From: an uncultured Gammaproteobacteria bacterium
GTDB taxonomy: Bacteria > Pseudomonadota > Gammaproteobacteria > JAADHQ01
Length of the DNA: 64,000 nucleotides
Reading direction: 5' to 3'
Assembly (NCBI GenBank): GCA_963807455.1
Contig: CAWECS010000010.1
Coordinates: 31,524 to 95,523, forward strand
Shown: piece after piece, positions 1 through 64,000 of the stretch
Layout of the letters: every line of letters begins with the position of its first letter
How positions within the stretch are numbered: the first letter of the stretch is position 1
Notes under the pieces: generated by a model
Told to the model about the DNA's origin: nothing
The model's input: the letters and a program-made list of their open reading frames with translations, nothing else
The model's database searches: none
Translations under genes and position numbers: made by a program

Positions 1-235
1 CACTGGCAAATAATTCCTCGATGCGAATATGCGCAATGTCAACAAGCAGCATCTGATCTGTCACTTGCTGATCATCAGTGATGAGCAACTTGTCTCCAAC
101 CACCAGTAACCAGGTGTCACCAAAATCACCATTGGCCGAAATATCACTTTGTATAGCATATTCAACAGACTCGACCGCAAAAGCCTTATCTCTCATATCG
201 TGCAAAATGCTATCTGGTAGCTGCAAATGATCCAT
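1..235 (-). CDS. Partial CDS, N-terminal part only; the gene continues past the window start. Hypothetical protein.
   Basis: Reverse-strand reading frame opens with ATG at 233–235 and runs to position 1 without a stop (MDHLQLPDSILHDMRDKAFAVESVEY...). No recognisable family. Not in the ORF track because it has no stop inside the window. Confidence 0.35.
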   Translation of the reverse strand, partial: MDHLQLPDSILHDMRDKAFAVESVEYAIQSDISANGDFGDTWLLVVGDKLLITDDQQVTDQMLLVDIAHIRIEELFAS

Positions 236-264
236 TGATCGCCCGTCAAATTTAATATCTGACA

Positions 265-564
265 CTAGAGTTTCTCCAGTGGCAGTAGATTTTGTAGTGA
301 CAGTACATATTGTTGAAAATGCTGTCTTCCCTTGTCTGTCAGGCTATAGAAAGTCTGATTGCGCTTGTTGATCTGTTGCTTGCGACTTACTATATAGTCT
401 ACAGCAGATAATTTTTTTATATGCGCATCGAGATTCCCATCGGTCACTTGTAACAGCTCTTTCAGTTCCTTGAAAGTCGCCTCACCACGCCCGGCAAGAA
501 ACGCAACCAGGCGTGTACGCACCGGTTGATGCAGAATCGGATCCAGGGATTTTCCAGCGCTCAT
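265..564 (-). CDS. Small winged-helix transcriptional regulator
   Basis: 99 aa with a helix-turn-helix-like core (TFKELKELLQVTDGNLDAHIKKLSAVDYI). The stop and the downstream gene's start are 1 nt apart, so it is likely co-transcribed with the membrane protein at 566–1651. Confidence 0.5.
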   Translation of the reverse strand: MSAGKSLDPILHQPVRTRLVAFLAGRGEATFKELKELLQVTDGNLDAHIKKLSAVDYIVSRKQQINKRNQTFYSLTDKGRQHFQQYVLSLQNLLPLEKL

Positions 565-565
565 A

Positions 566-1651
566 CTATTCGTCCAGCAAGCCTCCCAGACGTCTTTGTG
601 TCCCTAAGTCCAGTGCACGCACCAGCTGCGGTCCTTGCTCGTTGCTCAAGATAGTTTTACGAACAAACTGACGGGTAAACAGCGCATCATTCCTTTCAAG
701 CCAGGGCCCATCAATGACCCGGTAGATACCCGTTGGATTTCCATCTTTAAATTCAAGATCAATGTCTTTAGAAATCTTCAAATTCAGACTGGTCTTTGCT
801 GCACCTTCAAACACATCACCACTAATACTGATATCAACGGGAACTTCAGTGCCTGCAGGTAGCCTGACAACATACATGCCTTCAGGTTTATGTTTCTGAA
901 ATTCAGACCATGACATGACTGTCTCACCATCGGCACTAATATCCAGATAATAATCCAGTCGATAGGCAAGCGCTGTTGTCATGAAGGCAACCAGCACCCA
1001 TGCCAGGGATAACATTATACATCTTGCTCTATTGGTCGCTAAGGGTTGCAACAATGCGATCGCGCAACTTCCTACTATAAAAATCGATGCTGTCAGCAGG
1101 CGAGACATATTGCCGGGATGCAAGATAAACATGATACCCAAGCCCAGCAACACCAAAACGATACCTGACCATCGGTACCAAAGTTCTGAATATAAGCCAA
1201 ACATGCTTAGCGCAATCCCGGTCAACAAAATGTAGACACCGAACATCTGGCGACCACCACCGAGAGATAGATTGGCATATACATCCAGCAGAAAGGCAAA
1301 TGCAAACAACATCCAGATAGCTAGCGTCACTTTATGCTGCACTATCGAAATGGATTCATCACGTAAGGCTCTTGCTGATCGCGTCATATGATAATCAATC
1401 CATATCACCGCCAGCAGTACAATGGCTAATAGACTAAAATGAAATACCTGACCCCAAACAGGATCGATCTCAAAAACCGATCTGGATATATCGTGCGAGA
1501 AGGCGGTAAGCAATCCAATCCCCCCTCCCCACAGCGGCAAGGTATGCTTTTCAAGTCGTATGCTGTTATGCCCATAAGCCAGCATTGACTGGATCGACTC
1601 CAGTTGAGTGTCTGCACTTATATTTTGTTTTTTCATGGACAGTAACCTCAA
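566..1651 (-). CDS. Membrane protein with about 7 TM helices and a C-terminal soluble domain; possibly DUF4401/GDYXXLXY-like.
   Basis: 361 aa. The N-terminal two thirds are strongly hydrophobic, and the C-terminal ~120 aa are hydrophilic. Forms an operon with the regulator. Confidence 0.45.
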   Translation of the reverse strand: MRLLSMKKQNISADTQLESIQSMLAYGHNSIRLEKHTLPLWGGGIGLLTAFSHDISRSVFEIDPVWGQVFHFSLLAIVLLAVIWIDYHMTRSARALRDESISIVQHKVTLAIWMLFAFAFLLDVYANLSLGGGRQMFGVYILLTGIALSMFGLYSELWYRWSGIVLVLLGLGIMFILHPGNMSRLLTASIFIVGSCAIALLQPLATNRARCIMLSLAWVLVAFMTTALAYRLDYYLDISADGETVMSWSEFQKHKPEGMYVVRLPAGTEVPVDISISGDVFEGAAKTSLNLKISKDIDLEFKDGNPTGIYRVIDGPWLERNDALFTRQFVRKTILSNEQGPQLVRALDLGTQRRLGGLLDE

Positions 1652-1855
1652 TAGTCAGAAAACTTCCACTCTGCAATACAGAGTGACATTTCAAAGATAC
1701 ACTCTGTAATGCAGAGCGTCAACTCATTATGAAAAAAAATTGATCAATATCATCATTGCCATTGTCAACCTCTCTACAATTACAATAATGATTTAGCTTT
1801 TTCATCATCAGGTTTTAGATGGCCAATACAAGTCACCAACACAAATACAGGAAGA

Positions 1856-3040
1856 TTGATCATTAATAATAACAAATCTCCGGCGGCCTTTCTCAGCCTG
1901 GGCTTCAGACCATTTTTTCTTGGTGCCGGGCTGTTCGCGTTTAGCGCCATTGCTCTGTGGATGGCTAGCTATACATTTAACTACAAACTCGGGATTAATC
2001 ATTTAACACTCTTGCAATGGCATGCCCATGAAATGATTTACGGCTATGGTATGGCTGTGATTGCCGGCTTTTTGCTGACGGCTGTCACTAACTGGACAGG
2101 CATTAAGACGCTAACAGGCTACTCACTGCTGATGCTGTTTGCATTATGGGTGCTGGCAAGGCTGTTACCATTTATGCAGATCGAAAACGGACTGGCATTA
2201 ATGTTCACCCTTGACTGCCTGTTTGGTGCGTACCTGGTCATTGCGTTAAGCATCCCTGTGATCAAAGCACGGCAATGGAAACAAATCGGTATAATTTCAA
2301 AAATTTTACTGCTGTTGATTGCCAATGTCGTGTTCTATCTGGGCGCCATGGGTTACCTCGAACAAGGCATACATTGGGGCACTTACGCAGGCATCTACCT
2401 CATTCTTGCACTGGTCTTGATGATGGCCAGACGTGTTCTCCCTTTCTTTATCGAGAAAAGCTGTGGCCTGACAACACCACTCATTAATCGGCCCTGGCTG
2501 GATAATGGCAGCCTGATCATATTCCTGTTTTTTATGCTTAGTGACATCATTGATCCATACACTTGGCTGACTTCATTATTGGCAACTGCACTCGCATTAC
2601 TGCATAGCTTGCGCCTGTATCACTGGCATGTTAAAGGTATCTGGAACAGGCCTTTGCTTTGGATTTTATATACCGCTTATTGTTTTATTACACTCGGTTT
2701 TGTCTTAAAGGCTGCTGTATTTTTGTTTGATATATCAGGCTTTCTGGCCTTACATGCATTTGCATTAGGTGGGATTAGTATTATGAGCATCGGCATGATG
2801 GCACGAGTCTCACTGGGACATACAGGCAGACCTGTAGATAAACCGCCATCAGCTTTAGCATGGATATTTACTTTCATAGTTGCAGCAGCATGCATGCGGG
2901 TCATTATGCCAATGATAGATTTTCAGCACTATTCACTATGGATTTTTATATCGCAGTTATTATGGCTATGTGCCTTCAGTGGATTTGTCGCGGTTTATTT
3001 TTCTGTGCTTACGCAGAAAAATGTTATCAGCAATCAGTAA
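1856..3040 (+). CDS. nnrS: NnrS-family haem-copper membrane protein (NO-response)
   Basis: 394 aa polytopic membrane protein. Carries the NnrS-type N-terminal motif LGFRPFFLGAGLF and conserved His in TM helices. Confidence 0.7.
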   Translation: MIINNNKSPAAFLSLGFRPFFLGAGLFAFSAIALWMASYTFNYKLGINHLTLLQWHAHEMIYGYGMAVIAGFLLTAVTNWTGIKTLTGYSLLMLFALWVLARLLPFMQIENGLALMFTLDCLFGAYLVIALSIPVIKARQWKQIGIISKILLLLIANVVFYLGAMGYLEQGIHWGTYAGIYLILALVLMMARRVLPFFIEKSCGLTTPLINRPWLDNGSLIIFLFFMLSDIIDPYTWLTSLLATALALLHSLRLYHWHVKGIWNRPLLWILYTAYCFITLGFVLKAAVFLFDISGFLALHAFALGGISIMSIGMMARVSLGHTGRPVDKPPSALAWIFTFIVAAACMRVIMPMIDFQHYSLWIFISQLLWLCAFSGFVAVYFSVLTQKNVISNQ

Positions 3041-3669
3041 GTTCTGTATTGAGACTTGCTATCAAAAAACTCATCGTTCAGATACTCAGCGACAGCCAGC
3101 ATGGTAGCGGCCGATGTACCCAGCTGGATATTCCTCATACTTTTTACATTGCTAACGATGGTTTCATCAATCAACAAGTCCGGCTTGGCAGTCCAGGCTT
3201 GATAGGCTTGTCGTTGCTGAGTACTACCAACAGCAATACATTCCGGATAGGCTGCCGGATAAAGACTTTCTTTTTGTCCGCGATCGGCATTTCCAACAGC
3301 GGCATATATTTTACAATGGGTATTGGCAAGAATTTCAAGTGCAGCCTTGACACTTGAGTTCGGTTTCATAAGACCTAATGGCAACACAACAACGTCAGCA
3401 TAGAGCTCCGCAGCCCAAACCAGCCCTCGTGCAAACGCCTGCGGTGAGCCAGCATTGGTGTCAGCAATCACTTTGCCCATGCTAACCTTAACTGTGCCTT
3501 TAAGGTTCTTCGACAAAATTTTCAACATAGATGAACCATGCGAAGCCGAATCTTCCAGGAACGGTTCATTGCAAAAAGTTTGCATGTAGCCACGCTCAAG
3601 ATTGAGATTATCCTGTTCTGACCAGTTTGCGCCGGTATCCAGCATAACTACATGGGGTACTTTAGCCAT
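3034..3669 (-). CDS. Minimal subtilisin-like (S8) serine peptidase with no signal peptide or pro-domain
   Basis: Asp/His/Ser triad motifs appear in subtilisin order (VVMLDTG, SASHGSS, GTSAATMLAVAEY). Likely start at the internal ATG at 3669, preceded by GGGAGAAAG. The 3' end overlaps the nnrS 3' end convergently by 7 nt. Confidence 0.55.
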   Translation of the reverse strand: MAKVPHVVMLDTGANWSEQDNLNLERGYMQTFCNEPFLEDSASHGSSMLKILSKNLKGTVKVSMGKVIADTNAGSPQAFARGLVWAAELYADVVVLPLGLMKPNSSVKAALEILANTHCKIYAAVGNADRGQKESLYPAAYPECIAVGSTQQRQAYQAWTAKPDLLIDETIVSNVKSMRNIQLGTSAATMLAVAEYLNDEFFDSKSQYRTY

Positions 3670-4153
3670 TCTTACTTTCTCCCTGAGAATATGATTTGGC
3701 ATTAACATAGATAATGGCTATTACACATTTCTAAACCGATATCTCCTTGTTTGTATCATTATATTGTCATGAACTTACAAATGACTTATTTAAATATATA
3801 TTAGCATAATCTAATATTTACTTCACTGGCAAACAAAATAGGGTTCGAACACCCTTACTGTGGATTCAAACCAACCCGTGTTCAAGTGAATAAAACACAT
3901 CGAAAACGTTAATATTCACCACTAAACACCAAAAGCACTATTCTACTTTTATTGTATGGTTTTTGGCAATAAATTGCCTGTGTTATCACCTAATCATCCA
4001 TTAATTAGCAAAAGAACAGGACGAAAATCAATAATTGGGCTATTATTCCCAATAATAGTGATGGCAGTCACAGAATTCAATAGCCACATTCTAAATAATT
4101 AAGCCCATAGCGTGATTCGGCCGCTACCACTATAAGCCCAATTAAATTTTATT

Positions 4154-5047
4154 ATGTCCACAACAAACACTGACACTTTACAAAACAATTTCGGAAAAAT
4201 TAATCCGAGAAGTATTAGCACTAAAAAAACGCTAGGTACGCGCGTATTCTTTGGTTTGATGTTTTTTGCCATTATTTACGGCTGGCTCAAACATGATGAT
4301 TTTTATTTATCCGCTGAAAGCGGCTTTGGATACTATCTGGGTATAGCCGGTGGTATCAGCATGCTGGTGCTACTGCTCTACCCCATCAGAAAGAAAGTCA
4401 GCGCCCTGAGAAATTTTGGACCTATCAGGTATTGGTTCAAAGCGCACATGGCTCTCGGCATTATCGGCCCAACACTGATTCTTTACCATGCTAATTATAG
4501 TCTTGGTTCCATCAATAGCAATGTCGCTCTCCTGTGTATGATTGTTGTCTCATTGAGTGGATTAGTAGGTCGTTTCATCTATACCCGTATTCATTATGGT
4601 TTGTATGGAGAAAAAATGACCCTGGCAGATTTGAAAGCAGACCTGGAAAAATCCCGATTAGACATAAACAAGCAATTTCTTTCATTCCCGGATATACAGG
4701 AGCAACTCAATCAGCTCGAAGCCATGGTGGCAAGAAGACGTAATTTTCTGGCACAAATAATAGTTATACCTGTGATCGCAATACGGATTTATTTTCGTCG
4801 TAAAAAAATCAAACGAACTTTGAAACAAGACCTGAAAAATAACAAAACCAGGCTAAACGATATAAATATGGATTTGTTAAAAGCATCCCTGCAAACCATC
4901 TATAACTATATTGAAACGATCCGACGTCTCGGACAACTGATGACCTATGAAAGACTATTTTCACTTTGGCATATTTTGCACCTGCCATTATTTATTATGC
5001 TGGTGATAACCGGGATCATTCATGTATTTGCTGTACATATGTATTAA
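4154..5047 (+). CDS. Integral membrane protein with 4–5 TM helices and paired His in the helices; possible b-type cytochrome or quinol-interacting anchor of the cytochrome cluster.
   Basis: 297 aa. Helices carry KAHMALGIIGPTLILYH and WHILHLPLFIMLVITGIIHVFAVH. A ~110-aa charged coiled-coil region lies between TM3/4 and the last TM. First gene after a 445-bp AT-rich spacer and directly upstream of the multiheme cytochromes. Confidence 0.4.
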   Translation: MSTTNTDTLQNNFGKINPRSISTKKTLGTRVFFGLMFFAIIYGWLKHDDFYLSAESGFGYYLGIAGGISMLVLLLYPIRKKVSALRNFGPIRYWFKAHMALGIIGPTLILYHANYSLGSINSNVALLCMIVVSLSGLVGRFIYTRIHYGLYGEKMTLADLKADLEKSRLDINKQFLSFPDIQEQLNQLEAMVARRRNFLAQIIVIPVIAIRIYFRRKKIKRTLKQDLKNNKTRLNDINMDLLKASLQTIYNYIETIRRLGQLMTYERLFSLWHILHLPLFIMLVITGIIHVFAVHMY

Positions 5048-5086
5048 AGAAGATCTTAAATCGTTGCAATAGAATGTTTAAGATCA

Positions 5087-6644
5087 ATGGATTCGGTTAT
5101 GAAAACGATTTTCGTGATAATGATGCTACTTGTAGCACCCTGTTTGTTTGCAGGCGCATTGGAAACACTGATGATGCCCGGGAAGCTGATTCAGCAACAT
5201 GAAAAATATGAGATTAAATGCGAAAACTGTCATGAAGTTTTCAGCAAAAAGAAACAGACGCGATTATGCAGGCAATGTCATGAGGAAGTTGATAAGGACA
5301 TAAAAGCAGAAAAAGGATTTCATGGAAGAATACCTAACATAAACAAAATTGAGTGCAATGCATGCCATACGGACCACAAAGGTAGAAATATCGATATTGT
5401 GAAACTGGACAAACAAACATTTGATCACGACAAGACTGATTTTAACCTAAAAGGAAAACATCAGTTTATCGCCTGTGATAGCTGTCATCAGCAGAAAAAG
5501 TACAGAGACACAAGCTCTCAATGCTACTCCTGCCATAAACAAAGTGACATTCATCACGGACGACTTGGAAAAAAATGCCAACAATGTCATTCCTCGGAAA
5601 GTTGGCTAGCAGCAGAATTCGATCACGAAAAGACAGACTTCAAGCTTAGAGGAAAACATAAAAAAACCAATTGTAACAATTGCCATATAAATCAGGAATA
5701 CAAAAAAACCCCTACACAATGCCATCAGTGCCATATAACCAAAGATATACATAACGGCATTTTTGGAAAAAAATGCGGCGATTGTCATAACACCAAACAA
5801 TGGGACGATTGCTGTATTTAATCATGACAAACAGACCGACTATAAACTGTCAGGCAAGCATCGTGACATTCAATGTGAATCCTGCCACCGTAATAATCCA
5901 TACCTGCATAAAACACCCAGCCAATGTAGCAAATGTCACAAAGACGAAGATGTGCATCAGGGTGTATACGGGCAGCAATGCCACTCGTGTCATTCAAGCA
6001 AAAACTGGCAGTCAATACATTTCGATCATAACCGTGATACTGACTTCAAGCTGAATAATAAGCATAATCTTACGCGTTGTGACAGTTGCCATAGGAGCAA
6101 CCCCTATAAAAACAAAACCGTGAGAAGCTGTTACTCTTGCCATAAACCAGATGACAAGCACCAGGGATCACAAGGAAAACAATGTGAGAATTGTCATAAT
6201 GATAAAAGCTGGTCGGACAAGGTAGCGTTTGATCACGATATTTCCAACTTCCCGCTGATTGGCTTACATGCCTCGGTTGCCTGTGAAGGTTGCCATATAG
6301 ACACTCACTACCGTAAAACCCCAAAGAATTGCAATGACTGCCATCAACAGGATGATGTCCACAAAGGTATGTTCAGTGAGAAATGTAATGATTGCCATAA
6401 CCCCAATGCCTGGAGTCGCTGGCAATTCGATCACAATACACAAACTGATTATCATTTAGAAGAATCGCATGAGAATCTGGAATGTCATGCCTGTCATTTA
6501 GTTGACCAGAAAATGACTAAACCGGATCAATTTTGTAATAGCTGCCATGCTAATGATGATGAGCATAATGGAAGTTTTGGTATCCAGTGCGACCGCTGCC
6601 ATACACAAGAGTCTTTCAGCATCATAAAAATGTCAGGCCATTAA
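5087..6644 (+). CDS. Periplasmic multiheme cytochrome c, about 21 CXXCH, of the paired/doubled-CXXCH (cytochrome c3/c7-like) module type. Split in this sequence by a +1 frameshift near 5809.
   Basis: Track ORFs 5087–5821 and 5763–6644 overlap in different frames. Both halves carry the same repeated unit W-x2-A-x-F-D/N-H-x2-T-D-F/Y-x-L-x-G-K-H-x5-C-x2-CH. Removing one T from gaTTgct restores ...KQWDDAVFNHDKQTDYKLSGKH... across the junction. N-terminal signal peptide present. Confidence 0.8.
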
Positions 6645-6656
6645 CATCAGCACTAA

Positions 6657-8247
6657 ATGGAGAAAACGATGAATATAAAATGGAAAAGAATAATACTCGT
6701 TAGCCTGTTGTTACTACCGGGAATAGCTTCATCTGCTGATACTTCAAAGCCTTTTGATCATTTTAATACCGGTTACCCGCTCGAAGGTGCTCATATGCAA
6801 GTAGAGTGTGAAACTTGCCATGTCAGAGGCATTTTTAAAGGAACACCAACACAATGTTCAGGTTGCCACAGTGCGGGCAGCACCATCAGTGCCAGCAAAA
6901 AGCCCTCTCATCATATTCAAAGTAATGAGAATTGTGGCGATTGTCATACCGACAAGAATTGGTCATCCGCACGAATGGATCATTCTTCTGTCACGGGTTC
7001 CTGTTTGACTTGTCATAATGGTACTACCGCTACGGGCAAGCATGCGCTGCATGTTCAAAGTAATAATACCTGCGAGGACTGCCACACCAGTAGCGCCTGG
7101 ATTCCCGCGCGCTTCGACCATAGTTCGGTCACAGCCACTTGTTCGACTTGCCACAATGGCACCACCGCCACCGGTAAACATGCCACGCATATCCAGAGCA
7201 ACAACACCTGTGATGATTGCCATACCAGCAGCGCCTGGATTCCCGCGCGCTTTGATCATACCAACATTACCGCCGCCTGCTTCTACCTGTCACAATGGCA
7301 CGACTGCCACCGGTAAACATGCCACGCATATCCAAAGCAACAACACTTGTGATGATTGCCATACCAGTAGCGCCTGGATACCTGCCCGCTTTGATCATAT
7401 TAATATTACAGCAGCCTGCTCTACCTGCCACAATGGCACGACGGCCACGGGTAAAAATCCGACACATATCCAGGCCAACAATACCTGTGATGACTGCCAC
7501 ACGACCAATGCCTGGATCCCGGCACGTTTTGACCACACCAACATTACCGCCGCCTGTTCTACCTGTCACAATGGCACCACGGCCACGGGTAAAAATCCAA
7601 CACATATCCAGTCAAACAATGTTTGCGATGATTGTCATACCACCAACGCCTGGATTCCAGCGAGATTCGATCACAATGCAGTCACGGCTGCGTGCTCTAC
7701 CTGCCATAATGGCACCACGGCCACGGGTAAAAATGCGACACACATCCAGACCAATAACACTTGCGATGATTGCCATACCACTACCGCCTGGATTCCGGCG
7801 AGATTCGATCACAATGCAGTCACGGCACCATGCTCTTCATGCCACAACGGTCAACAAGCTACGGGCAAGTCAAGTAGTCATTTCATCACCAGTCGACAGT
7901 GCGATAACTGCCATCGTAATACTAACTGGACGCCCAGTATTTTTACTCACGCAACAATGAATTATCCTGGCGACCATGGCGTTTCTCTAAATTGCATCGA
8001 TTGTCATACCGGCAATAACGAAACAGTTAACTGGAAAAATGCCGCTTACAAACCTGACTGTGCTGCATGCCATAGTGGTGATTTTAAATCTGGCCCGCAT
8101 AAAAAATATGAGAACCCGGATACCACTTATACTGTCAGTGAATTACGAGACTGCACAAGTAGCTGCCATATCTATACCAACAGCACTTTAACAACAATTA
8201 AAGAAAACAGGAATAGAGAACACTCTGTTACAAATAGAGAATTCTAG
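6657..8247 (+). CDS. Periplasmic multiheme cytochrome c, about 19–20 CXXCH, built from seven tandem 46-aa dihaem modules. Split in this sequence by a +1 frameshift near 7281.
   Basis: Track ORFs 6657–7316 and 7018–8247 lie in different frames. Repeat unit: ARFDHxxxTAxCSTCHNGTTATGKxxTHIQSNNTCDDCHTxxAWIP. The third repeat reads tgcTtctacc where all other copies read tgctctacc; the extra T breaks the frame. Signal peptide present. A CX3CH-like motif (CTSSCH) lies near the C-terminus. Confidence 0.8.
6960..7860 (+). repeat. Seven tandem ~138-bp repeats, about 85–95% nucleotide identity, inside the cytochrome gene
   Basis: Near-identical blocks recur at ~7050, 7188, 7320, 7460, 7598 and 7740 (for example catgccacgcatatccagagcaacaacacctgtgatgattgccatacc...). 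This also produces several long antisense and out-of-frame artefact ORFs in the track. Confidence 0.8.
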
Positions 8248-8253
8248 ATAACA

Positions 8254-8694
8254 GTGTTAGCACAAATTAAAAAAATGGATACGACGAGTTTAGCAATGTA
8301 CAAAGGATTTATTCTGGCTTTAGTCCTATGTAATGCTCCAGACTTGCATGCAGAGCCCCTGATAGACCATGTGAATAATGAGGTACAGAATAACCAGGAA
8401 ATTGTAGAAATTATTTTCAATACCCCGGTACAGTACCTTTACCACACACCAAAATCTGGCACGAAAACCATGTTGCTTGGTTTTTATATTCACCCATCAT
8501 GGAAGCAGAGCAGATCCTGGCACAGGCCGATATCATTCAAGCGCACCAAATACTTGCAAAGCATGGATATATATTCTGAACAGGGATTCAACCCGCATCT
8601 ATATCTTGAGTTTAATACCTTTGTGAATATTCAAGTACAACCGAGGAAGAACCTTCGTGGTTTTGTTTTAACACTAAGTGAACAAGAAAAATAA
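8254..8694 (+). CDS. Small lipoprotein-like protein, paralogous to the N-terminal domain of the downstream beta-barrel protein
   Basis: 146 aa. ...CNAPDLHAEPLIDHVNNEVQNNQEIVEIIFNTPVQYLYH... aligns with ...CIAITQPIIDHVDFNESAESIDIVLTFTLPVSYLSH... of the 819-aa protein. Confidence 0.5.
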   Translation: MLAQIKKMDTTSLAMYKGFILALVLCNAPDLHAEPLIDHVNNEVQNNQEIVEIIFNTPVQYLYHTPKSGTKTMLLGFYIHPSWKQSRSWHRPISFKRTKYLQSMDIYSEQGFNPHLYLEFNTFVNIQVQPRKNLRGFVLTLSEQEK

Positions 8695-11137
8695 TAAAAT
8701 GATCTCTACCAGGAAGCATTTAATAACTGTTTTGGCGTTCTTTTTAATGCTCTCTGCAAACAATACCTGCATAGCCATCACTCAGCCCATTATTGATCAT
8801 GTGGATTTTAATGAAAGCGCTGAAAGCATTGATATCGTCCTGACTTTTACCCTGCCCGTAAGTTATTTAAGTCATTTTCCTGCCTCTTCAGGAAAACAAC
8901 TGGATATTATGACTTTACCGATTGCTAATAGCGATGATCAAAAGCAAGCTGTAAATACGCCTCAACGACTGGCATTCACTGCCAATGCTTCAAATCCATT
9001 ACAACTGATACGCTATGAACCTAATAACCCTGCCGGTAAAGTACTCTCTTTGCTTTTCAATTCCACGACAAAATTCTCGGTACCGGCTCAACAGGAACCC
9101 AACGTAATCACGATCAGGTTATTAAAAAAAATAAAACTAAAGACATCTGAACCGGACAAACAGACGCCTGTCACTTTGGAAGACAGTGACAACTTTAAAT
9201 ACCTTATCAATTTAGTGTCGTCTCAAGATACCATCAAGCCATTTACGCACACAGATTACCCCTACCTGAAGCCATACCTGATTTATACAACCCGCTTTTC
9301 TATTGATTCAGTTCAATGGAACCGTATCAGACTTGGTTTCTTCCGAACCAAGAATGAAGCACAAACACAACTCAAACATGTTTTAAAGGACTTCCCTCGT
9401 GCCTGGGTTGACAGGGCAAAAGACGAGGAAAGAGAACACATCCAACCCTGGCTATTTGCTCTGGCAAGAAATAATAATCAGATAGCCCTGGCACAGACCG
9501 TACAGGTAAAACCCGAGAGACCAACACTCATTACAACGAAAAGCCAGCAATTATTCGCTGATGCTAAAAAAAATATAATCAATGGCGATTATCGCAAGGC
9601 AATTTTGATTCTTACCAAGTTATTAAATCTGCCTGAGAATGAATCAACTGAAGCAGCACAGGAATTGATAGGTGTTGCGCGAGAGAAAAATCGGCAAATT
9701 GCACATGCAATTGCCGAATACAAAAACTATCTTAAAAGATATCCCAAAGGGGAATTCCAGCACCGTGTAAAACAACGCCTGGATGGCCTTACCAATGCAC
9801 GTAGAACATCCAGAAAAAAATTACGCAAAGCTAAAAAACGTACTGGCGAAACGCCCTGGCAAGTCTATGGCACTGTATTTCAATTCTATCGACGGGATGT
9901 AGACACGACAGAATCCAATGATGCCGTCCTTAACTCCTCATTGGATACCGATCTGTCCCTCTCAGCCAGAAAACGTACTAAATCGCTGGACATCAGAACA
10001 CAACTTACCGGTAGCTATCAATATAACCTTGAAGAGAGCAATGAAAATGAATTCCGTGTCAGCTCACTTTATGTTGATGCTGCTGATCGCAAACGCAACT
10101 GGAATGCACGCATGGGTCGACAATCCCAGAACACGGGTGGTGTATTGGGAAGATTCGATGGAATCACACTGGGTTACCGCTTAAGCCCGAAATGGAAACT
10201 CAATGCCGTCACCGGCTTTCCTGTTGTTATCTCTTCCTCGAACCAGTTTCAAACGGACAAGGTTTTTTACGGTATGAGTCTGGATGCGGGCACATTTAAT
10301 AAATACTGGAACGCGAGCACTTTTATTATCAAGCAAACGGCAAATGATCTGGATGACCGAACAGCCGTGGGCGCAGAACTACGTTACCTGCATCCTAAAA
10401 CCACTGTATTCGGATTACTAGATTATGATATTGATTACAATTCTCTAAATATAGCCCAGCTTATTGCCAATGCCAGATTGCCTTTCGACACATCTATTAA
10501 TCTCGTCGCCGACTATCGAAATGGCCCCATTTTAACTACCAGCAATGCATTACAAGGTCAAACCAGCACAACACTGGAAGAGCTTCTATTAACTTATACA
10601 GAAGACGAAATTAAACAACTGGCCAAAGACAGAACCACTGTATTTCGCTCGGTTAGTGGCACGCTCAGCAAACCATTAACAGAAACGCTGCTACTCAGTC
10701 TGGACCTGGCAGCCTCACATCTTGAATCAAGCCCGGCTTCAGGTGGAATCGAGGCAACACCGAGTACCGGGATAGAATATTTTTACGGCGCCCAGCTTAT
10801 CGCCAATAGCATCTTCAAGAAAGGAGATACCTCACTGTTTGGAATCAGGTATGCTGATACTTCATCTTCTGACACAGTAACATTATCCATTAACAGTCGT
10901 TACCCCTATAAAAAAGACTGGCGCTTCAACCCCCGTATACGTGTTGACAGTCAAACACGCAATGATGATTCAACCATTCTTAAATTTCGGCCTTCATTCA
11001 GAGTTGACTATCGCGCCATGCGCAAAGTTAAAGTTGAGCTCGAACTCGGTTATGAGTATTCCAACATAGACGACACCTTTGGCACCCGAACGGAATCTAA
11101 TTATTTTATTAACATGGGCTATATCGCTGATTTCTGA
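8678..11137 (+). CDS. Outer-membrane beta-barrel protein with an N-terminal AMIN-like domain, a SPOR-like domain and TPR repeats
   Basis: 819 aa with signal peptide. Possible start at 8699. SPOR-like segment YLIYTTRFSIDSVQWNRIRLGFFRTKNEAQTQLKHVLKDFPRAWV. TPR-like region around residues 290–370. The C-terminal ~450 aa have alternating beta-strand character and end in the outer-membrane-type terminal motif ...GYIADF. Confidence 0.6.
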   Translation: MNKKNNKMISTRKHLITVLAFFLMLSANNTCIAITQPIIDHVDFNESAESIDIVLTFTLPVSYLSHFPASSGKQLDIMTLPIANSDDQKQAVNTPQRLAFTANASNPLQLIRYEPNNPAGKVLSLLFNSTTKFSVPAQQEPNVITIRLLKKIKLKTSEPDKQTPVTLEDSDNFKYLINLVSSQDTIKPFTHTDYPYLKPYLIYTTRFSIDSVQWNRIRLGFFRTKNEAQTQLKHVLKDFPRAWVDRAKDEEREHIQPWLFALARNNNQIALAQTVQVKPERPTLITTKSQQLFADAKKNIINGDYRKAILILTKLLNLPENESTEAAQELIGVAREKNRQIAHAIAEYKNYLKRYPKGEFQHRVKQRLDGLTNARRTSRKKLRKAKKRTGETPWQVYGTVFQFYRRDVDTTESNDAVLNSSLDTDLSLSARKRTKSLDIRTQLTGSYQYNLEESNENEFRVSSLYVDAADRKRNWNARMGRQSQNTGGVLGRFDGITLGYRLSPKWKLNAVTGFPVVISSSNQFQTDKVFYGMSLDAGTFNKYWNASTFIIKQTANDLDDRTAVGAELRYLHPKTTVFGLLDYDIDYNSLNIAQLIANARLPFDTSINLVADYRNGPILTTSNALQGQTSTTLEELLLTYTEDEIKQLAKDRTTVFRSVSGTLSKPLTETLLLSLDLAASHLESSPASGGIEATPSTGIEYFYGAQLIANSIFKKGDTSLFGIRYADTSSSDTVTLSINSRYPYKKDWRFNPRIRVDSQTRNDDSTILKFRPSFRVDYRAMRKVKVELELGYEYSNIDDTFGTRTESNYFINMGYIADF

Positions 11138-11315
11138 CTCTCTCCCAAGAGCTATATTCACTGGACTATACGCCTTAAACTTGGCATGATTAAGCTATTC
11201 ATTTTATCACTCGATGGCGATGAATTTTCCACGCCTGAAACATGATTAAGACATAAAATAAATATGTTATTCAATCTTAATATGAACATAATCTAATGCC
11301 AGGGAACGAATCAAC

Positions 11316-12503
11316 ATGATACTCAAACCCATAACAGAGTTCTTGCGACTGGAAGCATCGGGCGGTATTTTACTCCTGATCGCTGCAATCCTTGCTGTCA
11401 TTGCCGAAAATTCGGCTGCCAGGGGTTTATACGAGTCCCTTCTCGGTACCCCACTTGAGATAAGAATCGGCCAATTTGAAATTGCCAAGCCATTACTACT
11501 CTGGATTAATGATGGCTTGATGGCTATTTTCTTTTTTCTTATTGGGCTAGAAGTTAAACGCGAAGTTCTGGATGGTGAATTATCAGAACCATCAAGAATT
11601 GTATTACCCGTGATCGCCGCTATCGGTGGCATGGCCATGCCTGCTCTGATTTACAGCTATATTAATTGGGGAAACCCGATGGCCATGAGAGGCTGGGCCA
11701 TTCCTTCGGCCACCGATATTGCATTCGCATTGGCCGTACTGGCATTACTCGGTAGTCGTATTCCTAACACATTAAAGTTATTCCTGATGACCTTGGCTAT
11801 TGTCGATGATCTGGGCGCAATTGTGATTATCGCGATTTTTTATACTTCCGATTTATCGGTATCATCCCTGATCGTGGCCGGGCTTGCTATTGCTGGTTTA
11901 TATGCACTGAACCGCAAAGGCGTATTATCGCTAGCACCCTATTTGTTCATCGGCCTTATTTTATGGGTAGCCGTACTAAAATCTGGTGTTCACGCCACTT
12001 TGGCCGGTGTTCTGATTGCCTTGTTTATTCCTTACCGGAAAATGGAAGGTGAACAGAAAACACAGCTGGAACATCTGGAACATGACCTGCATCCGACTGT
12101 TATCTATGGTGTTCTGCCACTTTTTGCATTTGCCAATACCGGTATTTCATTTGATGGTCTTACGCTACAATCATTTCTAAATCCGGTGCCCCTGGGTATT
12201 GCAGCGGGTTTATTTTTTGGCAACCAGCTAGGTGTTTTTGGTTTCAGCTGGCTGGCCGTCAAGGCAGGGATCGCCCAATTACCGGCCGGTGCAAACTGGT
12301 TGCAAATATACGGCTTGTCAATGGTCTGCGGTGTTGGCTTTACCATGAGCTTATTTATCAGCTCATTGGCATTTGAGCAAGGGGCAACAGAATATGCCAT
12401 TGATGATCGACTGGGTATTATTATTGGCTCGATTGTATCTGCCACTCTGGGTTACCTGACCTTACGCTTTGCTTCCAGCAACAAAACAGGCGACAATACC
12501 TGA
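11316..12503 (+). CDS. nhaA: Na+/H+ antiporter NhaA
   Basis: 395 aa. Strong family-level similarity throughout, including the conserved TM4/TM5 region (...ATDIAFALAVLALLGSRIP..., ...LAIVDDLGAIVIIAIFYT...). Confidence 0.9.
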   Translation: MILKPITEFLRLEASGGILLLIAAILAVIAENSAARGLYESLLGTPLEIRIGQFEIAKPLLLWINDGLMAIFFFLIGLEVKREVLDGELSEPSRIVLPVIAAIGGMAMPALIYSYINWGNPMAMRGWAIPSATDIAFALAVLALLGSRIPNTLKLFLMTLAIVDDLGAIVIIAIFYTSDLSVSSLIVAGLAIAGLYALNRKGVLSLAPYLFIGLILWVAVLKSGVHATLAGVLIALFIPYRKMEGEQKTQLEHLEHDLHPTVIYGVLPLFAFANTGISFDGLTLQSFLNPVPLGIAAGLFFGNQLGVFGFSWLAVKAGIAQLPAGANWLQIYGLSMVCGVGFTMSLFISSLAFEQGATEYAIDDRLGIIIGSIVSATLGYLTLRFASSNKTGDNT

Positions 12504-12567
12504 TGATTGAAATATCAGCACTCCAGGACTAGCCAGGTTAACATCCTTGTTAGCAGGAAAATAATAC

Positions 12568-12976
12568 ATGAATAACATGAGATCCTTCGGCCATAAAGGA
12601 CTTACCTGGGATACAGGAAATTGGTCTGTTAGTTATTGCCATCGCTACTGTCATAGCATTGGGACTAGAAATTCATTCAATGATAAATGCCATGACGGTG
12701 ACGCTGGCAGATCTATTACTCATGTTTATTTATCTTTAAATACTGGCCATGGTCACTATCTATCTTGATTCAGGCAGGCTGCCAATCAGGATCCCTCTCT
12801 ATATTGCCATTGTCGCACTGGCGCGCTACATGATACTAAATATGAAAAATCTTGATACGGTTAGAATGCTGGATGTGGCGGGAGCAGTATTAATCATCTC
12901 TATTTCCGTGCTGATTAAACGCTACGGCCATTCCAGGTACCCTTATAATGACTCAGAACATGAGTGTTATTGCTAG
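12568..12976 (+). pseudogene. psiE: psiE-like (phosphate-starvation-inducible protein E) gene disrupted by an N-terminal frameshift (~12600) and an in-frame TAA (12737–12739)
   Basis: Three track pieces. Frame 1: MNNMRSFGHKGLTW. Frame 2: ...LPGIQEIGLLVIAIATVIALGLEIHSMINAMTVTLADLLLMFIYL*. The same frame continues after the TAA as MVTIYLDSGRLPIRIPLYIAIVALARYMIL...VLIISISVLIKRY. Joined across the frameshift and the stop, the pieces cover the whole length of the ~135-aa PsiE family. Confidence 0.55.
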
Positions 12977-13418
12977 TCTCTGTCACCAGATATTAAGGAA
13001 CCCGGATTTGCTACAGCAGGAAAAACATTATGCAACACTGGCCCCGATAATGTCGTTGGCTGGTATATTTGCGCATCCTGCAGCCAGCATAGCATTACCC
13101 TTGATACTGTTTTTCATATTTAACTGGCGGCAAATGGATTTTGCCAGACGCACTGCAATCCGGGCAGCCGACCTCGCCTTTACCATTTATTTATTTTTAA
13201 TACTGTCGAGTGCGTTATTGGCCGTCTATATTTCATTTAACCCTATGACCGATATACAGGCGCGTAGTATTACCATGAATATTACTATCGCTGCTGTTCT
13301 TTATCTTGGCATCTCTTTATTGATCGGCACTATTCAATCTTTTCGCGGCAAGTCATTCAAATATATTCTTTCATTGAAAATAGCAGAACGATTTCTATTA
13401 CTTCCAGAAGCACCCTGA
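12948..13418 (+). CDS. Hypothetical small membrane protein with 3–4 TM helices
   Basis: 156 aa, hydrophobic. The start is uncertain because the 5' end overlaps the psiE remnant. Confidence 0.4.
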   Translation: MTQNMSVIASLCHQILRNPDLLQQEKHYATLAPIMSLAGIFAHPAASIALPLILFFIFNWRQMDFARRTAIRAADLAFTIYLFLILSSALLAVYISFNPMTDIQARSITMNITIAAVLYLGISLLIGTIQSFRGKSFKYILSLKIAERFLLLPEAP

Positions 13419-13434
13419 CTTCTGGTGGCTTTTT

Positions 13435-14124
13435 TCAGGAAGTTAATAAGTCTTTAACCGCACAATCCAGTTTCGGGTACAAATCATTAGCCAAAGCTAA
13501 AAACAGTTCAGCCGTTGCCAGTGCATCACTGAGCGCATTATGTGCTTTATAGGCAGGCAATCCATGACTGTTACGTAAATTAAACAAGCGTAATGCACCC
13601 ATCCTGAAATGACCCTGCTGCCGTTGCAGTTGACGTTGCGCCAACAATTGCGTATCAATCATTGGGATAATAAACTTCTGACCATACAAGGCTTGTGTAA
13701 TTTTATTGAGAAATGCAAGTTCGATATTTACATGATGTGCGATCAACACTTTACCTTTGAGTCTCTCTAATAGCTTTGGCATGACATCTTCCAGGTTTTC
13801 GCCTTCGGCCACCATGTCGTCTGTTATCTGATGAATGACTGCCGTATTCTGCGGCATGTCCTGACTGGTTTTAATAATTTGATGCCAGGCCGTATTCAGG
13901 TGAATACCCATATTCTGTATCTCGACCAGGCCAATACTGATGATATGATCCTTATTTATATCCAGTCCGGTGGCTTCAAAGTCCAGTACAACAAAATCGG
14001 CTTCACGTATTGGAATTTTGTAGTTGGCAACACGCTGCAAATAATAATCCTTCAGCGGTCCGGGTTGAGTTTTCTTTTGCAGTTGTAAACGCTGCCGTTC
14101 CAGGCTAAATAGTCTTGTCCACAT
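13435..14124 (-). CDS. DnaQ-like 3'-5' exonuclease (DEDDh family)
   Basis: Exo I motif VVLDFEATGLD. Exo III motif YKAHNALSDALATAELF. 229 aa. Lies directly downstream of the DUF294 gene, the usual partner. Confidence 0.75.
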   Translation of the reverse strand: MWTRLFSLERQRLQLQKKTQPGPLKDYYLQRVANYKIPIREADFVVLDFEATGLDINKDHIISIGLVEIQNMGIHLNTAWHQIIKTSQDMPQNTAVIHQITDDMVAEGENLEDVMPKLLERLKGKVLIAHHVNIELAFLNKITQALYGQKFIIPMIDTQLLAQRQLQRQQGHFRMGALRLFNLRNSHGLPAYKAHNALSDALATAELFLALANDLYPKLDCAVKDLLTS

Positions 14125-14126
14125 GT

Positions 14127-15989
14127 TTATGTGAGTCTGCCCGTTTGGTGGCGATTCTCTAGCACTTCCTGCATATCCTTGATGATACTAAATGCATCTT
14201 TCAAATGTCCGCGCTCCAGGCCGCTGAGAAATTTCGGATCAATATAGTTATCAACAGGAATTTTCTGGCGAATTTGACTTGCCTGATGTTGCAAGCGCAA
14301 GCTGGAAATATATTCCAGGGCATCCAGTAAATTCTCACTCATTTCTGAACTCATCGCACCGGTTTCATGCGCCATTTGCAATCTTTCTGTGGTATTGCTG
14401 GCTGCGATGCCATTCGACAATGCATACACGCGTGCGATATCAACGATGGGAACGATTCCTCTATGCTTGAGATCGAGTGTTTTATCATGTTTTTCATCAT
14501 GAATCAGGACGAAATTCCTGAAGAACCCTAATGGCGGCCGATGTGTTAAGGCATTCGACACCATATAGGCAATAAAAATTTGATTATCACGCGCTTTTTT
14601 TAGCATTTTTTCATGCACTACTTCAAATAATGAACGATCTCCGTACACAGGCCTGAGATCAAAGAAAATACTGGATAGCATCAGTGCTTTCTTTTCGGGT
14701 TCATCGATCCAGCGATTGAAATATTGACTCCATACTTTCACTGTCTGTCGCCAGGCCGGGTTGCTGGCCATGGCATTCCCCGGACAATAGACGTAACCAC
14801 AAGCATTAAGGCCATCACTGACAAACTGGCTTAAAGCTGCAAAATAAGGTTCATGCTCAGATCGCATGCCATCATCAATAAACATCGCATTATCCTGATC
14901 GGTGTGCGAGGTTTGCTCATTACGACCTTGCGAGCCTCCCGCCAACCAGACATAGGGAACCGGAGGTTCGCCAAGTTGCTGTTCAGCCAGCATCAACAAG
15001 CGCCTGGTCAATGCATCGGTAATTGACGATATTACCTCACCCATTTGCCTGGCGCTGGTATTTTGCATGGCCAGATTAGATTGTAACTCTGGCAAATGCC
15101 GGCTAATTTGCACCAGTCGCTCGACCGTGTTGGCTTTCTCAATATCACTGGCAATATAGGCTGAATTGGTTCCGAGATAGTGCATCAATTCAGTCACGCT
15201 CAAAATTCCCACCGCTTTGCCTGCTCGCATAACCGGCAAATGGTGTATCTGATGCCTGGTCATGGTTAATAACGCATCTGATAAAATAGTATTCTCTTCA
15301 ATACTGATCAGCTCAGTACTCATTATTTTACTGACGGGTTCGTGACGACTGATATTTGTCGCAAGACAACGCTTTCTCAAATCTGTATCACTAATAATTC
15401 CGACCAATTGATCTTCATTCACGACAAGAACAGACGAAGCGTTTTTTTCAGTCATACTAATGGCCGCACTGACTATACTGGTATTGATATCGATAATAAG
15501 CGGCTCATGATCAGTTAATTTACTCACACGTTGCTGCATTACCATCGCTGACTGTTTGCCATTCTTCGAGTTATTCAGTGCCAGCTTCATACGTTGCTGC
15601 ACAGATGTCAGAAAATGCTTTTCAAACGCACTGGACTTTTCGCGCAAGGATTGAATAACTTCGCAAGGGATCATATAGAGCAAACAGTCTTCGCTGGCAT
15701 GACTCTTTGAATAGTCCTGTTCATTGATTGACAGGCATTCGAGTAAGTAACAATCTCCTTCTGCCAATTTATCGACCAGATAACCCTGTTCATCACGCCA
15801 GTCGATGGCACCACTACGCACTAAATATAAATAATCACCTTCAACATCAGCTAACGGGAATGATCCTCCACGTCGCAAATAGCGTATTTCCAGCTCATTA
15901 ACCAGTAACACGAGTGAATGTTGAGGCAGCTCATTAAATAATGTCTGCTGTGATAAGAAATCGACTATTTCCTGTAATTCAATTTCCAT
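14127..15989 (-). CDS. Signalling protein with a cyclic-nucleotide-binding domain, 2 CBS domains and DUF294 nucleotidyltransferase plus substrate-binding domains
   Basis: 620 aa. N-terminal cNMP-binding fold, tandem CBS domains (residues ~160–290), then the DUF294 nucleotidyltransferase core (...GGSQGRNEQTSHTDQDNAMF...). Confidence 0.8.
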   Translation of the reverse strand: MEIELQEIVDFLSQQTLFNELPQHSLVLLVNELEIRYLRRGGSFPLADVEGDYLYLVRSGAIDWRDEQGYLVDKLAEGDCYLLECLSINEQDYSKSHASEDCLLYMIPCEVIQSLREKSSAFEKHFLTSVQQRMKLALNNSKNGKQSAMVMQQRVSKLTDHEPLIIDINTSIVSAAISMTEKNASSVLVVNEDQLVGIISDTDLRKRCLATNISRHEPVSKIMSTELISIEENTILSDALLTMTRHQIHHLPVMRAGKAVGILSVTELMHYLGTNSAYIASDIEKANTVERLVQISRHLPELQSNLAMQNTSARQMGEVISSITDALTRRLLMLAEQQLGEPPVPYVWLAGGSQGRNEQTSHTDQDNAMFIDDGMRSEHEPYFAALSQFVSDGLNACGYVYCPGNAMASNPAWRQTVKVWSQYFNRWIDEPEKKALMLSSIFFDLRPVYGDRSLFEVVHEKMLKKARDNQIFIAYMVSNALTHRPPLGFFRNFVLIHDEKHDKTLDLKHRGIVPIVDIARVYALSNGIAASNTTERLQMAHETGAMSSEMSENLLDALEYISSLRLQHQASQIRQKIPVDNYIDPKFLSGLERGHLKDAFSIIKDMQEVLENRHQTGRLT

Positions 15990-16070
15990 TTATATCCGGA
16001 ATATTTCGCAGGGTGAATTCCCTATTTTTTAATAATAGACTCATCGTACAAATGATAATACATTATGAAT

Positions 16071-16094
16071 AAAAAAGCCCCGCCTGAGCGGGGC
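16071..16094 (-). terminator. Rho-independent terminator for the symporter operon
   Basis: GCCCCGC-ctga-GCGGGGC hairpin, followed on the minus strand by TTTTTT, 23 nt downstream of the symporter stop codon. Confidence 0.7.
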
Positions 16095-16116
16095 CAGACT
16101 TCATGATAAAACTGAA

Positions 16117-17895
16117 CTAATGACTGGAAGCAACACCAGCTCCTTTAGGCACCCTGATATCTTCCACAAGATGCTGGATATGTTCAGGTGGAGCCTTGGT
16201 CAGCTTGCAAATGACAAGGGCAACAGCAAAGTTGATCAGCGCACCCACGGCACCAAAAGACTCTGGCTGAATACCGAATAACCAGTTATCTGCGGTGTTT
16301 GGTAGATTGTTGGATCCCGGAATAAAGAACCAGCCCTTATAGATAAAAATATAAACAAGGGTTGATCCCAGGCCCGCCAACATGCCAAACACAGCGCCGG
16401 TATTATTCATCTTCTTATAGAAAATACCCATCATCAACGCCGGAAAAATCGACGACGCCGCCAGCCCAAAGGCCAGTGCCACTACCTGTGCCGCGAAACC
16501 GGGTGGATTCATACCCAGGTAACCGGCCACTGCGATGGCGCCCGCCATGGCGATACGCCCTGCCATCAATTCTTTCTTTTCAGAAATATCCGGCATGAAC
16601 ACACCCTTGAGCAGATCATGTGATATTGATGAAGAGATTGCCAGTAACAAGCCAGCCGCAGTCGATAGTGCCGCCGCGAGTCCACCTGCCGCTACCAGTG
16701 CGATAACCCAGAAGGGTAAATTGGAAATTTCAGGGTTGGCCAATACCATAATATCGCGATCGACTTTCACCATTTCATTACCTTTCCAGCCAAAGCCATC
16801 TGCTTTCTGCGCAAACTCTTTGTTCTTGTCATTGTAATACTGGATTCGCCCATCTCCATTTTTGTCTTCAAATTTCAGCAAGCCTGTCTTTTCCCAGTTT
16901 TTAAACCAGCTGGGCGCTTGTGCGTAAACCAGGTTTCCTTGTGGGTCACCTACCGGGCCAGACTGAATGGTATTGGTCAGATTAAATCTGGCCATTGAGC
17001 CGACAGCAGGTGCGGTTGTATAAAGAATAGCGATAAACAACAACGCCCATCCTGCCGATGCACGGGCATCACGTACTTTGGGTACGGTAAAAAAACGAAT
17101 GATAACGTGTGGCAATCCAGCCGTACCAATCATTAATGACATTGTCAGCAACACCATATTTAACGTTGTGCCCTTCTGGTCTGTGTACTTGGAAAAACCC
17201 AGGTCAGTTATTGTCTGGTCGAGCCGGTCAAGCAGGAATCCGCTCTTGTCTATCAATTCACTACCCAGACCCATCTGCGGTAACGGATTTCCGGTCAGGT
17301 TAAGGGAGATGAAAATCGCGGGAATCGTATATGCAAATATTAGTACACAATATTGAGCAATTTGCGTGTAAGTAATACCTTTCATACCACCGAGTACTGC
17401 ATAGATAAACACAATACCCATACCGACAAACACACCTGTTTCAAAATCCACTTCCAGAAAGCGGCCGAAGGCGACACCAACACCTTTCATTTGACCGATA
17501 ACATATGTGAGTGATGCAACAATCAGACAAATGACGGCAACAATACGCGCGGTTTTTGAATAATAGCGTTCACCAATGAATTCAGGAACGGTAAATTTGC
17601 CGAACTTGCGCAGGTAAGGTGCCAATAACATCGCCAGCAATACATAGCCACCTGTCCAACCCATCAGATAGACGGAAGCATCATAGCCATTAAAAGCAAT
17701 TAATCCGGCCATTGATATAAACGAGGCTGCCGACATCCAGTCCGCCGCAGTCGCCATACCATTAGCAACCGGGTGTATACCTTTACCCGCCACATAGAAT
17801 TCACCCGTGGTTGAGGCTCGCGCCCAGATAGCGATACCGATATACATTAAGAAAGTACCGCCAACAAAAATATAAATCAGTGTTTGTAATTCCAT
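16117..17895 (-). CDS. actP: Sodium:solute symporter family permease, ActP-like cation/acetate symporter
   Basis: 592 aa with about 13–14 TM helices and typical SSF motifs. Overlaps the upstream DUF4212 gene by 1 nt. Confidence 0.8.
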   Translation of the reverse strand: MELQTLIYIFVGGTFLMYIGIAIWARASTTGEFYVAGKGIHPVANGMATAADWMSAASFISMAGLIAFNGYDASVYLMGWTGGYVLLAMLLAPYLRKFGKFTVPEFIGERYYSKTARIVAVICLIVASLTYVIGQMKGVGVAFGRFLEVDFETGVFVGMGIVFIYAVLGGMKGITYTQIAQYCVLIFAYTIPAIFISLNLTGNPLPQMGLGSELIDKSGFLLDRLDQTITDLGFSKYTDQKGTTLNMVLLTMSLMIGTAGLPHVIIRFFTVPKVRDARASAGWALLFIAILYTTAPAVGSMARFNLTNTIQSGPVGDPQGNLVYAQAPSWFKNWEKTGLLKFEDKNGDGRIQYYNDKNKEFAQKADGFGWKGNEMVKVDRDIMVLANPEISNLPFWVIALVAAGGLAAALSTAAGLLLAISSSISHDLLKGVFMPDISEKKELMAGRIAMAGAIAVAGYLGMNPPGFAAQVVALAFGLAASSIFPALMMGIFYKKMNNTGAVFGMLAGLGSTLVYIFIYKGWFFIPGSNNLPNTADNWLFGIQPESFGAVGALINFAVALVICKLTKAPPEHIQHLVEDIRVPKGAGVASSH

Positions 17896-18239
17896 TACTT
17901 ACGCTCCTCGTCTTCATGAACATTGAACTTGCGGTCAAGTGCGTTCATTTTTATTGCATAGACGAAAATCAGGATCAGGAAAGTAAAAATTGATCCCTGT
18001 TGTGCAAACCAGAAACCCAAACCAATTCCTCCAATGCGAATATTGTTTAGCACATCCACGAGAATGATCCCGAACAGAAATGAAACAACAAACCAGATAA
18101 CTAGAAGAATGGATACCAGGCGCAGGTTCGCTTTCCAGTATTCATTAGCAGAATTATTCATGAGCGGGCTGACTCCTTTTATTGTTATATTCAGGACAGG
18201 CTTGTTGTTGTCATCATGACTCAGTGTCACAACGGCCAT
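17895..18239 (-). CDS. DUF4212 small membrane protein (symporter-associated)
   Basis: Two TM helices. Conserved position directly upstream of, and overlapping, the ActP-like symporter. Alternative start at 18161 (MNNSANEYW), preceded by AAGGAGT. Confidence 0.65.
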   Translation of the reverse strand: MAVVTLSHDDNNKPVLNITIKGVSPLMNNSANEYWKANLRLVSILLVIWFVVSFLFGIILVDVLNNIRIGGIGLGFWFAQQGSIFTFLILIFVYAIKMNALDRKFNVHEDEERK

Positions 18240-18418
18240 CAGGCCTGTCAGTTTAGAATTTAATTATAAGGAATGACTATCTTAAGATAACTTTTGCTAA
18301 TGGTACAGAGAGCAATTGTTAAAATCGATGAATTAACCGCAAGGAAGGCATTGGCTAATAATATACTAATTTTCTAATAGATAACTCCAAACGATAACAT
18401 GGTCACATATGGCATTAC

Positions 18419-18808
18419 ATGCCTTCGAGCGTAGCGCCAGCGATAGCCAGTGACCTATCTAAAAAGAAAGACTGGCATATTGCCCGCACTTCACTGAAGA
18501 CCCGCAACCCCGCGAACACCCCGGAGGCATGGGAACGGCAGGTATTAACCCGGTTTGAAGATCAAAAAACTCAAGGGATAGATCCAACAAAAATGGAATA
18601 CCATCAGGTTGTCAATGTAAGCTGAGTAAGAAAGTTTCGTTACATGAAAGCGATTCCGACAGGCGGAGTTTGCATCGCCTGTCATGGCGCCGAACTTGAT
18701 CCTGCCATCGCACAGAAGATTAATGAACTATACCCTGACGATCAGGCGACAGGATACAAGCCAGGAGATATACGTGGCGCATTTACAATCAGCCAAACAA
18801 TCCAGTAA
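18419..18808 (+). pseudogene. DUF3365 (Tll0287-like haem-binding domain) gene remnant: N-terminally truncated and carrying an in-frame TGA at 18623–18625
   Basis: Reads ...WHIARTSLKTRNPANTPEAWERQVLTRFED...QVVNVS*VRKFRYMKAIPTGGVCIACHGAELDPAIAQKINELYPDDQATGYKPGDIRGAFTISQ. This carries the conserved DUF3365 motifs (RNPxN, CxACHG, YPxDxAxGY). There is a stop 8 codons upstream of the first ATG, and the signal peptide plus ~70 N-terminal residues are missing. Confidence 0.5.
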
Positions 18809-19065
18809 TTAGGTGAGAGTTGTCGGTATTAACACTTAGCTTGCAGTACCTGTTACTGTATTTAACATTTGGCATTAAAGCTCATAGCAAAATTATCTAT
18901 TCGCTTGTCAATTAGATTAATTTTCTATTCTGCCTCGAATATCTTAAAAACTCACTGGCATAATTATTATTTTTCTCTATATTAGTGTTGGGTGATGGTG
19001 AAGCACGAAGGACTAGTAGAACCGCACTCATAATTGATACAAACAACGTTCACAAGGAGTTAACG

Positions 19066-19389
19066 ATGATCAAACATTCACTAATAATTTCAACTTTAGC
19101 CGCTGTTACAATTCTATCCAGCACACCTAATTTTGCTGCAGACCAGGATCTTATTTATGGGAGTCAACTCATGACTTCAGAGGAAAGATTTGAATACCGC
19201 AAGAAAAATATGAATGCAAAAACGGAAGCGGAGCGTGCACAATTACGTGAGCAACATCAGGCAATGATACAACAAAGAGCAAAGGAACGTAATATGAAAC
19301 TACCTGATGCAGCGCCTGCCAGTGGTGCCGGTATGGGTACTGGCGGCGGCATGAAGTCCGGTGGTGGAATGGGCGGAGGTAATAGATAG
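19066..19389 (+). CDS. Small secreted protein with a Gly/Met-rich C-terminal tail
   Basis: Signal peptide MIKHSLIISTLAAVTILSSTPNFAA. AAGGAGT ribosome-binding site 5 nt upstream of the ATG at 19066. Tail GAGMGTGGGMKSGGGMGGG. Confidence 0.5.
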   Translation: MIKHSLIISTLAAVTILSSTPNFAADQDLIYGSQLMTSEERFEYRKKNMNAKTEAERAQLREQHQAMIQQRAKERNMKLPDAAPASGAGMGTGGGMKSGGGMGGGNR

Positions 19390-19965
19390 CTTAGACAACA
19401 CGGCTAAAATTTATCACGGCATGCAGTATGGCATGTCGTGATATTGATTGATCAAATAATAGAGCACGTTTCTACCTGCTTTTTGTACCCACAACACAAA
19501 TAATTCGACATAAGCATGAGTAGAATTGATATCCATTCACTACAATAAAATGGCGCCTGAAATTCTCTGCTTATATTTTTAACATTGCAGCACTGCTTTA
19601 CGTCGACCAGGCAATATATTTAATTTTCAGAAGAAATCGATGAATACCCGACATCACAAGCGGAAATTCGACTATTTCTAGCTTTGCATCTGAGTACCAC
19701 CAATAGGTGCTTCTATAATTTCGGTCAGGCAAAGAAAACCCCGTAAAACGACCTGGCTTGCTTTTCCATGCAGCCAAGAGGCTGACTAATACTCATTGAT
19801 CTTTGATAAAGCAGGGTTTTTCAGGGTAATGAGGCTCATTCGCTAATACAGCTTTGCTGGCATTACTTCATAGGCATGTTACTTCCTTTCTATTCTATGC
19901 AATTTTTTTACAGTTTGCGGATCATGGTATAGTGGCACACTGCATATTTTGGTAAAATTTTTGTT

Positions 19966-21429
19966 ATGAAAAATACATGGTTACTGACGATACTGACCCT
20001 GCAGAGCTCACCTGCTCTGGCATTGACATTCGACCTTTTTAAAGATGAACACGGCAAAAGGAACTGGCAGTATATTGCTAACTATACTGGTTCCACACTG
20101 CTGATTTTATTAACAATTATGACCGTCTATCTATTTATAGCCCGGCGTAGAGTTCATCAGGCCAACCTTGAGTTAACCGCTATTCGAAATGAATTGGAGA
20201 TGCGCGTACAGGAACGAACAGCAACACTGGATCAATCCAATCAACTGCTGCTGGAAAGTAACAGGCTGCTAGAGAAAGAGATCTCGCAGCATGTCATTAC
20301 TACCGATCAGTTACGATCTTCCGAGTCTTATATCAAAGATATTTTAACCTCGATGCCCTTGATGCTGGTGGGCCTCGATAAAAATGGCTGCGTCACCCAG
20401 TGGAACAAGCAGATAGAAGAGGTTTCGGGTATATCATCAGAAGATGCATTGGGTAAAACGCTATGGGAAGCTTATCCGCAGATGACTGTTCTTCCTGAGC
20501 ATGTTCAGCAATCGATCCAAGATAACAAAATTATTCATCTCAGGCATTGCCAGCGCAGCCTCTATCACTACGATATTACTATTTACCCGTTACAGGAGCA
20601 GGAGGCCGGGGTTGTTATTCTGGTCGATGACGTGACCAAGCAAGTCACTGCTGAAAATATGCTGATTCATAATGATAAAATGTCATTTATGGCTGAGTTG
20701 GCCTCATCCATGGCTCATGATATTAATCTGCCACTGCAGGCACTAATGATGGATCTGCGGCGCTTTCAGTTACTTATCAGTAGTCGCAACGTCAGTGAAA
20801 CTTTGCAGGCCTCCGATAGCATACAGGCACAAAAGCTTAATACCATCACCACCGATATGTCTGCCAAGGCTGAGCAGGCATCGACCATTATCAGTAATTT
20901 GCTGAGCTTTGCCCGTAGCCGTAAAGGCGAAAAGCAGATGGCTGACATTATAGAAGTGATGGAAAACACTATCAGCCTTGCCAATGAAGTGGTTTCTATC
21001 TCGGGCGACCTGCCTTTTAATCAGATTAAACTTGAAAGGGACTTCGAAAAAAACCTGCCCTTATTGCCCTGCTATATCACAGAACTACAGCAAGTTTTCC
21101 TCAGCATTTTTCGTCATGCCTGTCATGCATTAGCGCTGAAAAAAGCGGCTGAGGGTTTCGAACCATCAGTTAAAATTATTCTGTCTGAAAATTATGACCA
21201 TCTGTGGATCAAAATCCAGCACAATGGACTTGGTCTGACAGCTGAAGAACAGATGAATCTGTTTGAACCTTTTTTCACCGATAAATCTTCAGCAAAGGAT
21301 TTTGACGCCCGTCAGCGTCTCTCTTTCTCGTATTATATTGTCACCGAACAGCATCAGGGCAATATGACAGTAACATCCGATGTAGATTTGGGGTCTACCA
21401 TCCATATTCAGCTGCCGATCCGGCATTGA
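19966..21429 (+). CDS. PAS-domain sensor histidine kinase with two N-terminal TM helices and a very short extracytoplasmic loop
   Basis: 487 aa. Order: TM, coiled coil, PAS (...GLDKNGCVTQWNKQIEEVSGI...), HisKA with conserved His (MAHDINLPLQ), HATPase_c. No adjacent response regulator. Confidence 0.8.
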   Translation: MKNTWLLTILTLQSSPALALTFDLFKDEHGKRNWQYIANYTGSTLLILLTIMTVYLFIARRRVHQANLELTAIRNELEMRVQERTATLDQSNQLLLESNRLLEKEISQHVITTDQLRSSESYIKDILTSMPLMLVGLDKNGCVTQWNKQIEEVSGISSEDALGKTLWEAYPQMTVLPEHVQQSIQDNKIIHLRHCQRSLYHYDITIYPLQEQEAGVVILVDDVTKQVTAENMLIHNDKMSFMAELASSMAHDINLPLQALMMDLRRFQLLISSRNVSETLQASDSIQAQKLNTITTDMSAKAEQASTIISNLLSFARSRKGEKQMADIIEVMENTISLANEVVSISGDLPFNQIKLERDFEKNLPLLPCYITELQQVFLSIFRHACHALALKKAAEGFEPSVKIILSENYDHLWIKIQHNGLGLTAEEQMNLFEPFFTDKSSAKDFDARQRLSFSYYIVTEQHQGNMTVTSDVDLGSTIHIQLPIRH

Positions 21430-21557
21430 TTAGGTTATATGTTGCGCCACAAAACAAGGCTTATATAAACGTTTTAGTAGTGCTAGAACTGCTTTGTATC
21501 GACCTTGAAATCCTCTGACGGCGCACTACTGTCTCGTTATAAAAGCATACGCATCAT

Positions 21558-22013
21558 CTACTCTGCCAACATTTCACCTGAACCGCCTGCTTCTAATGGA
21601 AGGTCCTTAAACTTGGGTAAACCATCCTGCATAGAATGCATTGTCTCTTGATAGTGCACATGAAATCCAGGCTTGAAGCTGAAGTTAGTGATAACTGCAG
21701 ACGGCACGTCGATAAGCCCCATGATTGGATGATCGGTGTAGATATGTCCTCCACAGCTCTTGCACCACTTACGCTTACTAACAACTGTTTGATCATTTGG
21801 GTCAGGGTTCTTGTCGAATGAGGCAATATTATCCACACCCCTGGTAATCCGGAGGGAATCAGGCTTCCACAGGGTAAATGCATTGACGGGTCCAGCTGAC
21901 CAATGCCTACATGAGTCACAGTGACAATAGGCCATGGCTTCAGGCTCACCATGTAATGTAAACTTCACGCTGCCGCAAAAACAACTACCTTTATAATCTT
22001 CTTTCTCATTCAT
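21558..22013 (-). CDS. GFA-family protein (glutathione-dependent formaldehyde-activating / CENP-V-like zinc-binding fold)
   Basis: Cys pattern CFCGSV...CHCDSC...CKSCG. Probable start at the internal ATG at 22013, with AGGAGA 6 nt upstream. Confidence 0.65.
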   Translation of the reverse strand: MNEKEDYKGSCFCGSVKFTLHGEPEAMAYCHCDSCRHWSAGPVNAFTLWKPDSLRITRGVDNIASFDKNPDPNDQTVVSKRKWCKSCGGHIYTDHPIMGLIDVPSAVITNFSFKPGFHVHYQETMHSMQDGLPKFKDLPLEAGGSGEMLAE

Positions 22014-22067
22014 GATCTTTCTCCTGATGACACTTTCAATGTAATGCAATGACTTTATATAAATGCT

Positions 22068-23006
22068 CTAGTCTTCAAATACCACGGGTGATTGTGGCTT
22101 GTTATTAACATGTAATTGAAAAATATCGGGACGTGAATAATGCCCCGTGACATCAAAGGCTCTTTTAGAAATGCTGACTTTCTCTCGATCCACATCACAA
22201 TATAAAATGCCAGCTTCCTCTCGCATCGGGCCAGCAACAATTTCTCCTCCGGGTGCAATCACTATAGAATCACCCGGATTTACCCATTCGGCCGGGTCCG
22301 GGTATAAGGTCTCTCTCTCAGGGAAGTCCTGTGGAATATCACTGCCTTTCATGAGATTCCCACAACCCACTACCCAACAACAGCCTTCCCGTGCGATATG
22401 CTGCAAAGTACCAATCCAGGCATCACCACTATCGTAAGTGGGCGCAATGTAAATCTCAACGCCTTGTGAATACAAGGCATAACGTGCGAGTGGCATATAG
22501 TTTTCCCAACATAACAAGGCACCCACACGACCACAGGGGGTATCAACCACTTTTAAACCGGATGCATCACCAAATCCCCATACCATGCGCTCAGGATTTG
22601 TTGGCATTAACTTTCGGTGCTTATTCAATAATGCACCATCCGAACCGATAATAATAACCGTGTTATAAATCGTCGATTGACTGAGTTGACTGTCACGCTC
22701 TTCAATACCACAGACAATCGTCACATTAAATTTTTTCGCCGCATCATACAGTGGCACTAAATCATCAGACTCCATCACGACGGCATTATTTAATAATTTT
22801 TCATGCAATGCTTCTGACAAGTTCCAGTCACCACCGGGTCTTAGCCGCCAGATCCAGGTGGGATAGCCCGGTATAAAGGCCTCGGTGAATACCACCAGTT
22901 CCGCACCATTATCAGCAGCTTCCTTTACTGTGGTGACTGCAAGCTCGATGGTTTTTTGTTTATCCAGAAAAACCGGCGGCTTTTGTACAATCGCTAATTT
23001 GGACAT
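22068..23006 (-). CDS. Nitrilase, carbon-nitrogen hydrolase superfamily
   Basis: Glu/Lys/Cys triad context (VVFTEAFIPGYP, HRKLMPT, GALLCWENYMP). Start at ATG 23006, with AAGGAG 6 nt upstream. Confidence 0.8.
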   Translation of the reverse strand: MSKLAIVQKPPVFLDKQKTIELAVTTVKEAADNGAELVVFTEAFIPGYPTWIWRLRPGGDWNLSEALHEKLLNNAVVMESDDLVPLYDAAKKFNVTIVCGIEERDSQLSQSTIYNTVIIIGSDGALLNKHRKLMPTNPERMVWGFGDASGLKVVDTPCGRVGALLCWENYMPLARYALYSQGVEIYIAPTYDSGDAWIGTLQHIAREGCCWVVGCGNLMKGSDIPQDFPERETLYPDPAEWVNPGDSIVIAPGGEIVAGPMREEAGILYCDVDREKVSISKRAFDVTGHYSRPDIFQLHVNNKPQSPVVFED

Positions 23007-23017
23007 TTTCTTCTCCT

Positions 23018-23896
23018 TTATTTTGTGCCAACAGCCACTAACATTTCGCATGGCCCTTCAAACTGACCATTAGCTTCAAATTGCCCCAAAGCCTCTTCAA
23101 TTTCACACCAGGCTTCATCTTGCTCCAACTCTGATAACCCTGACAGCATTTGATGTAATGCACCGAAAGATTCCTGCTCAAACTGCAAACATTCCGCTGC
23201 CGAGGACACTCGAACCGGAGCATTAATGGTTTCAACCGCTATGTTTCCAAGTCCAGCCTGGGCAAAAAGGTCTTCCAGTTTACCTTTATTACCCAGACTA
23301 AAAGGTCCTGGTTGGCCGGCCAGCGGGGCAGGAAGATGGGCACGACGTCGAATGATGGAAACGGGAATCGAAAAAAATGGGTTGGTTTCAGCCGTGGAAT
23401 AAACCATCGCTGCAAGCTTTCCACCTGGTCTTAATTGCTGCTTCATGCCTGCCAGCGCTTTTTGTTGATCAGGAAAATAAATCAAACCCACGCGGGAAAT
23501 CACCGCATCGAATGCTTGTGCGCTGAGTCCTGCCAGGTTCTCAGCATCGATCACCTGGGTTTGTATATTACTCATACCTGCCAGCTTAGCTGATGCAATG
23601 GCAAATTGCAGAATTTCCGCTGAAATATCCGTAGCCAGAACCTGCCCGTTGTTGCCAATACGTTTTGCCACCGTCATGGTTTGCTCGCCAGCACCGGCGG
23701 CAACATCCAGTACCCGACTACCCTTTTTTATACCACACATATCCAGCATGGTTTCGGTGGCCGGGCCTAACCATCTGGACAATAATGGCCCCCATCGGTG
23801 CCAGGCTTCAGCAGCACTATCCCACTGTCGCAGGGTTGTTTGCTTGTATTGGATGGCATCAAATTGTGGTGGGTTTTTAGTCATCACTCTCTCCAT
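23018..23896 (-). CDS. Class I SAM-dependent methyltransferase
   Basis: SAM motif I VLDVAAGAGEQT. 292 aa. Confidence 0.75.
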   Translation of the reverse strand: MERVMTKNPPQFDAIQYKQTTLRQWDSAAEAWHRWGPLLSRWLGPATETMLDMCGIKKGSRVLDVAAGAGEQTMTVAKRIGNNGQVLATDISAEILQFAIASAKLAGMSNIQTQVIDAENLAGLSAQAFDAVISRVGLIYFPDQQKALAGMKQQLRPGGKLAAMVYSTAETNPFFSIPVSIIRRRAHLPAPLAGQPGPFSLGNKGKLEDLFAQAGLGNIAVETINAPVRVSSAAECLQFEQESFGALHQMLSGLSELEQDEAWCEIEEALGQFEANGQFEGPCEMLVAVGTK

Positions 23897-24002
23897 TGGG
23901 CATGTTGTCAGTATGAAATAGAGTGTATCCCTATTAATTTTGCTTACAATTCGCTATTAAAACAAACATACTGTGCATTTATGCACAGATGGATAAAAGA
24001 CA

Positions 24003-24884
24003 ATGAACTGGGATGATATGAGGCTTTTTCTGGCGGTAGCTCGCGCCGGCTCCATCAGTGGTGGCGCCAAGCTACTGGGGGTTCAGCATTCAACAGTATC
24101 TCGACGTTTGCGTTCTTTGGAAGAAAAACTGGGGGCCCGTTTAATCGAGCGAAAAAAAACCGGTTACGAACTGACCGTTGCCGGCGAAAATATCAAACAA
24201 TCCGCACTACGTATTGAAAGAGAAATGCTCGGCGTGGATGAAACACTACTGGGAAAAGATACCAACCTGGTTGGGCCTCTGCGGGTGACCGCCATTAATA
24301 ATATGGCCTCATCCGTGTTAATGCCCATGTTTGCCCGTTTTAGTCATGAGCATCCACGGGTGGATTTACACATCATTGTATCTAACATGGATGCCAGCCT
24401 GGCACAACGAGAGGCAGACATTGCCATTCGCCTGACCAATACTCCTACGGATACACTGATTGGAAAACGTCTGCTAACAGTTGCATCCACCATTTACGGC
24501 AGTCGTGACTATATTAAGAAAATCAAACAACAAGCAGCAGAACCCAAATGGATTGGAGTTGAATGCTGTGTATTTCATAAAACCTGGACCAAGCAATATT
24601 GCGATCATCAATCACATAATTTTTATAGCGATGATACCTTACTGACTCTGTCGGCGATAAAAGCAGACTTGGGCGTTTCTTATTTACCCTGCTTTCTCGG
24701 GGATGCAGATCCCATGCTGGAACGCTATTGCGAGCCGGACGTACAACATGAACTGGGTTTATGGATATTGCTGCACCCAGACCTGAAACGGACAGCTAGA
24801 GTGCTGGCGTTTCGAGATCATATGATTCAGAGTATCGAAGAGAAGCGAGATTTGTTTGAAGGGAAATTTGAAAATAGCGCCTGA
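24003..24884 (+). CDS. LysR-family transcriptional regulator
   Basis: N-terminal HTH (MNWDDMRLFLAVARAGSISGGAKLLGVQHSTVSRRLRSLEE) plus the LysR substrate-binding domain. Divergent from the methyltransferase, nitrilase and GFA genes. Confidence 0.85.
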   Translation: MNWDDMRLFLAVARAGSISGGAKLLGVQHSTVSRRLRSLEEKLGARLIERKKTGYELTVAGENIKQSALRIEREMLGVDETLLGKDTNLVGPLRVTAINNMASSVLMPMFARFSHEHPRVDLHIIVSNMDASLAQREADIAIRLTNTPTDTLIGKRLLTVASTIYGSRDYIKKIKQQAAEPKWIGVECCVFHKTWTKQYCDHQSHNFYSDDTLLTLSAIKADLGVSYLPCFLGDADPMLERYCEPDVQHELGLWILLHPDLKRTARVLAFRDHMIQSIEEKRDLFEGKFENSA

Positions 24885-25101
24885 CTAGAATCTTACGCTT
24901 GCCAAAATAATATATAGATAAAGTGACGGCCTCAATTGATCGATGCAACACATGCATTATATAATATTTTTTGCATCTATTTAAAATAGTCCGAACCAAT
25001 CACTTTTTTCTGCGGCTTCAAGCTTACCTGCCAATGCCTGATTGCCTGACTGGCGAGCTAAATCAGCAGCCGTGTGTTTATCTTTATTGCGCATAGAAGC
25101 A

Positions 25102-26898
25102 TTAGCGCCATTCTTCAATAATAAGTTTTATTATGGCATCATTGCCTTTTTCAGCAGCATACATTAAAGCGGTATAGCCGTGTTTGTTGGTATTATTTAC
25201 ATCCACTTTCTTTTGCAAAAACAGTTTCACCAGCTCAAGCCGCCCGGATTTTGAGGCAATCATTAATCCGTTATTTCCACTACTGGTGGTTTGATGTGCA
25301 TCCGCGCCTGCTTTCAGTAATAAATTAATACTGGCCTTGTCTCCACGGGCAGTCAATTCAGTCAGCAAAGTGGCGCCGTCCAGATTGCGTTGATTAATAT
25401 CTGTTTTGTTTTTCAGTAATACTCTGGCCGCTTCACGATGACCGGCAAGCAGTGCATACCATAATGCATTCTGTTGTTGCTTGTCTTGTAGCAGTGAGTC
25501 GGCGCCACAAGCTAACAATGCCGTGACAACACGGGTATGCCCCTGATCGGCTGACAACATTAATGCTGTCAAACCATCTTTTCTGCGCGAATTTATGCTG
25601 CCTGGAGTTTTCCTGCATAATGTAGAAACGACTTGTTTATGACCATGACGTGATGACAACATTAATGCTGTTTGCCCAACCTGGTCTTTTTGTGCTGGAT
25701 TCGCACCATGTGAGAGCAGGTGCGCTACTACACTGGCATGGCCAGCACGTGCTGACAACATTAGCGCGGTCAACTGTTGCTTGGATGCCTGATTAACATT
25801 AGCGCCTTTATTAATGAGTTTATTTACCATACTCATGCGCCCCTTCCATGCTGCGCGCATTAAAGCTGTGTAACCTTCCTTGTCTACTGCATTCAGGTTT
25901 TGCTGTAGATTGATCTGCTCGTTAAAAATTGCTTGTTCGCCTGTCCATGCGGCCAGCATTAATAGCGTCCAGCCTTTATACGGGCCGTTAGTGATTAAAG
26001 CCTGCTGTTGCTTTATCCGTTGCTGTTGACTGACCCGTGGCTTTTGACTCTTTTTATTATCTACATAGGTTTGCAGTAAATCCGCTACTTTTTTATGTTT
26101 GTACTCAACGGCCAGTTGATGGGCCGTTAGATTATCTGCATTTTTGAAGCGCACATTTGCTCCGGCACTCACTAACAGGCTAACTATTGGGTAATCACCC
26201 TGTCTGGCTGCAAGCATTAACGCCGTCATACTGTCATTATTACGCGCATTCAGGTTTGCTTTATAACTAATCAGTAATTTAACCATGCGCTGATGACCTT
26301 GTATCACCGCGATTTGCAGCAAACTGTTACCTTTTTTATCGGCGGCATTACTATTTTCACCCTGTCGCAACATTGATCTGGCGCGTTCAACATCACCCTT
26401 TTTTACGACTTGTGGTAATAAACGATTGTTGCTGCCGGTTGACAGGCTGCCCTGGGTAATTTGCTTTTGCAGTTTTAGTAATGCCTGTTTTGCATGGCGG
26501 TTATTTTGAGCGGCAGATTTTTGATACCAGGCACTGGCTGCTTGCAGATCCTGTTTTACACCAAGACCTTGTTGGTACATTTGACCCAGTTGGTATTGGG
26601 ATTTCGCATGACCCTGCTGGGCCGCGCGCCGATACCAATCTGCAGCCTTATCATGACTACGACTCACGCCAGTTCCATTGCGATAAAATGTTGCCAGTTT
26701 GTACTGCGCGTCAACATTATTATTTTTTGCCAATGGCTGGCAAAGTCTGAACGCCTCTTTAAAATCTTTCAGTCTGATGGCCTGATTGACTGCCTCCAGA
26801 TCATTGGCAAGCAACAAACTGGAGGTGCACAGTAACAACAAACCTGCTATCCACTGAATCATTCTATTACTCGGTTCCATACTTGGTTTCAACTTCAA
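25102..26898 (-). CDS. Secreted Sel1-repeat plus ankyrin-repeat protein
   Basis: Signal peptide. Four or more Sel1/TPR-like repeats (AQYKLATFYRNGTGV..., SQYQLGQMYQQGLGV...). About 10 ankyrin repeats follow (GNSLLQIAVIQGHQRMVKLLISYKANLNARN..., repeating TALMLAAxxGH...LLxxGAxVN). Confidence 0.8.
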   Translation of the reverse strand: MKLKPSMEPSNRMIQWIAGLLLLCTSSLLLANDLEAVNQAIRLKDFKEAFRLCQPLAKNNNVDAQYKLATFYRNGTGVSRSHDKAADWYRRAAQQGHAKSQYQLGQMYQQGLGVKQDLQAASAWYQKSAAQNNRHAKQALLKLQKQITQGSLSTGSNNRLLPQVVKKGDVERARSMLRQGENSNAADKKGNSLLQIAVIQGHQRMVKLLISYKANLNARNNDSMTALMLAARQGDYPIVSLLVSAGANVRFKNADNLTAHQLAVEYKHKKVADLLQTYVDNKKSQKPRVSQQQRIKQQQALITNGPYKGWTLLMLAAWTGEQAIFNEQINLQQNLNAVDKEGYTALMRAAWKGRMSMVNKLINKGANVNQASKQQLTALMLSARAGHASVVAHLLSHGANPAQKDQVGQTALMLSSRHGHKQVVSTLCRKTPGSINSRRKDGLTALMLSADQGHTRVVTALLACGADSLLQDKQQQNALWYALLAGHREAARVLLKNKTDINQRNLDGATLLTELTARGDKASINLLLKAGADAHQTTSSGNNGLMIASKSGRLELVKLFLQKKVDVNNTNKHGYTALMYAAEKGNDAIIKLIIEEWR

Positions 26899-28166
26899 TT
26901 CCGACTTCTTTCAACATGGGAGTAGGTAAGATACCGCCTGCACTGACAATAATGGCATCATTATCAATTTCGATGCGATCACCTTGCTGCTCGATTTCGA
27001 CTGAATTTTTATGTATTTGCTGAACATTGGATTTAAACATCACCCTTAGTCGACCCGCTTTTTCAGCTTGCTCTACTTTTTGTCTGTTTTTTTCCTTGGC
27101 ACGCGCAAAGGCTTCACTACGATAAGACAAGGTCACCGTAGTTCCCTGCTGTTCAGCAATACTGGTGGCAGCCTCCAGTGCGCTGTCACCACCACCCACG
27201 ACCAATACATGCTGGCCTTTGTATTGCTCAGGATCGATCAAGCGATACACCACCTTGGGTAGTTCCTCCCCCGGTACACCGAGTTTCCTAGGGCTGCCAC
27301 GTCTGCCAATCGCGAGCAATACCTTTGCAGTTGTGTAACTCGCTTTGTTTGTTTTGATTTCAAAACCTTGATCTGTGGGTGTTATCGATCAGCATGTTTT
27401 CCTGGTAGTTAATTTTAATGCCGGTTTTTTTCTCGACCTCCTGCCACATTTCCAGCAGGGCCTCTTTGGTCGTTTCCCTTACTTTGACTTTACCTATAAT
27501 GGGCAACTGCATGGGTTGGGTCATGACAATTTTTCCGCGTGGAAAATTAAATACGGTACCCCCCAGACTTTCCTGTTCGAGTGTCAGGTATCTGAGCCCT
27601 TTTTGCTTTGCTCCCAGAGTAGCCGAGAATCCTGCGGGTCCGGCACCAATGATGATGACATCATAATCACCCGATCCATTTTTGTTATTGGCAATAGCTT
27701 CCAGGGCCTGGCGTCCCTGTTCGACTGCATTTCGAATCAAACCCATGCCACCCAGTTCGCCGGCGATATAGATACCCGGCACATTGGTTTGAAAATCCGG
27801 ATTTACCTGCGGAATATCCACCCCGCGTTTTTCTGTCCCGAACACCAGTGTAATCGCATCGACTGGACAAGCTGTTTTACACGCACCATGACCAATGCAA
27901 TGCGATGGGTTGATCAGGTGAGATTTCCCTTGAATCAGTCCGAGCACATCTCCTTCGGGGCAGGCTGTAATGCAGGATGCACAACCAATACATTTGTGCA
28001 CTTCAATGACCGGGTGCAAAGATGCCGGCTCTGCAAGCCCTTCTGCTTCTGCTTGTTTTAATTTGGACAGGTTGCCTGACTGCTTACGCGTCTGATAAAT
28101 CGCATACAAGGCGATAAAAATCACCGGTAGTGAATAAAATACCCATTGAATCTGATCGGCATCCAT
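26867..28166 (-). CDS. Membrane-anchored FAD/NAD(P)-dependent oxidoreductase with an N-terminal 2x[4Fe-4S] ferredoxin domain, split by an apparent 1-nt frameshift near 27390
   Basis: Track ORFs 27360–28166 (TM helix, two Cx2Cx2Cx3CP motifs, FAD fold DYDVIIIGAGPAGFSA...) and 26867–27319 (NAD fold VLVVGGGDSALEAA...) are in different frames. The downstream frame, read upstream of its annotated start, encodes the protein-like stretch SITPTDQGFEIKTNKASYTTAKVLLAIGRRG; removing one nucleotide near 27390 joins it to the upstream ORF (...KINYQENML-SITPT...), so the two pieces form one gene. Confidence 0.6.
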
Positions 28167-28506
28167 TATGTGATTTCTTTGTGATTAAAAACTGCCTTCA
28201 TGCACTCATTGTAATGCAAGAAACCATGCAATATCGTTGCAGCTATCACATAAGAGCAAGCAGCAGGAACTGCTGCTCGCACAGGAAGCTTAGTATTTAA
28301 CCTGTAGACCGGAATTATCATTAATACCATATAATTAATATTGTTTATGGTGAATAACAGGGTATCTATAGCGCCTGCCAGAAAATATTATCATCTACTT
28401 ATATTTATAGCTAAATATATGTTTAAACAAAGATTATAGTGATTTATCCTGCGATTGAACCATGTTATCCTTGCATGTTCTTATACCTTATATATTAAAC
28501 ACCCGC

Positions 28507-29148
28507 ATGGACTTGGCAATACAGGATACAACTTCACTCAAAGCTGACCGGCTCGCCTGTGTACGCAGTGAAATCGAGCTTTTTCGAGAATTAAGCTTTG
28601 AACTACTACCCGGTCAGCTGATCCAGATCGAGGGCGCCAACGGCTGTGGAAAAACCAGCCTGCTGCGTATTCTGTGTGGCCTGAGTCGGGCCGCCGAAGG
28701 GGAAGTATTGTGGCGCAGTCGAGAGATTGAACACTGTCGCCAGGAGTATTATGCCGAAATGACCTATGTCGGTCACAATAATGGTCTCAAAGCTAACCTG
28801 ACCTGTGAAGAGAACCTGAAAGTGTCCGCACTGCAGAATCACTTGCGAGCAGAGCATGATATTGAACAGGCGCTGGAAAAAATGGGGCTGGAAGAGCTCA
28901 TCGACGAATTTGCTGGTAAGTTATCAGCAGGCCAGCAACGGCGGCTGGCTTTAGCGCGCCTGTTATTGACCGATGCACCGCTATGGATACTCGATGAACC
29001 CTTTACAGCACTGGACCTTGCCAGCCGTGAACTGATGGAAGGTATTTTTGATCAACATTGCCAGACAGGCGGCATGATCATACTAACCACGCATCACCAC
29101 ATGACGATTCCACATACAGAAGTTAAATTACTGAAAATAAACGCATGA
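28507..29148 (+). CDS. ccmA: Cytochrome c biogenesis ATP-binding export protein CcmA
   Basis: Walker A GANGCGKTSLLR and ABC signature LSAGQQRRLALARL. Start taken at ATG 28507 by homology to CcmA N-termini. Confidence 0.85.
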   Translation: MDLAIQDTTSLKADRLACVRSEIELFRELSFELLPGQLIQIEGANGCGKTSLLRILCGLSRAAEGEVLWRSREIEHCRQEYYAEMTYVGHNNGLKANLTCEENLKVSALQNHLRAEHDIEQALEKMGLEELIDEFAGKLSAGQQRRLALARLLLTDAPLWILDEPFTALDLASRELMEGIFDQHCQTGGMIILTTHHHMTIPHTEVKLLKINA

Positions 29149-29825
29149 CCAATACCAGCACACATGCCCTGAAAACCTTGTTATGGCGTGACTTTACCCT
29201 TGCAGCCAGAAATAAATCCGAATGGATGAACCCGCTGCTGTTTTTTATTTTTGCTGCGGTACTATTTCCGTTAGGCATAGGTCCTGATACGGTGATTTTA
29301 AAACAAATAGCACCAGGCATTATTTGGGTTGTAGCCCTATTGGCGGCATTGCTATCTCTGGATACGCTATTTCGTGCAGATTACGAGGATGGCAGCCTGG
29401 AACAACTAACGCTATCGCCCTATTCATTTTCCACCTTGATACTGGGGAAGATATCAGTGCACTGGCTGTTGACCGGACTGCCGTTGATTTTACTCTCGCC
29501 TTTACTGGCCACTTTTTTTCACCTGGATGCCGCTGCAACTTTTATCCTGATGCAAACTCTATTACTTGGAACACCTGTTTTAAGTCTGGTTGGCGCAATA
29601 GGCAGTGCATTAACAGTCGGATTAAAACGTGGCAGTATGCTGATTTCACTGCTGGTATTACCATTATATGTACCGGTGTTGATATTTGGTGCCAATGCTG
29701 TTTCCGCCTCGACCGCCGGTCTTGATATTAGCGGACATTTAATGTTGATCGGCTCGTTACTGGTGCTGGCCATTACGTTGGCACCTCTGGCAACCGCAGC
29801 TGCCCTGCGCGCAAGTATAGGATAA
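29145..29825 (+). CDS. ccmB: Haem exporter protein CcmB
   Basis: 226 aa, 6 TM helices, CcmB family. ATGA overlap with ccmA. Confidence 0.85.
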   Translation: MTNTSTHALKTLLWRDFTLAARNKSEWMNPLLFFIFAAVLFPLGIGPDTVILKQIAPGIIWVVALLAALLSLDTLFRADYEDGSLEQLTLSPYSFSTLILGKISVHWLLTGLPLILLSPLLATFFHLDAAATFILMQTLLLGTPVLSLVGAIGSALTVGLKRGSMLISLLVLPLYVPVLIFGANAVSASTAGLDISGHLMLIGSLLVLAITLAPLATAAALRASIG

Positions 29826-29828
29826 GTT

Positions 29829-30569
29829 ATGTTACAAACCATTACTAAACTGGCCTCGTTAAGAAATTTTTATTTTTTCTGCGGAAAATTATTACCCTGG
29901 TTTGCCTGGCCTACATTGATTTTAATGCTTGTCGGCCTGTACTGGGGACTGGTCGAGGCACCCGCTGACTACCAGCAGAAAGATAGCTATCGCATTATCT
30001 TCATACATGTGCCGGCAGCATGGATGTCACTGTTTGTTTATATGGTGATGGCTACGTCTGCTGCCGCTTCATTGATCTGGAAGACCAAGGCATCCGAAGT
30101 GGTTGCTAATAGTTGCGCACCAGTTGGTGCTGCATTTACTTTTCTGGCGCTGGCTACTGGCTCTTTATGGGGTAAGCCCATGTGGGGTACCTGGTGGGAA
30201 TGGGATGCGCGCCTGACGTCGGAACTGGTATTGCTATTTTTATACCTGGGTTATATAGCATTGCAATCGGCCTTTGAAGACAAGCGTACAGCGGCCAGGG
30301 CTACCGCCATACTGGCCATTGTCGGTGTCGTTAACATTCCTATTATTCATTACTCGGTAGAATGGTGGTACACGCTGCATCAGGGCCCCACCGTACAGGT
30401 CATGAAAAATAAACAGGCTATGGATATCAGCATGCTGATTCCGTTGCTGATTATGGCGACCGCTTTCAAGTTTTATTTTGCTACCGTGCTATTGATGTTT
30501 AGCCGGAACGAAATCCTCGAAAGAGAGTCCCATACAAAATGGGTGCAAGAAGAGAGAGAACGATTATGA
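29829..30569 (+). CDS. ccmC: Haem exporter protein CcmC
   Basis: WWD-domain signature (GKPMWGTWWEWDARL) and conserved His. Confidence 0.9.
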   Translation: MLQTITKLASLRNFYFFCGKLLPWFAWPTLILMLVGLYWGLVEAPADYQQKDSYRIIFIHVPAAWMSLFVYMVMATSAAASLIWKTKASEVVANSCAPVGAAFTFLALATGSLWGKPMWGTWWEWDARLTSELVLLFLYLGYIALQSAFEDKRTAARATAILAIVGVVNIPIIHYSVEWWYTLHQGPTVQVMKNKQAMDISMLIPLLIMATAFKFYFATVLLMFSRNEILERESHTKWVQEERERL

Positions 30570-30733
30570 CTCTGTCAGAATTTTTTTATATGGACGGTTA
30601 CTACCTGTATGTCTGGGTCTCATATGGCCTGGCCCTGGTAGTGATGCTGGCCCTGTTTATCAACCCTATTCGACGTAAACGCCAGTTATTGAAACAACTG
30701 GGACGAAAAAAGAGACGAGGACAACGTATATGA
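30566..30733 (+). CDS. ccmD: Haem exporter protein CcmD
   Basis: About 55-aa single-TM protein (MTLSEFFYMDGYYLYVWVSYGLALVVML...). ATGA overlaps with ccmC and ccmE. Confidence 0.6.
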   Translation: MTLSEFFYMDGYYLYVWVSYGLALVVMLALFINPIRRKRQLLKQLGRKKRRGQRI

Positions 30734-31179
30734 CTCCAACGCGTAAACGCAGACTGATGGTTGTGTCCCTGATTATTCTGGGTGTTGGCACGGCCGCCGC
30801 TCTGGCACTGACTGCCTTCAATAAAAACCTGATGTTTTTCTATTCACCCAGCCAGGTTGCTGCCGGTGAGGCACCAATGAACCGATCATTCAGAGTCGGC
30901 GGCATGGTCAAGAACAACAGTCTTGTTCGTGACAAGGACGGCCTCACTGTTCGCTTTGTTGTGCATGATAACGTCAAGGAAGTCAGCATTGCCTATAAAG
31001 GTATTCTTCCGGACTTGTTCAGGGAAGGTCAGGGTATCGTGGCTCAGGGCAAGCTGAATTCCGAGAAACAATTCATTGCCGATGAAGTATTGGCCAAACA
31101 TGATGAAAATTATATGCCGCCGGAAGTCGCTGCAGCGATGAAACCTATAGGCATCGACAAAACACCCAAAGGTCAATAA
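30730..31179 (+). CDS. ccmE: Cytochrome c-type biogenesis haem chaperone CcmE
   Basis: N-terminal TM anchor and OB fold. Haem-binding His context (...FREGQGIVAQGKL...). Confidence 0.85.
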   Translation: MTPTRKRRLMVVSLIILGVGTAAALALTAFNKNLMFFYSPSQVAAGEAPMNRSFRVGGMVKNNSLVRDKDGLTVRFVVHDNVKEVSIAYKGILPDLFREGQGIVAQGKLNSEKQFIADEVLAKHDENYMPPEVAAAMKPIGIDKTPKGQ

Positions 31180-31182
31180 TCC

Positions 31183-33141
31183 ATGATTCCAGAAATTGGT
31201 CACTTCGCGCTCATTCTCGCCCTGTGTATGGCAATTACCCAGGCATTTTTCCCGATTGCAGGTGCCGCAATGGGCAAAGCCCGCTGGATGGCCATGGCCA
31301 AACCGACCGCACGCGGGCAGTTTATTTTCCTGCTGATCGCCTATATCTGTCTGACCTATGGATTTATTGTTAACGATTTTTCTATTGCTTACGTCGCTAA
31401 AAACTCCAACTCACTACTACCATTGCAATATCGGATCTCGGCGGTATGGGGTTCACACGAAGGCTCCCTGTTGCTATGGGGGTTGATCCTCGGCACCTGG
31501 ACATTGGCCGTGACTATCTTCAGTCGCCATTTGCCACAAGCTATGTTGGCGCGTGTTATTGGTGTCATGGGCCTGATCAGCATAGGCTTCCTGCTGTTCA
31601 TGTTACTGACTTCCAACCCCTTTGACAGGCTGTTACCAGCAGCGCCGGATGGCAATGACCTGAACCCACTATTACAGGACTTTGGCCTGATCATTCACCC
31701 GCCCATGTTATATATGGGCTATGTCGGTTTCTCTGTTGCTTTTGCATTTGCGATTGCGGCGCTACTAGGAGGCCAGCTGGATAGTGCCTGGGCACGCTGG
31801 TCTCGACCCTGGACAACCATGGCATGGGCCTTCCTGACGGTGGGTATCGCGCTCGGAAGTTGGTGGGCCTATTACGAACTGGGCTGGGGTGGCTGGTGGT
31901 TCTGGGACCCGGTTGAAAATGCCTCTTTCATGCCCTGGTTGGTGGGCACAGCATTAATTCATTCACTGGCGGTTGCAGAAAAACGCGGCGCCTTCAAAAG
32001 CTGGACAGTGATGTTGGCCATACTGGCTTTCTCACTGAGTTTACTGGGAACCTTCCTGGTTCGTTCCGGAGTACTCAACTCGGTGCATGCTTTTGCTACC
32101 GACCCGGCCAGGGGTGTATTTATTCTGATCTTCCTCGGTATTGTGATTGGTGGTTCGTTATTACTGTATGCATTCCGCGCCAACAGCATTCAATCGATTG
32201 GCAAATTCAGTCTGTTCTCGCGGGAAACGCTATTACTCACCAATAACGTCATTCTCGTGGTTGCCTGTGCTACCGTATTATTCGGCACTTTGTACCCCCT
32301 GTTGATTGATGCATTATTTAATGAAAAATTATCTGTGGGCCCGCCTTATTTCCAATCAGTTTTCGTGCCCTTGATGATTCCGATTCTGTTTTTGTCTGCT
32401 GTTGGCCCCATGACACGCTGGAAACAGGATAGCATTGCACGACTGGCCAATGACCTCAAATTCATGTTTGTGTTTGCACTCCTGACTGGTATCGCTGCCT
32501 ATTATATCCTCGGCGATATCTCCTGGCCGGTCGCCATGATCATCGCCCTGTTTACCTGGATGGTCGCCAGCAGTTTCTTTAATCTGTACAAGCATGTGCA
32601 AAACAAAACCAACAAACTGACTGCGCTGCTCCACGTACCACGAAGTTTTTATGGCATGTTTCTCGCGCATATTGGAGTGGCTGTTTTCATGCTTGGAGTG
32701 ACTTTTACCAGTAACTACAGTATCGAACAGGACATCCGCATGAAGCCTGGCGAAAGCCTGAGCCTGGGTGGCTATGATTTCCTTTTCAATGGCGCCACCG
32801 AAGTCATTGGTCCCAATTACCGGGCGCAGGAAGGCAATATCACTGTCACGCGCAACGGCCAACCCTATACGGAACTGAAACCACAAAAGCGCTTGTATGT
32901 AGTCCAACGCAGTCCTATGACTGAAGCGGCCATTGATGCCGGCCTGATGCGTGACCTGTTCGTGGCCATGGGTGAACCGCTGGAGAATGGCGAATGGAGT
33001 GTACGCATGCAATATAAACCGCTGATTCGCTGGATCTGGCTGGGCACATTGATCATGGCGTTGGGTGGGGTGTTGGCACTCAGTGACAAGCGCTATCGCT
33101 TGAAGCGTAAAAACGAAAAATCCGTGGTGCAAGCAACATGA
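31183..33141 (+). CDS. ccmF: Cytochrome c-type biogenesis haem lyase CcmF
   Basis: 652 aa, polytopic. WWD domain (WGGWWFWDPVEN). Confidence 0.9.
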   Translation: MIPEIGHFALILALCMAITQAFFPIAGAAMGKARWMAMAKPTARGQFIFLLIAYICLTYGFIVNDFSIAYVAKNSNSLLPLQYRISAVWGSHEGSLLLWGLILGTWTLAVTIFSRHLPQAMLARVIGVMGLISIGFLLFMLLTSNPFDRLLPAAPDGNDLNPLLQDFGLIIHPPMLYMGYVGFSVAFAFAIAALLGGQLDSAWARWSRPWTTMAWAFLTVGIALGSWWAYYELGWGGWWFWDPVENASFMPWLVGTALIHSLAVAEKRGAFKSWTVMLAILAFSLSLLGTFLVRSGVLNSVHAFATDPARGVFILIFLGIVIGGSLLLYAFRANSIQSIGKFSLFSRETLLLTNNVILVVACATVLFGTLYPLLIDALFNEKLSVGPPYFQSVFVPLMIPILFLSAVGPMTRWKQDSIARLANDLKFMFVFALLTGIAAYYILGDISWPVAMIIALFTWMVASSFFNLYKHVQNKTNKLTALLHVPRSFYGMFLAHIGVAVFMLGVTFTSNYSIEQDIRMKPGESLSLGGYDFLFNGATEVIGPNYRAQEGNITVTRNGQPYTELKPQKRLYVVQRSPMTEAAIDAGLMRDLFVAMGEPLENGEWSVRMQYKPLIRWIWLGTLIMALGGVLALSDKRYRLKRKNEKSVVQAT

Positions 33142-33671
33142 AATTACGTTCACTGATACCACTGATCGCTTTTCTGGTACTGGTTATTTTTCTCGCCATT
33201 GGACTGACACGTGATCCAAAAAAGATTCCATCGCCACTGATCGGCAAACCATCGCCGCAATTTGAATTACCCGCTGTTCTGCAACCGGGACAGAAAGTCA
33301 GTCAGAGTGATTTTCTCGGTAAGGTGGTGTTATTCAATGTCTGGGCATCATGGTGCGTTGCCTGTCGACAGGAACATCCGTTATTGGTGGAATTTGCAAA
33401 AAACCATAACACTCCCGTCTATGGCCTTAACTACAAGGATCAACGCACTGATGCGATTCGTTGGTTGCAGGCTTTCGGTAATCCTTACATCAGCAGTGCC
33501 TATGATGTCACCGGAACAGCAGGAATAGACTGGGGTGTATACGGTGTACCGGAAACTTTCCTGATCGATAAAAAAGGCATCATACGTTACAAACAAATCG
33601 GCCCGGTAACTGAAGACGTCATCAGCAATGAAATACTGCCACTCATCCGGAAACTGGAACAGGAATCATGA
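33138..33671 (+). CDS. ccmG: Thiol:disulfide interchange protein CcmG/DsbE
   Basis: Thioredoxin fold with WCVAC active site (WASWCVACRQEHP). N-terminal anchor. Confidence 0.85.
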   Translation: MKLRSLIPLIAFLVLVIFLAIGLTRDPKKIPSPLIGKPSPQFELPAVLQPGQKVSQSDFLGKVVLFNVWASWCVACRQEHPLLVEFAKNHNTPVYGLNYKDQRTDAIRWLQAFGNPYISSAYDVTGTAGIDWGVYGVPETFLIDKKGIIRYKQIGPVTEDVISNEILPLIRKLEQES

Positions 33672-34150
33672 AATCCATAAACATCGCCTTGTTAGCTTTT
33701 TTATTGTCTCTGATCTCGGTCAATGCCTATTCGGCATTCAATACCTACCAGTTTGACGATCCGATCAAGAAACAGCGCTTTGATAAATTGATCAATGAAT
33801 TACGTTGCACCGTTTGTCAGAACCAGACCATTGCCGGTTCCAATGCCGACCTCGCTAAAGATCTACGCGACAAAGTCTATAAAATGGTCAATGAAGGAAA
33901 AACAGAACAAGAGATCAAGGACTTTATGGTCGACCGTTTTACCGACTTTGTTTTATATAATCCTCCCTTGAAAGAAAGCACCTATCTGTTATGGTGGGGA
34001 CCCTTTTTTTTACTGGTGTTTGCCGTCATCATGCTGATTGTACAAATACGTAAACGCACGCAAGCACCATCCATCGACATCAACCCGCAGCAACATGAGC
34101 GCATTCAGCAACTGCTGAAGACAGAACAAAAGGATAACAACAATGATTAG
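33668..34150 (+). CDS. ccmH: Cytochrome c-type biogenesis protein CcmH
   Basis: LRCxxCQ motif (LRCTVCQNQTIAGSNADLAKDLR). C-terminal TM. Confidence 0.8.
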   Translation: MKSINIALLAFLLSLISVNAYSAFNTYQFDDPIKKQRFDKLINELRCTVCQNQTIAGSNADLAKDLRDKVYKMVNEGKTEQEIKDFMVDRFTDFVLYNPPLKESTYLLWWGPFFLLVFAVIMLIVQIRKRTQAPSIDINPQQHERIQQLLKTEQKDNNND

Positions 34151-35405
34151 CTTTTCCATCATCGCGGCCCTGATGCTGCTGGGCGCACTGATACTGATCA
34201 TCCGTCCCTTGATGCGCGCTCCCAAGGATAGTCAGGTTGAACGCCAGCAGATCAACCTGGATATCTACAAACAGCGATTGACTGAACTGGAAAATGACCT
34301 GGCCGAAGGACAGATAGAACAACACGAATATTCTGCTGCACAACAGGACCTGGAAAAACAACTTATTTTCGATATACCGGAACACAGCGCGCAAAAAAAT
34401 ATTGATGCCCGGCGCAGTCAGGGCAGCCTGATCACACTCGTGATAGCATTGCCTGCATCCGCTCTGGGGCTTTATCTCTACCTCGGCAACCCCACTGCTA
34501 TCAATCCAGACGCAACACAAACACAGGCAGCAAGCCCACATGCCGGCGCGGTCAAATCTGACAAACCAATGCCCAGCGTTACAGAAATGATTGTAAAAAT
34601 AAAACAACGCCTGCAGGAAAACCCCACAGACCCTAAAGGCTGGAACCTGCTGGCCCGTTCATACATGCACACAAAACAATTTGACAAGGCTGAACAGGCA
34701 CTGGAAAAGCTCACCGAACTGGTAACAGATGATCCTAATATATGGGCCAATTATGCTGATGTGGCTGCTGTTAACCAGCAGGGGAAACTTGATGGCAAAC
34801 CCTATGAATTTACCAAACGTGCCCTGTCACTGGAACCCAAACATCCAAAGGCACTGTGGTTGGCTGGCACATATCATTTCCAACAGCAAAGTTATGACAA
34901 GGCGATACGCTTCTGGGAAATCCTGCAGCGTCTGTTACCACCTGAGTCTAAAGATGCCGAGATGATCAATAACAGTATTGCTGATGCCCGCAAACAATTA
35001 GGTATCAGTCCTGCTGACACTCAAGCATCAATCAAACCTGCCATGCCCATGGCAGCGGCTGTCAGCATTTCCGGACAGGTGAGCCTGGCCGAACAGCTCA
35101 AGGACAAAGTAAGTCCGGATGACACTGTGTTCGTTTATGCGCGTGCAGCCAGCGGCCCACGCATGCCACTGGCCGTGGTACGCAAACAGGTCAAGGACCT
35201 GCCTTTTGAATTTACACTGGATGACAGCATGGCGATGATGCCGCAGATGAAACTATCCGGATTTGATAAGGTGGTCGTGAGTGCACGAATTTCAAAATCC
35301 GGTAATGCCATCACACAAAGTGGTGACCTGAGCAGTGACAAACTGGAAGTCTTAACAAGCAAGCATGACCCTGTTACTCTGGAAATTAATACATTAGTAC
35401 CATAA
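34143..35405 (+). CDS. ccmI: Cytochrome c-type biogenesis protein CcmI/CycH (TPR)
   Basis: N-terminal TM and coiled coil, C-terminal TPR repeats. Last gene of the ccm operon. Confidence 0.7.
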   Translation: MISFSIIAALMLLGALILIIRPLMRAPKDSQVERQQINLDIYKQRLTELENDLAEGQIEQHEYSAAQQDLEKQLIFDIPEHSAQKNIDARRSQGSLITLVIALPASALGLYLYLGNPTAINPDATQTQAASPHAGAVKSDKPMPSVTEMIVKIKQRLQENPTDPKGWNLLARSYMHTKQFDKAEQALEKLTELVTDDPNIWANYADVAAVNQQGKLDGKPYEFTKRALSLEPKHPKALWLAGTYHFQQQSYDKAIRFWEILQRLLPPESKDAEMINNSIADARKQLGISPADTQASIKPAMPMAAAVSISGQVSLAEQLKDKVSPDDTVFVYARAASGPRMPLAVVRKQVKDLPFEFTLDDSMAMMPQMKLSGFDKVVVSARISKSGNAITQSGDLSSDKLEVLTSKHDPVTLEINTLVP

Positions 35406-35422
35406 GTCTAAATTCTTCAGAC

Positions 35423-35460
35423 AAAAAAAGCCCCGTTCAATACATGCACGGGGCTTTTCA
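35423..35460. terminator. Bidirectional rho-independent terminator between ccmI (+) and the porin (-)
   Basis: aaaaaaa-GCCCCG-ttcaatacatgca-CGGGGC-tttt. An A-tract upstream and a T-tract downstream. Coordinates approximate. Confidence 0.65.
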
Positions 35461-35474
35461 AACTATCCTTGTTT

Positions 35475-36548
35475 CTAGAATTTTACATTCAAATTCGCCT
35501 GAATCCTGTATCGATCCCGATCATTGAATCTGGCATCACTTGTGCTTGCACCTAATGTTGCTGTATCCACTATTCTTTCCATGTCATAGTACCTCAAATC
35601 CAGAGCAACTCTTTTCGCTAACTGGTAATCCAGCTGCAAGCGAAAACCATCAAAGTTGGAAACACCCGTACTACCCGGGTTTGGAAAATCGTCCTGTGAA
35701 AAGGTACCATCACCCAAAGGCGCGTGCGCTTCAACATCGAAGTAATACAGTCGCAATCCCACTTTATTATTTACTTTATAACGACCTTCCAGCACATACG
35801 CTGTATCATTAGTATTGGCATCACTCTTCAAGTATTCCAAACCAAAACGCCATGGCCCTGTCCTTAGCTCACCGTTAAGCATCCAGTGGTCTTCTGCCTG
35901 AAATGTACCCGTTGGTGCATCAAGCATGGCGCCACCCAGAGCCGCCTTGAATTTCATGCCTTCTATTACGCCTGCATAAACGGCTTGATATAGGAAAACA
36001 TCCGTATCATCACCCCAGGATCCTTCATTCACCATGGCATAGGCACCATTGAGTGTCAGCGGGCCATTATTATAAACGACGGTAAAAGCATCCGGATTAA
36101 TATCTTTATCCCAGAACATTTCGCTGGATTGCCAGTAATTTAATGGCGTCTTACCTGCATGCAGTGTCAGGCTTGAATAGGGTTTATAGGCAACATAAGC
36201 CTGATCAAAACCAATGTCAGCATTTTTGGAACCATCATTTGTGCCAAAAGTAATATGCGGTGAATTTAGCGCACTGGTGCCGGTGGCCAAACGCAATACG
36301 CCTGACCATTGATCATCCACTTTGTAACTGAGGCCCAGGCGTGCCCGATAACGAAAGCGATCTCGGTCCTGGCCAACACCTGCCGAAGTGGTGCGATCAT
36401 CATATTCGGCACGCAAACGAAAATCGCCATACAGTTTTACATTGCCGTCCTTATCCAGATCGATCGCGGCTTGTGCTAGTCCTGTCGATGCCGTCATTGA
36501 CGCAATCAGGGCAACATTTATTACCGACTTGTTGTTCATGATTTTCAT
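35475..36548 (-). CDS. Outer-membrane beta-barrel porin
   Basis: Signal peptide. Alternating-polarity beta strands throughout. Terminal motif ...ANLNVKF. 357 aa. Confidence 0.6.
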   Translation of the reverse strand: MKIMNNKSVINVALIASMTASTGLAQAAIDLDKDGNVKLYGDFRLRAEYDDRTTSAGVGQDRDRFRYRARLGLSYKVDDQWSGVLRLATGTSALNSPHITFGTNDGSKNADIGFDQAYVAYKPYSSLTLHAGKTPLNYWQSSEMFWDKDINPDAFTVVYNNGPLTLNGAYAMVNEGSWGDDTDVFLYQAVYAGVIEGMKFKAALGGAMLDAPTGTFQAEDHWMLNGELRTGPWRFGLEYLKSDANTNDTAYVLEGRYKVNNKVGLRLYYFDVEAHAPLGDGTFSQDDFPNPGSTGVSNFDGFRLQLDYQLAKRVALDLRYYDMERIVDTATLGASTSDARFNDRDRYRIQANLNVKF

Positions 36549-36579
36549 AGCAAAGCCCTTCCTCTCTATTTAATAATAG

Positions 36580-37161
36580 TTATTTAAAACGTAACGCAGA
36601 CATGCTGTCATTTATTATTTCCTTTACCTTGGCATAGTCGTTATATAAAAACACAATATAGGCATCGGCATGATTGTCCTTGTGCAATGTCAGCATCAAG
36701 GCCTGACGATAGTGTGCTGAATAGCTGTCACTCACATCAAGCACCGCGGCAGCGGCCCAGCCAGCATTGAAGCGTTGCTGTGATTGCTCAGTCGGGTATT
36801 CCTTTCTGGGACTGTGACCACCATCCGATAATTGCGTGACGATCGTCTCAAACATCATATTAAACAAATGGTTTGGTTCGGGCGCATTATTATGCGGGTC
36901 TTCATAGTCGACCTTGATGCGCTTGATCGGCCTTATACTGTACCTGATCTCCATCAAATCACTAACATGACGCAGTGCATATTCATACGGCAGTACATCA
37001 TCCCTGGCGGGTGGTATTTCCTTAAACCCCGGTATCTCCGTCATTCTAAGTCCCGACTCCTGCAGTAAAGCAGCAAAGTCCAGCGTGTTTTTCGCCGCGC
37101 ATAACTGAACTGAAGAAACCAGAAAAACAAATCCGAAAAATAATTTGAATGAACTTGCCAT
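36580..37161 (-). CDS. Secreted hypothetical protein
   Basis: Start at internal ATG 37161 (MASSFKLFFGFVFLVSSVQLCAA signal peptide). The upstream extension in the track overlaps the preceding gene. Confidence 0.5.
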   Translation of the reverse strand: MASSFKLFFGFVFLVSSVQLCAAKNTLDFAALLQESGLRMTEIPGFKEIPPARDDVLPYEYALRHVSDLMEIRYSIRPIKRIKVDYEDPHNNAPEPNHLFNMMFETIVTQLSDGGHSPRKEYPTEQSQQRFNAGWAAAAVLDVSDSYSAHYRQALMLTLHKDNHADAYIVFLYNDYAKVKEIINDSMSALRFK

Positions 37162-37177
37162 CAACTCAACCAGGTAT

Positions 37178-37963
37178 TCATGATTTATCGGTCGCCTTGC
37201 CCGCCTTCCCTTGCCATTCATCCAGCAGTTTTTGTGCCGTCTGTTTCCAGGACTCGCTCTCACTCAAATCGATAAATCGTTGCAGATCGGCGATAGCCAA
37301 CGGTTTTTTATCCATCGCATCATACACTGCAGCGCGATTGAAGTAGGGTGCCGCAACGTCAGGTTGAACTTCAATACAGGCATTGAAGTCGGCCAATGCA
37401 GACTTGTATTCGCCACTGCTGAAACGGATTGCGCCACGATTGAAATGTGCCGCCACCAGGCCAGGCTCCAGTTTCAGTGCCTGCTCAAGGTCCTTCAATG
37501 CCTCTTCTATACTGCCAAAGCTGCGATAGGCCTGGGCACGATTAACATGCAACAAGGCATTATGCGGCTCAATAGCAATGGCTGCCTCCAGATCTTGCAA
37601 TGCCATGCTGGCCTTGCCTGACTCCAACAGGAGACTGGCACGCACAGAAAGCAACTCTGCATTATTGGAATATTGCTTGATCGCCTGATCGAGAACAGCA
37701 AAGGCCTCTTGCGGCCTGCCCTCCTGGTGATGTTGCAACGCAACCAGGATGTGCTTGTCCGGCATAAGCGCGGCATGTGGATCATAGGGGCCATGTGCGC
37801 CAGAGCGTTTTTTGACAGAGGTATCAGCACCCGCCATTGCCTTGCTGACATCCATGCTTGTCGATGATGCTGTCGCGGCAGCTTTATCACCCCGGTCGCA
37901 CGCCCCTATCCCGATCATAGACACTAGTAAGAACAGCAGTGTCCAGTATGTTAATCTTTGCAT
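37178..37963 (-). CDS. TPR-repeat lipoprotein
   Basis: Lipobox LVSMIGIGAC. Five or more TPR units (...AELLSVRASLLLESGKASMALQDLEAAIAIEPHNALLHVNRAQAY...). Confidence 0.7.
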   Translation of the reverse strand: MQRLTYWTLLFLLVSMIGIGACDRGDKAAATASSTSMDVSKAMAGADTSVKKRSGAHGPYDPHAALMPDKHILVALQHHQEGRPQEAFAVLDQAIKQYSNNAELLSVRASLLLESGKASMALQDLEAAIAIEPHNALLHVNRAQAYRSFGSIEEALKDLEQALKLEPGLVAAHFNRGAIRFSSGEYKSALADFNACIEVQPDVAAPYFNRAAVYDAMDKKPLAIADLQRFIDLSESESWKQTAQKLLDEWQGKAGKATDKS

Positions 37964-37991
37964 ACCATTCCTTTCTTCTGCTTTTCAGTGT

Positions 37992-40397
37992 CTATTTCTT
38001 TGACTTACTTCCAGCATAAGTCTTGAACATCTTGTTCATCAACTCAATGTGCTGATCATCGGTCAGTGTTCCAGGCTGGGCCACCTTACCCCAAAGCTGC
38101 TCATTGGTCATTTCACGGTGACAACCCATACACAGACCGGTGCGCTTCATACCATCGCGCATTTCCTTGGTCAGGGACCTGGACAATGGCCAATGGGTAC
38201 CCACCGTTGCTACCTGCTCGCCCTTCTCGTTGACAATCGTGGACAAGTCGAAATCCAACCCGTCTATCTTAGGTATCTGGATCTGATAACGTCCCGGAAT
38301 TGGCTTTCCGGTCTTCTGGTCAATCAGGTCCTCGATCACATTTTCTGTGCTACGGGCCATAAATACGCCTCCAGAGATACCGTAACCCATGGCCTTCGGG
38401 TTGTTATGACAACTCTCACAGGTACGCGCCTTGCGCTGTGCTGAATGTGGCTGCACCGGTGCCATATCGATTCCCAACGGTATACGCTTCTGACCTAATT
38501 GCTTCGCCTCGTCGGTAGACCGGCCTGTCTGGTTCAACGCAATGGTCTTGCCCTTACGGTCAATCACAGTATAGATCACCTGGCAACCCGGCATCAGCGG
38601 AGTGACACGACCTTCACCATTGATGCCCAGAACCGGCTCTTCCCAACGCAAATAGGAACGGGTTTCAAACGCTTTACCTGGGCTCTTGATACCGCCTGTT
38701 CCCAGGATGGATTCAGCCGTTTCACCATCCGATGTACGCTTGTTACCGGAAGCGACCCAGTCAATATCCTGATATGGTTTGCCTTTACTGTCATTGCTGT
38801 AGTCCATTTTCACGTGACAGCCATAGCACTGCGGTACCCAGGAAGCATGACAGGCATAACATTCAAGACTCTCCGAATGTTTTTCTACCCGGTCCATAGC
38901 CACCATAGCATTCGGGCTCTTCCAGTTGTCATCCAGAGCCAACTGCTTGAGTATCGGCACTTCAAAATCATTACCTGTGGCTGAATGCAGTAAGACTTTT
39001 TTGCCATCCTTAACGACATTGCCAAAAGGATTACCGCGCGCAGTAACAAGATATCCATCTTTCTTGTCATAATGCGTTGCATAGGCTGAGGTTTCTGGCA
39101 ATGCAGCATCGGTGAGGCCACGCGGCTTGCTCGATAGCTTCTTGCCGAACTCCTCGCCATAACCCAATGGCAATTCCCACGGGAATTTACGTGGGGTGCC
39201 ATGGCAGTCTTCACATTCAATCTCTACCTGTGCCAACGTGGTGCCGAAGATGTTGCCGTCGCCATGCATATCAATGGTGGTATGACAGTCCTGGCACAAC
39301 AAGCCCCCTTTGGGATTACCTTTGCGGCTCTTGATCTGGTGATGCAGGTCATCGGAGATAAACAGGTATTTCTTGGTATGCAGTTTGGGCTGCTTCTTGC
39401 CCTGCTCATTGAATGGGCTGCCATAGGGGAATTCCATTAGACCCTGATAGGTCACACCAATACGCTTACCGCGATTATGGCAAGAGTTACAGGATTCTAC
39501 CGGAATACCAGAATAGGTTGTTGTGGGCGTTTTAACCTTGGCTTCGCGTGTAGCCTGGATGCTGTGTACCAGCATATGGCCCTGCTTGGTTTTATCGATA
39601 GTCGGATCGCCACCTTCGTAGTAGGCATCGTTACTGTAAGGTATATGGCAGGAGGAACAACCCATACCACGAAAGTCACCACGCTTCTCGCGTCCGCGCA
39701 CACCAACATGGCAGCGTTGACACTGCTGGCGCTGATAGGTCATGCCAGCAAGCTTGGGATCTTTTTCGATTTCCTCGACTGTGGGTTGTGGCACCATTTT
39801 CAGTTCTTTCGGGAACTGCTTGGGATGCGCCTTGGTCATAGCCACCATGTAATCTTTATATTCTTGCGTGCCGATATTCGGGATAGGGCCATCGGTATCT
39901 TTTACATCATAGTTACCCCACGGCACATTGTGATCAAACACTTCCTTGATGCCCCAGGTATGCAGGTTACCCTGAATCTTGCCAGCTTCTGTATTCATCA
40001 GGGATTTTTCCAGACGCTCTGAATAACTCTGGTGACAGCCGGCTTGACTGCATGTGAACTTGTTAATCCATATACTTCCTGGATCACGATAAAATTCCTG
40101 CGGACCCTTGGCTGCTTTCAGGCTCTCGGGACTGCCTGCATGCGCATCATTCTTGGTGGTTGCCTTGGGATTGCCGCCATGACACACAACACAACCATTC
40201 GCATCACCATGACCACTACCCACGCCCTTGATCTGCAACATCATCGCACTGGTATTTTCGCGAATCGGCTCCAGGCCTTCATGGCAAGCCAGACAGCCCT
40301 TCTCGTCAGCGAGCTTTTTCGAAACGGTGTCCATTTTAGCAATGGCGGTGGAAGATACAGTCAACATTAACAGCGCAAGAAGAGTGGTTATTTTCAT
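37992..40397 (-). CDS. Periplasmic multiheme cytochrome c, about 11–12 haem sites, of unassigned family
   Basis: 801 aa with signal peptide. Motifs CLACH, CVVCH, CSQAGCH (CX4CH-like), CQRCH, CSSCH, CNSCH, CQDCH, CEDCH, CYACH, CYGCH, CESCH, CMGCH. Confidence 0.8.
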   Translation of the reverse strand: MKITTLLALLMLTVSSTAIAKMDTVSKKLADEKGCLACHEGLEPIRENTSAMMLQIKGVGSGHGDANGCVVCHGGNPKATTKNDAHAGSPESLKAAKGPQEFYRDPGSIWINKFTCSQAGCHQSYSERLEKSLMNTEAGKIQGNLHTWGIKEVFDHNVPWGNYDVKDTDGPIPNIGTQEYKDYMVAMTKAHPKQFPKELKMVPQPTVEEIEKDPKLAGMTYQRQQCQRCHVGVRGREKRGDFRGMGCSSCHIPYSNDAYYEGGDPTIDKTKQGHMLVHSIQATREAKVKTPTTTYSGIPVESCNSCHNRGKRIGVTYQGLMEFPYGSPFNEQGKKQPKLHTKKYLFISDDLHHQIKSRKGNPKGGLLCQDCHTTIDMHGDGNIFGTTLAQVEIECEDCHGTPRKFPWELPLGYGEEFGKKLSSKPRGLTDAALPETSAYATHYDKKDGYLVTARGNPFGNVVKDGKKVLLHSATGNDFEVPILKQLALDDNWKSPNAMVAMDRVEKHSESLECYACHASWVPQCYGCHVKMDYSNDSKGKPYQDIDWVASGNKRTSDGETAESILGTGGIKSPGKAFETRSYLRWEEPVLGINGEGRVTPLMPGCQVIYTVIDRKGKTIALNQTGRSTDEAKQLGQKRIPLGIDMAPVQPHSAQRKARTCESCHNNPKAMGYGISGGVFMARSTENVIEDLIDQKTGKPIPGRYQIQIPKIDGLDFDLSTIVNEKGEQVATVGTHWPLSRSLTKEMRDGMKRTGLCMGCHREMTNEQLWGKVAQPGTLTDDQHIELMNKMFKTYAGSKSKK

Positions 40398-40610
40398 TAT
40401 GCCCCCTAGCAGTCACAGATAAGCCAGCTGATTACAACTTATTTTTAAAATCGTAGTAGACAGATACTGTTAAAGCAATTACATACCATACTTCTACACG
40501 GCGTCGATGCAATGTCATTGACCCAGATCAATTACTGGTAAATTCTTGATAACTGTTATTTACAAAAAATAAGCCATCCTGACACCACAGAAAACAAGAC
40601 GGTCCCAAAT

Positions 40611-40645
40611 AATAAAGCCGGGCTAATTGCGTAGCCCGGCTTTTA
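40611..40645 (-). terminator. Rho-independent terminator downstream of the YkgJ-family gene
   Basis: AGCCGGGCTA-attgcg-TAGCCCGGCT hairpin flanked by A/T runs. Coordinates approximate. Confidence 0.65.
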
Positions 40646-40680
40646 ATCACTCGCCAATAAAATTCTATTATTCAGATCAT

Positions 40681-41610
40681 CTATTTCTCAGCACCTTCCT
40701 GAGGATCTCGCACATGATACTTTTTGATATTTTCTTCATGCTTTTTCTGGATGACATCCTTGCGTTGTTCATAGCGTTGTTTGGCTGCACCTTCTTTAAG
40801 TTTGATAGAATGCTCGCCAAACAGAACCTGTTTCAGGAAACGCATACAAAATCCGACCAACACTTCATCATCTTCATCAATGCCTTTGCGCATCTCGTCA
40901 TCGATGTCGAACATGTTGACAAAACCATCGCTCTGGGTAAACAAACGAAAGGCGTCCATATCATAGGACATGGAAAATAATTGCATGCTGCGTTCACTCG
41001 GCGCGCCGACGGTTGGGCCGGCTGAGCGTTTCTTAACAATGATATCCAGCCACTCACGGTTCATGTCGTCGTAGATTTCAACGCCCTGCTGCTTGCGGAA
41101 CTCAGCAATGGTCATTGGATTATCTTCCTCATGGCCTTTGCAATGATCTTCTTTCACCACAAAATAAAGGTCTTCAAATTTTTCAGCACCTTTACGATGC
41201 ATACCCATGGTGCCATAGGGATAATAGCGACAGGCAGTGGGTCGGTTTTCATAAACGCTACATCCTTCGTCTGTCATGAACTGGCAGGCAGTACCGCCAT
41301 CCACTGGACGCATTTTTGTGCCGGGCATGCCATGAAAATCCATCTCGTAAGGACGCGTATATTTTAGTTGAGCCTGCCAGGTAGAAATATCGAAATGTCT
41401 CGCCAGTCTCAAAATGTCATAAGGCGTCAAGGTGATATCGATATTGCTGCAACAGGCATTGAAACACTTAATGCCTTTATAGCAGCTGAATGAAATCTTC
41501 GAATCCAGGGATAACTGTTGCGGCTGCACAGCAGTCTTGAAGGGTAGATCCATTTCCTTGAAAATGTTCTCGTCAGTAAATTTTTCAATGGTTGGTTTAT
41601 CGTCGCTCAT
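40681..41610 (-). CDS. YkgJ/UPF0153-family cysteine-cluster (CxxCxxCC) putative Fe-S or zinc protein
   Basis: 309 aa. Motifs CYKGIKCFNACCS and further Cys pairs (CQFMTDEGCSVYENRPTACRYYPY). The C-terminus is Lys/Glu-rich. Confidence 0.55.
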   Translation of the reverse strand: MSDDKPTIEKFTDENIFKEMDLPFKTAVQPQQLSLDSKISFSCYKGIKCFNACCSNIDITLTPYDILRLARHFDISTWQAQLKYTRPYEMDFHGMPGTKMRPVDGGTACQFMTDEGCSVYENRPTACRYYPYGTMGMHRKGAEKFEDLYFVVKEDHCKGHEEDNPMTIAEFRKQQGVEIYDDMNREWLDIIVKKRSAGPTVGAPSERSMQLFSMSYDMDAFRLFTQSDGFVNMFDIDDEMRKGIDEDDEVLVGFCMRFLKQVLFGEHSIKLKEGAAKQRYEQRKDVIQKKHEENIKKYHVRDPQEGAEK

Positions 41611-41730
41611 ACCACTTTTCCTAGCGCTTTCCGAGTTTTGTTTGCGAGCCGAGTATTCTAACAGAATTCGGCTTATATCTCACTTATAGGGCCTGCTTTA
41701 GTGTGAAAACACTATTTATAATGAATGTTT

Positions 41731-41821
41731 AACCACGGAGGACACGGAGTCAACAGAGGGAGAAAAACATAACACTAATAACCACATCATAAACTCCGTG
41801 CTCTCCGTGTCCTCCGTGGTT
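41731..41821. repeat. Perfect 19-bp inverted repeat (AACCACGGAGGACACGGAG / CTCCGTGTCCTCCGTGGTT) separated by 53 nt
   Basis: Arms at 41731–41749 and 41803–41821. Located in the 485-bp non-coding spacer between aprA (3' end) and the YkgJ-family gene (5' end). Confidence 0.75.
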
Positions 41822-42095
41822 ACATGGTTTTTTCTGGGAAATAAGCTGCGATAAGTTCGGTGAGAGTCGCTCTCGCCCTTTTGGGTAACTTTGAAATTAA
41901 CTGTACAGTTTAGAACATCGCTCTCGCCCTTCCGTGGGACGCTCCTGCGCATCCTTGCGCCCGCGTCATTTGAACATCCATGTTCTTCGCTTCGCGATGT
42001 ATGCCCATCCATGGGTAACAGGCCATGCCTTCGAAAAGTAAATAAACGGTCCACAAAAACCCGAGGTTTTCACAGAATAATTTCCGAAGTAATTA

Positions 42096-44027
42096 TCAAG
42101 CGTTTTTGATCAACTGAACATAAGGTTCTTTAACCAGAGACCATTCTTTGGTCTTGCGGTCATATGTAGAGTTAACAAAACAGTTCCAGTTCTTGTCGTC
42201 CAGGTCAAGGAAGTCTGCACGATAGTAGTAACCCGGATAACGAGTTTCTTCACGGAACTGAATGTGCTTCATGTGTGCTTCTGCAGCAATGATGCGGTGG
42301 TAGTTTTCCCACGCACGCAGCAGTTCATGCAGGTCTTTCGCACGCATTTTTTCAGCATCTTCCTTCAGCATGCCCAGCTTACGTTCAGCAATACCCATCA
42401 TAGCAGCGTTAGTCTGGTAGTAAGTAGAAACACCGGCTACGTACTCGTCCATGCATTTTTGCAGACGGAACTGCAGCATTTTTGGAGTGATGTAGTTAGG
42501 ATTGATATCAATCGCTGTGGTGTAATCCTTGTGCTCAAGGAAGTTACGTACTGGCTTATAGATTTCTGCGACCAGATCATCAACTGAATCTTCAAGCTCT
42601 GGTTTGTAGTCTTTATTATCCAATGCGAAACGGATCATGGACTTGGCAGCCAGACGACCTTCAGTGAATGCACCTGAAGAGAACTTGTGGCCAGAAGCGC
42701 CAACACCGTCACCGGCAGTGAACAGACCATTAACAGTTGTCATACCACGATACTTGTTGCCGTTTGAACCCCAGCTCCAGTGCTCAGGAACACCTGGCAG
42801 ATCTTCCGGGCCAGAAACCCACAGACCGGCACAGCCAGCGTGTGAACCTAACAGGTAGGGTTCTGTTGGCATCAATTCTGACATTTCTTTATCAGGCTCG
42901 ATGTTTTCACCCGCCCAGATACCACACTGACCGATAGTCATGTCAAGGAAGTCTTCCCAGGCTTCTGCTTCCAGATGCTTGATTTCCTTTGGTGTCATTG
43001 TTTCAGCCAGCTTAGCCAATGCAGATGGAGTGTCCATGAAGATAGGACCCTTACCCGCTTTCATGTCGGCGATCATTAAATGGTTACGTAAACAAGTACC
43101 CATTACGTGACCGTGTACATGTGTACCATAGTTATGCTCTTCTAACAGATGAGCATTTGTTACCTGGTAATCTTCACCCTGTGCATTCATTGCTTTCGCT
43201 TTGAAGAGCAGGAACCACGCGCCTACAGGACCGTAACCGTCTTTGAACCGTGCAGGTACGAAACGGTTTTCAAGCATTGTGCCAGTCGCACCTGCTTCAA
43301 GAGCCATCGCATAAGTAGAACCGGCATTCCATACTGGATACCAGGCACGACCCTGACCTTCACCAACTGAACGTGGACGGAATACGTTAACCGCACCACC
43401 ACATACCAGCAGACAACACTTGAATTTGTAGACGTAAATCTTGTCTTCACGTACTGAGAAACCAACGGCACCAGCAACACGCTTGGGATCGTTCTTGTCA
43501 TTAATCAATTTAACGATAAAGACATGTTCCTGAATGTTTTCTGTTCCGAGCGATTTTTTAGCAGCTTCAGCAACGATCCATTTGTAGGATTCACCGTTGA
43601 TCATGATCTGCCATCTACCTGAACGAACCGGCTTGCCACCTTCGGTCAGTTTCTTGTCTTCGTCACCTAGTTGTTTCCATATAGGCAGACCCCATTCTTC
43701 GAACAGATGAACTGAACTGTCTACATGACGACCTACGTCATAGACCAGGTCTTCACGGATGATGCCCATCAAGTCAGTTTTAACCATACGAACGTAATCT
43801 GAAGGATCGTTGTCACCCATGTAGGTGTTGATCGCTGACAGACCCTGTGCAACAGCACCAGAACGGTCCATAGCTGCTTTATCAACCAGCTTGATGTTCA
43901 GGTCGTTGGCTTCTGCATAACGCATTATTTCAACACCAGCACCACAGGCTGCCATACCGCCACCGATGATAAGAATATCAAGTTCTTCTTCGACGACTTC
44001 CGGATTTCCAAATCCATAACCGGACAT
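42096..44027 (-). CDS. aprA: Adenylylsulfate (APS) reductase alpha subunit AprA
   Basis: FAD-binding GGGMAACGAG. Strong AprA-specific similarity throughout. Start placed at ATG 44027 (MSGYGFGNPEVV), with GAGAGG 6 nt upstream; the track start at 44042 lies inside this ribosome-binding site. Confidence 0.9.
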   Translation of the reverse strand: MSGYGFGNPEVVEEELDILIIGGGMAACGAGVEIMRYAEANDLNIKLVDKAAMDRSGAVAQGLSAINTYMGDNDPSDYVRMVKTDLMGIIREDLVYDVGRHVDSSVHLFEEWGLPIWKQLGDEDKKLTEGGKPVRSGRWQIMINGESYKWIVAEAAKKSLGTENIQEHVFIVKLINDKNDPKRVAGAVGFSVREDKIYVYKFKCCLLVCGGAVNVFRPRSVGEGQGRAWYPVWNAGSTYAMALEAGATGTMLENRFVPARFKDGYGPVGAWFLLFKAKAMNAQGEDYQVTNAHLLEEHNYGTHVHGHVMGTCLRNHLMIADMKAGKGPIFMDTPSALAKLAETMTPKEIKHLEAEAWEDFLDMTIGQCGIWAGENIEPDKEMSELMPTEPYLLGSHAGCAGLWVSGPEDLPGVPEHWSWGSNGNKYRGMTTVNGLFTAGDGVGASGHKFSSGAFTEGRLAAKSMIRFALDNKDYKPELEDSVDDLVAEIYKPVRNFLEHKDYTTAIDINPNYITPKMLQFRLQKCMDEYVAGVSTYYQTNAAMMGIAERKLGMLKEDAEKMRAKDLHELLRAWENYHRIIAAEAHMKHIQFREETRYPGYYYRADFLDLDDKNWNCFVNSTYDRKTKEWSLVKEPYVQLIKNA

Positions 44028-44084
44028 GTCTATACCTCTCAATTCTTTAAATTAATTATCTTGAAAACAATGATTCAATGCGAC

Positions 44085-44543
44085 TTAGGCAAACTGACTC
44101 ATGTCACAAGAATGAACATCATTGTCGAACAGCTTGTCGTAGGCAGCCAGATCAGCAGATGCAGCAGCAGGGCGACCGGCTTGAGGATCTGCAGAACCTT
44201 CAGCTGTTGTTCTAATCGGGAACTTAAAGCGTTTCTCGTTGCCGTTACGGAACTTGATCGTCCACATAATGGAGTTAGTTCCACGCAATGGCTGCACAGA
44301 ACCACCGAGAGGTACGATATCGGCGTAGTGACGACACTCAATTGCTTGCTGAGGACAGATCTTCACACAGGAATAACATTCCCAGCATTGTTCAGGCTCC
44401 TGGTTCCAGGCTTTCATTGCATGACCAGTTTCAGAGCCATCTTTATCAAGCTTCATCAGATCATGTGGACAGATATACATGCATGCAGTTTTGTCCTGAC
44501 CTTTACAGCCGTCACACTTGTCGGTACGTACGAATGTAGGCAT
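44085..44543 (-). CDS. aprB: Adenylylsulfate reductase beta subunit AprB (2x[4Fe-4S])
   Basis: MPTFVRTDKCDGCKGQDKTACMYICPHDLM... with two ferredoxin Cys clusters and the AprB C-terminal tail. Confidence 0.9.
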   Translation of the reverse strand: MPTFVRTDKCDGCKGQDKTACMYICPHDLMKLDKDGSETGHAMKAWNQEPEQCWECYSCVKICPQQAIECRHYADIVPLGGSVQPLRGTNSIMWTIKFRNGNEKRFKFPIRTTAEGSADPQAGRPAAASADLAAYDKLFDNDVHSCDMSQFA

Positions 44544-45012
44544 TTCGTTTTCTCCAAACGTTTACCGCGGTTTAAAAATCCCACTGGATTAATAGTGGCT
44601 CATGAGTTTTGATCTAATGGCCGTAAATCTTAATTCTTGTGTTGTAACGTCCTTAGCTGATGTCACTAAAATCAGCCTTTATCATCAGATAAGGACGCTG
44701 CCAGTCCGCCGAATGCGTGCTTTATTTCAGCCGATTCACGCCGATAACTTGATCCGGGACGCTAACCATATATATTTATACAGACAATGCAAAACAGTTA
44801 TATCTTTGCGGTAGCATAAATCTATCTTATTGAAGAAATGCTAATTTACGACCATATATGCTATTGTTTTTAATGACTATATAAATATTTTTATTTTTAA
44901 CTACCGATATATTAGAATATACTTATTTTATGCTATTCTAAATAATCTTAATTGGTAAGGCCATACGCTTGCCTGTACAGTATACCGACTCTTTTACTAG
45001 GTTATATAATTC

Positions 45013-47919
45013 ATGAGCACACCTAAACCCATACACGACCCTATCACGCAACCTGCAAGTGATCGCATCGAGGTCAAAAATACTACCTGTTATATGTGCG
45101 CCTGCCGTTGTGGTATCCGCGTCACTTTGCGAGACGGTGAAGTCCGCTACATTCAGGGCAATCCTGACCACCCGCTAAATAAGGGGATTATCTGCGCCAA
45201 GGGCTCCTCCGGGATTATGAAGCAATACTCGCCTGCGCGCCTTACCAAGCCGCTACGGCGCAAGGCATCGGCAGATCGTGGTGACAATGAATTCGAGGAA
45301 ATCAGCTGGAATGAAGCCTTCTCGATCATGGAAGAGCGCCTGGCCAAGATTCGCAAGACCGACCCACGTAATTTTGCGCTGTTTACCGGCCGCGACCAGA
45401 TGCAGGCAATGACCGGACTGTTTGCCAAACAATATGGCACACCTAATTACGCGGCCCACGGCGGTTTCTGCTCGGTCAATATGGCGGCTGGTATGATCTA
45501 TACCATTGGTGGTTCCTTCTGGGAATTCGGTGGACCGGATCTGGAGCGCTCGAAGTTATTTGTCATGATCGGTACAGCCGAAGACCATCACTCCAATCCA
45601 CTGAAAATGGAACTGTCCAAGTTCAAGCGCCAGGGTGGCAAGTTTATCTCCATCAACCCGGTACGTACCGGTTACTCTGCCATTGCCGATGAATGGATTC
45701 CGATCAAGCCCGGCACCGATGGTGCGCTATTGATGGCCCTGAACCATGAAATCATCCGCACCGGTCTGTATGACCGCGAATTCCTGATCGAATACAGTAA
45801 CTCGGCAGAACTGATCAACATGGACGACAACAGCACCGAATACGGCATGTTTGTCCGTGCCGAGGTTCCGGAAGAAGAAGGCTGCTTTGATCCGCAAAAC
45901 AAACTCTGGTGGGATCGCAACACTGACAAAGCGATTGTTGCAGATCGTGCAATCGACCATGACCCTTACCTACTGGGCGAATATGCGCTTCAGGACGGTA
46001 CGCCGGTAAAGACCTCGTTCCAATTGCTGCATGAGCGCCTGGAAAAATACACCCCGGAATGGGCAGAAAATATTACCGGTATTCCTGCTGAAACCATACG
46101 ACGACTGGCACATGAAATGGGCATTACCGCCCGTGATGAAAAAATAGAATTACCGATCGCCTGGACCGATGTCTGGGGACGTGAGCATGATACCGTTACC
46201 GGTAATCCAGTCTCATTCCATGCCATGCGTGGCCTGGCTGCACATTCAAATGGTTTCCACTCGATTCGCGCACTGTCTATATTAATGAGTTTGCTCGGCA
46301 CCATTGACCGTCCCGGCGGTTTCCGTCACAAGGCACCGTTCCCACGACCGATTCCGCCTTGTGCGAAAACCCCGAAGGGACCGGAAGATGTGCAGCCGGA
46401 AACCCCTCTGAATGGCATGCCGCTGGGCTGGCCCGCCGATCCGGATGACCTGTTTGTCGATGACAAGGGTGGGCCGGTACGCCTGGACAAGGCCTTTTCA
46501 TGGGAATTCCCGCTGTCTGTGCATGGTATGATGCATAATGCGATCACCAATGCGTGGCGTGGCGACCCGTACCCGATCGACACGATGATGATTTTCATGG
46601 CCAACATGGCCTGGAACTCCAGCATGAATACCGAGCAGGTACGTGAAATGCTCAACGACAAGGATGACAACGGTGAGTACAAAATACCTTATCTGATCGT
46701 TTGTGACGCCTTCCAGTCGGAAATGGTTGCATATGCGGATCTGGTGTTACCTGATACCACGTACCTCGAACGACACGACGTCATGTCCATGCTCGATCGC
46801 CCTATCTCGGAATATGATGGTCCGGCTGATTCTGTCCGCATACCGGTAGTACCACCCACAGGCGAGTGTAAACCGTTCCAGGAAGTATTGATTGAAATGG
46901 GATCGCGCCTGAAATTACCGGCGTTTGTCAAAGAAGATGGTTCACGCAAATTCCGCGACTATCCGGATTTCGTCGTTAATTTTGAAACTGAACCGGGCTC
47001 CGGCATTGGCTTCCTGTCTGGCTGGCGTGGCAAGGGCGGCGAAAAATTCATGAAGGGCGAGCCTAATCCGAACCAGTGGGAAATGTACGAGAAAAACAAT
47101 TGCGTTTTCCATTACGAATTACCACGTTCCTTCCAGTATATGCGTAACTGGAACAAGGGTTATCTGGAATGGGCCCAGGAACATCGCCTGACGCGTTACG
47201 CCGAGCCCATTAACATTCATATCTATTCTGAAGTGTTACAGAAATTCCGCATGGCCGCGCAAGGCAAGACAGATGGTAAACAACCACCGGATCATTTGCG
47301 CAAACGCGTCGAGACCTACTTTGATCCGTTACCATTTTACTATGAGCCGCTGGAATCGCAGCTAACTGACAAACACAAGTACCCGTTGAATGCGGTCACT
47401 CAACGTCCCATGGCGATGTATCATTCCTGGGATTCACAAAATGCCTGGTTGCGACAGATCCATACCTATAATTATCTGTACGTCAACCCGGTCACTGCCA
47501 AAACACAAGGCATTGGAGATGGCGACTGGATCTGGGTTGAATCGCAATGGGGCAAGGTACGCTGCATGTGCCGCTTCACCGAAGCGCTGGAACCGGGCAC
47601 CGTCTGGACCTGGAACGCAATCGGCAAAGCCAGTGGAGCGTGGAATCTGGAACCGGATGCCAACGAATCCAAACAGGGTTTCTTGCTGAACCATGTGATC
47701 TCGGAAGAATTACCGAAGCACGATGCAGGCGAACATGTTTCCAACTCTGACCCTGTCACCGGTCAGGCTGGCTGGTATGACGTGCGCGTTCGTATATACA
47801 AGACTGAGGCCAATGAAGCGCCAGTGACCATGCCACAGTTCGATGCGGTCAAACCGGCACCCGGGCAAGCAAAACGAAAATCCTGGTTAGGTTTTTTTGC
47901 TGGCGGCAAAAAACAGTAG
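45013..47919 (+). CDS. soeA: Molybdopterin oxidoreductase catalytic subunit with no Tat signal; best fit is sulfite-oxidising enzyme SoeA
   Basis: 968 aa. N-terminal [4Fe-4S] motif CYMCACRCG with no twin-arginine leader. Followed by FeS and membrane-anchor subunits of the sizes known for SoeABC (about 108, 27 and 36 kDa). Next to aprBA. Confidence 0.65.
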   Translation: MSTPKPIHDPITQPASDRIEVKNTTCYMCACRCGIRVTLRDGEVRYIQGNPDHPLNKGIICAKGSSGIMKQYSPARLTKPLRRKASADRGDNEFEEISWNEAFSIMEERLAKIRKTDPRNFALFTGRDQMQAMTGLFAKQYGTPNYAAHGGFCSVNMAAGMIYTIGGSFWEFGGPDLERSKLFVMIGTAEDHHSNPLKMELSKFKRQGGKFISINPVRTGYSAIADEWIPIKPGTDGALLMALNHEIIRTGLYDREFLIEYSNSAELINMDDNSTEYGMFVRAEVPEEEGCFDPQNKLWWDRNTDKAIVADRAIDHDPYLLGEYALQDGTPVKTSFQLLHERLEKYTPEWAENITGIPAETIRRLAHEMGITARDEKIELPIAWTDVWGREHDTVTGNPVSFHAMRGLAAHSNGFHSIRALSILMSLLGTIDRPGGFRHKAPFPRPIPPCAKTPKGPEDVQPETPLNGMPLGWPADPDDLFVDDKGGPVRLDKAFSWEFPLSVHGMMHNAITNAWRGDPYPIDTMMIFMANMAWNSSMNTEQVREMLNDKDDNGEYKIPYLIVCDAFQSEMVAYADLVLPDTTYLERHDVMSMLDRPISEYDGPADSVRIPVVPPTGECKPFQEVLIEMGSRLKLPAFVKEDGSRKFRDYPDFVVNFETEPGSGIGFLSGWRGKGGEKFMKGEPNPNQWEMYEKNNCVFHYELPRSFQYMRNWNKGYLEWAQEHRLTRYAEPINIHIYSEVLQKFRMAAQGKTDGKQPPDHLRKRVETYFDPLPFYYEPLESQLTDKHKYPLNAVTQRPMAMYHSWDSQNAWLRQIHTYNYLYVNPVTAKTQGIGDGDWIWVESQWGKVRCMCRFTEALEPGTVWTWNAIGKASGAWNLEPDANESKQGFLLNHVISEELPKHDAGEHVSNSDPVTGQAGWYDVRVRIYKTEANEAPVTMPQFDAVKPAPGQAKRKSWLGFFAGGKKQ

Positions 47920-47986
47920 CGAGTGACTAGTGGCTAGTAGCTAGGCTCTTTCTTTCCTCGCTACTAGCTACTCGATACTAGTCACT
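47917..47986. repeat. REP-like imperfect palindromic element in the soeA-soeB spacer
   Basis: tagCGAGTGACTAGTGGCTAGTAGCTAGG ... CCTCGCTACTAGCTACtcgatACTAGTCAC. The outer 8-bp stem TGACTAGT/ACTAGTCA pairs with an inner stem GGCTAGTAGCTAGG/CCTCGCTACTAGC. Confidence 0.7.
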
Positions 47987-48023
47987 TTTATATGCAATGA
48001 AATTTTATTAGGAACTGTCAAAC

Positions 48024-48755
48024 ATGACACAACTAGCATTAGTAATAGATTTAAACGTCTGCGTCGGCTGCCATGCCTGCGTGACCAGCTGTAAGCAATG
48101 GAACACATCTGGTCCTGCCGGTGCGATGAGTGATGATAACCCTTACGGCAAGGATCCCACCGGTACTTTTTTTAACCGCGTGCAATCATTTGAAATTGGC
48201 ACTTATCCGAACACAGAGCTGGTACATTTTCCTAAAAGTTGCTTGCATTGTGAAGAGCCTCCCTGTGTACCTGTTTGCCCGACGGGTGCCAGCTACAAGC
48301 GTGAGTCCGATGGTATTGTACTGGTCGATTATGACAAGTGTATCGGCTGCAAATATTGCTCATGGGCCTGCCCTTATGGTGCCCGTGAACTGGATGAACA
48401 TGAAAAGGTCATGAAAAAATGCACCCTTTGTGTCGATCGTATTTATGATGAATCATTACCTGAATCCGAGCGCAAACCAGCCTGTGTGCTGGCCTGCCCA
48501 ACCAATGCCCGTCTGTTTGGTGATGTACATGATTCTGAATCAGAAGTATCCGTGACCATCCGTGAATCCGGTGGCTATCAGCTGATGCCTGAGTGGGGTA
48601 CCAGCCCGGCCAACCATTATCTGCCCAGACGCAAGACCAAGATCAAGATTCATGAAGATGAATTGATACGCGCAGATAATCCGTTGAAGAAAGAAGGCCA
48701 GAAACCCAAGACGATTGTTGATGGTACTACTCTGGATGATATTACCAGTTGGTAA
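48024..48755 (+). CDS. soeB: Four-cluster ferredoxin subunit of the Mo-oxidoreductase (DmsB/PsrB-like; SoeB)
   Basis: 243 aa with four Cx2Cx2Cx3CP-type motifs. Confidence 0.65.
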   Translation: MTQLALVIDLNVCVGCHACVTSCKQWNTSGPAGAMSDDNPYGKDPTGTFFNRVQSFEIGTYPNTELVHFPKSCLHCEEPPCVPVCPTGASYKRESDGIVLVDYDKCIGCKYCSWACPYGARELDEHEKVMKKCTLCVDRIYDESLPESERKPACVLACPTNARLFGDVHDSESEVSVTIRESGGYQLMPEWGTSPANHYLPRRKTKIKIHEDELIRADNPLKKEGQKPKTIVDGTTLDDITSW

Positions 48756-48761
48756 CATCAT

Positions 48762-48887
48762 CAGTAGCGAGGAACTAGTAGCTAGTGGCTAGAAAAGTCA
48801 AAAGCAAAAGTCCTCAAAATAAATTATTTATTGAATTCAACGTAGCAAATGCCTTTCCTAGACACTAGCTACTAGCAACTAGCAACT
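48762..48887. repeat. REP-like inverted repeat pair in the soeB-soeC spacer, same family
   Basis: cAGTAGCGAGGaaCTAGTAGCTAGTGGCTAG --65 nt AT-rich-- CTAGACACTAGCTACTAGCAACTAGCAACT. Confidence 0.7.
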
Positions 48888-48890
48888 GGA

Positions 48891-49880
48891 GTGAAACGAC
48901 CCATGCATCCCGCATTTTCAGTCATATTTTTAACGACACTTATCGGTGCAGGCCAGGGTCTGTTCCTGGCACTGTTCACGGCACAAAGTTATGCTGCGGT
49001 AGGTTTTGTCAGTATACAAAACCCGCATCAGTTCTACGCCTACGGCAGTGGTATTGCTTTGCTGTTATTGATTGGCGGCCTGCTGGCTTCCTTTTTTCAC
49101 CTGGGACATCCTGAACGAGCCTGGCGCTCGGCAGCCCGCTGGCGCACATCCTGGCTGTCACGAGAAGTTATCGTGCTGCCGGCATTTATGTTTTTTGTTT
49201 TTATCTATGGCGTCATGCATTTTTTCGGCTGGGATCCCATCGTTATTGATACGCAGCAACCTCTGCAGGGCCAGCTCAGTTTATATGTTGGCATTATAGG
49301 CACAGTGCTTAGCTTTGCTTTATTTATCAGTACTGCGATGATCTACGCCTGCCTGAAATTCCTGCAGGAATGGCACAGCCCGTTAACTGTCATCAATTAT
49401 ACATTACTGGGAACAGCCTCAGGATTTACACTCGCAACCGCCTATTCCGCGATCATGGCACCTGAGCTGGTGACCCTGTTTGGCACCTGGGCAACTATTA
49501 TCACTCTGACAGCACTGGTTAGTCGTAGCGCTTCACTACTACGAAATTCACGCATCAAACATAAATCCAGCCTGCAAACGGCAATTGGTGTGCGTCATAC
49601 CAGGATTGAGCAGAAAGCCATGGGACTGATGGGTGGTTCTTTCAATACCCGCGAGTTTTTCCATGGCGCAAAAATGAGTGTATTTAAATCGATAAAATGG
49701 ATATTCCTGATATTGGTTTTCCTGGTGCCGGTCATTTTACTGACTATCGGTATGAAAAGCTCTAACCTCGATATACTGATTAGCTCGTTTGTTGTTCAAT
49801 ATATCGGCTTACTGGCAGAACGCTGGTTTTTCTTTGCACAGGCAAAACACCCTCAAAACCTGTATTACGAAACAGTGTAA
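48891..49880 (+). CDS. soeC: NrfD/PsrC-family membrane anchor subunit (SoeC)
   Basis: 329 aa with about 8 TM helices. The track start is GTG 48891. ATG 48903 (MHPAFSV...), with GGAGTG upstream, is the more likely start. Confidence 0.6.
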   Translation: MKRPMHPAFSVIFLTTLIGAGQGLFLALFTAQSYAAVGFVSIQNPHQFYAYGSGIALLLLIGGLLASFFHLGHPERAWRSAARWRTSWLSREVIVLPAFMFFVFIYGVMHFFGWDPIVIDTQQPLQGQLSLYVGIIGTVLSFALFISTAMIYACLKFLQEWHSPLTVINYTLLGTASGFTLATAYSAIMAPELVTLFGTWATIITLTALVSRSASLLRNSRIKHKSSLQTAIGVRHTRIEQKAMGLMGGSFNTREFFHGAKMSVFKSIKWIFLILVFLVPVILLTIGMKSSNLDILISSFVVQYIGLLAERWFFFAQAKHPQNLYYETV

Positions 49881-49936
49881 CGCCTGGTGGTTTGTTTACG
49901 GCGCGATGCGACTATTTATTTAAGGTAAGCCTGCCA

Positions 49937-49978
49937 AACCAAAACAGCCAGTAGCTTACTGGCTGTTTTGGTTTTTAG
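49937..49978. terminator. Bidirectional rho-independent terminator between soeC (+) and the GGDEF regulator (-)
   Basis: AACCAAAACAGCCAGTA-gctt-ACTGGCTGTTTTGGTT followed by TTT. Confidence 0.75.
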
Positions 49979-50071
49979 TTCTGAAGAACTGTCTCCATCA
50001 CAAGAGCATCAACGCTCTTGCAAACGTCATACACAAATTCCATATTACCCGTTGCAAAACTTCAATAACTA

Positions 50072-51679
50072 TTATTCAGAGCAAACAATTCTGTTACGCC
50101 CGGCTTTTTTCGCTTGATACAAGGCCTCATCCGCCAGTCGAATCAATTGATTTTCATCTAGATTGGCTGTGGCTTGCGCCAGACCGGCACTGAATGAACA
50201 GGTAAAGTTGCCATGCCCATGCAATTGCACAATAGCCGAAAATTGTTCGCGTAAATTATCAATAATAATATAAGCATCATCGACACTGGTATCAGTCAGA
50301 ATAATAGCAAACTCTTCACCACCATACCTTCCAATCAAATCTGACTTGCGTAATCGCTGTTGAAACAGGCGTGACAAGTTTTTGATGACCCTGTCTCCCA
50401 CTTGATGGCCATATTGATCATTCACCTGCTTGAACAAATCTATATCAATCATTGCAAATACCAATGGACTAGCCTGTCTGACAGACCGCATTACCTCGGC
50501 TTCCAGTCGCAGTTTTATAGTGACGTGGTTCAGCAGGCCCGTCAGGCTATCGTGATACATTAATGTACGCAGTTTCCTGAAACGTTCAACGCGCAAATTG
50601 ACCGCAATGACTAAGCCATCATCGGATACCGGCTTTTGCAAAAAATCATCCGCACCCATCTGCATGGCCGCCACCTGTTGTTGGGGATCTCTCTCCGTGG
50701 ACAAAAAGACAATGGGGATTCCGGCTAGCTCATCTTTCTGACGGATAATTTTGGCAGCCTCAAGGCCACTACATTCAGGCATGAAAATATCCATTAAAAT
50801 AAGCTCGGGATCGAATTCTTTTATGCTCTCAAATACAAGCGTTGGATCAGTTAATACTTCGGCCTGCATGCCTGAATTACGTAACACCAGGGCATAATGC
50901 TCAGCTAGTAGCGGCATATCATCTACCACGAGGATTCGATAGGGCTCAGTTTGCTTGCCTGCAATTAAAATTTCGAGACGATCCAACACCTCACTATAGT
51001 CAAGTGGCTTTTGGTAATAGCAGTCTCCACCCGCGCGTACTGCAGCAAGCCGGGCTTGCCAATCATCACGGGTAGACATAAAAATCACCGGAATAGGCGT
51101 ATCCAGCTGCTTGACAAAATCCATAACAAATTCAGGTCCGGTTAATTCACCCTCGGGCAGATTCACATCAACAATAAAGGCATCTGGAAGCCGATGTTGC
51201 ATGGCTTCAGAGGCCGTGCTGGAATCCGGAAAAACCTCCACTTGATAATCATAATGCATTAATTGGGTTTTTATTTCATCGGCCACCAATGGTTCATCTT
51301 CGATCACATAGACGCGAGGTGCGCCTCCTGTATTAACCTGCGCAACTTCACGTTGCTTGTTATCAATTTGATAAACAATATCAGGTTCATTGTGCGAGAG
51401 TTTTTCAATATCGTGTAGAGTCAGTGCGATGACATCCAGCTCATCGCTATCCGGCGTTTTATTATGCAAAGAAGTCAGCGTCTTCTCCAACTCCCGCGAT
51501 AGCTTACTCATGGCTGAATAACCAAAGGTGCCTGCTGAACCCGCCAGGTTATGGATATTCCTACTTAATTCCTTGAGTAAATCCGCATCCCTGGTGTCCA
51601 ACCACTGCTGCCACTGCTGCTGAATGGTAGCAATTTTGTCAGGCAGGACCGCGATATATTGCTCCTGCAGTTGCCTCAA
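50072..51679 (-). CDS. Hpt-REC-REC-GGDEF response regulator / diguanylate cyclase
   Basis: N-terminal Hpt (HNLAGSAGTFG). Two receiver domains (VIEDEPLVADE...D, ILVVDDMPLLAE...D). C-terminal GGDEF with intact RYGGEEF active site. Confidence 0.8.
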   Translation of the reverse strand: MRQLQEQYIAVLPDKIATIQQQWQQWLDTRDADLLKELSRNIHNLAGSAGTFGYSAMSKLSRELEKTLTSLHNKTPDSDELDVIALTLHDIEKLSHNEPDIVYQIDNKQREVAQVNTGGAPRVYVIEDEPLVADEIKTQLMHYDYQVEVFPDSSTASEAMQHRLPDAFIVDVNLPEGELTGPEFVMDFVKQLDTPIPVIFMSTRDDWQARLAAVRAGGDCYYQKPLDYSEVLDRLEILIAGKQTEPYRILVVDDMPLLAEHYALVLRNSGMQAEVLTDPTLVFESIKEFDPELILMDIFMPECSGLEAAKIIRQKDELAGIPIVFLSTERDPQQQVAAMQMGADDFLQKPVSDDGLVIAVNLRVERFRKLRTLMYHDSLTGLLNHVTIKLRLEAEVMRSVRQASPLVFAMIDIDLFKQVNDQYGHQVGDRVIKNLSRLFQQRLRKSDLIGRYGGEEFAIILTDTSVDDAYIIIDNLREQFSAIVQLHGHGNFTCSFSAGLAQATANLDENQLIRLADEALYQAKKAGRNRIVCSE

Positions 51680-52092
51680 TTTTTCGAATTTGTCCGTGCT
51701 ATCTGTAATATCTATAACCTCATTCAGTTATCCTGATATAACATCAGGCGATACATAAAAATTAACTTCCGCGAACATTATTTGAAACCTGATACCCAAA
51801 CTGCACTGATAACCTAGTAGATAATAGATAAAACAATTGAATTTATCCAGAACAATCAACGAATAGTAGACGAAACACTGACATCCTGCCTGTCCTGCTC
51901 GCCCATGGATTGATTTAGCACCCGCCTGATGGTCTTCACTAATTTTTCGCTGTCTGTTTTTGATTTGCTAAGGGCGGCGGCCACTTTTTCACTCACTGCC
52001 TTGTCAGTATCTACTCCCGAAAATATAGCCACGGGACAATCACAGAATATTAATCTACATTGGTTTACTCGACATACTCATATGATGGCGCT

Positions 52093-52737
52093 TTAATTAT
52101 CGCCAGACCAGCTCATGCCTTTATGGCAATCATTACATGGACGCTTGCTATCCTCAAACTGCTTATGTAGCTTGCCATCACTATCGAAATCCGCCGGCAA
52201 TTGATGGGCGATACCCATATGACAGTCAATACAGGTCATATTCTCACTGATGGCGCGCTTGTGTTTCACATAGGATAATTTGCTTTGACTGGCCAGCGCC
52301 ATAGACTTTATGCTGTGACAATTTCGACATTCATGCGAGTCCGATTCCTGCATAGAACCCCACACATGAGTTGCCAATGTCAGACGCTTTGCCTCAAATT
52401 TCTCTTTGGTATCGATGCTACCTATAATTTTATGAAACAATTCGTTGGTCGCCTTGACCTTGCGGATAAATTTATGCGTCCATTCACGCGGCACATGACA
52501 ATCGGGACAGGTGGCTCGCACACCGGTTCGATTCTCATAATGAATGGTATTTTTGTATTCCGTGTAAACATTCTCTTTCATCTCATGACAGGATATACAA
52601 AATGCCTCCGTATTAGTCAGCTCCATGGCAGTATTGAAGCCACCCCAGAAAATGATGCCTAGAATAAAAAACAAAATTAATGCCATGACTGGATAACGCA
52701 GGTTAAAATTGAGTATTTTTTTTATAAAATTTCTCAT
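52093..52737 (-). CDS. NapC/NirT/NrfH-family membrane quinol dehydrogenase cytochrome, with five CXXCH motifs
   Basis: N-terminal TM. Motifs CISCH, CPDCH, CRNCH, CIDCH and an extra C-terminal CNDCH. 214 aa. Overlaps the upstream napF-like gene by 4 nt. Confidence 0.75.
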   Translation of the reverse strand: MRNFIKKILNFNLRYPVMALILFFILGIIFWGGFNTAMELTNTEAFCISCHEMKENVYTEYKNTIHYENRTGVRATCPDCHVPREWTHKFIRKVKATNELFHKIIGSIDTKEKFEAKRLTLATHVWGSMQESDSHECRNCHSIKSMALASQSKLSYVKHKRAISENMTCIDCHMGIAHQLPADFDSDGKLHKQFEDSKRPCNDCHKGMSWSGDN

Positions 52738-53318
52738 GATTCAGTTTTTGCCTGCAAGGAAGTGATCAATACGGCCTTAGGCTCGACAATACAGGCTTCC
52801 CTGCACAGGCCACAACCGACACAAGTGCTCTGATTAATTCTCGGCTTTTCCATTTCCCATATCAGTGTGTCCGGCAATGGACAACTTCCATAACAGGCGC
52901 CACACTCAGGTCCCGAATAAGGCAAGCAATCGGCTGTATTAATCATTGCCTTGGCCAGTAAGGGCAAAGTAATTTCATCATCCTCTTCAACATCATCTAT
53001 AAGTAGTGCCTTTGGCTCACATGCTTTCACACAAGGCCAGTCAGCACATAAGTGACAAGCCTTGTTGAGTAAATCCAATGCCGGAGTATTCACTACTTTG
53101 GCACCCAATCTGGCCTTGAGTGGAAATATCACCTGATGTGGACAAGCACTAATACATTCACCACAACGCGTACAGGTAAGCAGAAATTCCAGCTCCTCCA
53201 GCGCATAAGGAGGACGAATCCAGCGAACAGCATCGGCTTTAACTTTATCATCCGCTTCTTTTACAACTGTCTCGGTTGCTTTACTTATTGTCTGCCTGAA
53301 AAATGCTCTTCTATCCAT
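52734..53318 (-). CDS. napF: NapF-like ferredoxin-type protein (multiple 4Fe-4S)
   Basis: 194 aa with three or four Cx2Cx2Cx3CP-like motifs (CTRCGECISACP, CHLCADWPCVKACEP, CGACYGSCP, CVGCGLCREAC). Confidence 0.6.
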   Translation of the reverse strand: MDRRAFFRQTISKATETVVKEADDKVKADAVRWIRPPYALEELEFLLTCTRCGECISACPHQVIFPLKARLGAKVVNTPALDLLNKACHLCADWPCVKACEPKALLIDDVEEDDEITLPLLAKAMINTADCLPYSGPECGACYGSCPLPDTLIWEMEKPRINQSTCVGCGLCREACIVEPKAVLITSLQAKTES

Positions 53319-53391
53319 TGTTTGCCTCGTAGCCCTCTGTTTGCTCCTGATGAACCCTTGAGACTCACCACTTCGTTGCAGTAACTCACTA

Positions 53392-53462
53392 AGTAGCGAG
53401 TGGCGAGTAGCAAGGATTTAACCTGGTTTTCCTCGCTACTAGCCACTCGCCACCAGCTACTA
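53392..53462. repeat. REP-like palindromic element (same family as the soe spacers) between the napH-like and napF-like genes
   Basis: AGTAGCGAGTGGCGAGTAGCAAGG -15 nt- CCTCGCTACTAGCCACTCGCCACCAGCTACT then TTTTTT. Confidence 0.7.
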
Positions 53463-53468
53463 TTTTTT

Positions 53469-54878
53469 CTACATCCTCATCGTCATGGGCTGTGCCATTA
53501 ACCACAGGTCAAATCCATGCATTAATAATGCGAAAATAATAATCGGTAACACCCAGAGTTTACTGGTTGCGTGAAGGCTAAAGCCCCGATAACGAATCAC
53601 CTGTATCGCTAACCAGAAACCGAATAACATCAGACCAGCCTGCAACCAGAACAGCGTATCCTGCGAAATAATCATTTGCATATGACGCTGATGTTTTTCC
53701 ATCATACTTAACGGTTGTGTTCCTATGCCCAAAGGATTCAGGAACAGAGCCACAAGATCATGTGACTCCCTGACCAGGTGATTCAGGTTATGGGCAATAT
53801 GATAGGAAAATGCCAATGGCAGGGACACGAACGCCAGTGCTGAAAAAACCTGCCGGTATCGATTCCCTGCTGCCATCCATTTATTGGCCCAATACACCAG
53901 CAACGCATATATACCGATAGGTGCCAACATGATAAACAACATGCCCACACTAAAACTGAATAGTAACTGTCCCGAATCACCGACCCAGCGACCGAATTGA
54001 CTCATGCCATCGAACCAGAATGGCAACATGGTAATACCGTGAAAACTGGTCAGGGTCAGTAGACCAAGCATGAACCAGGCCTCATCCCAGCGTGGTCTTG
54101 CATCCTGCTTCACTTCGACACTCTGTGGACGCAGTTGCCAGGATATATTCTGATGCGGACAACTCTGAACACAATTGCCACAAGAGGTACAAAAGGTATT
54201 TTGTTTGAGCGTTCCCATGACCAGGTTGGTGGGGCACGGCTCGATCAGGTCGGATCCATGATAACATTCCAGTGTCTTACAATCCGCACACACATCGTGA
54301 TTAATAGGCCTCAATTCCACGGGTGCCAGCTGCGAATAATAACCTACCGTTCTCCCTACTGGACAAAAATAGTGACAAAATGCCTTGTTCTCGAATAACG
54401 CCAGGGAGATCGTTGCCATGACCACCATTAGCAATGATAGCAGTGCTGTCGCATAAGGGGCCGTGGTCACACCGACACCCAGTTCAAACCAGGTCAGCGC
54501 CATAAACATCAGCAAGGCAGGCCAGACATTGCGTAACCAGGCAGGCACTTTCAGGTTAAGACTGTTATTAGGCTTGGCCCGCTTCCATAGTCGCCGGCGT
54601 ACGAGCCAGGTGGCGATCGCATCCCATGGGCAGATGGCACACCAGGCCGAGCCCAGAAAGAAAATGACAATAATCAGACCTGCCCACCACAAATTCCAGG
54701 TCAATACCGTGGCCAGGTTTCGCTCCGGTACCTGGGTCCCCTGCAGTCCCGCGATGATCACTGTCATAAAGATAGTCACTGCCACTATTTTCAAAAACAA
54801 TAATGGCCATGGACTCGCATTCAGGAAGCGCACCAGCCATCCAATGAGCGGAATCTTGCCTAGGGACAGACTCAGCAT
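53469..54878 (-). CDS. NapH/MauN-family integral-membrane polyferredoxin, long form with an extra C-terminal membrane domain
   Basis: CxxxCP-type motifs in a membrane context (SAWCAICPW, FCHYFCPVG) plus two soluble ferredoxin motifs (CTSCGNCVQSCP). 469 aa. Confidence 0.65.
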   Translation of the reverse strand: MLSLSLGKIPLIGWLVRFLNASPWPLLFLKIVAVTIFMTVIIAGLQGTQVPERNLATVLTWNLWWAGLIIVIFFLGSAWCAICPWDAIATWLVRRRLWKRAKPNNSLNLKVPAWLRNVWPALLMFMALTWFELGVGVTTAPYATALLSLLMVVMATISLALFENKAFCHYFCPVGRTVGYYSQLAPVELRPINHDVCADCKTLECYHGSDLIEPCPTNLVMGTLKQNTFCTSCGNCVQSCPHQNISWQLRPQSVEVKQDARPRWDEAWFMLGLLTLTSFHGITMLPFWFDGMSQFGRWVGDSGQLLFSFSVGMLFIMLAPIGIYALLVYWANKWMAAGNRYRQVFSALAFVSLPLAFSYHIAHNLNHLVRESHDLVALFLNPLGIGTQPLSMMEKHQRHMQMIISQDTLFWLQAGLMLFGFWLAIQVIRYRGFSLHATSKLWVLPIIIFALLMHGFDLWLMAQPMTMRM

Positions 54879-55560
54879 GCCTTGCCTTGACAGGCACCCT
54901 GGCTAACAACGCCCATACTGATACCAGCAACATAAAGGCCCAGACCAGATAGACCAGATACTCAGGCAAGCCCGGATGGCTCATCACCATCAGGCTTTTA
55001 TCCTGCTGAGCCGTCTGTATCTTCCCTCTCAGCAAACGTTTTCTTTGTGCAATATTGACCAGCACGAGTACAGAAAAAATCGCCATCGCGGCTATACCAA
55101 TCGGACCAATGGCTGAATCCTGCCCTATCTTTAATGGAAAATCGATCGTGTAGGGCTCACCTTGCGCGTGAAAATTTGCGCTGATAATATATTTACCCGC
55201 TTCATTGATCAGAAAGCCCTGCCGGTAAACTCCATCATCAATATTCTGCGTTCCCAAAGTTTCTCGATGGCCACCGAACCAGCGATCATCACGTATTGTA
55301 AATTCGACCTGGCCATCAAATGGCTTGCCACTGTCACGATGCGTAGCATACAGATTCAAGCGCCCCTGCTTACCCGGCTCGGGAAAGGCGGGATAAACCA
55401 TGTAGGTGACGTAGTAATTACCTATCTGGGTTTCAACCTGCATACTGGGCGGGGTGTTGGAATCCTCACTCAGGCTGTAAGCAGGTCGACCGAGGACATG
55501 GTGTGCGCTAACACTGTCACTAACTAAAATTGCCATCAAGCAGATCAGTGTTCGAATCAT
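54879..55560 (-). CDS. Periplasmic protein with signal peptide and His-His motif, ending in a TM helix. Its frame runs without a stop into the napH-like gene; the 3' boundary is unresolved and a frameshifted fusion is possible.
   Basis: The track ORF 54568–55560 is protein-like only for its first ~225 aa (MIRTLICLMAILVSDSVSAHHVLGRPAYS...TM LVYLVWAFMLLVSVWALLA). The remainder overlaps the napH-like gene out of frame. Confidence 0.4.
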
Positions 55561-55631
55561 CTATTTAAAAACCTTTATGTAAATTAAATAATATTAAGCT
55601 CTGGCGCATATCATCACTTTATTTTTACCTG

Positions 55632-56264
55632 TCATCGTATCCATTTATGCCGTTGACCAGCACCATGCTTTGCTATTGTACCATCCTCACGATTGACTAC
55701 CCAGATAGGCAGACTCGGGTGGGGACAGACTTCAACACATAAACCGCAACCGACACAACCATCACGCACAACCGGCTTATAGAAATTAGCGAAATCAAAT
55801 CCGATCGCTCGATCCCCCAATGGGCATATCGCCACACAGGCACCACAGACGCCCTGATCAACCCAGGGATAACAAGCACTCTGATCGATTTGCGCAATAC
55901 CCATATCGACCTCGAGTCTTGGTGTCGGTGTCAGCGATTCTGTCGGGCATACGTCCATACATTTATCACACAGAATACAGGCCTTTTGTTCAGGATCAAT
56001 ATAGGGGGTATTGATTTTATCTCCGCCTTCACGGGTATAAAAACGGATACAACGTGGAGGGCAAACTTCACCACAGAGGCCGCAGCCAATACAGGCTGAT
56101 ATAAATGCTTGATCATCTTTCAATGCACCCGGCGGGCGTAGACGCCGACGCACATCCGCCTGTGCCGAGGGTGAAATAACCCTTGAAAAACCGAATGGCA
56201 ATGACGCCGCCAGTAGCACGACCAGGGAGCGTGCTGTTGTTGTCAGAAAACTGCGTCTTTTCAT
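55632..56264 (-). CDS. napG: NapG/MauM-family periplasmic 4x[4Fe-4S] ferredoxin with Tat signal, second copy
   Basis: MKRRSFLTTTARSLVVLLAASLP Tat leader. Four Cx2Cx2Cx3CP motifs. Confidence 0.75.
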   Translation of the reverse strand: MKRRSFLTTTARSLVVLLAASLPFGFSRVISPSAQADVRRRLRPPGALKDDQAFISACIGCGLCGEVCPPRCIRFYTREGGDKINTPYIDPEQKACILCDKCMDVCPTESLTPTPRLEVDMGIAQIDQSACYPWVDQGVCGACVAICPLGDRAIGFDFANFYKPVVRDGCVGCGLCVEVCPHPSLPIWVVNREDGTIAKHGAGQRHKWIR

Positions 56265-56278
56265 GATTGCATGCTCAA

Positions 56279-57307
56279 TTAGACGTTTTGATCCGTCGCT
56301 GTTTTTGTCTGCTCACGTTTATACGTTCTACTCAGGTGACCAGGGCCCTGATATGGCTGGTCTTTTATACCTAGTTTGAATTCAAACGCATCGGTCGGAC
56401 AAATCGCAATGCAGGCCGTGCAGTTATTACACTCTTGGCCGAAATCATCACGCAACGGGTCCAGGCCAAACTCACAGATAGCATTACACTTGGCACAATC
56501 ATTACAATCCTCGACCACACGCTGTATACGCAACAAACGAAAGCGCCCCAGAAGTGAATACAATGCCCCTCCCGGGCACAGATAACGACAGAAACCTCGC
56601 CGTGATACAAACAGATCAAATAACAGCGTGGCAAAGAAAAACACAGCGCCGGCACCAAAACCACCCAGCACCACATGACTGTAACCACCTAAAGCGATGC
56701 CATAATAAATTTCCCGCCCGACAATGGCCGGTGGATAAATAGCCGCCGTCAGCACGGCACCTGTTAATGCAGATAACACGAGTCCAACCACCAATACCAA
56801 ATACTTGAAACGGCGGTCGAGACGGCGATTACCCGTATGCAAACCCAGCTTATGTAACAAGACGGCCAGATTGGTATTCAATTCATACAAGAACGTCGCT
56901 GGACATATCCAGCCACAATAAAAACGTCCTAGTAACATCGTCAATATCAACGGTATCAAAGCGGTCAATGCAAACGGCCAATAGACTGTCATTGCGGCTG
57001 CCGTCTGCGATACGACTGCCAAAGGATCGCTTAGCTTCAATCCAAAAAATGTCCCTGACCAGGTATTACCTTTTATATTATCCAACTGTGTTTCCGGATC
57101 GGATACAAATGGCGAAGTCAGTGTCTCCATGACGGTATAGATCTGTTTCTCACCTGGGGACAACAGGTCATAGGCATGTGAGGCTATGTAGGTTTGATAC
57201 AAATGAATAAAAGGGAGTAACAACAGCATTAAAAACACGAACGTCAACACAAACCAACGTAACTTGTTTATATGACGTATATGAAAAATCTTATTCGCAG
57301 ATGACAT
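56279..57307 (-). CDS. napH: NapH-family membrane-bound quinol dehydrogenase ferredoxin
   Basis: 342 aa. Membrane CxxxCP motifs (FYCGWICPATF, FCRYLCPGGALY) plus two C-terminal 4Fe-4S motifs (CNDCAKCNAICEF, CNNCTACIAICP). Confidence 0.8.
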   Translation of the reverse strand: MSSANKIFHIRHINKLRWFVLTFVFLMLLLLPFIHLYQTYIASHAYDLLSPGEKQIYTVMETLTSPFVSDPETQLDNIKGNTWSGTFFGLKLSDPLAVVSQTAAAMTVYWPFALTALIPLILTMLLGRFYCGWICPATFLYELNTNLAVLLHKLGLHTGNRRLDRRFKYLVLVVGLVLSALTGAVLTAAIYPPAIVGREIYYGIALGGYSHVVLGGFGAGAVFFFATLLFDLFVSRRGFCRYLCPGGALYSLLGRFRLLRIQRVVEDCNDCAKCNAICEFGLDPLRDDFGQECNNCTACIAICPTDAFEFKLGIKDQPYQGPGHLSRTYKREQTKTATDQNV

Positions 57308-57356
57308 AATAATTAACTCAAGCTTTCAGCTTAACGCTGGCTGGCGGATAACATGC

Positions 57357-57935
57357 TTAACCGTAATCCGGGATGATACGAATAGCCTGGGGGATTTGAA
57401 TACATGAGCGTTCACACAAACCGCAGCCGACACAACCATCAAGCACATGCGGTTGCTCTAGCATGCCGATACGGATGGCCACGTCCTGTAACTTACAGGC
57501 ACGATAACAGACCCCGCAGGTTTTGCCTTGAAATGACAGGCACAGGGTCTCATCGACGCGCGCCTTGCCCATTTTGACCTTACTGACAATATCTTCGAAT
57601 GTCTTTTTAATCGGCTGGATAGCCCCGGATGGACACACATCTCCGCATTTCATGCACAAAATACAGGCCTTTTCACGCGGAACAATAAAGGGTGTATCCA
57701 GCACTTGAGTGCCATTGGCCAGTCCGAAATAGGTAATACAACGATTGGGACATACCTCGCCACATTGGCCACAGCGAATGCATTGTGATTGAAATTCTTC
57801 TTCAGGCAATGCACCTGGTGGGCGCAAAAAGCGGATACCCGTCTTGTTGACCCTGGCTTCGGTTACGCTTACCGGCAATGTCACCGCAAGCGCAGCGCCA
57901 TAGATCAGGTCAGCGAGAAATTGTCGTCTTTTCAT
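57357..57935 (-). CDS. napG: NapG-family periplasmic ferredoxin with Tat signal
   Basis: Start at ATG 57935 (MKRRQFLADLIYGAALAV). Four 4Fe-4S motifs. Confidence 0.8.
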   Translation of the reverse strand: MKRRQFLADLIYGAALAVTLPVSVTEARVNKTGIRFLRPPGALPEEEFQSQCIRCGQCGEVCPNRCITYFGLANGTQVLDTPFIVPREKACILCMKCGDVCPSGAIQPIKKTFEDIVSKVKMGKARVDETLCLSFQGKTCGVCYRACKLQDVAIRIGMLEQPHVLDGCVGCGLCERSCIQIPQAIRIIPDYG

Positions 57936-58030
57936 TTTAATTCCGGGACCAGAAACGAGAGACCGGGTAACAGGCAAGCCCTGTAATACAAACCTGATCC
58001 CTCGTTGCTAATACCTAGTCCCTTTGCACG

Positions 58031-60733
58031 TTAGACTTTTTCGATCCGAACAGCCAATTTCTTGAAATCCACCTGACCTGAAACGACATCCCATACACGG
58101 CTGGATGTATTGTTCACTAGCCATTTGTTCTTCTTCGGGTCAGCACTGTCAGCGACTGACAGGTTCCATGGGCTGAACATATAACCACGTGGCACGACGT
58201 TACGCGCTGGCTTAACCAAACTATCAATACCCACCTGTGCCTTGGCCTCGTAGTGGCCTCGACGGGAAATCAATCGAACCTTGTCGCCGTCCTTGATACC
58301 CAGATCCTTGGCATCATCGGGATGCATTTCAACGTACATCTCTGGCACCAGGCGGCGTGTGGTGGGGCTACGATTAGACTTGGCGGTATGGAAGTGCTCA
58401 TACACCACACCGAGTCCGAGCCAGTAAGGAAATTTATCCTTGGATACCTTATCCCATTTCTTGCCGCGTTCCTTTTCATCGGGCAGATCAGGGGTCAACC
58501 CCATATCACGTGCCTGTTTCAGCAACGGGATATTGTCGATGGTGTAGACACCCTCCTTGCTACCGAACTCCATCAGCTTTTTGGTGATCTCTTCACGTCT
58601 GCTGTAGTCCTGCAGACATAGCTTGATATGCACCTTGCCGTCCTTGGTGCGGAAGTAGCCATAGGGTTTGTTCTTCCACTGGCCTTCCTGCATCATGTAG
58701 CGACGTTTGGTGCCACCATTCTTGGCGATCTCATAGGTCGGTGCAGGCCATTGAATGCCGCGCAGATCACGTAACTGCTGATACGGTGTCTTGCCATCCA
58801 GCTTTTCAACTTCAAGCAACCCGGTCAGGTCGGTATCGGTACCTTCTGATGCCGCCACGATATCGCGGAAAATCTCCTGCGAATCATAGAAACCATCTTT
58901 CTGGCGTTTCCATGGAAAGATCTTGTCTGCGTTCAGTCCGAGCAAATGGGCGATCTCACGTCCCTTATCGATAACCATATCCATATCGGGACGACATCCT
59001 GGAGGTGGCTCAGCCGCCTTCTCGACACGATTAATGCGACGTTCGGAACTGATATAGGTACCATCTACCTCACCCCAGGTTGCGGCCGGGAAAATCACAT
59101 CGGCATACAGGTTGTTAGGGGCATGACGATAGATTTCCTGCACCACATTAAAGGTCTTCGACATCGCCGGACGAATCAGATTTTGCTGGTCTGGCAGGTC
59201 GATATGCGTTGCATACACAAACACCATCGCCTTCACATCGTCTTTCAGTGCACGCTCCATCATGCCAATGGCATACCCTGGATTTTTCGCATTCATCGCA
59301 GTAATCAGGTTCTTTTCCGGTACACGCCAATGTTTAGCCATGTGCTTACGATGTGACGCATTCTTCAGTGGTTGATTGAATGGCAGACGCCCGGTCAGAC
59401 CACCGGTAAAACGTTCACCCATCGCATTCGGTTGTCCGGTCATCGAGAACGGGCCACAACCCGGCTTGGCCAGGTTACCGGTCATGGTCAGCAGGTTAAC
59501 GATTGAAATGGTGTTGTGCTGGCCATGGATGTGCTGGTTATATCCGATACCCCACATGATGATGACACCGCCATAACCCTTGCCTTCCTGCTTACCTTTA
59601 CTACGTTCCAGACGCTTACGTGTGGCATCGGCAAACATGCCGGCGACCTTGCGAATCATCGCTGGCGAAACATCATGGCCAGGTCCACCCATGCGGTCCT
59701 GAACCTGTTCCGGGCTATAGTCTTTCAATACACCATCGGTATATTCCTTCCAGCCGGTGGTGTGCTGCTTGAGAAAATCCCAGTCAACAATGTCCTTGTG
59801 GTCCTTGAGGATGACATGTGCCAGCGAGTTCAGGAAACTGATGTCGCCATTAAGGATCGGTACATGTACCGAATTCTTTGGATTAATATCCTCATAGCCC
59901 TTGGACGTGCCGGTATATCGCGGATCAACCACCACAGTCGGGATATCTTTCTTGCGCTTGTGATCAGCCGCACGCCAGAAAATAATCGGATGCGCCTCAC
60001 GCGCATTATGACCAAAGTGCATAATCATGTCGCACAGTTCGATATCATCATAAGCCAGCGGCGGTGTATCCGAGCCCAGTGTCGCGAAATATCCGGTGAC
60101 TGCCGAGGTCATACACATACGCGCATTGGCCTCGATGGTATTGGAACCCAGCACACCCTTCATAAACAGGTTTTCCAGATACTGGCCTTCCACCGTCAAC
60201 TGACCGGAGCCATACAGAGCAATCGAGTTACCTGTATATTTTTTGGCAAGATGCGCCAGCTTGTGAGCGACCATATCAGAGGCCTTTTCATAAGGCACCC
60301 GCACAAAATGCTCTTCATCAAATGAGCCTTTGGTCTTACTGGTATATTCAAGGTTGCCATGACCCTTCTTGTTCCACTCGGCCCAGACATCCTTACGTAC
60401 ATAACTTTCGCCTTCCATACGGTCAACATAGATCGGTTCTGCCGCGGTCAGCCCCTTGATACATTGCAAACCATAGTTGGTGGGGTGATCCTTGTCCGGA
60501 CGCATGGAGACAATCTTGCCGTTCTCCGCCTGGATGATGGTGCCACAACCGACACCGCAATAAGGACATTGAGCAATAGCTGTCTTGCGTTCAGTTGATG
60601 CCTTGGCCGCACTTATTGGCGCTGCCTCAAGCTCAGGATTAGCGCCTACCATCAAACCGGCTGCACCGGCGGACCCTGTAATGAAAGCACTACTTTTTAG
60701 AAAATCTCTGCGGTTCATTTTGATACGTTTCAT
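58031..60733 (-). CDS. napA: Tat-exported molybdopterin oxidoreductase of the NapA (periplasmic nitrate reductase) family, long form
   Basis: RRDFLK Tat motif. N-terminal CPYCGVGCG cluster. NapA-type Mo-ligand context NARMCMTSA, IGYNQHIHG, PFSMTGQPNAMG. C-terminal FKKLAVRIEKV. 900 aa. Confidence 0.7.
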   Translation of the reverse strand: MKRIKMNRRDFLKSSAFITGSAGAAGLMVGANPELEAAPISAAKASTERKTAIAQCPYCGVGCGTIIQAENGKIVSMRPDKDHPTNYGLQCIKGLTAAEPIYVDRMEGESYVRKDVWAEWNKKGHGNLEYTSKTKGSFDEEHFVRVPYEKASDMVAHKLAHLAKKYTGNSIALYGSGQLTVEGQYLENLFMKGVLGSNTIEANARMCMTSAVTGYFATLGSDTPPLAYDDIELCDMIMHFGHNAREAHPIIFWRAADHKRKKDIPTVVVDPRYTGTSKGYEDINPKNSVHVPILNGDISFLNSLAHVILKDHKDIVDWDFLKQHTTGWKEYTDGVLKDYSPEQVQDRMGGPGHDVSPAMIRKVAGMFADATRKRLERSKGKQEGKGYGGVIIMWGIGYNQHIHGQHNTISIVNLLTMTGNLAKPGCGPFSMTGQPNAMGERFTGGLTGRLPFNQPLKNASHRKHMAKHWRVPEKNLITAMNAKNPGYAIGMMERALKDDVKAMVFVYATHIDLPDQQNLIRPAMSKTFNVVQEIYRHAPNNLYADVIFPAATWGEVDGTYISSERRINRVEKAAEPPPGCRPDMDMVIDKGREIAHLLGLNADKIFPWKRQKDGFYDSQEIFRDIVAASEGTDTDLTGLLEVEKLDGKTPYQQLRDLRGIQWPAPTYEIAKNGGTKRRYMMQEGQWKNKPYGYFRTKDGKVHIKLCLQDYSRREEITKKLMEFGSKEGVYTIDNIPLLKQARDMGLTPDLPDEKERGKKWDKVSKDKFPYWLGLGVVYEHFHTAKSNRSPTTRRLVPEMYVEMHPDDAKDLGIKDGDKVRLISRRGHYEAKAQVGIDSLVKPARNVVPRGYMFSPWNLSVADSADPKKNKWLVNNTSSRVWDVVSGQVDFKKLAVRIEKV

Positions 60734-60750
60734 AATCTTGATCCTTTGTC

Positions 60751-61410
60751 TTAGTGCTTGATGCTGCGCATATAGGTGATGATGTCATCAATTTCTTTAT
60801 CGGTGAGGTTAGCCATCGCTGCCGGCCCCGAGTAACCGATCATTCGAGTATTGGATCGACCGTATTTAATTGTTTGACGTATAAAGCCGTCACTGGCCTT
60901 GGTCAGGAAGCTGGCACTACCAATCGCGGTGCCGGTACCCCCTTCAAGGTAACCATCACCATTGACGCCATGACAAGTTGAACAAATCTGGTCAAACCAT
61001 AATTTACCCAGGCGCTCATCACCCAGGGCCTGCGGCTGCTTGTCTATTTGTGCTGACTGATTCGGCATTTTCTCGAAAGAACGCAGATAAGCCAGGATGG
61101 CATCAATACCACTTTTGCCAAGATGGGCAAACGGTGGCATGCCCGTGCCTGTGCGCCCATCGCGAATGGTTCCTTTGAGGAATTTGTCTGATGCCGTCGC
61201 CAGTAACTCTGGATTGGTCAATGAAGGCGCAATGCCGGCTTTACCGATGGCATCAGCCTGATGACAGAATATGCAATTCTGCTGGTAGAGTTTTTTACCC
61301 TGTTCAATGTTCGCACTGTCTTCTGCAAAAACGGCCGGCGAACTACCAACGCTGGCCAGCATGGCTAATACCAGTGTCAGGCCCTTGTTCTTCAATATAT
61401 ATTGCACGCG
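60751..61410 (-). CDS. Class I dihaem cytochrome c (c4/c553-like), first gene of the nap-like operon
   Basis: Two CXXCH (CIFCH, CSTCH), each with a downstream Met ligand. Start at GTG 61410 with a perfect AAGGAG 7 nt upstream. The track start at 61509 is unlikely. Confidence 0.7.
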   Translation of the reverse strand, partial: RVQYILKNKGLTLVLAMLASVGSSPAVFAEDSANIEQGKKLYQQNCIFCHQADAIGKAGIAPSLTNPELLATASDKFLKGTIRDGRTGTGMPPFAHLGKSGIDAILAYLRSFEKMPNQSAQIDKQPQALGDERLGKLWFDQICSTCHGVNGDGYLEGGTGTAIGSASFLTKASDGFIRQTIKYGRSNTRMIGYSGPAAMANLTDKEIDDIITYMRSIKH

Positions 61411-61926
61411 AGCGCTCCTTTTTCTTTTGTTTGAGAGATTCAATAACAGCGTGCTGTTACAGTGCGCTCGCAGACACTGCGACATATTGACGCAGGTCAA
61501 TAAACGCACTGAAAATGTGCAAACAAATCCATTTTTTGCAGCAAATCAGTGCCTGCAACTATTAACTCTGCTTAAACGTTTCACACGATCATGGATATCT
61601 GACAGGCTTTTTTAGACGATTATTTATTTTATATTCATATAGTTATACAATTTATGACTTCATATGAATAAACAAATTCCGGATTGCTTATTCGCCATAT
61701 TTATAAAGGCATTACTAATCTAATGGCAAATAGCGGATCATCCTGCCCCACTCGGCCGGCTTCCTCTGTTATAGTTCGCTCACATTATTGGCCTGACAAG
61801 ATTCGGCGAAGGTGCATGAGAACACTCCCCGCCGCAGCCATACTCTGTCATAAGCGTCAGAGAGCAGTGTTGTTACCAATAGATGCCAATAACATTACAT
61901 TTTGATATCACTAAGAGGATAGACAC

Positions 61927-63112
61927 ATGATCAAGCCTATTGGATCAGACGAACTGATGCCGTTGTTTGTTTATGACACTGATAAACATGATGCTATAAG
62001 CAAAGAAGCCGAGGGCTTGCCTTCGGTCATTATCAGTTCAGCTGCTGCGGGTAATGCCGTCATGATGGGAGGTGGTTACTTCACACCGCTGACCGGTTAC
62101 ATGAACGTTGCCGATGCGGTCAGTGTCGCTGAATACCATGAAAACCACATCTGGCCAATTCTTTCCGGTGCCGGTTTTAAACCTGGTTGAAAATGCCGAT
62201 GGCATTAAAGTCGGTAGCCGCATCGCCCTGCGTGACCCCAATGTCGATGGCAATCCTGTCATTGCCGTGCAAACAGTTGAAGCCATCGAAACCGTCACTG
62301 ATGAACAAATGGCTCACATGACCGACAAGGTCTATCGTACTGACGATATGGAACACCCTGGTGTTAACGCCTTCAATACAGTGGGCCGTATAGCTATTTC
62401 AGGCCCAATTGAGGTTCTCAACTTCAGTTACTTCAACACTGAATTCCCGGATACTTTCCGCACTGCGGTTGAAATACGCAACGAGATTATGGAACACGGC
62501 TGGAAGAAGGTCGTAGCCTTCCAGACCCGTAACCCCATGCATCTGGCTCACGAAGAACTTTGCCATATGGCCATGGAACGCCTGGGTTGTGACGGCCTGG
62601 TTATCCATATGTTACTGGGCAAGCTCAAGCCTGGCGATATCCCTGCACCTGTACGTGATGCAGCTATTCGTAAAATGGTTGAAGTCTACTTCCCGCCCAA
62701 TAGCGCCATGGTCACCGGCTACGGTTTCGACATGCTCTATGCCGGCCCACGTGAAGCAGTGTTGCATGCCTATTTCCGTCAAAATATGGGCGCAACGCAC
62801 TTTATCATTGGCCGTGATCACGCCGGTGTTGGTGATTACTATGGTGCCTTCGATGCACAAACCATCTTCGAAACTGATGTACCTGCAGGTGCGCTGGAAA
62901 TTGAAATGTTTATGGCTGACCATACTGCCTGGTCGAAGAAGTTGGACAAGGTTGTCATGATGCGCGAAGTTGACGATCACGCGAAAGAAGACTTTGTGCT
63001 CTTGTCGGGAACCAAGGTACGCGAAATGCTCGGTAATGGCGAAGCGCCACCGAAGGAATTTTCACGTCCTGAAGTAGCCAAAATATTGATTGATTATTAC
63101 CAGAGCCTATAG
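61927..63112 (+). CDS. sat: Sulfate adenylyltransferase (dissimilatory ATP sulfurylase) Sat, interrupted by a 1-nt frameshift at ~62134–62137
   Basis: Track ORFs 61927–62190 (MIKPIGSDELMPLFVYD...NAVMMGGGYFTPLTGYMNVADA...) and 62108–63112 (...GQFFPVPVL...QTRNPMHLAHEEL...GRDHAGVGDYYG...) are in different frames. Dropping one base in gaaTACCatg gives a continuous ~395-aa Sat. Confidence 0.8.
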
Positions 63113-63129
63113 TTTTTTTACCTGGCTTA

Positions 63130-63164
63130 AAAAAACAAACCCTCCTGATGGAGGGTTTGTTTTG
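63130..63164. terminator. Bidirectional rho-independent terminator between sat (+) and cheV (-)
   Basis: aaaaaa-CAAACCCTCC-tgat-GGAGGGTTTG-ttttg. Confidence 0.8.
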
Positions 63165-63181
63165 CCTGATAACAAAGCAAT

Positions 63182-64000
63182 TTATGTCATACTTTCTTCT
63201 GCGGTTTTTTTCAAAAAGGGTGTTAAGGTTTTTGCCAGTTCTGCGGCATGAAACTTCGGACAATAAGCATCAGCACCGACAGACTTGCCAAGGTTCATAT
63301 TGGCATCGGCTGACAGTGAAGAATGCATTACCACAGGAATATGCTTCAGACGGTTATCAGTCTTCACCTTACGGGTTAACACATAGCCATCCATCCCTGG
63401 CATTTCTATATCAGTCAGTATCAGCGAGACCAGTGTATCTACTGGCACATTGCTCTCTTCTGCTCTGGATGCCAGTTCATCGAGTTTTTCCCAGGCTTCA
63501 ACACCGTTCTTAGCCATGATGGTATTCACACCCATCGCCTTCAGTGCACCCTGAATCTGTTTACGTGCGACTGAGGAATCATCGGCAAACAATACCGTGG
63601 TGCGCACACCGACATCTTCTATTTCTGCAAAGACATCTTCCTCATCACCCATGGAAGATGTTTCGGCCAATACTTTCTCTACGTCCAGCAACATCACAAT
63701 ACGCTGGTCCTTCAACTCCGAAACTGCCGTCACCAGGCCGCCATGACGATGCGCCATCATCGGTGGTGGTACCCTGATATCATTCCATTCCATACGTAAA
63801 ATCTGCTCGACAGAGTTGACCAGAAAACCCTGTATGGCCCTGTTATATTCGGTCACGATCAGAATTTGTGGAGGATCACTTACATCCAGATCGCAAAAAT
63901 GACCCAAATCGATAACCGGAATCATCGTGCCACGTAAACTCACCATGCCCTCAACACCTGGAGGCATATCGGGTGCCCGGGTAATCTCAGGAAGATTCAT
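63182..64000 (-). CDS. cheV: Chemotaxis protein CheV (CheW-like domain plus receiver domain). Partial: the N-terminus continues past the window end.
   Basis: CheW-like region (...ITRAPDMPPGVEGMVSLRGTMIPVIDLGHF...) followed by a REC domain (...ILTDIEMPGMDGYVL...). The CheW domain is missing ~40 aa at the window edge. Confidence 0.7.
   Translation of the reverse strand: MNLPEITRAPDMPPGVEGMVSLRGTMIPVIDLGHFCDLDVSDPPQILIVTEYNRAIQGFLVNSVEQILRMEWNDIRVPPPMMAHRHGGLVTAVSELKDQRIVMLLDVEKVLAETSSMGDEEDVFAEIEDVGVRTTVLFADDSSVARKQIQGALKAMGVNTIMAKNGVEAWEKLDELASRAEESNVPVDTLVSLILTDIEMPGMDGYVLTRKVKTDNRLKHIPVVMHSSLSADANMNLGKSVGADAYCPKFHAAELAKTLTPFLKKTAEESMT

Follow-up and report, generated by a model that had tools for sequence, protein, structure and literature searches.

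The eight single-base frameshifts that interrupt genes in this stretch of DNA (the window, analysed at its full length of 64,000 nucleotides) are probably insertion-biased consensus errors of the source assembly rather than mutations of the organism, as the pattern they form suggests. In all, 9 of about 57 genes (~16%) in this window from a sulfur oxidiser are interrupted, by 10-11 lesions or approximately one per 6 kb. The frameshifts affect multihaem cytochromes A and B, psiE, an ankyrin repeat protein, a ferredoxin/flavin oxidoreductase, a periplasmic protein and its NapH-like partner, and sat (Table 1). The remaining interrupted gene, a DUF3365 fragment, is, to judge by its sequence, a real and old gene remnant, and the sole convincing real pseudogene of the window.

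Interrupted genes and their repair

Lesions were placed by alignment to intact relatives, namely loci L001/L003 (ENA k141_76261), L002, L027 (JAADHQ010000004) and L086-L094. Frameshifts that a sequence-only reading had listed in both giant cytochromes, psiE, the oxidoreductase and sat are all present in these alignments, as are the in-frame stops it had listed in psiE and DUF3365, and the possible frameshift that it placed at the periplasmic-protein/napH-like junction is also present, with one extra base in each of the two genes. Its tally of seven to eight interrupted genes, at about one lesion per 8 kb, was sound in that the interruptions exist and too low in number, two lesions having gone unlisted. 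The long operons that it described as undamaged are indeed so, with ccm, aprBA, soeABC and the core nap genes intact, and an 801-aa cytochrome at 37992-40397 is likewise intact. Genes of sulfur oxidation in the window comprise apr, sat, soe and nap; a scan of the whole window against Rfam gave no match, and no tRNA genes were found in it.

Table 1. Interrupted genes of the window, with protein lengths after repair of the frameshift.
Gene	Position	Strand	Repaired (aa)	Intact orthologue (aa)	Lesion
Multihaem cytochrome A (21 CXXCH)	5087-6644	+	518	518/519	+1 within 5807-5811 (GAC[GATTG]CTG)
Multihaem cytochrome B (19 CXXCH)	6657-8247	+	529		+1 at 7279-7282 (CTGC[T]TCTACC)
psiE	12568-12966	+	135	132	extra G in GGG at 12608-12610; nonsense GAA>TAA at 12737-12739
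DUF3365/Tll0287-like remnant	18419-18808	+			in-frame TGA at 18623-18625; without N-terminus or signal peptide
Ankyrin/Sel1 repeat protein	24981-26883	-	633	626	+1 within 25113-25129, best fit TTTT 25126-25129
Fer4/Pyr_redox oxidoreductase	26867-28166	-	432	432	+1 within 27377-27390, best fit 27388
NapH-like polyferredoxin membrane protein	53469-54990	-	506	506	+1 at 54872-54874
Periplasmic partner protein, conserved	54990-55560	-	189		+1 near 54993-55006, exact position ambiguous
sat (ATP sulfurylase)	61927-63112	+	394	394	T inserted at 62134, GAA-ACC to GAATACC

A single extra base breaks cytochrome A into ORFs 5087-5821 and 5763-6644; its relatives, at 84% and ~75% identity, are undamaged, and the DNA alignment to a relative, 1558 nt long, has only one gap, of 1 nt. 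In cytochrome B the extra base lies inside a 138-bp (46-aa) tandem repeat, the affected unit measuring 139 bp, and the orthologue in L001 is a single open frame of ~660 aa with more repeat units. Sister repeat units have TGC-TCT and TGT-TCT where the window has TGCTTCT. The repaired cytochromes keep all of their haem motifs (21/21 in A and 19/19 in B). The ankyrin gene, which the sequence-only reading did not list, has its last 46 codons thrown into another frame, and tblastn with the 626-aa orthologue returns two HSPs in different frames. Between the two ORFs of the oxidoreductase the Pfam domain Pyr_redox_3 is divided at profile positions 1-92 and 106-282; more than 100 homologues of 430-440 aa exist, the closest having 432 aa and 92% identity, and the DNA alignment to a relative shows one 1-nt gap over 1300 nt.

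The extra base in the NapH-like gene cuts the first 39 codons (MVMSHPGLPEYL...) off from the remainder, an open N-terminal extension (~40-75 codons or more) that is kept in nearly all of 80 relatives, the closest of which begin M.MTHPGLP; the orthologue whose length the repaired protein equals is that of L027. In the periplasmic partner the extra base falls in the last ~5-15 codons and destroys the stop, so that the ORF continues to 54568; deletion of one base yields the tail KIQTAHRIKA*, to be compared with KIQ.AHRD..* in relatives, and the same repair recreates the TGATG stop/start overlap that relatives possess. In the large sat ORF the Pfam domain PUA_2 begins only at profile position 65; Sat residues 1-394 are matched as one segment in 80 of 80 metagenomic relatives, and L086 is identical to the window across the flanks of the insertion apart from the T itself. 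PsiE, which shares 92% nucleotide identity with the intact orthologue of L001, matches PF06146 over profile positions 1-121 of 122 once repaired. Removal of one base thus restores the orthologue length in cytochrome A, the oxidoreductase, Sat, the NapH-like protein, PsiE and the ankyrin protein (Table 1), and no further stop or indel was seen in the ~9 kb of affected coding sequence, nor any secondary decay.

Two other candidate lesions were set aside. Overlapping ORFs at 36580-37263 and 37178-37963, suspected of a frameshift, are two separate genes (the TPR gene occupying 37178-37963), the second gene having its own signal peptide. Position 61424, where the window and L086 differ by an indel, is upstream of the start codon of a dihaem cytochrome c.

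Direction and position of the insertions

Relative to intact orthologues all eight frameshifts are net +1 (two-sided binomial P = 0.008, or 0.016 without the ambiguous periplasmic site), and there is no 1-bp deletion among them. In bacteria, small deletions usually equal or exceed insertions in frequency, and the complete excess of insertions speaks against their being real alleles, such that the lineage, or some chromosome copies of a polyploid cell or mixed population, would just have lost eight genes including sat and would stand at an early stage of genome decay. We consider that reading unlikely. Intergenic 1-bp indels relative to relatives of 75-80% identity occur in both directions, and their polarisation is uninformative.

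The insertions in sat, in the NapH-like gene and, at its best fit, in the oxidoreductase lie off repeats, the sat T splitting an AAA run and the NapH-like A sitting between G and G at a non-run site, and all 80 coding homopolymers of at least 6 nt, 27 of them of at least 7 nt (7-8 nt), are free of insertions. Insertions off repeats, with 80 long homopolymers spared, are unlike replication slippage, a further point against real alleles. The same distribution bears on the idea that pyrosequencing, Ion Torrent or nanopore sequencing produced the indels by miscalling the length of homopolymers, which appears very improbable. At most three to four of the eight sites can be read as extensions of a short run (psiE, GG to GGG; cytochrome B, T to TT; the ankyrin gene, AAA to AAAA; possibly the oxidoreductase, GG to GGG), and only to this extent is the sequence-only reading right in placing several indels at short homopolymers; the sites in sat and the NapH-like gene are off runs. 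Against miscalls stand the unhit long runs, where such errors concentrate, the two interrupted contexts in sat and the NapH-like gene, and the lack of any deletion among the eight, undercalls being typical of nanopore homopolymer error. With indel position checked against run length, homopolymer read error of pyrosequencing or nanopore type, as had been proposed, is a poor fit.

Two pairs of lesions are spaced only 128 and 132 bp apart (P ~0.01), which suggests local patches of low quality. The presence of two lesions in psiE and of two in the periplasmic/NapH-like pair can be held against an artefact, since real pseudogenes can also look like that. The motif GCTGA/TCAGCA, the sole recurring string and present at three to four of the eight insertion sites, gave a family-wise permutation P of 0.06-0.14 and is unproven.

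Selection, relatives and traces of decay

Values of dN/dS for the repaired genes (0.03-0.13) resemble those of 14 intact neighbours (0.01-0.16, 0.014 at the lower end), in a comparison that is blind to very recent inactivation since dS to the nearest relatives is 0.4-1.9. Sequence downstream of the shift is as constrained as that upstream in cytochrome A (0.076 vs 0.060) and the oxidoreductase (0.050 vs 0.049); for sat the values are 0.04-0.09 downstream and 0.02 upstream. The flat profile across the shifts and a coding density of ~90% (~57.7 of 64 kb), together with the freedom from secondary decay, weigh against real alleles, as does the lack of any transposase Pfam domain in the ORFs examined, among which there were also no mobile elements or MITEs. 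Signs of the kind expected from decay differ between genes, with truncation, a stop and absence from a relative in the DUF3365 remnant, two lesions in psiE and a single lesion in each of the remaining six to seven. One extra base in each otherwise conserved gene points to consensus error and not to genome decay.

Strong purifying selection on the downstream frames, and the fact that all shifts are +1, would also be expected if the extra bases were decoded, with programmed +1 ribosomal frameshifting or quadruplet decoding restoring the proteins. This is scarcely credible, because no slippery or quadruplet motif or codon context is common to the sites, no in-frame stop or rare codon lies at the shift, beyond which the zero frame stays open over 4 codons in the shortest case and more than 100 in the longest, and the extra base is present in none of the orthologues of more than 160 related loci.

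The closest DNA found in scans of genome and metagenome contigs is 78-92% identical at the nucleotide level, and among named relatives the nearest are MAGs of unclassified Gammaproteobacteria. No second assembly of the same organism was found, the best genome contigs reaching 81% aa and the best metagenome contigs 95% aa/~84% nt identity. A syntenic relative assembled from short reads is free of these lesions over the ~30 kb that aligns.

The share of disrupted genes and the sulfur-oxidiser gene content recall a living precedent. In the giant sulfur bacterium Ca. Thiomargarita nelsonii Bud S10, 1120 of 7125 genes are annotated as disrupted and one frameshift has been confirmed by PCR (PMC4853749), so that 16% disruption is not biologically impossible, and a real loss of genes could further accommodate the two lesions in psiE, the genuine DUF3365 relic in the same window and, given that intact SoeABC could render Sat dispensable, the interruption of sat. 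Unlike the genomes of giant or host-restricted bacteria, the window combines high coding density and unrelaxed selection with insertion-only lesions and ORFs, among those examined, without mobile elements. There are no Beggiatoaceae among the best 120 AprA matches, and no link to that family was found. The analogy with decay in host-restricted or giant sulfur bacteria, as drawn in the sequence-only reading, is thus not borne out by the dN/dS comparison, the coding density or the AprA matches. If the alleles were real, they would form a recent, insertion-biased, non-slippage mutational burst in the organism or in a subset of its genome copies, with sat, two cytochromes, the oxidoreductase and the NapH-like complex lost within less than about 1% divergence, which we hold to be improbable.

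Possible origins of the extra bases

Consensus error of the source assembly would have to involve a process that adds bases, never removes them and acts at essentially random positions. One such process may be long-read sequencing with a chemistry biased towards insertions, or coverage that was low or uneven, combined with polishing that was incomplete. Raw reads of PacBio type contain ~8% insertions and 3% deletions, and frameshifts survive in polished long-read and in low-coverage metagenome assemblies (bioRxiv 10.1101/2021.08.23.457338). The window resembles such assemblies in that lone 1-base indels split conserved genes, in its excess of insertions, which fits raw error of PacBio type, and in that the source contig, unannotated and 237,174 bp long, is without a short-read (Logan) counterpart in the collection; its estimated rate of 8 per 57.7 kb (~1.4e-4 per base) and its zero deletions are figures drawn from one window.

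Alternatively, strain or allele variation may have been collapsed, both alleles of a SNP being written as two consecutive bases. Collapsed-allele consensus yields apparent frameshifts in Trypanosoma brucei (PMC8445201), and a similar process would explain insertion-only lesions off repeats, each site being readable as two alternative bases side by side. That reading is no test of collapsed alleles, because any insertion beside a different base fits it. The same metagenomes contain many related populations, and the cytochrome B site resembles collapsed alleles, the TGC and TGT of the sister units potentially having given rise to TGCTTCT.

Under either mechanism cytochromes A and B, the ankyrin protein, the oxidoreductase, the periplasmic protein, the NapH-like protein and sat are probably intact in the living cell. 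Taken at face value, the frameshifts would produce an annotation without Sat, two large cytochromes, the oxidoreductase and the NapH-like complex, and the organism would look like one with a decaying genome. The main value of the analysis is one of quality control. Lesions that are all insertions, lie outside homopolymers, number one per gene and leave dN/dS flat across the shift provide a cheap, read-free flag for consensus artefacts in unannotated MAGs. Were the lesions real, they would show a free-living sulfur oxidiser losing genes in an unusual burst biased towards insertions.

psiE and the DUF3365 remnant

The division made in the sequence-only reading, with indels mostly technical and DUF3365 real, is favoured by the evidence, apart from the homopolymer cause and the decay analogy attached to it. 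Its attribution of both nonsense codons to real pseudogenisation is supported for DUF3365; the stop in psiE is unclassifiable because psiE, with an omega of 0.10, also shows no relaxed selection. This stop could be either a genuine allele or an erroneous substitution, and psiE in the living cell is perhaps intact. The DUF3365 fragment is a genuine relic, as far as sequence comparison can tell, because its 5' end is lost, it carries a stop codon and it is absent from the closest syntenic relative, in which the segment equivalent to 18378-18948 measures only 175 bp. It matches PF11845 only over profile positions 35-142 of 144, as befits a 5'-truncated gene, and adjoins the conserved upstream region of a DUF4212-SSF operon.

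Frameshifts in eight genes

Alignment of every suspected break to intact orthologues confirms that genes in the window are interrupted, as had been proposed from the sequence alone, and extends the list with a frameshift in the ankyrin/Sel1 gene that was not among the lesions named there. All eight frameshifts are net +1 (the chance of 8/8 in one direction is 0.008), and deletion of a single base returns each gene to a protein of orthologue length. The relatives used for comparison were a syntenic 41-kb MEGAHIT contig, k141_76261 (loci L001/L003; 78-92% nucleotide identity to the window), a further relative (L002) that comes from the sample of that contig, a MAG contig spanning the nap-sat region (L027), and 80 metagenomic sat loci with amino acid identity of up to 95%; the genome and metagenome collections searched contained no contig of the same species.

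Coordinates of interrupted genes and of other features discussed in the text
Feature	Position (strand)	Lesion	Protein after one-base deletion (aa)
Cytochrome A	5087-6644 (+)	within 5807-5811	518
Cytochrome B	6657-8247 (+)	about 7281	529
Cytochrome B tandem repeat	7068-7811
psiE	12568-12966 (+)	12608-12610; TAA at 12737	135
DUF3365/Tll0287 fragment	18419-18808 (+)	TGA at 18623
Ankyrin/Sel1 gene	24981-26883 (-)	within 25113-25129	633
Oxidoreductase	26867-28166 (-)	within 27377-27390	432
NapH-like gene	53469-54990 (-)	54872-54874	506
Periplasmic partner	54990-55560 (-)	near 54993-55006	189
sat	61927-63112 (+)	62134	394
NhaA	11316-12503
psiE-to-DUF4212 block	12387-18378
Flanks of that block	1843-11262; 24983-35351
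GFA-to-LysR block	21558-24884
aprA-downstream gap	41610-42096

In cytochrome A the alignment to the orthologue contains a single 1-nt gap across 1558 nt, and relatives have 518 or 519 aa. Cytochrome B carries a tandem haem-module repeat of 138 bp (46 aa) with two CXXCH sites per unit, in which one unit is 139 bp, reading CTGCTTCTACC where its sister units have CTGCTCTACC or CTGTTCTACC; in L001 the orthologue is one uninterrupted open frame. The ENA gene caller annotated this region of L001 on the wrong strand. The repaired cytochrome B has 5.4 units, whereas its relatives, at about 660 aa or longer, have a larger number; either the copy number truly varies or repeats were collapsed during assembly. 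Both frameshifted cytochromes keep their full set of haem motifs.

Compared with an intact 132-aa orthologue (92% identity), psiE has an additional G (GG to GGG) and a second lesion, GAA to TAA. This nonsense codon may be either a real allele or a substitution error, as psiE too has a low omega, 0.10. One surplus base puts the final 46 codons of the ankyrin gene out of frame. The oxidoreductase, which has more than 100 homologues of 430-440 aa, shows a single 1-nt gap across 1300 nt. In sat a T interrupts an AAA run (GAAACC to GAATACC), the flanks of the insertion are exactly those of the related locus L086, and the frame is unshifted in all 80 relatives.

The periplasmic protein (about 190 aa) and the NapH-like polyferredoxin (about 506 aa) form a gene pair conserved in more than 60 genomes (window 53469-55560; loci L006-L094), near NapA in many of them and usually with an ATGA or TGATG stop/start overlap. 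The periplasmic protein has a C-terminal anchor, ...RKRLLRGKIQ, and matches no Pfam family. In some Magnetococcales the open frame runs 680-1035 nt upstream of the NapH-like start and may represent a fusion. In nearly all of 80 relatives the NapH-like gene is extended at its N-terminus by about 40-75 or more open codons, which begin M.MTHPGLP in the closest; in the window this N-terminal segment (MVMSHPGLPEYL...) shares its frame with the upstream periplasmic gene and is split from the remainder by one surplus base. The periplasmic gene itself is without its stop codon, and removal of one base yields both the tail KIQTAHRIKA-stop (KIQ.AHRD..-stop in relatives) and the TGATG overlap seen in relatives.

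Origin of the frameshifts

The sequence-only reading had set homopolymer read errors against genome decay, and it is supported in part, as to technical indels beside one real pseudogene (the DUF3365 relic described below). The homopolymer mechanism is not supported: of 80 coding homopolymers of at least 6 nt, 27 of them 7-8 nt long, not one is hit, and the insertions in sat, the NapH-like gene and (as best fit) the oxidoreductase lie at non-repeat positions, so that the sites argue against a pyrosequencing or nanopore homopolymer model and equally against ordinary replication slippage. Two pairs of lesions are tightly spaced (12609/12737, 128 bp; 54873/55005, 132 bp), at about short-read length (P ~0.01 under uniform placement), which fits local low-quality patches. 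The motif GCTGA/TCAGCA occurs at or adjoining three or four of the eight insertion sites (54872, 55005, 27388, 62134), and the DUF3365 stop at 18623 likewise lies in AGCTGAGTA; once all k-mers are corrected for, this is not significant (family-wise P 0.06-0.14).

Apart from the TAA in psiE, no second stop or indel is present in the frameshifted genes. Their dN/dS is 0.03-0.13 versus 0.014-0.16 in 14 intact neighbours, and constraint downstream of every shift equals that upstream, although with dS so large these ratios show only that any inactivation is very recent. Taken together, the lesion pattern indicates that the frameshifts are probably a consensus artefact. Eight independent events would all have to be very recent, insertion-only and partly of non-slippage type, and sat, which lies beside intact aprBA, is among the genes struck; a consensus process that adds bases would yield such a set far more easily than evolution. 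One candidate mechanism is insertion-dominated PacBio-type read error that persisted through polishing or at low coverage: raw errors of such reads are mostly insertions, and polished or low-coverage long-read metagenome assemblies retain frameshifts (bioRxiv 10.1101/2021.08.23.457338). Another is allelic variation collapsed into one mosaic sequence, a type of consensus that gives rise to apparent frameshifts (PMC8445201).

Real, recent decay is the main rival and seems unlikely. It has a precedent in Ca. Thiomargarita nelsonii, whose annotation marks 1120 of 7125 genes as disrupted and in which PCR confirmed one frameshift (PMC4853749), but nothing links the window to the Beggiatoaceae: among the matches listed, the nearest named relatives of AprA and NapA are unclassified Gammaproteobacteria or Granulosicoccaceae-labelled MAGs. 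Pfam searches of the ORFs examined in the window found no mobile element, and neither low coding density nor deletional bias is evident, so the decay typical of giant bacteria that had been raised finds no footing here. Programmed recoding is very unlikely, as no motif is common to the sites and the shift is absent from every orthologue. As a probable consensus artefact the frameshifts are of low biological interest, and their value is as a quality-control flag.

The DUF3365/Tll0287 fragment is a genuine relic. It covers only positions 35-142 of the 144 in the profile, contains an in-frame TGA, and begins right where the adjoining operon's conserved upstream region ends; at the corresponding place the syntenic relative carries just 175 bp.

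Gene content and divergence of the window

The 64-kb window (GC 44-51%, about 57.7 kb coding) holds about 57 genes, which by Pfam assignment are those of a sulfur-oxidising, nitrate-respiring gammaproteobacterium. They include NnrS, two multihaem cytochromes with outer-membrane partners, NhaA, psiE, a DUF294/SSF/DUF4212 block, a PAS histidine kinase, the ankyrin/Sel1 protein, a ferredoxin-flavin oxidoreductase, ccmABCDEFGHI, a porin, an 801-aa multihaem cytochrome, aprBA, soeABC, a nap cluster with the additional periplasmic-protein/NapH-like pair, and sat; the window contains no tRNA. A 486-bp gap separates aprA from a CxxCxxCC-domain gene, with a sole, implausible ORF and no Rfam match. In sulfur oxidisers this position is often occupied by aprM or qmo.

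The window diverges from k141_76261 in a mosaic fashion. Nucleotide identity is 92-98% in the psiE-to-DUF4212 block (dS 0.15-0.4) and 78-82% in its flanks (dS 0.8-1.4), which suggests recent recombination or transfer of the block between lineages. NhaA and the block of GFA, carbon-nitrogen hydrolase, methyltransferase and LysR genes, both missing from this otherwise syntenic relative, are small insertion/deletion islands.

Follow-up and report, generated by a model that had tools for sequence, protein, structure and literature searches.

The window, a stretch of 64,000 nucleotides of contig CAWECS010000010.1 from an uncultured gammaproteobacterium, contains a gene for a multihaem cytochrome (MHC2) whose central part is an array of tandem 138-bp repeats. 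This gene follows those for an inner-membrane protein (IMP) and a second multihaem cytochrome (MHC1), and precedes those for a small exported protein and an outer-membrane protein (OMP). The features discussed here are the following:

4154-5047, plus strand: IMP, inner-membrane protein of 297 aa, a putative di-haem b-type protein, with WX3HX13H at aa 94 and 272 and SGLVG at aa 135
5087-6644, plus strand: MHC1, 21-haem cytochrome with seven triheme repeats of 66-68 aa, broken by a 1-nt insertion at about 5806-5807
6657-8247, plus strand: MHC2, the repeat-bearing gene; corrected product of 529 aa with 19 CXXCH and one invariant CX3CH, giving 20 haem sites
6657-6737, plus strand: Sec-type signal peptide of MHC2 (MEKTMNIKWKRIILVSLLLLPGIASSA), read off the translation, with no lipobox Cys
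6855-7001, plus strand: degenerate first dihaem unit of MHC2, 49 aa (unit HMM match at aa 67-114)
7002-7830, plus strand: six core dihaem units of 138 bp (46 aa), delimited by TRF and codon slicing: 7002-7139, 7140-7277, 7278-7416 (with the extra base), 7417-7554, 7555-7692 and 7693-7830
7280-7282, plus strand: one-base frame-breaking insertion in the first Cys codon of the third core unit
7831-7968, plus strand: diverged last dihaem unit, 46-52% identical to the core units at the DNA level
7969-8247, plus strand: C-terminal triheme domain of MHC2 (two CXXCH and the CX3CH), the signature of the family
6963-7812, minus strand: antisense artefact ORFs within the array, at 6963-7259, 7267-7605 and 7612-7812 in the ORF list
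8254-8694, plus strand: small exported protein of 146 aa, a paralogue of the OMP N-terminal domain
8678-11137, plus strand: OMP, outer-membrane protein of 819 aa from a GTG start (796 aa in the source annotation)
24984-26898, minus strand: signal-peptide-bearing Sel1 and ankyrin repeat protein (Pfam Ank and Sel1), with a 1-nt insertion near 25114-25127
26870-28166, minus strand: membrane-anchored 2x[4Fe-4S] and FAD/NAD(P) oxidoreductase, frameshifted between 27390 and 27442
28462-35405, plus strand: ccmABC(DE)FGHI cytochrome c maturation genes, needed for haem attachment, recognized by Pfam matches

An earlier sequence-only reading had proposed that a tandem in-frame 138-bp array encodes a 46-aa dihaem unit, which builds a modular polyhaem protein, and both parts of this proposal are borne out. 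Codon slicing recovers seven units with a C..CHNG signature at a spacing of exactly 46 aa (7002-7968), and TRF reports a period of 138 over 7068-7811 (5.4 copies, 81% matches, score 777) as well as a 276-bp period (score 884). Each unit combines two CXXCH motifs with two conserved distal histidines at unit positions 17 and 40, and across 84 homologues the columns C, C, H, N, A, G, K, H16, C, C, H, W, F and H39 show conservation of at least 90%. In Pfam searches MHC2 exceeds the cut-offs of Cytochrome_C7 (PF14522; the top match, 99.2 bits against a gathering cut-off of 24.8), Cytochrom_c3_2 and Paired_CXXCH_1 (PF09699), the last at 47 bits against 20.6, which upholds the suggested link to the paired-CXXCH module; the unit is nevertheless no "compact variant" of it, as its 46 aa exceed the 41 aa of the Pfam model. 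A scan of the module proteins against NCBIfam profiles placed none of them in a family at its cut-off. In an AF2 model the repeat region of MHC2 has moderate confidence (pLDDT 59-75 within units), and Foldseek retrieved no match to this model from the PDB.

The ends of the array differ from its core. The first unit has as its nearest neighbour the first unit (unit 0) of another species and none of its own array, and on this evidence is the positional orthologue of the first units found in other species. Likewise, the last unit is nearest to the last unit of a related locus (L030) and 78% identical to that of another (L083), from which it is, by the same reasoning, the positional orthologue of last units elsewhere. 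The triheme domain is C-terminal without exception in 180 clusters (at 50% identity) from a library of 1.84 billion proteins, and its motifs (C238/C241/H242, C260/C263/H264 and C291/C295/H296) do not vary across 84 sequences. The signal peptide is of an ordinary kind, its probable cleavage site being placed by the A-x-A rule. The GC content is 0.51-0.53 in the array and 0.39-0.42 in its flanks; we set aside the idea that the repeats came from elsewhere or were shaped by GC-biased conversion, as the GC is mostly explained by a composition rich in Thr, Ala, Gly, Cys and His with ACC and GCC codon use.

The neighbours of MHC2 form a conserved cluster, with the order IMP-MHC1-MHC2-OMP retained in 69 of 87 related loci and most of the remainder being incomplete contigs. 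The hydrophobic segments of IMP are consistent with five TM helices; both WX3HX13H motifs are present in 65 of 66 orthologues and SGXXG in all 66, while a scan of IMP against Pfam and NCBIfam returned no match. MHC1 is assembled as two ORFs, 5087-5821 and 5763-6644, which both match Cytochrome_C7/c3; tblastn with intact orthologues places the frame change at 5806/5808, where an insertion is seen relative to L083, and the corrected product has 519 aa and 21 CXXCH with a period of 66-68 aa. The predicted OMP has a beta-sandwich at its N-terminus, followed by an alpha/beta domain that resembles SPOR and by a TPR region, and closes with a C-terminal barrel of about 22 beta-strands. Its AF2 model has a mean pLDDT of 88, with strands from 395 to 818, and Foldseek gives 350 PDB matches at E<=1e-3 which, among the matches listed, are outer-membrane barrels throughout. 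Weak BamD/YfiO-like TPR matches and the annotation of PF05036 (SPOR) in many homologues accord with this layout, and the protein ends in ...GYIADF. The small exported protein aligns with residues 20-75 of OMP (BLASTP E=9e-7) and is conserved in close relatives.

Farther off, the Sel1/ankyrin protein is 48-71% identical to orthologues that adjoin the module in L083, L085 and L086, and has a homologue in 47 of the 87 loci. The Fe-S flavoprotein, with Fer4 and Pyr_redox Pfam matches on separate ORFs and an N-terminal hydrophobic helix, has a homologue in 67 of the 87; its frame changes relative to L085, L086 and L087. The ccm genes are intact by comparison with relatives and adjoin the module itself in L086 and L087. 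An Rfam scan across the window gave no match, and promoter and terminator signals scanned for between 3600 and 11500 did not rise above shuffled expectation.

As assembled, MHC2 is not a single reading frame. At 7280-7282 the window reads GCCTGCTTCTACC where the other units and the orthologue have GCCTGCTCTACC or GCCTGTTCTACC; the extra base splits the gene into ORFs 6657-7316 and 7018-8247, so that the assembled MHC2 is unable to make the full protein. This frame break went unremarked in the sequence-only reading. In L083 one unbroken frame (5936-7933) encodes the orthologue. Comparison of the window with five related contigs reveals frame changes in exactly four genes, all of the extended module (MHC1, MHC2, Sel1/ankyrin and the Fe-S flavoprotein), and all four are net +1 insertions; about 24 other window genes (about 21.6 kb) keep one frame throughout relative to their counterparts. 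As both MHC2 and its partner MHC1 are frameshifted, MHC2 may be non-functional here. Programmed +1 frameshifting can be set aside, since on inspection the four sites have no common slippery or stall motif and UGC UUC U cannot re-pair in the +1 frame.

Two explanations of the lesions remain, and we give each of them a little less than an even chance. The first is gene loss, whereby the four frameshifts are real and recent and the repeats belong to a relic cytochrome. It draws strength from the restriction of all four frame changes to the extended module while about two dozen genes stay unbroken (the chance of all four falling in the module of about 10 kb is, by length and our own arithmetic, about 0.01), from the lack in MHC1 and the flavoprotein of DNA-level repeats that would give consensus errors, from the unbroken state of MHC2 in all six relatives examined, and from a relative (GCA_947258755.1, L168) that has no module between NnrS and ccm. 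However, each gene bears a single lesion and has otherwise no premature stops, the window branch shows no excess amino-acid divergence in IMP, MHC1 or OMP, and four net +1 insertions resemble a technical mode of error.

The second is an artefact of assembly or polishing, in which reads of different units were merged and the true gene is intact, perhaps with more than seven units. In its favor, the extra base of MHC2 falls exactly where the most similar pair of units (88%) meets, on a codon that is TGC in some units and TGT in others, and the window's TGCTTCT carries both variants, as would a hybrid of two unit alleles; this also counts against gene loss. Every frameshift of the window is a single-base insertion, no lineage-specific acceleration of rate is seen, as expected of a functional gene, and the unit count is the lowest of its clade (7, against a range of 7-14). 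Moreover, assemblies routinely break in arrays of this family: of 80 metagenome contigs, 38 end within the array, among them contigs of 16-26 kb, and L085 ends in the last unit, in agreement with the earlier suspicion that the repeats are easily mis-assembled. On the other hand, the frameshifts cluster in module genes instead of being spread across the window, two of the four lie outside repetitive DNA, the divergence of 12-34% between units suffices for most assemblers to assign a read to a single place, and L087 likewise has 7 units in an intact gene. The MHC2 of the window should be counted as functional only after a check of the frameshifts against reads.

The array also misleads gene finding. 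Artefact ORFs on both strands, as the earlier reading had pointed out, are indeed present: in addition to the three antisense ORFs listed above, 7295-7960 on the plus strand and the first 88 codons of ORF 7018-8247 are of this kind. In L083, L084 and L086 the equivalent antisense ORFs have been called as genes and the true gene displaced. We reject these antisense ORFs as real genes because they have no family match and their homologues are limited to the mirror image of the array. As gene callers swap in antisense ORFs and assemblies break in the array, surveys of multihaem cytochromes are bound to undercount genes of this type.

Our favored explanation, which we consider probable, is that MHC2 is a c-type multihaem cytochrome exported through the Sec pathway, with the repeats as its extensible core, and that it belongs to a PCC3-type putative porin-cytochrome cluster. 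The two CXXCH motifs and two distal histidines of each unit would hold two covalent haems with bis-His ligation, at about 23 aa per haem. Units placed end to end would then form a continuous chain of haems suited to electron transfer, its length set by the number of units and amounting to about 1.6-2 nm per unit, if the spacing of haems is like that in MtrA.

An extracellular location of MHC2 is doubtful, in view of the ordinary signal peptide with no lipobox and of the SPOR fusions in some members of the family. An alternative that we regard as possible, albeit somewhat unlikely, is that MHC2 is periplasmic, either tethered to peptidoglycan or threading the barrel from the periplasmic side, and acts in series with MHC1. 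Besides the form of the signal peptide, this would fit the N-terminal fusion of SPOR, a peptidoglycan-binding domain (PF05036), in the family members P0009, P0018, P0044 and P0063, the RLGFF-type domain common to these fusions and the periplasmic part of OMP, and the lack of type II secretion genes among the window ORFs scanned against Pfam. Against it, published predictions for PCC3 put the extracellular MHC outside the cell (PMC5566968, PMC10734462), and a 22-strand barrel could allow the passage of MHC2.

The extensible cytochrome proposed here is built of old units. The sequence-only reading had described adjacent copies as 85-95% identical, from which it concluded that they were near-identical products of recent unequal recombination or slippage, with a copy number that varies between strains. 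The sequence itself gives DNA identities of 75, 88, 78, 77 and 86% for successive adjacent pairs of core units and of 66-88% among core units overall (72-98% at the amino-acid level), with the seventh unit far below these values, as given above. Synonymous sites between units are close to saturation (pS 0.42-0.98) and dN/dS is at most 0.09; these values mark the MHC2 units as old duplications under strong purifying selection. The youngest pairs of units have diverged to about the extent seen in the orthologous flanks of a relative with only about 78% identity at the DNA level. Within MHC2 each core unit has its nearest neighbour among the other core units, while edge units pair with edge units of other species.

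A recent expansion is thus improbable for this array, given that its best pair of units is 88% identical with a median of 67-74%, that pS is similar to the divergence from a relative belonging to another species, and that two independent assemblies of one relative, 2 nt apart, have equal copy number, even though related species do differ in copy number and some family members (e.g. P0063) hold units 96-100% identical at the DNA level. The latter units indicate that recent duplication does occur in the family. Copy number, which the sequence-only reading took to be probably variable between strains, is labile between relatives: the nearest clade has from 7 to 14 units (in a series of 7, 8, 9, 10, 12 and 14), always at the exact 46-aa spacing, and the wider family has 3 to 43, with members as long as 2,916 aa. 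Scans of genome and metagenome contigs found no copy from the same species. We read these observations as the gain and loss of whole units in frame, with turnover confined to internal units while the first unit, the last unit and the C-terminal triheme domain are conserved in position. The units that survive here are old ones, in which synonymous sites have been nearly randomised while strong purifying selection held the protein constant.

A broader reading, which we offer as speculation with a rather low chance of holding in all its parts together, is that the PCC3-type system is a seven-gene module, that the dihaem unit serves as a ruler of length, and that the module of the window is being discarded. 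In such a module the Fe-S flavoprotein could connect the haem chain with NAD(P)H or ferredoxin in the cytoplasm, and the Sel1/ankyrin protein may be a periplasmic scaffold. The 46-aa dihaem unit would be a fast-evolving element tuned to the thickness of the envelope or a sheath, and the single-base insertions that have struck four of the seven module genes would mark a module caught midway in its loss. PCC3-type clusters are widespread and are putative conduits; if they are true conduits of electrons, the dihaem unit would be the building block that sets the distance over which electrons are carried. The locus and its relatives offer a clean natural series (7 to 14 units at strict 46-aa spacing) for addressing this question of length.

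Among known multihaem cytochromes, those of the MtrA/DmsE type (MtrCAB, PDB 6R2Q) resemble MHC2 in being low-complexity, haem-dense c-type proteins with bis-His-type spacing, MHC2 too being a putative wire in or at a beta-barrel. A sequence search of solved structures with MHC2 matched three chains in all, of which the best was 6r2q_A, presumably the chain for MtrA in the MtrCAB structure; the match is weak (E=2.7e-5). The depositor name of this chain reads 'Cystathionine beta-synthase'. The best NCBIfam match is to the DmsE family, TIGR03508, to which the two halves of MHC2 score 35 and 64 bits against a cut-off of 192.2; with 64 bits against 192, MHC2 falls outside the MtrA/DmsE family. Against TIGR04257, the Geobacter 'nanowire_3heme' model with its cut-off of 40 bits, the halves score 19.5 and 29.2 bits, and the intact orthologue in L083 is below both cut-offs as well (121 bits for TIGR03508 and 39.6 for TIGR04257). 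The resemblance to nanowire-like haem chains drawn by the sequence-only reading does not, therefore, amount to membership of either family. Unlike MtrA, MHC2 has 20 haems instead of 10 and an expandable tandem unit, and its barrel partner of about 22 strands has no sequence match or specific structural match to MtrB.

The c7-type polymers of Geobacter, such as the dodecahaem GSU1996, share with MHC2 the principle of an elongated haem chain made from a small multihaem domain in tandem, but their unit is a triheme domain of about 70-75 aa, whereas that of MHC2 is a dihaem 46-mer. Compared with the solved filament cytochromes OmcS, OmcZ and OmcE, MHC2 gave no sequence match at E<=1. In each unit the first 38-40 residues fit the 'doubled CXXCH' model (PF09699/TIGR01905), with a TIGR01905 score of 23.3 bits that is just below the cut-off of 25.2; in contrast to PF09699, the 46-aa unit has an added W-x-P-x-x-F-D-H tail with the second distal His.

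The cluster as a whole probably corresponds to the putative PCC3 porin-cytochrome system, in which repeat-rich cytochromes with variable haem counts have already been described, a correspondence drawn from published descriptions of the system, whose reference proteins come from S. lithotrophicus ES-1 and L. cholodnii SP-6. According to He et al. (2017, Front Microbiol 8:1584; PMC5566968), the PCC3 IMP has about 300 aa and 5 TM helices, with SGXXG on TM4 and WX3HX13H on TM3 and TM5; the IMP of the window, at 297 aa, has SGLVG and two WX3HX13H in its hydrophobic segments. The same study reports periplasmic MHCs with about 21-27 haems in repeats, that of the Riftia symbiont having 7 repeats of 66 aa and 21 haems, and the corrected MHC1 has 21 CXXCH, the window copy being frameshifted. 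For the extracellular MHC, repeats of 44-47 aa have been described in L. cholodnii (He et al. 2017; PMC5566968) and 10-35 haems in PCC3 more generally (Hoover et al. 2023, mSystems 8:e00038-23; PMC10734462), and the corrected MHC2 shows 46-aa repeats at about 26 aa per haem. The aa:haem ratio of this repeat-rich, low-complexity cytochrome is given as 22-39, and the PCC3 porin as a beta-barrel with 22-42 strands (He et al. 2017; PMC5566968); OMP has a predicted barrel of about 22 strands at residues 395-818. The conserved order of the four genes over the related loci noted above is in line with their clustering in PCC3. The system was still 'functionally unverified' in 2025 (PMC12442390).

The locus also departs from PCC3 as described. 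Its host is an uncultured gammaproteobacterium that is probably a sulfur oxidiser (Sat, and relatives with a SoxY neighbourhood) and no known iron oxidiser; OMP has large periplasmic beta-sandwich, SPOR-like and TPR domains; there are an extra small paralogous gene and two conserved neighbours, the Fe-S flavoprotein and the Sel1/ankyrin protein; and the MHC2 copy is frameshifted. Related clusters are found in MAGs labelled as Alpha-, Gamma- and "Delta"-proteobacteria, Nitrospirota, Nitrospinaceae and Omnitrophota. What the locus has in common with the PCC3 of He et al. (2017) and Hoover et al. (2023) are the four core genes and their relative order, the motifs of IMP, a 21-haem partner whose triheme repeats span about 66 aa, a cytochrome built from dihaem repeats that are about 46 aa long, a variable number of haems and a barrel.

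The 138-bp repeats lie in MHC2, one of five adjacent genes on the same strand:

4154-5047 (+), IMP, a 297-aa inner-membrane protein with, by motif reading, two WX3HX13H motifs and SGXXG
5087-6644 (+), MHC1, a second cytochrome whose seven 66-68-aa repeats hold 21 CXXCH
6657-8247 (+), MHC2, the repeat cytochrome
8254-8694 (+), a small protein of 146 aa
8678-11137 (+), OMP, an outer-membrane protein of 819 aa from a GTG start

Taking the GTG at 8678 as the OMP start, the last two ORFs overlap by 17 nt; the source annotation of OMP is shorter (796 aa). The 146-aa protein is a paralogue of the N-terminal β-sandwich domain of OMP (BLASTP E=9e-7). The AlphaFold2 model of OMP (mean pLDDT 88) comprises β-sandwich, α/β and TPR domains followed by a C-terminal β-barrel of ~22 strands, and a Foldseek comparison with the PDB recovers, among the matches listed, outer-membrane barrels only.

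Tandem Repeats Finder detects a 138-bp period at 7068-7811 (5.4 copies, 81% matches, score 777) and also scores a 276-bp period over this region. Upon translation the array proves to be in frame, with two CXXCH motifs in each 46-aa unit, and thus bears out the tandem dihaem unit proposed in the sequence-only reading. With unit boundaries set at the first Cys of every unit, we delineated seven units with the signature C..CHNG, spaced by exactly 46 aa, and a more degenerate unit upstream of them:

6855-7001 (+), more degenerate unit, 49 aa
7002-7139 (+), unit 1
7140-7277 (+), unit 2
7278-7416 (+), unit 3
7417-7554 (+), unit 4
7555-7692 (+), unit 5
7693-7830 (+), unit 6
7831-7968 (+), unit 7

DNA identity had been put at 85-95%; we find 66-88% among the six core units (75, 88, 78, 77 and 86% for adjacent pairs in order) and only 46-52% between the seventh unit and the others. 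Amino-acid identity among the core units is 72-98%, and the differences between units are mainly synonymous third-position changes, with pS of 0.42-0.98, dS ≥0.6 (mostly saturated) and dN/dS of at most 0.09 (Nei-Gojobori). In the orthologue from L083, the closest available relative, the non-repeat parts of MHC2 show ~78% DNA identity to the window and pS of 0.51-0.78. As the pS between units resembles that of these orthologous flanks, the youngest duplications in the window are about as old as the split between the two species, and the earlier suggestion of a recent expansion does not hold here. Selection on the protein, rather than recency, keeps the units alike. The array (7001-8000) also forms a local GC peak (0.51 versus 0.39-0.42 in the flanks), largely explained by its Thr/Ala/Gly/Cys/His content together with a preference for ACC/GCC codons; GC skew in this interval is strongly negative.

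Protein searches recovered more than 3,000 homologues of MHC2 (350-925 aa), and genome and metagenome scans 160 loci, those from genomes belonging to MAGs labelled Alpha-, Gamma- and 'Delta'-proteobacteria, Nitrospirota, Nitrospinaceae and Omnitrophota. The order IMP-MHC1-MHC2-OMP is found in 69 of 87 loci, the remainder being mostly truncated contigs, and the IMP motifs are conserved in 65-66 of 66 orthologues. All MHC2 orthologues share a common plan, namely one N-terminal haem, n dihaem units and a conserved C-terminal triheme domain, with n ranging from 3 to 43 across the family (9 to 89 CXXCH). In a library of 1.84 billion proteins the triheme domain forms 180 clusters at 50% identity and is C-terminal in every case, the longest of the proteins having 2,916 aa. 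Giant members with this domain include P0425 (2916 aa), P0489 (2342 aa), P0444 (2110 aa) and that of locus L050 (2155 aa, 89 CXXCH); they may surpass the 85 haems given by He et al. 2017 (PMC5566968), the highest count in the literature consulted. The six core units of the window are one another's nearest neighbours and its first and last units are nearest to their positional counterparts in other species, indicating that turnover of units is limited to the array interior. Within the nearest clade unit counts are 7 (window), 7, 8, 9, 10, 12 and 14, the spacing is strictly 46 aa, and MHC2 is intact in all but the window. Several relatives possess units 96-100% identical at the DNA level; hence, the family does undergo recent duplication, though not in the window. 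Two independent assemblies of one relative are 2 nt apart and have equal copy number.

The true frame of MHC2 starts at 6657 and is broken by one extra base at 7280-7282, where the window has GCCTGCTTCTACC instead of the GCCTGCTCTACC or GCCTGTTCTACC seen in the other units and in the closest orthologue. In the assembly the gene falls into two ORFs, 6657-7316 and 7018-8247, and the second begins with 88 out-of-frame codons. With one base removed, MHC2 is a 529-aa protein that has a Sec signal peptide of the ordinary type and whose 19 CXXCH motifs, plus one CX3CH invariant among 84 homologues, add up to 20 haem sites (~26 aa per haem). Each unit has two further His, at positions 17 and 40, at least 90% conserved in the 84 homologues; together with the two CXXCH this is the arrangement that would be expected for two bis-His haems. 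MHC2 scores above the Pfam thresholds for Cytochrome_C7, Cytochrom_c3_2 and Paired_CXXCH_1 and reaches the cut-off of no NCBIfam model, the best being the DmsE/MtrA decahaem family (64 bits versus 192). Among solved structures, MHC2 matches chain 6r2q_A best by sequence (E=2.7e-5); we take this chain to be MtrA from the MtrCAB complex, although its entry shows the depositor name 'Cystathionine beta-synthase'. In the AlphaFold model of MHC2 (pLDDT 75.5 overall) the repeat region is of only moderate confidence, with 59-75 in the units, and the model retrieved no fold match from the PDB.

Two further conserved genes extend this neighborhood:

24984-26898 (-), Sel1 and ankyrin repeat protein with a signal peptide
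26870-28166 (-), membrane-anchored 2x[4Fe-4S] and FAD/NAD(P) oxidoreductase, YpdA/TrxR-like, below NCBIfam cut-offs

Homologues of the Fe-S flavoprotein occur in 67 of 87 loci and those of the Sel1/ankyrin protein in 47 of 87, and both directly adjoin the module in L001, L002, L086 and L087. They lie outside the four published components of PCC3, the putative porin-cytochrome cluster of He et al. 2017 (PMC5566968), and both are frameshifted in the window. Comparison of the window with five related contigs reveals frame changes in exactly four genes, ~24 others (~21.6 kb) being in a single frame:

5806/5808, MHC1
7280/7282, MHC2
25114-25127, Sel1/ankyrin protein
27390-27442, membrane-anchored Fe-S flavoprotein

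Two explanations carry about equal weight. The frameshifts might be assembly or polishing errors: every one is a net single-base insertion, and that in MHC2 coincides with the boundary between the two units most alike, on a TGC/TGT site varying between units, and looks as if both variants had been merged. These insertions, and the lack of excess protein divergence on the window branch in IMP, MHC1 and OMP, speak against genuine decay. However, all four lesions are confined to module genes, with a chance by length of ~0.01 by our own arithmetic, which tells against error and points to real decay of the module through very recent pseudogenisation; the relative L168, without the module between NnrS and ccm, agrees with this. 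Programmed frameshifting is unlikely because the four sites have no suitable motif in common.

In L168 (GCA_947258755.1, CAMYJO010000016.1), whose CcmF is 86% identical to that of the window, NnrS and a 211-aa gene are followed by the ccm operon within 7 kb; the module not found between them may be absent from this genome or located elsewhere in it. Elsewhere in the window, two long ORFs, 53469-54878 (-) and 54568-55560 (-), overlap by ~310 nt in different frames, which may reflect a further frameshift or an ORF that is not genuine.

As had been noted, the repeats create artefact ORFs on both strands. Public gene calls skip the true MHC2 in L083, L084 and L086 in favor of antisense ORFs, and in L002 an antisense ORF is annotated in place of MHC1:

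L083 6395-7660 (-), antisense ORF inside repeat array
L084 875-2140 (-), antisense ORF inside repeat array
L086 5428-6345 (-), antisense ORF inside repeat array
L002 7484-7801 (-), antisense ORF inside repeat array

Protein databases consequently under-represent the MHC2 family. The anticipated proneness to mis-assembly is also evident: 38 of 80 metagenome contigs, among them contigs of 16-26 kb, terminate within the array, and L085 ends in the last unit.

By analogy with c-type multihaem cytochromes such as MtrA, MHC2 would be exported by Sec and receive its haems from the Ccm system encoded at 28462-35405. Each unit would contribute two closely packed bis-His haems, such that the array would form a haem chain with length scaling with unit number, and IMP with its di-His motifs, MHC1, MHC2 and OMP would together carry electrons between inner membrane and cell surface, or further out. 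MHC2 is perhaps not truly extracellular: it lacks a lipobox, an N-terminal peptidoglycan-binding SPOR domain occurs in some family members, and a SPOR-related domain is present in the periplasmic part of OMP. SPOR (PF05036) is fused to the N-terminus of the MHC2-family proteins P0009, P0018, P0044 and P0063 and is annotated in many OMP homologues (window OMP residues ~175-264), with an RLGFF motif common to both sets. This link through domain fusion suggests that MHC2 is at least partly periplasmic.

The window encodes other redox systems:

35475-40397 (-), second, unrelated cytochrome cluster
45013-49880 (+), 58031-61509 (-) and 62108-63112 (+), two molybdopterin oxidoreductase clusters and an ATP sulfurylase gene

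The former encodes an 801-aa ExtM-like multihaem protein (212 bits, cut-off 800), along with a TPR protein, a Porin_4-type porin and a protein of 197 aa. Each of these is intact, and they share 87-93% identity with GCA_947258755.1. One molybdopterin oxidoreductase cluster has Fer4_11 and DmsC-like subunits and the other adjoins a dihaem class I cytochrome c; together with ATP sulfurylase, the two clusters suggest a sulfur-oxidising, respiratory-versatile host.

Compared by published descriptions, the window cluster appears to match PCC3 feature for feature, and its membership rests on this match to all published defining features. MHC2 is thus a new member, from an uncultured gammaproteobacterium, of a type already described and of putative function, that of PCC3 being still experimentally unverified (PMC12442390). 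That PCC3 cytochromes are of low complexity and built of repeats with a haem site in each was noted by He et al. 2017 (PMC5566968), and Hoover et al. 2023 described extracellular components with 10-35 haems and linear AlphaFold models (PMC10734462). The window and its relatives usefully add a natural series of copy numbers, a wider conserved neighborhood, pitfalls for annotation and assembly, and the frameshift cluster. In the supplementary figure of He et al. 2017 (PMC5566968) the 'periplasmic' cytochrome has seven 66-aa repeats and 21 haems, resembling MHC1 with its 21 CXXCH in seven repeats, and the 'extracellular' cytochrome has repeats of 44-47 aa, a range that includes the 46-aa units of MHC2.

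Follow-up and report, generated by a model that had tools for sequence, protein, structure and literature searches.

Organisation and regulation of the operon

Within the 64,000-nucleotide stretch of DNA analysed here (the window), four co-directional genes on the minus strand form an operon that runs from an FNR-type box at its start to a strong terminator at its end. The genes encode a 12-haem c-type cytochrome of 801 aa that is Sec-exported and not a lipoprotein (37992..40397), a 261-aa TPR lipoprotein with the lipobox IGAC (37178..37963), a 193-aa secreted protein counted from the ATG at 37161 (36580..37161), and a 357-aa outer-membrane porin of the Porin_5/Porin_4 type (35475..36548). For the secreted protein, the list of open reading frames holds a longer frame that runs to a GTG at 37263. 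The original prediction of a single operon was borne out, with all four reading frames in place and a terminator at the end. Its tight spacing also held, while the gaps it had given as 17–31 bp measure 28, 16, and 31 bp, in order from the cytochrome to the porin. Directly past the porin stop lies an intrinsic terminator (35419..35468, minus strand), a GC-rich hairpin (-23.7 kcal/mol; z = -5.3 relative to shuffled sequences) with U7 after it, which was not picked up by a consensus scan because its loop is long. This terminator is also positioned to end convergent transcription of ccmI, from the complete System I cytochrome c maturation operon ccmABC(D)EFGHI on the plus strand (28462..35405). 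On the other side, the upstream gene, a CxxCxxCC gene at 40681-41610, has its own terminator (40614..40643, minus strand), which bounds the promoter region of the operon on its 5' side; since that gene is separately terminated, the operon has a promoter region of its own.

An FNR/CRP-type palindrome, TTGATCTGGGTCAA, lies in this region at 40518..40531 on the minus strand, with the start codon of the cytochrome about 120-135 bp downstream. Of 73 homologous loci, 29 have an FNR box ahead of the cytochrome gene when the pattern TTGAT-N4-ATCAA is searched with at most one mismatch, and in 13 of these the box is perfect. Their density was ~0.41 per 430 bp upstream of the cytochrome, compared with 0.03 across all locus sequence, and Fnr-type regulators with N-terminal Cys clusters adjoin the cytochrome in 35 loci. 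With a predicted box upstream that is conserved in homologous loci, the promoter is classed, from its sequence, as putatively FNR-activated.

The proximity to cytochrome c maturation genes extends beyond the window. The ccm genes adjoin the cytochrome in about 43 loci, some of which are insertions within ccm operons, and this arrangement is kept from phylum to phylum. Alphaproteobacterial cytochrome genes have a CcmF-CcmH-CcmI(TPR) trio beside them. The nap-ccm and nrfABCDEFG systems of E. coli are FNR-controlled periplasmic reductases encoded beside cytochrome c maturation or haem-lyase genes. The present operon resembles them in its FNR box and its physical linkage to ccm, and the alphaproteobacterial trio has the same composition as NrfEFG. 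It differs from them in that the family has no conserved CXXCK or other lyase-requiring motif and the operon has no NapC/NrfH-type quinol dehydrogenase.

The cytochrome family and its relation to ExtM

The cytochrome (~94 kDa) carries a type I signal peptide but lacks a lipobox. Its 12 haem motifs comprise 11 CXXCH sites and one CX4CH site (CSQAGCH, residues 116-122), and just one of its 25 Cys residues, Cys605, lies outside them. A motif scan of the 801-aa protein found no CXXCK and no long-spacer CXnCH (CX5-20CH, including CX15CH). The AlphaFold2 model was poor (pLDDT 58), with beta-rich domains predicted. The CSQAGCH site was present as originally described, but its standing as an unusual site did not hold, given that it is a two-residue indel confined to a subgroup (20 of 83 loci) and not a signature of the family.

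All 12 haem motifs are kept across 83 homologues, and the pattern is therefore not due to chance. At 289 of the 801 positions, conservation reaches at least 95% among these 83 sequences from four phyla, a level typical of enzymes. Homologues 56-93% identical were observed across Gamma- and Alphaproteobacteria, Deinococcota, and Myxococcota. The family comprises at least 2,526 matches, and 189 matching stretches were confirmed in a one-genome-per-species collection. Many carriers are sulfur-oxidising Gammaproteobacteria or symbiont relatives of these, and others include heterotrophic marine Alphaproteobacteria and Thermaceae. Among the cultured carriers are Shimia abyssi, Roseibium aggregatum, Aliiruegeria, and Tropicimonas. 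Family members, that of the Shimia abyssi isolate included, are annotated merely as 'hypothetical protein' or 'cytochrome C'.

Known multihaem enzymes such as NrfA, ONR/TvNiR, OTR, HAO, and MccA/SirA carry 5 or 8 haems. We searched all PDB chains with phmmer and with a 44-sequence profile, and neither returned a match to the cytochrome at E up to 5. Together with its 12 haem sites and the lack of CXXCK or CX15CH, this led us to reject, at the level of sequence and motifs, an identity with OTR, ONR/TvNiR, HAO, NrfA, or MccA/SirA, so the family assignment that had been proposed as a check came out against all of the OTR-, ONR-, HAO-, and MccA-like options. The original interpretation was to fall if the cytochrome proved to be a known soluble enzyme whose orthologues are not linked to porin genes. 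Half of this is the case: most orthologues are indeed porin-free, but the cytochrome is not a known enzyme.

The closest named relative is ExtM. Against the NCBIfam equivalog model NF040943 (ExtM), the cytochrome scored 212 bits, far below the 800-bit cut-off, while a true ExtM representative (P0377) scored 826 bits. The two proteins are 27% identical over residues 8-673 (E = 4e-59) in a colinear alignment that pairs haem motifs 1-11 and a PGCQ motif, with motif 12 present in both. In Geobacter sulfurreducens, the extHIJKLMNOPQS cluster holds the 12-haem ExtM, which has no assigned function; the extI porin mutant is the only one tested (PMC5877670). The cytochrome resembles ExtM (GSU2935) in having 12 haem sites in the same order, the CYGCH pair region, and PGCQ, in its predicted periplasmic location, and in the porin-like gene found in some clusters. 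It is, however, ~180 residues longer and is partnered by a TPR lipoprotein and a PsbP-like protein, and the marine lineages that carry its family are aerobic or microaerobic. Neither the window operon nor any of the 83 related loci has ExtN, ExtO (Rieske), or ExtP (cytochrome b) as a neighbour. Judged by its sequence, the cytochrome is a member of a large, widespread, unnamed periplasmic family that is distantly related to ExtM.

Accessory proteins and the porin

The TPR lipoprotein has Asp at position +2 of its lipobox and a conserved GAHGxYDPH linker motif, and no CXXCH haem motif was found in it. In 19 of the 83 loci examined it is the next gene 3' of the cytochrome, and together with the secreted protein, which likewise has no haem motif, it forms a pair of conserved 3' partners in about 19 of 83. 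The secreted protein belongs to no Pfam or NCBIfam family and has no PDB profile match. Its AlphaFold2 model (pLDDT 88.7) retrieved PsbP, CyanoP, an NDH subunit, and Mog1 in Foldseek at probability 1.0 (TM 0.40-0.55), and a PsbP/Mog1/DcrB-like alpha-beta-alpha sandwich is predicted. It would thus share a fold with the PsbP, CyanoP, and Mog1/DcrB extrinsic proteins while differing from them in lacking sequence-family membership. Proteins with this fold usually serve as accessory subunits without catalytic activity, located on the periplasmic or lumenal side.

The porin has a signal peptide ending in AQA and a C-terminal Phe (...NVKF), and its mature form is acidic, with ~330 residues and ~37 kDa. 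It scored above the gathering thresholds of both Porin_4 (PF13609; 67.2 bits vs 22) and Porin_5 (PF16930; 58.7 bits vs 27), and the Porin_4 model covers it nearly end to end. The porin adjoins the cytochrome in only 6 of 83 loci, most orthologues have none of the three partner genes, and nearly all alphaproteobacterial orthologues are found without any of them alongside. The expectation that the four genes would be co-conserved was therefore contradicted. The proposed tie between cytochrome and porin survives in part, through the shared operon and through Porin_5-family genes that recur beside the cytochrome family in three different arrangements.

The porin's closest relatives (47-78% identical) follow or lie near idrP1-idrP2-idrB-idrA-like operons in five of the seven contexts examined. 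These operons are of the iodate-reductase-like molybdoenzyme kind, and their products are soluble periplasmic proteins; the two peroxidase genes that mark idr are a criterion taken from PMC8692401. No idr genes were found near any cytochrome locus examined. The likeness to the IdrABP1P2 clusters (PMC8692401) nevertheless extends to a shared Porin_5 subfamily, whose members 3' of idr-like operons are up to 78% identical, to a homologous sensor kinase and a sigma-54 regulator beside both systems, and to their marine, low-oxygen setting; the difference is that the catalytic subunit of Idr is a molybdoenzyme, while here it would be a cytochrome. The full-length homologous sensor kinase adjoins the cytochrome in two loci (L006 and L011) and an idr-like operon with its porin in another (L089), with the sigma-54 regulator accompanying it at both systems. 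The kinases are just 33% identical.

A cytochrome, a lipoprotein, and a barrel encoded in one operon could suggest an outer-membrane complex that conducts electrons between the cell and minerals or electrodes outside it, as in MtrCAB, PioAB, and the Geobacter Ext clusters. The same three kinds of gene lie together in MtrCAB, PioAB/MtoAB, OmaB-OmbB-OmcB, and ExtABCD/ExtHIJKL. Cytochrome residues 223-402 weakly match the MtrC/MtrF domain II/IV model (37.7 bits), ExtM sits in a Geobacter cluster with the porin-like ExtI, the Porin_5 linkage recurs, and a c7-type cytochrome cluster at 4-11 kb of the window is similar to one proposed for electron uptake. The barrels of known conduits are much larger, however, with 20 or more strands and usually over 400-650 aa, compared with 357 aa for this porin, which is missing from 77 of the 83 orthologous loci. 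The cytochrome itself is a large non-lipoprotein with predicted beta-rich domains, and its conservation is far above that usual for surface cytochromes. No surface-exposed lipoprotein cytochrome partner is encoded in the operon, where the sole lipoprotein is the haem-free TPR protein. With the porin's nearest relatives serving soluble periplasmic enzyme operons, we regard an electron conduit as highly improbable. Being a small Porin_4/Porin_5 barrel whose relatives follow soluble-enzyme operons, the porin is better explained as a solute channel, and its sequence fits such a channel rather than a sheath around a 94-kDa cytochrome. It more likely admits a dissolved substrate than carries electrons over the outer membrane.

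Haem ligands, substrate, and proposed role

Our preferred reading, which we judge to be evenly balanced between right and wrong, is that the operon encodes an oxygen-regulated periplasmic redox module. At its centre would be a soluble 12-haem multi-electron oxidoreductase for a small dissolved substrate, served by two accessory proteins and, optionally, by a solute porin. Across the 83 homologues, 11 non-motif His residues are conserved for 12 haems, in addition to the lone Cys605, which is the Cys of PGCQ and is invariant. Among distant representatives, Cys605 and haem motif 10 (CYGCH at 524) were both present in 49 and both absent in 15, with the haem alone in 11 and the Cys alone in 4, counts that are uncorrected for phylogeny. 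Eleven haems would be bis-His, and haem 10 would be special through a tie to Cys605, which could either complete a His/Cys ligand pair or serve as an active-site thiol. The TPR lipoprotein and its PsbP-like partner may have no redox role and instead assemble or tether the cytochrome, keeping it at a membrane face, and the porin may be an optional add-on that passes the substrate, probably a small anion, across the outer membrane. The operon encodes no quinol dehydrogenase, and electrons would therefore be exchanged with the general periplasmic cytochrome pool.

If all haems were six-coordinate, a pure electron-transfer role would become likelier. The cytochrome could then be a non-catalytic periplasmic hub or capacitor that stores electrons and relays them between the respiratory chain and other reductases or oxidases at low oxygen, with the porin as a passenger. 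Eleven conserved distal His residues plus Cys or Met candidates could six-coordinate every haem, and the missing quinol dehydrogenase fits this role too, as do the lack of an obvious catalytic cofactor gene in the operon, the bc-type complex that ExtM adjoins in Geobacter, and the many loci in which the cytochrome has no accessory gene at all. We consider a hub unlikely, since the very strong conservation reaches non-haem regions and the beta-rich domains, the lone Cys covaries with one haem, dedicated accessory proteins are present, and the Porin_5 linkage is repeated and independent, with a ligand-sensing kinase likewise linked.

For the substrate of a periplasmic oxidoreductase, the porin family and the type of sensor kinase, both common to idr-like systems, are a weak pointer towards an oxyanion, for example iodate or one of the chalcogen oxyanions. 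In its most specific form, in which the cytochromes would be an unrecognised family of periplasmic multihaem reductases for marine oxyanions (iodate most specifically, with selenite or tellurite as alternatives), independent of Idr, FNR-induced at low oxygen, and fed in some lineages by an idr-type Porin_5 channel, we hold this proposal to be very unlikely. The main alternative substrate is a sulfur compound, because of the possible His/Cys haem and the sulfur-oxidising host. Such an enzyme would have a His/Cys haem 10 as in TsdA, SoxAX, and DsrJ and, working in a sulfur oxidiser's periplasm, would interconvert thiosulfate and tetrathionate, sulfite, or polysulfide; it is a substrate-specific version of the preferred reading. 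The invariance of Cys605 and its covariation with haem 10 are consistent with it, as are the aprBA genes and the SoeABC-like enzyme encoded beside the operon in the window and the sulfur-oxidising or symbiont-related lifestyle of many carriers. The apr and soe neighbours, however, are not conserved with the cytochrome, even in a 93% relative (L003), where the cytochrome directly abuts a Mo-enzyme gene. Many carriers are heterotrophic marine Alphaproteobacteria and Thermaceae, and PDB sequence and profile searches found no similarity to TsdA, SoxA, or DsrJ structures, which leaves a sulfur-compound oxidoreductase distinctly unlikely.

In three phyla, the cytochrome gene has repeatedly landed within or next to a resident ccm operon. 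Such repeated insertion could mean that the cytochrome depends in some special way on the maturation machinery, for instance through an unusual modification involving Cys605.

The locus shows that a barrel encoded beside a cytochrome does not always amount to an extracellular electron conduit, which corrects one misreading, and it brings to notice a porin subfamily that accompanies iodate-reductase-like operons. Cultured carriers exist, and the function of the cytochrome is therefore open to direct testing. As a conserved, putatively oxygen-controlled, and repeatedly ccm-embedded family, these cytochromes probably carry out a redox reaction, anaerobic or microaerobic, that is common in marine sediments, in symbionts, and at vents.

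Operon layout and assignment of the cytochrome

The operon comprises four minus-strand genes, encoding in order an 801-aa 12-haem cytochrome (37992-40397), a 261-aa TPR protein (37178-37963), a secreted protein of 193 aa counted from the ATG at 37161 (36580-37161), and a 357-aa porin (35475-36548). The gaps between these ORFs are 28, 16, and 31 bp, and the porin gene is preceded by a good Shine-Dalgarno sequence and by no terminator. The porin stop codon is followed by a hairpin (-23.7 kcal/mol, z = -5.3) and U7; this hairpin also faces the cytochrome c maturation gene ccmI, which is convergent with the operon. Given this hairpin, and given that the upstream CxxCxxCC gene (40681-41610) has its own terminator at 40614-40643, the four genes form a separate transcription unit. 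The ORFs, short gaps, and hairpin with U7 bear out the original prediction of a four-gene operon ending at a terminator. The operon leader contains a palindrome, TTGATCTGGGTCAA (40518-40531). The flank at 40681-49880 holds the CxxCxxCC (YkgJ-like) gene, aprBA (42096-44543), and a three-gene SoeABC-like molybdoenzyme set (45013-49880). At L003, a homologous locus from a 93% relative, the cytochrome directly abuts the Mo-enzyme gene, so the apr/CxxCxxCC segment is variable.

The cytochrome carries a type I signal peptide (…AIA/K) but lacks a lipobox. Its 25 cysteines are accounted for by 11 CXXCH motifs, a CSQAGCH site at 116-122, and a lone Cys605; no CXXCK or long-spacer haem motif was found in the protein. 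Apart from generic multihaem domains, the only Pfam match was that of residues 223-402 to an MtrC/MtrF domain II/IV model; the curated family that scored best was NCBIfam ExtM, with 212 bits where the cut-off is 800. For comparison we used P0377, a representative that passes the ExtM cut-off (826 bits). The two proteins are colinear over residues 8-673 (27% identity, E = 4e-59), and their alignment takes in haem motifs 1-11 as well as PGCQ, the motif surrounding Cys605. The cytochrome belongs with the ExtM-type 12-haem cytochromes, a known kind without an assigned function, although the locus differs from them in size, partners, and phylogenetic range. In the Geobacter extHIJKLMNOPQS cluster, ExtM corresponds to GSU2935, a predicted 12-haem cytochrome; genetics there addresses only the porin-like ExtI, the loss of which lowered selenite and tellurite reduction (PMC5877670).

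The original prediction had named OTR, ONR, HAO, and MccA-like enzymes, or a novel family, as candidate assignments. Sequence and profile searches against all PDB chains found no relative, so by sequence the cytochrome is not OTR, ONR, HAO, NrfA, or MccA-like. The AlphaFold2 model (pLDDT 58) is so poor that a fold search on it has no meaning. The family was not found described in the literature on dodecahaem cytochromes, Tenderia 'uet', Manganitrophus porin-cytochrome complexes, Sedimenticolaceae, or idr with porin.

Spread and conservation of the family

A word-indexed search gave at least 2,526 matches to the cytochrome. The best 120 of these are 69-93% identical to it, and the few named entries among them are labelled only "hypothetical protein" or "cytochrome C"; the Shimia abyssi protein is likewise a "hypothetical protein" in RefSeq. 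When 50%-identity representatives were searched exhaustively, 1,311 proteins passed E <= 0.001, of which 220 also passed E <= 1e-30. In a one-genome-per-species collection, 189 stretches encode a relative, and the best 80 of these come from Gammaproteobacteria, Thermaceae and Oceanithermus, one Myxococcota MAG, and many marine Alphaproteobacteria, including Roseibium aggregatum, Aliiruegeria, Tropicimonas, and Shimia. One gammaproteobacterial MAG has the same four genes, with a cytochrome 93% identical. Looking up the exact sequences of the window cytochrome and of a further protein, P0123, yielded no contig, and a search of the plasmid collection PLSDB was empty.

Every one of the 12 haem motifs is preserved in the alignment of 83 sequences, conservation reaches at least 95% at 289 of 801 positions, and eleven non-motif histidines and Cys605 are also retained. 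Among distant representatives, Cys605 tracks haem motif 10 (both present in 49, neither in 15, haem only in 11, Cys only in 4, as raw counts that ignore kinship), which suggests that Cys605 is part of the haem 10 environment. The CX4CH site described as unusual in the original prediction is present, yet it is not general to the family: it is a two-residue insertion found in 20 of 83 members, while another 62 have CGQCH, and distant relatives carry CX6CH or CX9CH at this position. A dedicated haem lyase for CX4CH was considered and rejected, because the 62 members with a plain CXXCH there keep the ccm linkage.

Maturation genes, regulators, and accessory proteins

The ORFs around the cytochrome were clustered across 83 loci. 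In about 43 of them, ccm genes adjoin the cytochrome. The entire ccm operon continues directly into the cytochrome operon in L004 and L005, and in L020 the cytochrome module is placed between ccmC and ccmE. In two Oceanithermus/Thermaceae loci, L016 and L017, the cytochrome, TPR, and PsbP-like genes sit between ccmB and ccmC on the opposite strand (about 6400-11800). The cytochrome at these two loci is 64-65% identical to the window protein, while CcmF is only 32% identical. More broadly, CcmF identity to the window follows taxonomy (32% in Thermaceae, 44-52% in Alphaproteobacteria, and 64-66% in Gammaproteobacteria), whereas cytochrome identity across the same taxa stays at 56-83% (56-65% for Thermaceae and Alphaproteobacteria). 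Joint transfer of the cytochrome with the ccm genes was rejected on these grounds, and the sequence comparison indicates that the cytochrome moved into resident ccm loci, with L016 and L017 pointing to horizontal acquisition of the module into a resident ccm operon.

In E. coli, the nap-ccm and nrfA-G arrangements, both under FNR control, are the nearest precedents for such a ccm linkage. Next to the cytochrome, 35 loci encode a Crp/Fnr-family regulator that has a cluster of Cys residues at its N-terminus. Of 73 loci, 29 have an FNR-type box with no more than one mismatch 5' of the cytochrome, roughly 14-fold above the background level in these loci. The window as a whole contains 13 TTGAT-N4-ATCAA sites at <=1 mismatch (for example at 1740, 9303, 9605, 43759, 45643, and 45694), compared to 4.5 expected and a count reached by no shuffle, which hints at a wider FNR-type regulon in the region. 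Roseibium-type loci have a divergently oriented CcmF-CcmH-CcmI trio beside the cytochrome. At L038 (3039-7746 and 10395-10796) and about 40 other alphaproteobacterial loci, an Fnr-like regulator is followed by CcmF-CcmH-CcmI(TPR), divergent from the cytochrome, a trio that matches NrfEFG in composition. A Rap1a-like (PF18602) four-Cys periplasmic protein is encoded directly 3' of the cytochrome in L038-type loci.

This small protein takes the place of the TPR/193-aa pair in forty alphaproteobacterial loci; homology between it and the 193-aa protein was rejected (hhalign probability 0.6%). The pair itself is found 3' of the cytochrome in about 19 loci, all from Gammaproteobacteria or Deinococcota except for two MAGs labelled Planctomycetales. 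Many loci encode the TPR protein as a lipoprotein and others as a protein that is only secreted; it contains no haem site. For the 193-aa protein, only 110 homologues were found, Pfam and NCBIfam gave no match, and PDB sequence and profile searches gave no relevant one. Its model (pLDDT 88.7) is a PsbP/CyanoP/Mog1-type sandwich (Foldseek probability 1.0, TM 0.40-0.55), a fold typical of non-catalytic extrinsic subunits. We infer that the two proteins help to assemble or tether the cytochrome. A conserved Asp-Pro-His motif is present both in the TPR protein (37178-37963), whose linker has GAHGxYDPH, and in the PsbP-like protein (36580-37161), which has DYEDPHNxAPEPNH.

The porin and the proposed function

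The window porin matches Porin_5 (67 bits) and, over nearly its full length, Porin_4 (59 bits). It has a signal peptide, a C-terminal Phe, and a mature mass of about 37 kDa; comparison with all PDB chains, by sequence and by profile, gave nothing relevant. A homologous porin adjoins the cytochrome in just 6 of 83 loci, yet in three arrangements: 3' of the 193-aa gene in the window, L003, L004, and L007, directly 3' of the cytochrome in L013, and 5' of it in the Myxococcota locus L021. The association is thus genuine, though optional. With the accessory pair also confined to a minority of loci, the co-conservation of all four genes looked for in the original prediction fails. That prediction read the operon as a second cytochrome/outer-membrane cluster. 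Despite the recurring gene linkage, we consider a porin-cytochrome conduit very improbable, since the porin is of the wrong size, there is no haem lipoprotein, and porin and cytochrome are not co-conserved. The other locus in that reading (4154-11137, plus strand) has four c7/c3-type multihaem cytochrome genes (5087-5821, 5763-6644, 6657-7316, and 7018-8247). It also encodes two further proteins, one of 297 aa that matches nothing in Pfam and one of 819 aa that weakly matches BamD/YfiO. The locus is similar to 'uet', a cluster that has been proposed for electron uptake in Tenderiales (bioRxiv 10.1101/2022.05.06.490989).

We looked at the gene surroundings of close homologues of the porin in seven cases. 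The porin is immediately 3' of an iodate-reductase-like (idr-like) operon in four of them (78%, 49%, 47%, and 48% identity) and nearby in a fifth. These operons, whose last gene or close neighbour is a Porin_5 porin sharing 47-78% identity with that of the window, are at L083 175-7062, L084 335-7062, L087 169-7119, L089 186-7086, and L085 6001-13062. Each encodes two di-haem peroxidases, a Rieske subunit, and an AioA/IdrA-type molybdoenzyme; the two peroxidase genes are the published criterion parting iodate reductase idrABP1P2 from arsenite oxidase (PMC8692401). A sigma-54-like -24/-12 element lies 86-124 bp 5' of the first peroxidase gene in each of the four co-directional operons. At L089 (9949-13086), a sensor histidine kinase and a sigma-54 regulator are located by the operon and porin. 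A kinase of the same architecture (HK_sensor_dom_bact + PAS; 33% identical over the full length), with a sigma-54-dependent regulator, is directly 5' of the cytochrome in the gammaproteobacterial loci L006 (3661-7671) and L011 (1508-5547). No sigma-54 promoter was found 5' of the cytochrome at <=1 mismatch, and only weak candidates turned up in L006 and L011. No idr genes were found near any cytochrome locus or in the window, and the iodate papers that we searched make no mention of the idr-linked porin. Idr is a soluble periplasmic system, so what the porin's partners have in common is a periplasmic enzyme acting on a small solute, which speaks for a channel that admits substrate and against a sheath around a cytochrome.

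With even confidence, we propose an FNR-controlled periplasmic 12-haem oxidoreductase with two non-redox accessory proteins, in which haem 10 with Cys605 would be the one special haem and a dedicated solute porin would serve a minority of lineages, including that of the window. That the cytochrome is instead a non-catalytic electron hub seems unlikely to us. The porin link, the kinase link, and the ExtI phenotype provide a lead to an oxyanion substrate, such as iodate or a chalcogen oxyanion. An alternative lead, to a sulfur compound, comes from the possible His/Cys haem and the sulfur-oxidising host, with aprBA and the SoeABC-like enzyme next door; a sulfur-specific version of the enzyme is, in our view, quite unlikely. 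The finding is less exotic than a second outer-membrane conduit, yet it brings to light a cytochrome family that is very conserved, widespread, and experimentally tractable, and that is attached to ccm loci.

Follow-up and report, generated by a model that had tools for sequence, protein, structure and literature searches.

Divergent aprBA and soeABC genes at a predicted sulfite-oxidation locus of an uncultured gammaproteobacterium, with the electron partner of AprBA probably encoded elsewhere

The window, that is, the whole 64-kb stretch of DNA that was analysed, contains two divergent groups of genes with predicted roles in cytoplasmic sulfite oxidation (Table 1). The minus strand carries aprB and aprA, followed by a gene for a YkgJ-like cysteine-cluster protein (here called cxx), and the plus strand carries soeABC. 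The first-pass annotation had placed aprBA between a YkgJ-type Cys-cluster protein and a soeABC set lying divergently across a spacer of about 470 bp; the gene calls agree with this arrangement, and the spacer measured 469 bp. A strong terminator-like hairpin just past the cxx stop likely marks the end of an aprB-aprA-cxx transcription unit, as judged from its sequence.

Table 1. Features of the locus, with positions in the window
Feature	Position	Strand	Remarks
Terminator-like hairpin, strong	40614..40643	-	12 pairs, 7 G-C, then T-rich tail; just past cxx stop
cxx, YkgJ/CxxCxxCC family	40681..41610	-	309 aa, soluble; Pfam PF03692
aprA-cxx spacer	41611..42095	.	485 bp; no sequence match in any fetched locus
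aprA, APS reductase alpha subunit	42096..44027	-	643 aa from ATG at 44027; NCBIfam TIGR02061
aprB, APS reductase beta subunit	44085..44543	-	152 aa; NCBIfam TIGR02060
Divergent intergenic region	44544..45012	.	469 bp; conserved blocks in L081, L082, L084
soeA-type catalytic subunit, Mo-bisPGD	45013..47919	+	968 aa, 110.0 kDa; Pfam Molybdopterin, Molybdop_Fe4S4, Molydop_binding
soeB-type subunit	48024..48755	+	243 aa, 27.0 kDa; four FeS Cys motifs; Pfam Fer4_11
soeC-type anchor, DmsC/NrfD kind	48891..49880	+	329 aa from GTG, 36.8 kDa; Pfam DmsC PF04976
sat, ATP sulfurylase	61927..63112	+	92% identical to 394-aa Sat of L081

The products of aprB and aprA scored 193.6 bits against TIGR02060 (cutoff 135.65) and 941.7 bits against TIGR02061 (cutoff 641.75), respectively, the latter match covering model positions 1-616 of 616, and AprA also matched Pfam PF12139 (APS-reductase_C; 91.8 bits). 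Both subunits are full length and lie above the curated equivalog thresholds, which identifies them as dissimilatory APS reductase. The aprA reading frame reaches further upstream, to a TTG at 44042. A residue list from PMC2211403 was applied in alignments with the A. fulgidus and D. gigas proteins (1JNR, 3GYX). All active-site and FAD residues of AprA are kept (Leu-A70, Asn-A74, Trp-A234, Arg-A265, His-A398, Arg-A317, Val-A273, Gly-A274, His-A446 and Phe-A448), and AprB keeps Trp-B48. These full-length matches and conserved residues bear out the earlier description of aprBA as intact. The spacer between aprA and cxx, which measures 222 bp and 400 bp in relatives, contains a weak terminator-like hairpin directly after aprA (42076..42050) and a long inverted repeat. 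A 112-aa ORF between the two genes (41716..42054) had no family match in Pfam or NCBIfam and is probably spurious.

By four sequence markers defined in PMC2211403, the AprBA of the window is assigned to SOB Apr lineage II, which is SRB-like and Qmo-dependent. Lineage II is marked by a K-G-x-D/E-K/R surface loop of AprB after Cys-B13 that lineage I lacks (PMC2211403); in the window this loop reads CDGC-KGQDK-TAC and aligned without gaps with the loops of D. gigas (CDGCKGGEKTAC) and A. fulgidus (CDGCKALERTAC). The protein also carries the 6-residue insertion DGSETG, a marker of lineage II and of T. denitrificans-type AprB. The acidic insertion in a beta-sheet segment of AprB that is the mark of lineage I (PMC2211403) was not found, AprB residues 41-129 being gapless against SRB and archaeal AprB. 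In AprA, position A95 holds Met in place of Tyr, a state shared with D. gigas and deltaproteobacterial SRB, and Phe is kept at A261 (ENRFVPARF), where the rule that Ile denotes lineage I goes back to one slightly ambiguous sentence in PMC2211403. With these markers on both subunits, AprM is thus not the expected partner.

The SoeABC enzyme of Dahl et al. 2013 is said to comprise three subunits of about 108, 27 and 36 kDa (a Mo subunit, an FeS subunit with four clusters and an NrfD/DmsC-type anchor, respectively), and the three genes of the window correspond to such an operon in both sizes and domains. The SoeA N-terminus has a Cys motif for a 4Fe-4S cluster from residue 26 with no hydrophobic stretch ahead of it, and no twin-arginine (RR) motif was found in the first 60 residues of SoeA or SoeB, in line with the earlier description of the Mo subunit as lacking a Tat signal. 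SoeC contains at least six strongly hydrophobic segments, and comparison with the related locus L084 suggests that its translation probably begins at the ATG at 48903. In the first-pass annotation the complex had been described as a Mo subunit without Tat signal, an FeS subunit and an NrfD-type anchor; the first two parts hold, and for the third, the Pfam match of the anchor in this copy is DmsC and not NrfD.

By name, the best matches of the Mo subunit are PhsA in NCBIfam and Thermus thermophilus PsrA in the PDB, as would be expected if the enzyme were a polysulfide, thiosulfate or tetrathionate reductase and not a sulfite dehydrogenase. These matches are, however, weak and partial: the PhsA score was 247 bits where the cutoff is 694, and PsrA reached 142 bits over the N-terminal 240 residues only. 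Scores for TtrA (110 against 1750 bits) and the DmsA family (188 against 778 bits) were likewise far under the NCBIfam cutoffs, as were those for ArrA and NapA, which sets the enzyme outside the Psr, Ttr and Phs families; the first-pass annotation had named clustering with polysulfide or tetrathionate reductases as a refutation of its reading. Moreover, the Psr, Phs and Ttr enzymes are periplasmic, whereas SoeA and SoeB bear no Tat signal. IMG gives the name SoeA to a large, tight family whose members share 80-96% identity with the SoeA of the window (81-84% for those used in assigning the clade), among them a Thiohalobacter thiocyanaticus protein (82% identical) that falls in the SoeA clade by published phylogeny (PMC6504805). 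A reductase of this kind is therefore highly improbable, and this reading is already close to refuted; from its sequence, the Mo enzyme is classed as cytoplasmic and SoeABC-like, with sulfite oxidation as the predicted function.

The start of sat lies 12.0 kb from soeC, as the first-pass annotation had stated, but the gene is not intact as assembled: one extra T near position 62134 causes a 1-nt frameshift, with residues 1-69 in one frame and residues 70-394 in another. A sibling genome, L081 (SoeA 95% identical), has undergone a clean deletion of cxx-aprA-aprB that left 11 codons of aprB and, from the 3' end of cxx, about 20 nt, and the conserved blocks of the divergent intergenic region are kept even there. 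The frameshift and this deletion together imply that the indirect pathway may be dispensable or decaying here. On a stronger form of this view, the lineage is losing its indirect Apr-Sat branch and SoeABC takes the sulfite flux, so that aprBA is still intact and its partners are damaged or gone; the absence of qmo at the position that it occupies in relatives would fit, as would the published report that A. vinosum can do without APS reductase and Sat (PMC3779200). Against such a loss stand aprA, aprB and cxx, all full length with every key residue present. In addition, at least three of the approximately 50 genes in the window are frameshifted, a frequency that errors of sequencing or assembly would explain just as well as decay, and the sat lesion may itself be an artefact. 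Progressive loss of the branch is considered quite unlikely.

Neither a membrane anchor of the AprM type nor QmoABC is encoded beside aprBA, as the first-pass annotation had observed. A scan for predicted TM segments found no ORF with three or more of them between the gene for an 801-aa cytochrome and soeA (40398..45012), and tblastn detected no homologue of QmoA, QmoB, HdrB or HdrC anywhere in the 64 kb. In the AprM-type layout a 5-TM gene directly precedes aprB; here, the divergent soeA promoter region occupies that position. Three membrane ORFs without a family occur in the window (566..1651, 4154..5047 and 12948..13418), all more than 28 kb from aprBA. The search was extended beyond the window using the QmoB of a relative as the query, and it took in members of all multi-member clusters at the 80% level. 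No match of at least 80% identity was obtained on a 237,174-bp contig, the size recorded for the contig of a 100%-identical SoeA; any qmo cluster should thus lie on another contig, or be unassembled or unbinned.

The closest relatives, with AprA 93-94% identical, do carry qmoAB-hdrCB. In L082 (AprA 93%, SoeA 87%), the gene order is hdrB-hdrC-qmoB-qmoA, cbbQ, and then cxx-aprA-aprB divergent from soeABC, with qmoAB-hdrCB 1.2 kb past the YkgJ-like gene. The single 93-kb contig of L084/L086 (AprA 94%, SoeA 91%) shows the same cxx-aprAB, divergent soeABC and nap order as the window, and its qmoAB-hdrCB cluster is about 25 kb away from the aprBA module. In the relative this cluster sits upstream of nnrS, a site for which the window shows no synteny. 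Pairing of soeABC with aprBA recurs in eight further loci (L021, L022, L048, L052, L053, L054, L057 and L059). Across the AprBA clade as a whole, qmoA and qmoB were found within 10 kb in only 7 of 80 genome loci, and an unlinked electron partner is thus the norm. The earlier impression of an unusual, partner-less AprBA is not supported by this comparison, in which 73 of the 80 loci lack a nearby qmoAB, or by the lineage II markers. Separate loci for AprBA and Qmo are already on record (PMC3779200), with further precedent for an unlinked partner in PMC10504309. The electron partner that appears to be missing is probably encoded elsewhere in the genome.

The product of cxx matched Pfam PF03692 over residues 45-146 with 43.5 bits (gathering score 23) and had no NCBIfam match and no predicted TM segment. 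Its homologues are labelled 'YkgJ family cysteine cluster protein' at NCBI. Eight Cys residues (C43, C49, C53, C54, C109, C117, C127 and C157) and two His residues (H156 and H160) are invariant. The AF2 model had a pLDDT of 80.4; no solved homologue was found in the PDB, no relation to the HdrB CCG domain was seen, and a literature search on the gene returned no paper. The gene is located downstream of aprA in 60 of 76 loci, and the reverse test gave linkage of cxx to aprA in 57 of 67, which ranks it as a conserved third member of the proteobacterial lineage-II aprBA operon.

The tightness of this reciprocal linkage, the invariant Cys and His residues and the negative Qmo and Hdr searches described above would all be accommodated if the genome truly had neither AprM nor Qmo/Hdr and AprBA passed electrons to another acceptor, for which the Cys-rich YkgJ-like protein would be the leading candidate, in the role of a carrier or adaptor based on Fe-S or thiol-disulfide chemistry. 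A complete genome offers a precedent: Sulfurifustis variabilis skN76 has a second sat-aprBA copy without an hdrAACB partner (PMC5024460), although its other aprBA copy is accompanied by AprM; for the present genome the comparison covers 64 kb. That the closest relatives possess Qmo speaks against such a genome, as does the solubility of the cxx product, which could not by itself provide a link to quinone. Furthermore, cxx co-occurs with qmoAB-hdrCB in L082 and with qmo in seven other genome loci (L012, L030, L039, L040, L052, L053 and L067), and because of this co-occurrence it is not regarded as a Qmo substitute, which weakens the role suggested for it in the first-pass annotation. A genome lacking both partners is judged unlikely. 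It is somewhat less doubtful, and still tentative, that the cxx product functions as a part, so far overlooked, of the lineage-II APS reductase systems of sulfur-oxidising Proteobacteria. In that case it might bridge AprB and an acceptor (QmoAB-HdrCB or some other) by Fe-S or thiol-disulfide chemistry, or serve specifically in maturation, and in genomes like the present one, with no Qmo nearby, AprBA may pass its electrons directly to it. The fresh point of the locus is this widely conserved, unstudied Cys-rich gene travelling with aprBA.

The reading that we favour, with fair though not strong confidence, is that of an ordinary sulfite-oxidising neighbourhood of a marine sulfur bacterium, with the electron partner encoded elsewhere. 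The gene identities agree with the earlier proposal that the indirect (Apr-Sat) and direct (Soe) cytoplasmic routes share one neighbourhood. The host would be an uncultured gammaproteobacterial sulfur oxidiser of marine sediment. In the direct route, membrane-bound SoeABC facing the cytoplasm would oxidise sulfite to sulfate and pass electrons via SoeB to quinone at SoeC. In the indirect route, the lineage-II APS reductase of the divergent aprB-aprA-cxx operon would convert sulfite and AMP to APS, from which Sat would form sulfate and ATP. The two electrons from AprB would most likely go to a soluble QmoAB-HdrCB complex (HdrAACB-type) encoded elsewhere, as in the closest relatives, and not to AprM, the partner in lineage I; cxx would be a conserved operon accessory. 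For this scheme we infer the QmoAB-HdrCB cluster in this genome, the direction of electron flow and all the enzyme activities.

Among known systems, the lineage-II sat-aprBA of Thiobacillus denitrificans (Meyer & Kuever 2007/2008) shares the AprB KGxD/EK/R loop and the 6-residue extra loop with the window, and in a locus of this type, L069, AprA is 70% identical, a YkgJ-like gene follows aprA and qmo is not adjacent. Unlike that arrangement, sat in the window is distant and frameshifted instead of lying upstream of aprB, and soeABC takes the divergent upstream position; the window also lacks the two cbbQ/cbbO-like genes found after cxx in Betaproteobacteria. Allochromatium vinosum resembles the window in having both cytoplasmic sulfite routes in one organism and a SoeABC of matching sizes and cytoplasmic orientation, whereas its lineage-I AprBA is encoded in one transcript with aprM, the gene of a 5-TM anchor (sat-aprMBA), and its soe genes are not reported to adjoin the apr genes. 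QmoAB-HdrCB (HdrAACB) clusters known from sulfur-oxidising Proteobacteria, such as SCL_2523-2520 of Sulfuricaulis limicola, represent the expected partner for this AprBA type; absent from the window, they adjoin the same module in L082 and lie at some distance from it in L084/L086. In the aprBA-qmoABC operons of Desulfovibrio and Chlorobi, qmoABC stands downstream where the window has the YkgJ-like gene, and the window enzyme presumably works in the oxidative direction; the likeness to these operons lies in the subunits themselves, the D. gigas proteins matching with 879 bits for AprA and 187 bits for AprB.

The open reading frame map and the family scans agreed with the gene calls of the first-pass annotation, in which aprBA was flanked by a YkgJ-type gene (hereafter cxx) and a divergent molybdenum enzyme. 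A strong terminator-like hairpin was located directly after cxx in minus-strand order. The spacer between aprA and cxx (41611..42095) was 485 bp, compared with 222 bp and 400 bp in the close relatives L084 and L082, respectively. A 112-aa open reading frame in this spacer was taken as spurious rather than as a real gene, because family scans gave no match and the spacer DNA matched nothing among all the fetched loci. A long inverted repeat (CCACGGAGGACACGGAG ... CTCCGTGTCCTCCGTGG) also lies in the spacer, with a run of T after it on the plus strand.

Features of the apr-soe locus and associated genes in window coordinates
Feature	Position	Strand	Description
aprB	44543..44085	-	152 aa; TIGR02060, 193.6 bits (cutoff 135.65)
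aprA	44027..42096	-	TIGR02061, 941.7 bits (cutoff 641.75), whole model covered
cxx	41610..40681	-	309 aa; PF03692 (CxxCxxCC), YkgJ-type
soeA-type Mo-bisPGD subunit	across the 469-bp divergent spacer from aprB	+	968 aa, 110 kDa
soeB-type subunit	next to soeA	+	243 aa, 27 kDa; four FeS motifs
soeC-type membrane anchor	after soeB	+	329 aa, 37 kDa; Pfam DmsC, not NrfD
Multihaem cytochrome	37992..40397		801 aa; adjoins the apr module
sat	61927..63112		frameshifted
nnrS	1856..3040
ccmA	28462
Divergent Nap-like cluster	52093..61509		beside soeABC

The earlier observation that no AprM or Qmo gene lies beside aprBA was confirmed, because a tblastn search of the 64 kb with QmoA, QmoB, HdrC, and HdrB of related loci gave nothing more than trivial ferredoxin similarity, and no multi-TM open reading frame adjoining aprBA was found in the window. 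A scan of 80 AprA-matched genome loci for multi-TM frames gave no AprM candidate either; those beside aprBA were SoeC and scattered genes without a conserved position, one of which (L077) was a formate-dehydrogenase gamma subunit by NCBIfam. A partner-less AprBA, if true, would bear on a long-standing gap, namely how oxidative APS reductases hand off their electrons.

Sequence markers separate two oxidative Apr lineages (Meyer & Kuever, PMC2211403). The AprB of lineage II, which is SRB-related and Qmo-associated, carries a K-G-x-D/E-K/R loop after Cys-B13, whereas in the AprM-associated lineage I this loop is missing and the beta-sheet segment bears an acidic insertion; the AprB of T. denitrificans has an extra six-residue loop (PMC2211403). 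In the alignment to the D. gigas and A. fulgidus proteins, the window AprB showed CDGC-KGQDK-TAC at the loop position, a gap-free beta-sheet segment, and a six-residue insertion (DGSETG). The window AprA, which scored 879 bits against D. gigas AprA, has Met at A95, a residue shared with deltaproteobacterial SRB; Phe is retained at A261, and its catalytic and FAD-pocket residues are all conserved. By these AprB and AprA markers, the window AprBA is assigned to lineage II, and AprM is thus not the expected partner.

The AprA scan of GTDB representative genomes yielded 80 loci at 67-80% identity. QmoA and QmoB occurred together within the flank in only 7 of them, and therefore AprBA without a linked partner is the rule in this clade. 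The sat gene was immediately 5' of aprB in 42 of 72 loci, and soeA was at most 10 kb away in 8 of the 80. Published cases point the same way: in Thiocystis violascens, Sat, AprBA, and QmoABC are encoded at separate loci (PMC3779200), and the complete genome of Sulfurifustis variabilis has one sat-aprBA copy and no hdrAACB (PMC5024460). Proteobacterial sulfur oxidisers are said to employ QmoAB-HdrBC or AprM (PMC10504309).

The relatives retrieved by the SoeA search were much closer than those of the GTDB scan. L082 (GCA_947258795.1; 93% identity to the window for AprA, 90% for AprB, 81% for cxx, and 87% for SoeA) reads hdrB-hdrC-qmoB-qmoA, cbbQ, cxx-aprA-aprB, and divergently soeABC, which is the same arrangement as in the window, except that the Qmo-Hdr cluster lies 1.2 kb past cxx. 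The marine-sediment contig L084 (93 kb; AprA 94% and SoeA 91% identical) likewise carries cxx-aprA-aprB divergent from soeABC, after which comes the Nap-like cluster seen in the window; on this contig, qmoA-qmoB-hdrC-hdrB lies approximately 25 kb off, upstream of nnrS and ccmABC. In the window, synteny with L084 breaks off to the left of nnrS, and nnrS and ccmA are parted by approximately 25 kb of extra DNA. On the same relative's contig (L086), nnrS and a 224-aa gene adjoin ccmA; the stretch between them in the window (4154..28166) encodes NhaA, an SSF transporter, a 598-aa protein with ankyrin and Sel1 repeats (25102..26898), and, at 4154..11137, a cluster of multihaem cytochromes together with a 4-TM and an 819-aa protein.

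A search with L082 QmoB, in which every multi-member cluster at >=80% identity was inspected member by member, gave no QmoB at least 80% identical on a contig of 237,174 bp, the length recorded for the contig of a 100%-identical SoeA. A qmo cluster of the window's genome, if it exists, would thus be on another contig, or was not assembled or binned. The view of this AprBA as unusual and partner-less was not upheld: its lineage and the ordinary unlinked placement of QmoAB-HdrCB, which the nearest relatives possess, mostly explain its appearance. Since the enzyme belongs by its markers to lineage II, whose expected partner of the Qmo type is mostly encoded at a distance and occurs in the nearest relatives, the evidence shows that the electron hand-off question is not newly opened by this locus. 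The aprBA-soeABC divergent pairing recurs across public genomes.

The 968-aa protein showed 80-96% identity to a large, tight family including members named 'sulfite dehydrogenase (quinone) subunit SoeA' in IMG. A Thiohalobacter thiocyanaticus protein of this family, 82% identical to the window protein, falls in the SoeA clade of its paper's phylogeny (PMC6504805). Consistent with the first description of a SoeABC-like Mo subunit without a Tat signal, no twin-arginine motif was present on the A and B subunits. A polysulfide or tetrathionate reductase (Psr/Ttr) identity is close to excluded: the protein scored far under the NCBIfam equivalog cutoffs for PhsA, TtrA, DmsA, ArrA, NapA, and Fdh, the closest relative of known structure, T. 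thermophilus PsrA, matched over the N-terminal 240 residues only (142 bits), and the predicted orientation is cytoplasmic. The putative SoeABC assignment accordingly stands on family identity, NCBIfam scores, and cytoplasmic orientation. The membrane anchor was also recovered; the window copy matches Pfam DmsC and not NrfD, whereas the anchors of relatives match both.

The sole element with some novelty at the locus is the conserved, uncharacterised YkgJ-like gene. In 60 of 76 loci with room for it, a cxx-type gene followed aprA within 1 kb and in the same orientation, and the reverse test, in which metagenomes were scanned with aligned cxx homologues, placed aprA immediately upstream in 57/67 loci with room; the 10 exceptions were in unrelated housekeeping contexts. 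The family is large (4,414 matches) and has eight invariant Cys, two invariant His, and a conserved C-terminal helical domain. No solved relative of cxx was found by sequence or fold (AF2 model, pLDDT 80.4), and a remote relationship to the HdrB CCG domain was rejected (hhalign probability 0.6%). DVU0851, which follows qmoABC in D. vulgaris, was also rejected as a counterpart, as the literature gives no homologues of it outside Desulfovibrio. The literature search found no paper on a YkgJ-like gene with aprBA, CxxCxxCC with APS reductase, or Tbd_0871-0873.

The first-pass annotation had raised the possibility that AprBA exchanges electrons via the YkgJ-like protein. A role of this protein in place of Qmo is weakened by eight loci in which cxx and qmoAB-hdrCB occur together (L082, L012, L030, L039, L040, L052, L053, and L067) and by the predicted solubility of cxx, which is thus not a substitute anchor. 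No other gene, sat, qmo, and soe included, is as constant a neighbour of this aprBA type as cxx. From this synteny, cxx could reasonably be an accessory subunit, an adaptor, or a maturation factor, and the quantified linkage points to a possible overlooked subunit or assembly factor that can be tested.

A CbbQ/NorQ-type AAA+ gene, absent from the window, follows cxx in 16/80 genome loci, many of them betaproteobacterial (carriers include L002, L006, L026, L043, L050, L054, L068-L072, and L079). It is often accompanied by an approximately 700-aa partner, CbbO/NorD-type VWA-like by eye, and a lone cbbQ lies beside qmoA in the closest relatives (L082, 4848..5672; L086, 7523..8335). These genes may serve in a maturation system for Apr/Qmo.

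The sat gene reported near aprBA was present but not intact. Compared with the close relative L081 (394-aa Sat), which reads GAA ACC ATG, it has one additional nucleotide, a T following GAA near 62134, and residues 1-69 and 70-394 consequently fall in different frames. The lesion may mark a pseudogene or an error of assembly, the latter being an equally good explanation because two further window genes are frameshifted: a homologue of a 506-aa L084 gene (53469..55560) is split near 54870-54990, and a Fer4 and Pyr_redox oxidoreductase (26867..28166) is split into frames of 268 and 150 aa. Three broken genes in approximately 50 suggest an error-prone assembly or gene decay, and the several frameshifts in this assembly call for caution.

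L081 (GCA_947258755.1), a sibling genome with SoeA 95% identical, is syntenic with the window in the flanks, from the gene for the 801-aa cytochrome through soeABC, and lacks window 40399..44518 (corresponding site, L081 9140..9560). The conserved sequence between aprB and soeA is still there, as are the ribosome-binding region of aprB with an 11-codon remnant (MPSFLGTYRGV, then a stop) and approximately 20 nt of the cxx 3' end. Such remnants are the signature expected when cxx-aprA-aprB is cleanly deleted as one module. Taken with the sat frameshift, the deletion suggests that this clade can do without the indirect branch, as has been reported for A. vinosum (PMC3779200), and the two fit SoeABC as the core sulfite route with Apr-Sat as an optional add-on. 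The 801-aa cytochrome showed partial likeness to the selenite/tellurite-reduction cytochrome ExtM (212 bits; cutoff 800).

Besides sat and the divergent Nap-like cluster, the rest of the window encodes ccmABCEFGHI, a porin, a response-regulator diguanylate cyclase, several multihaem cytochromes, TPR proteins, and a CheW-type gene; scans against Rfam and for tRNAs gave no matches in it. The conserved cluster beside soeABC (L084, 14749..22718) contains NapC/NirT, three NapG-like and two NapH-like ferredoxins, two family-less proteins, a dihaem cytochrome c, and a 900-aa Mo enzyme scoring only 330 bits for NapA (cutoff 904), and is a divergent Nap-like system. In other loci, a 6-TM protein resembling TauE/SafE-type (DUF81) sulfite exporters by eye is encoded upstream of sat/aprB (L007, L025, L038, and L042), and a second cluster, alike by eye, lies farther upstream in L005, L012, L015, L017, and L019.
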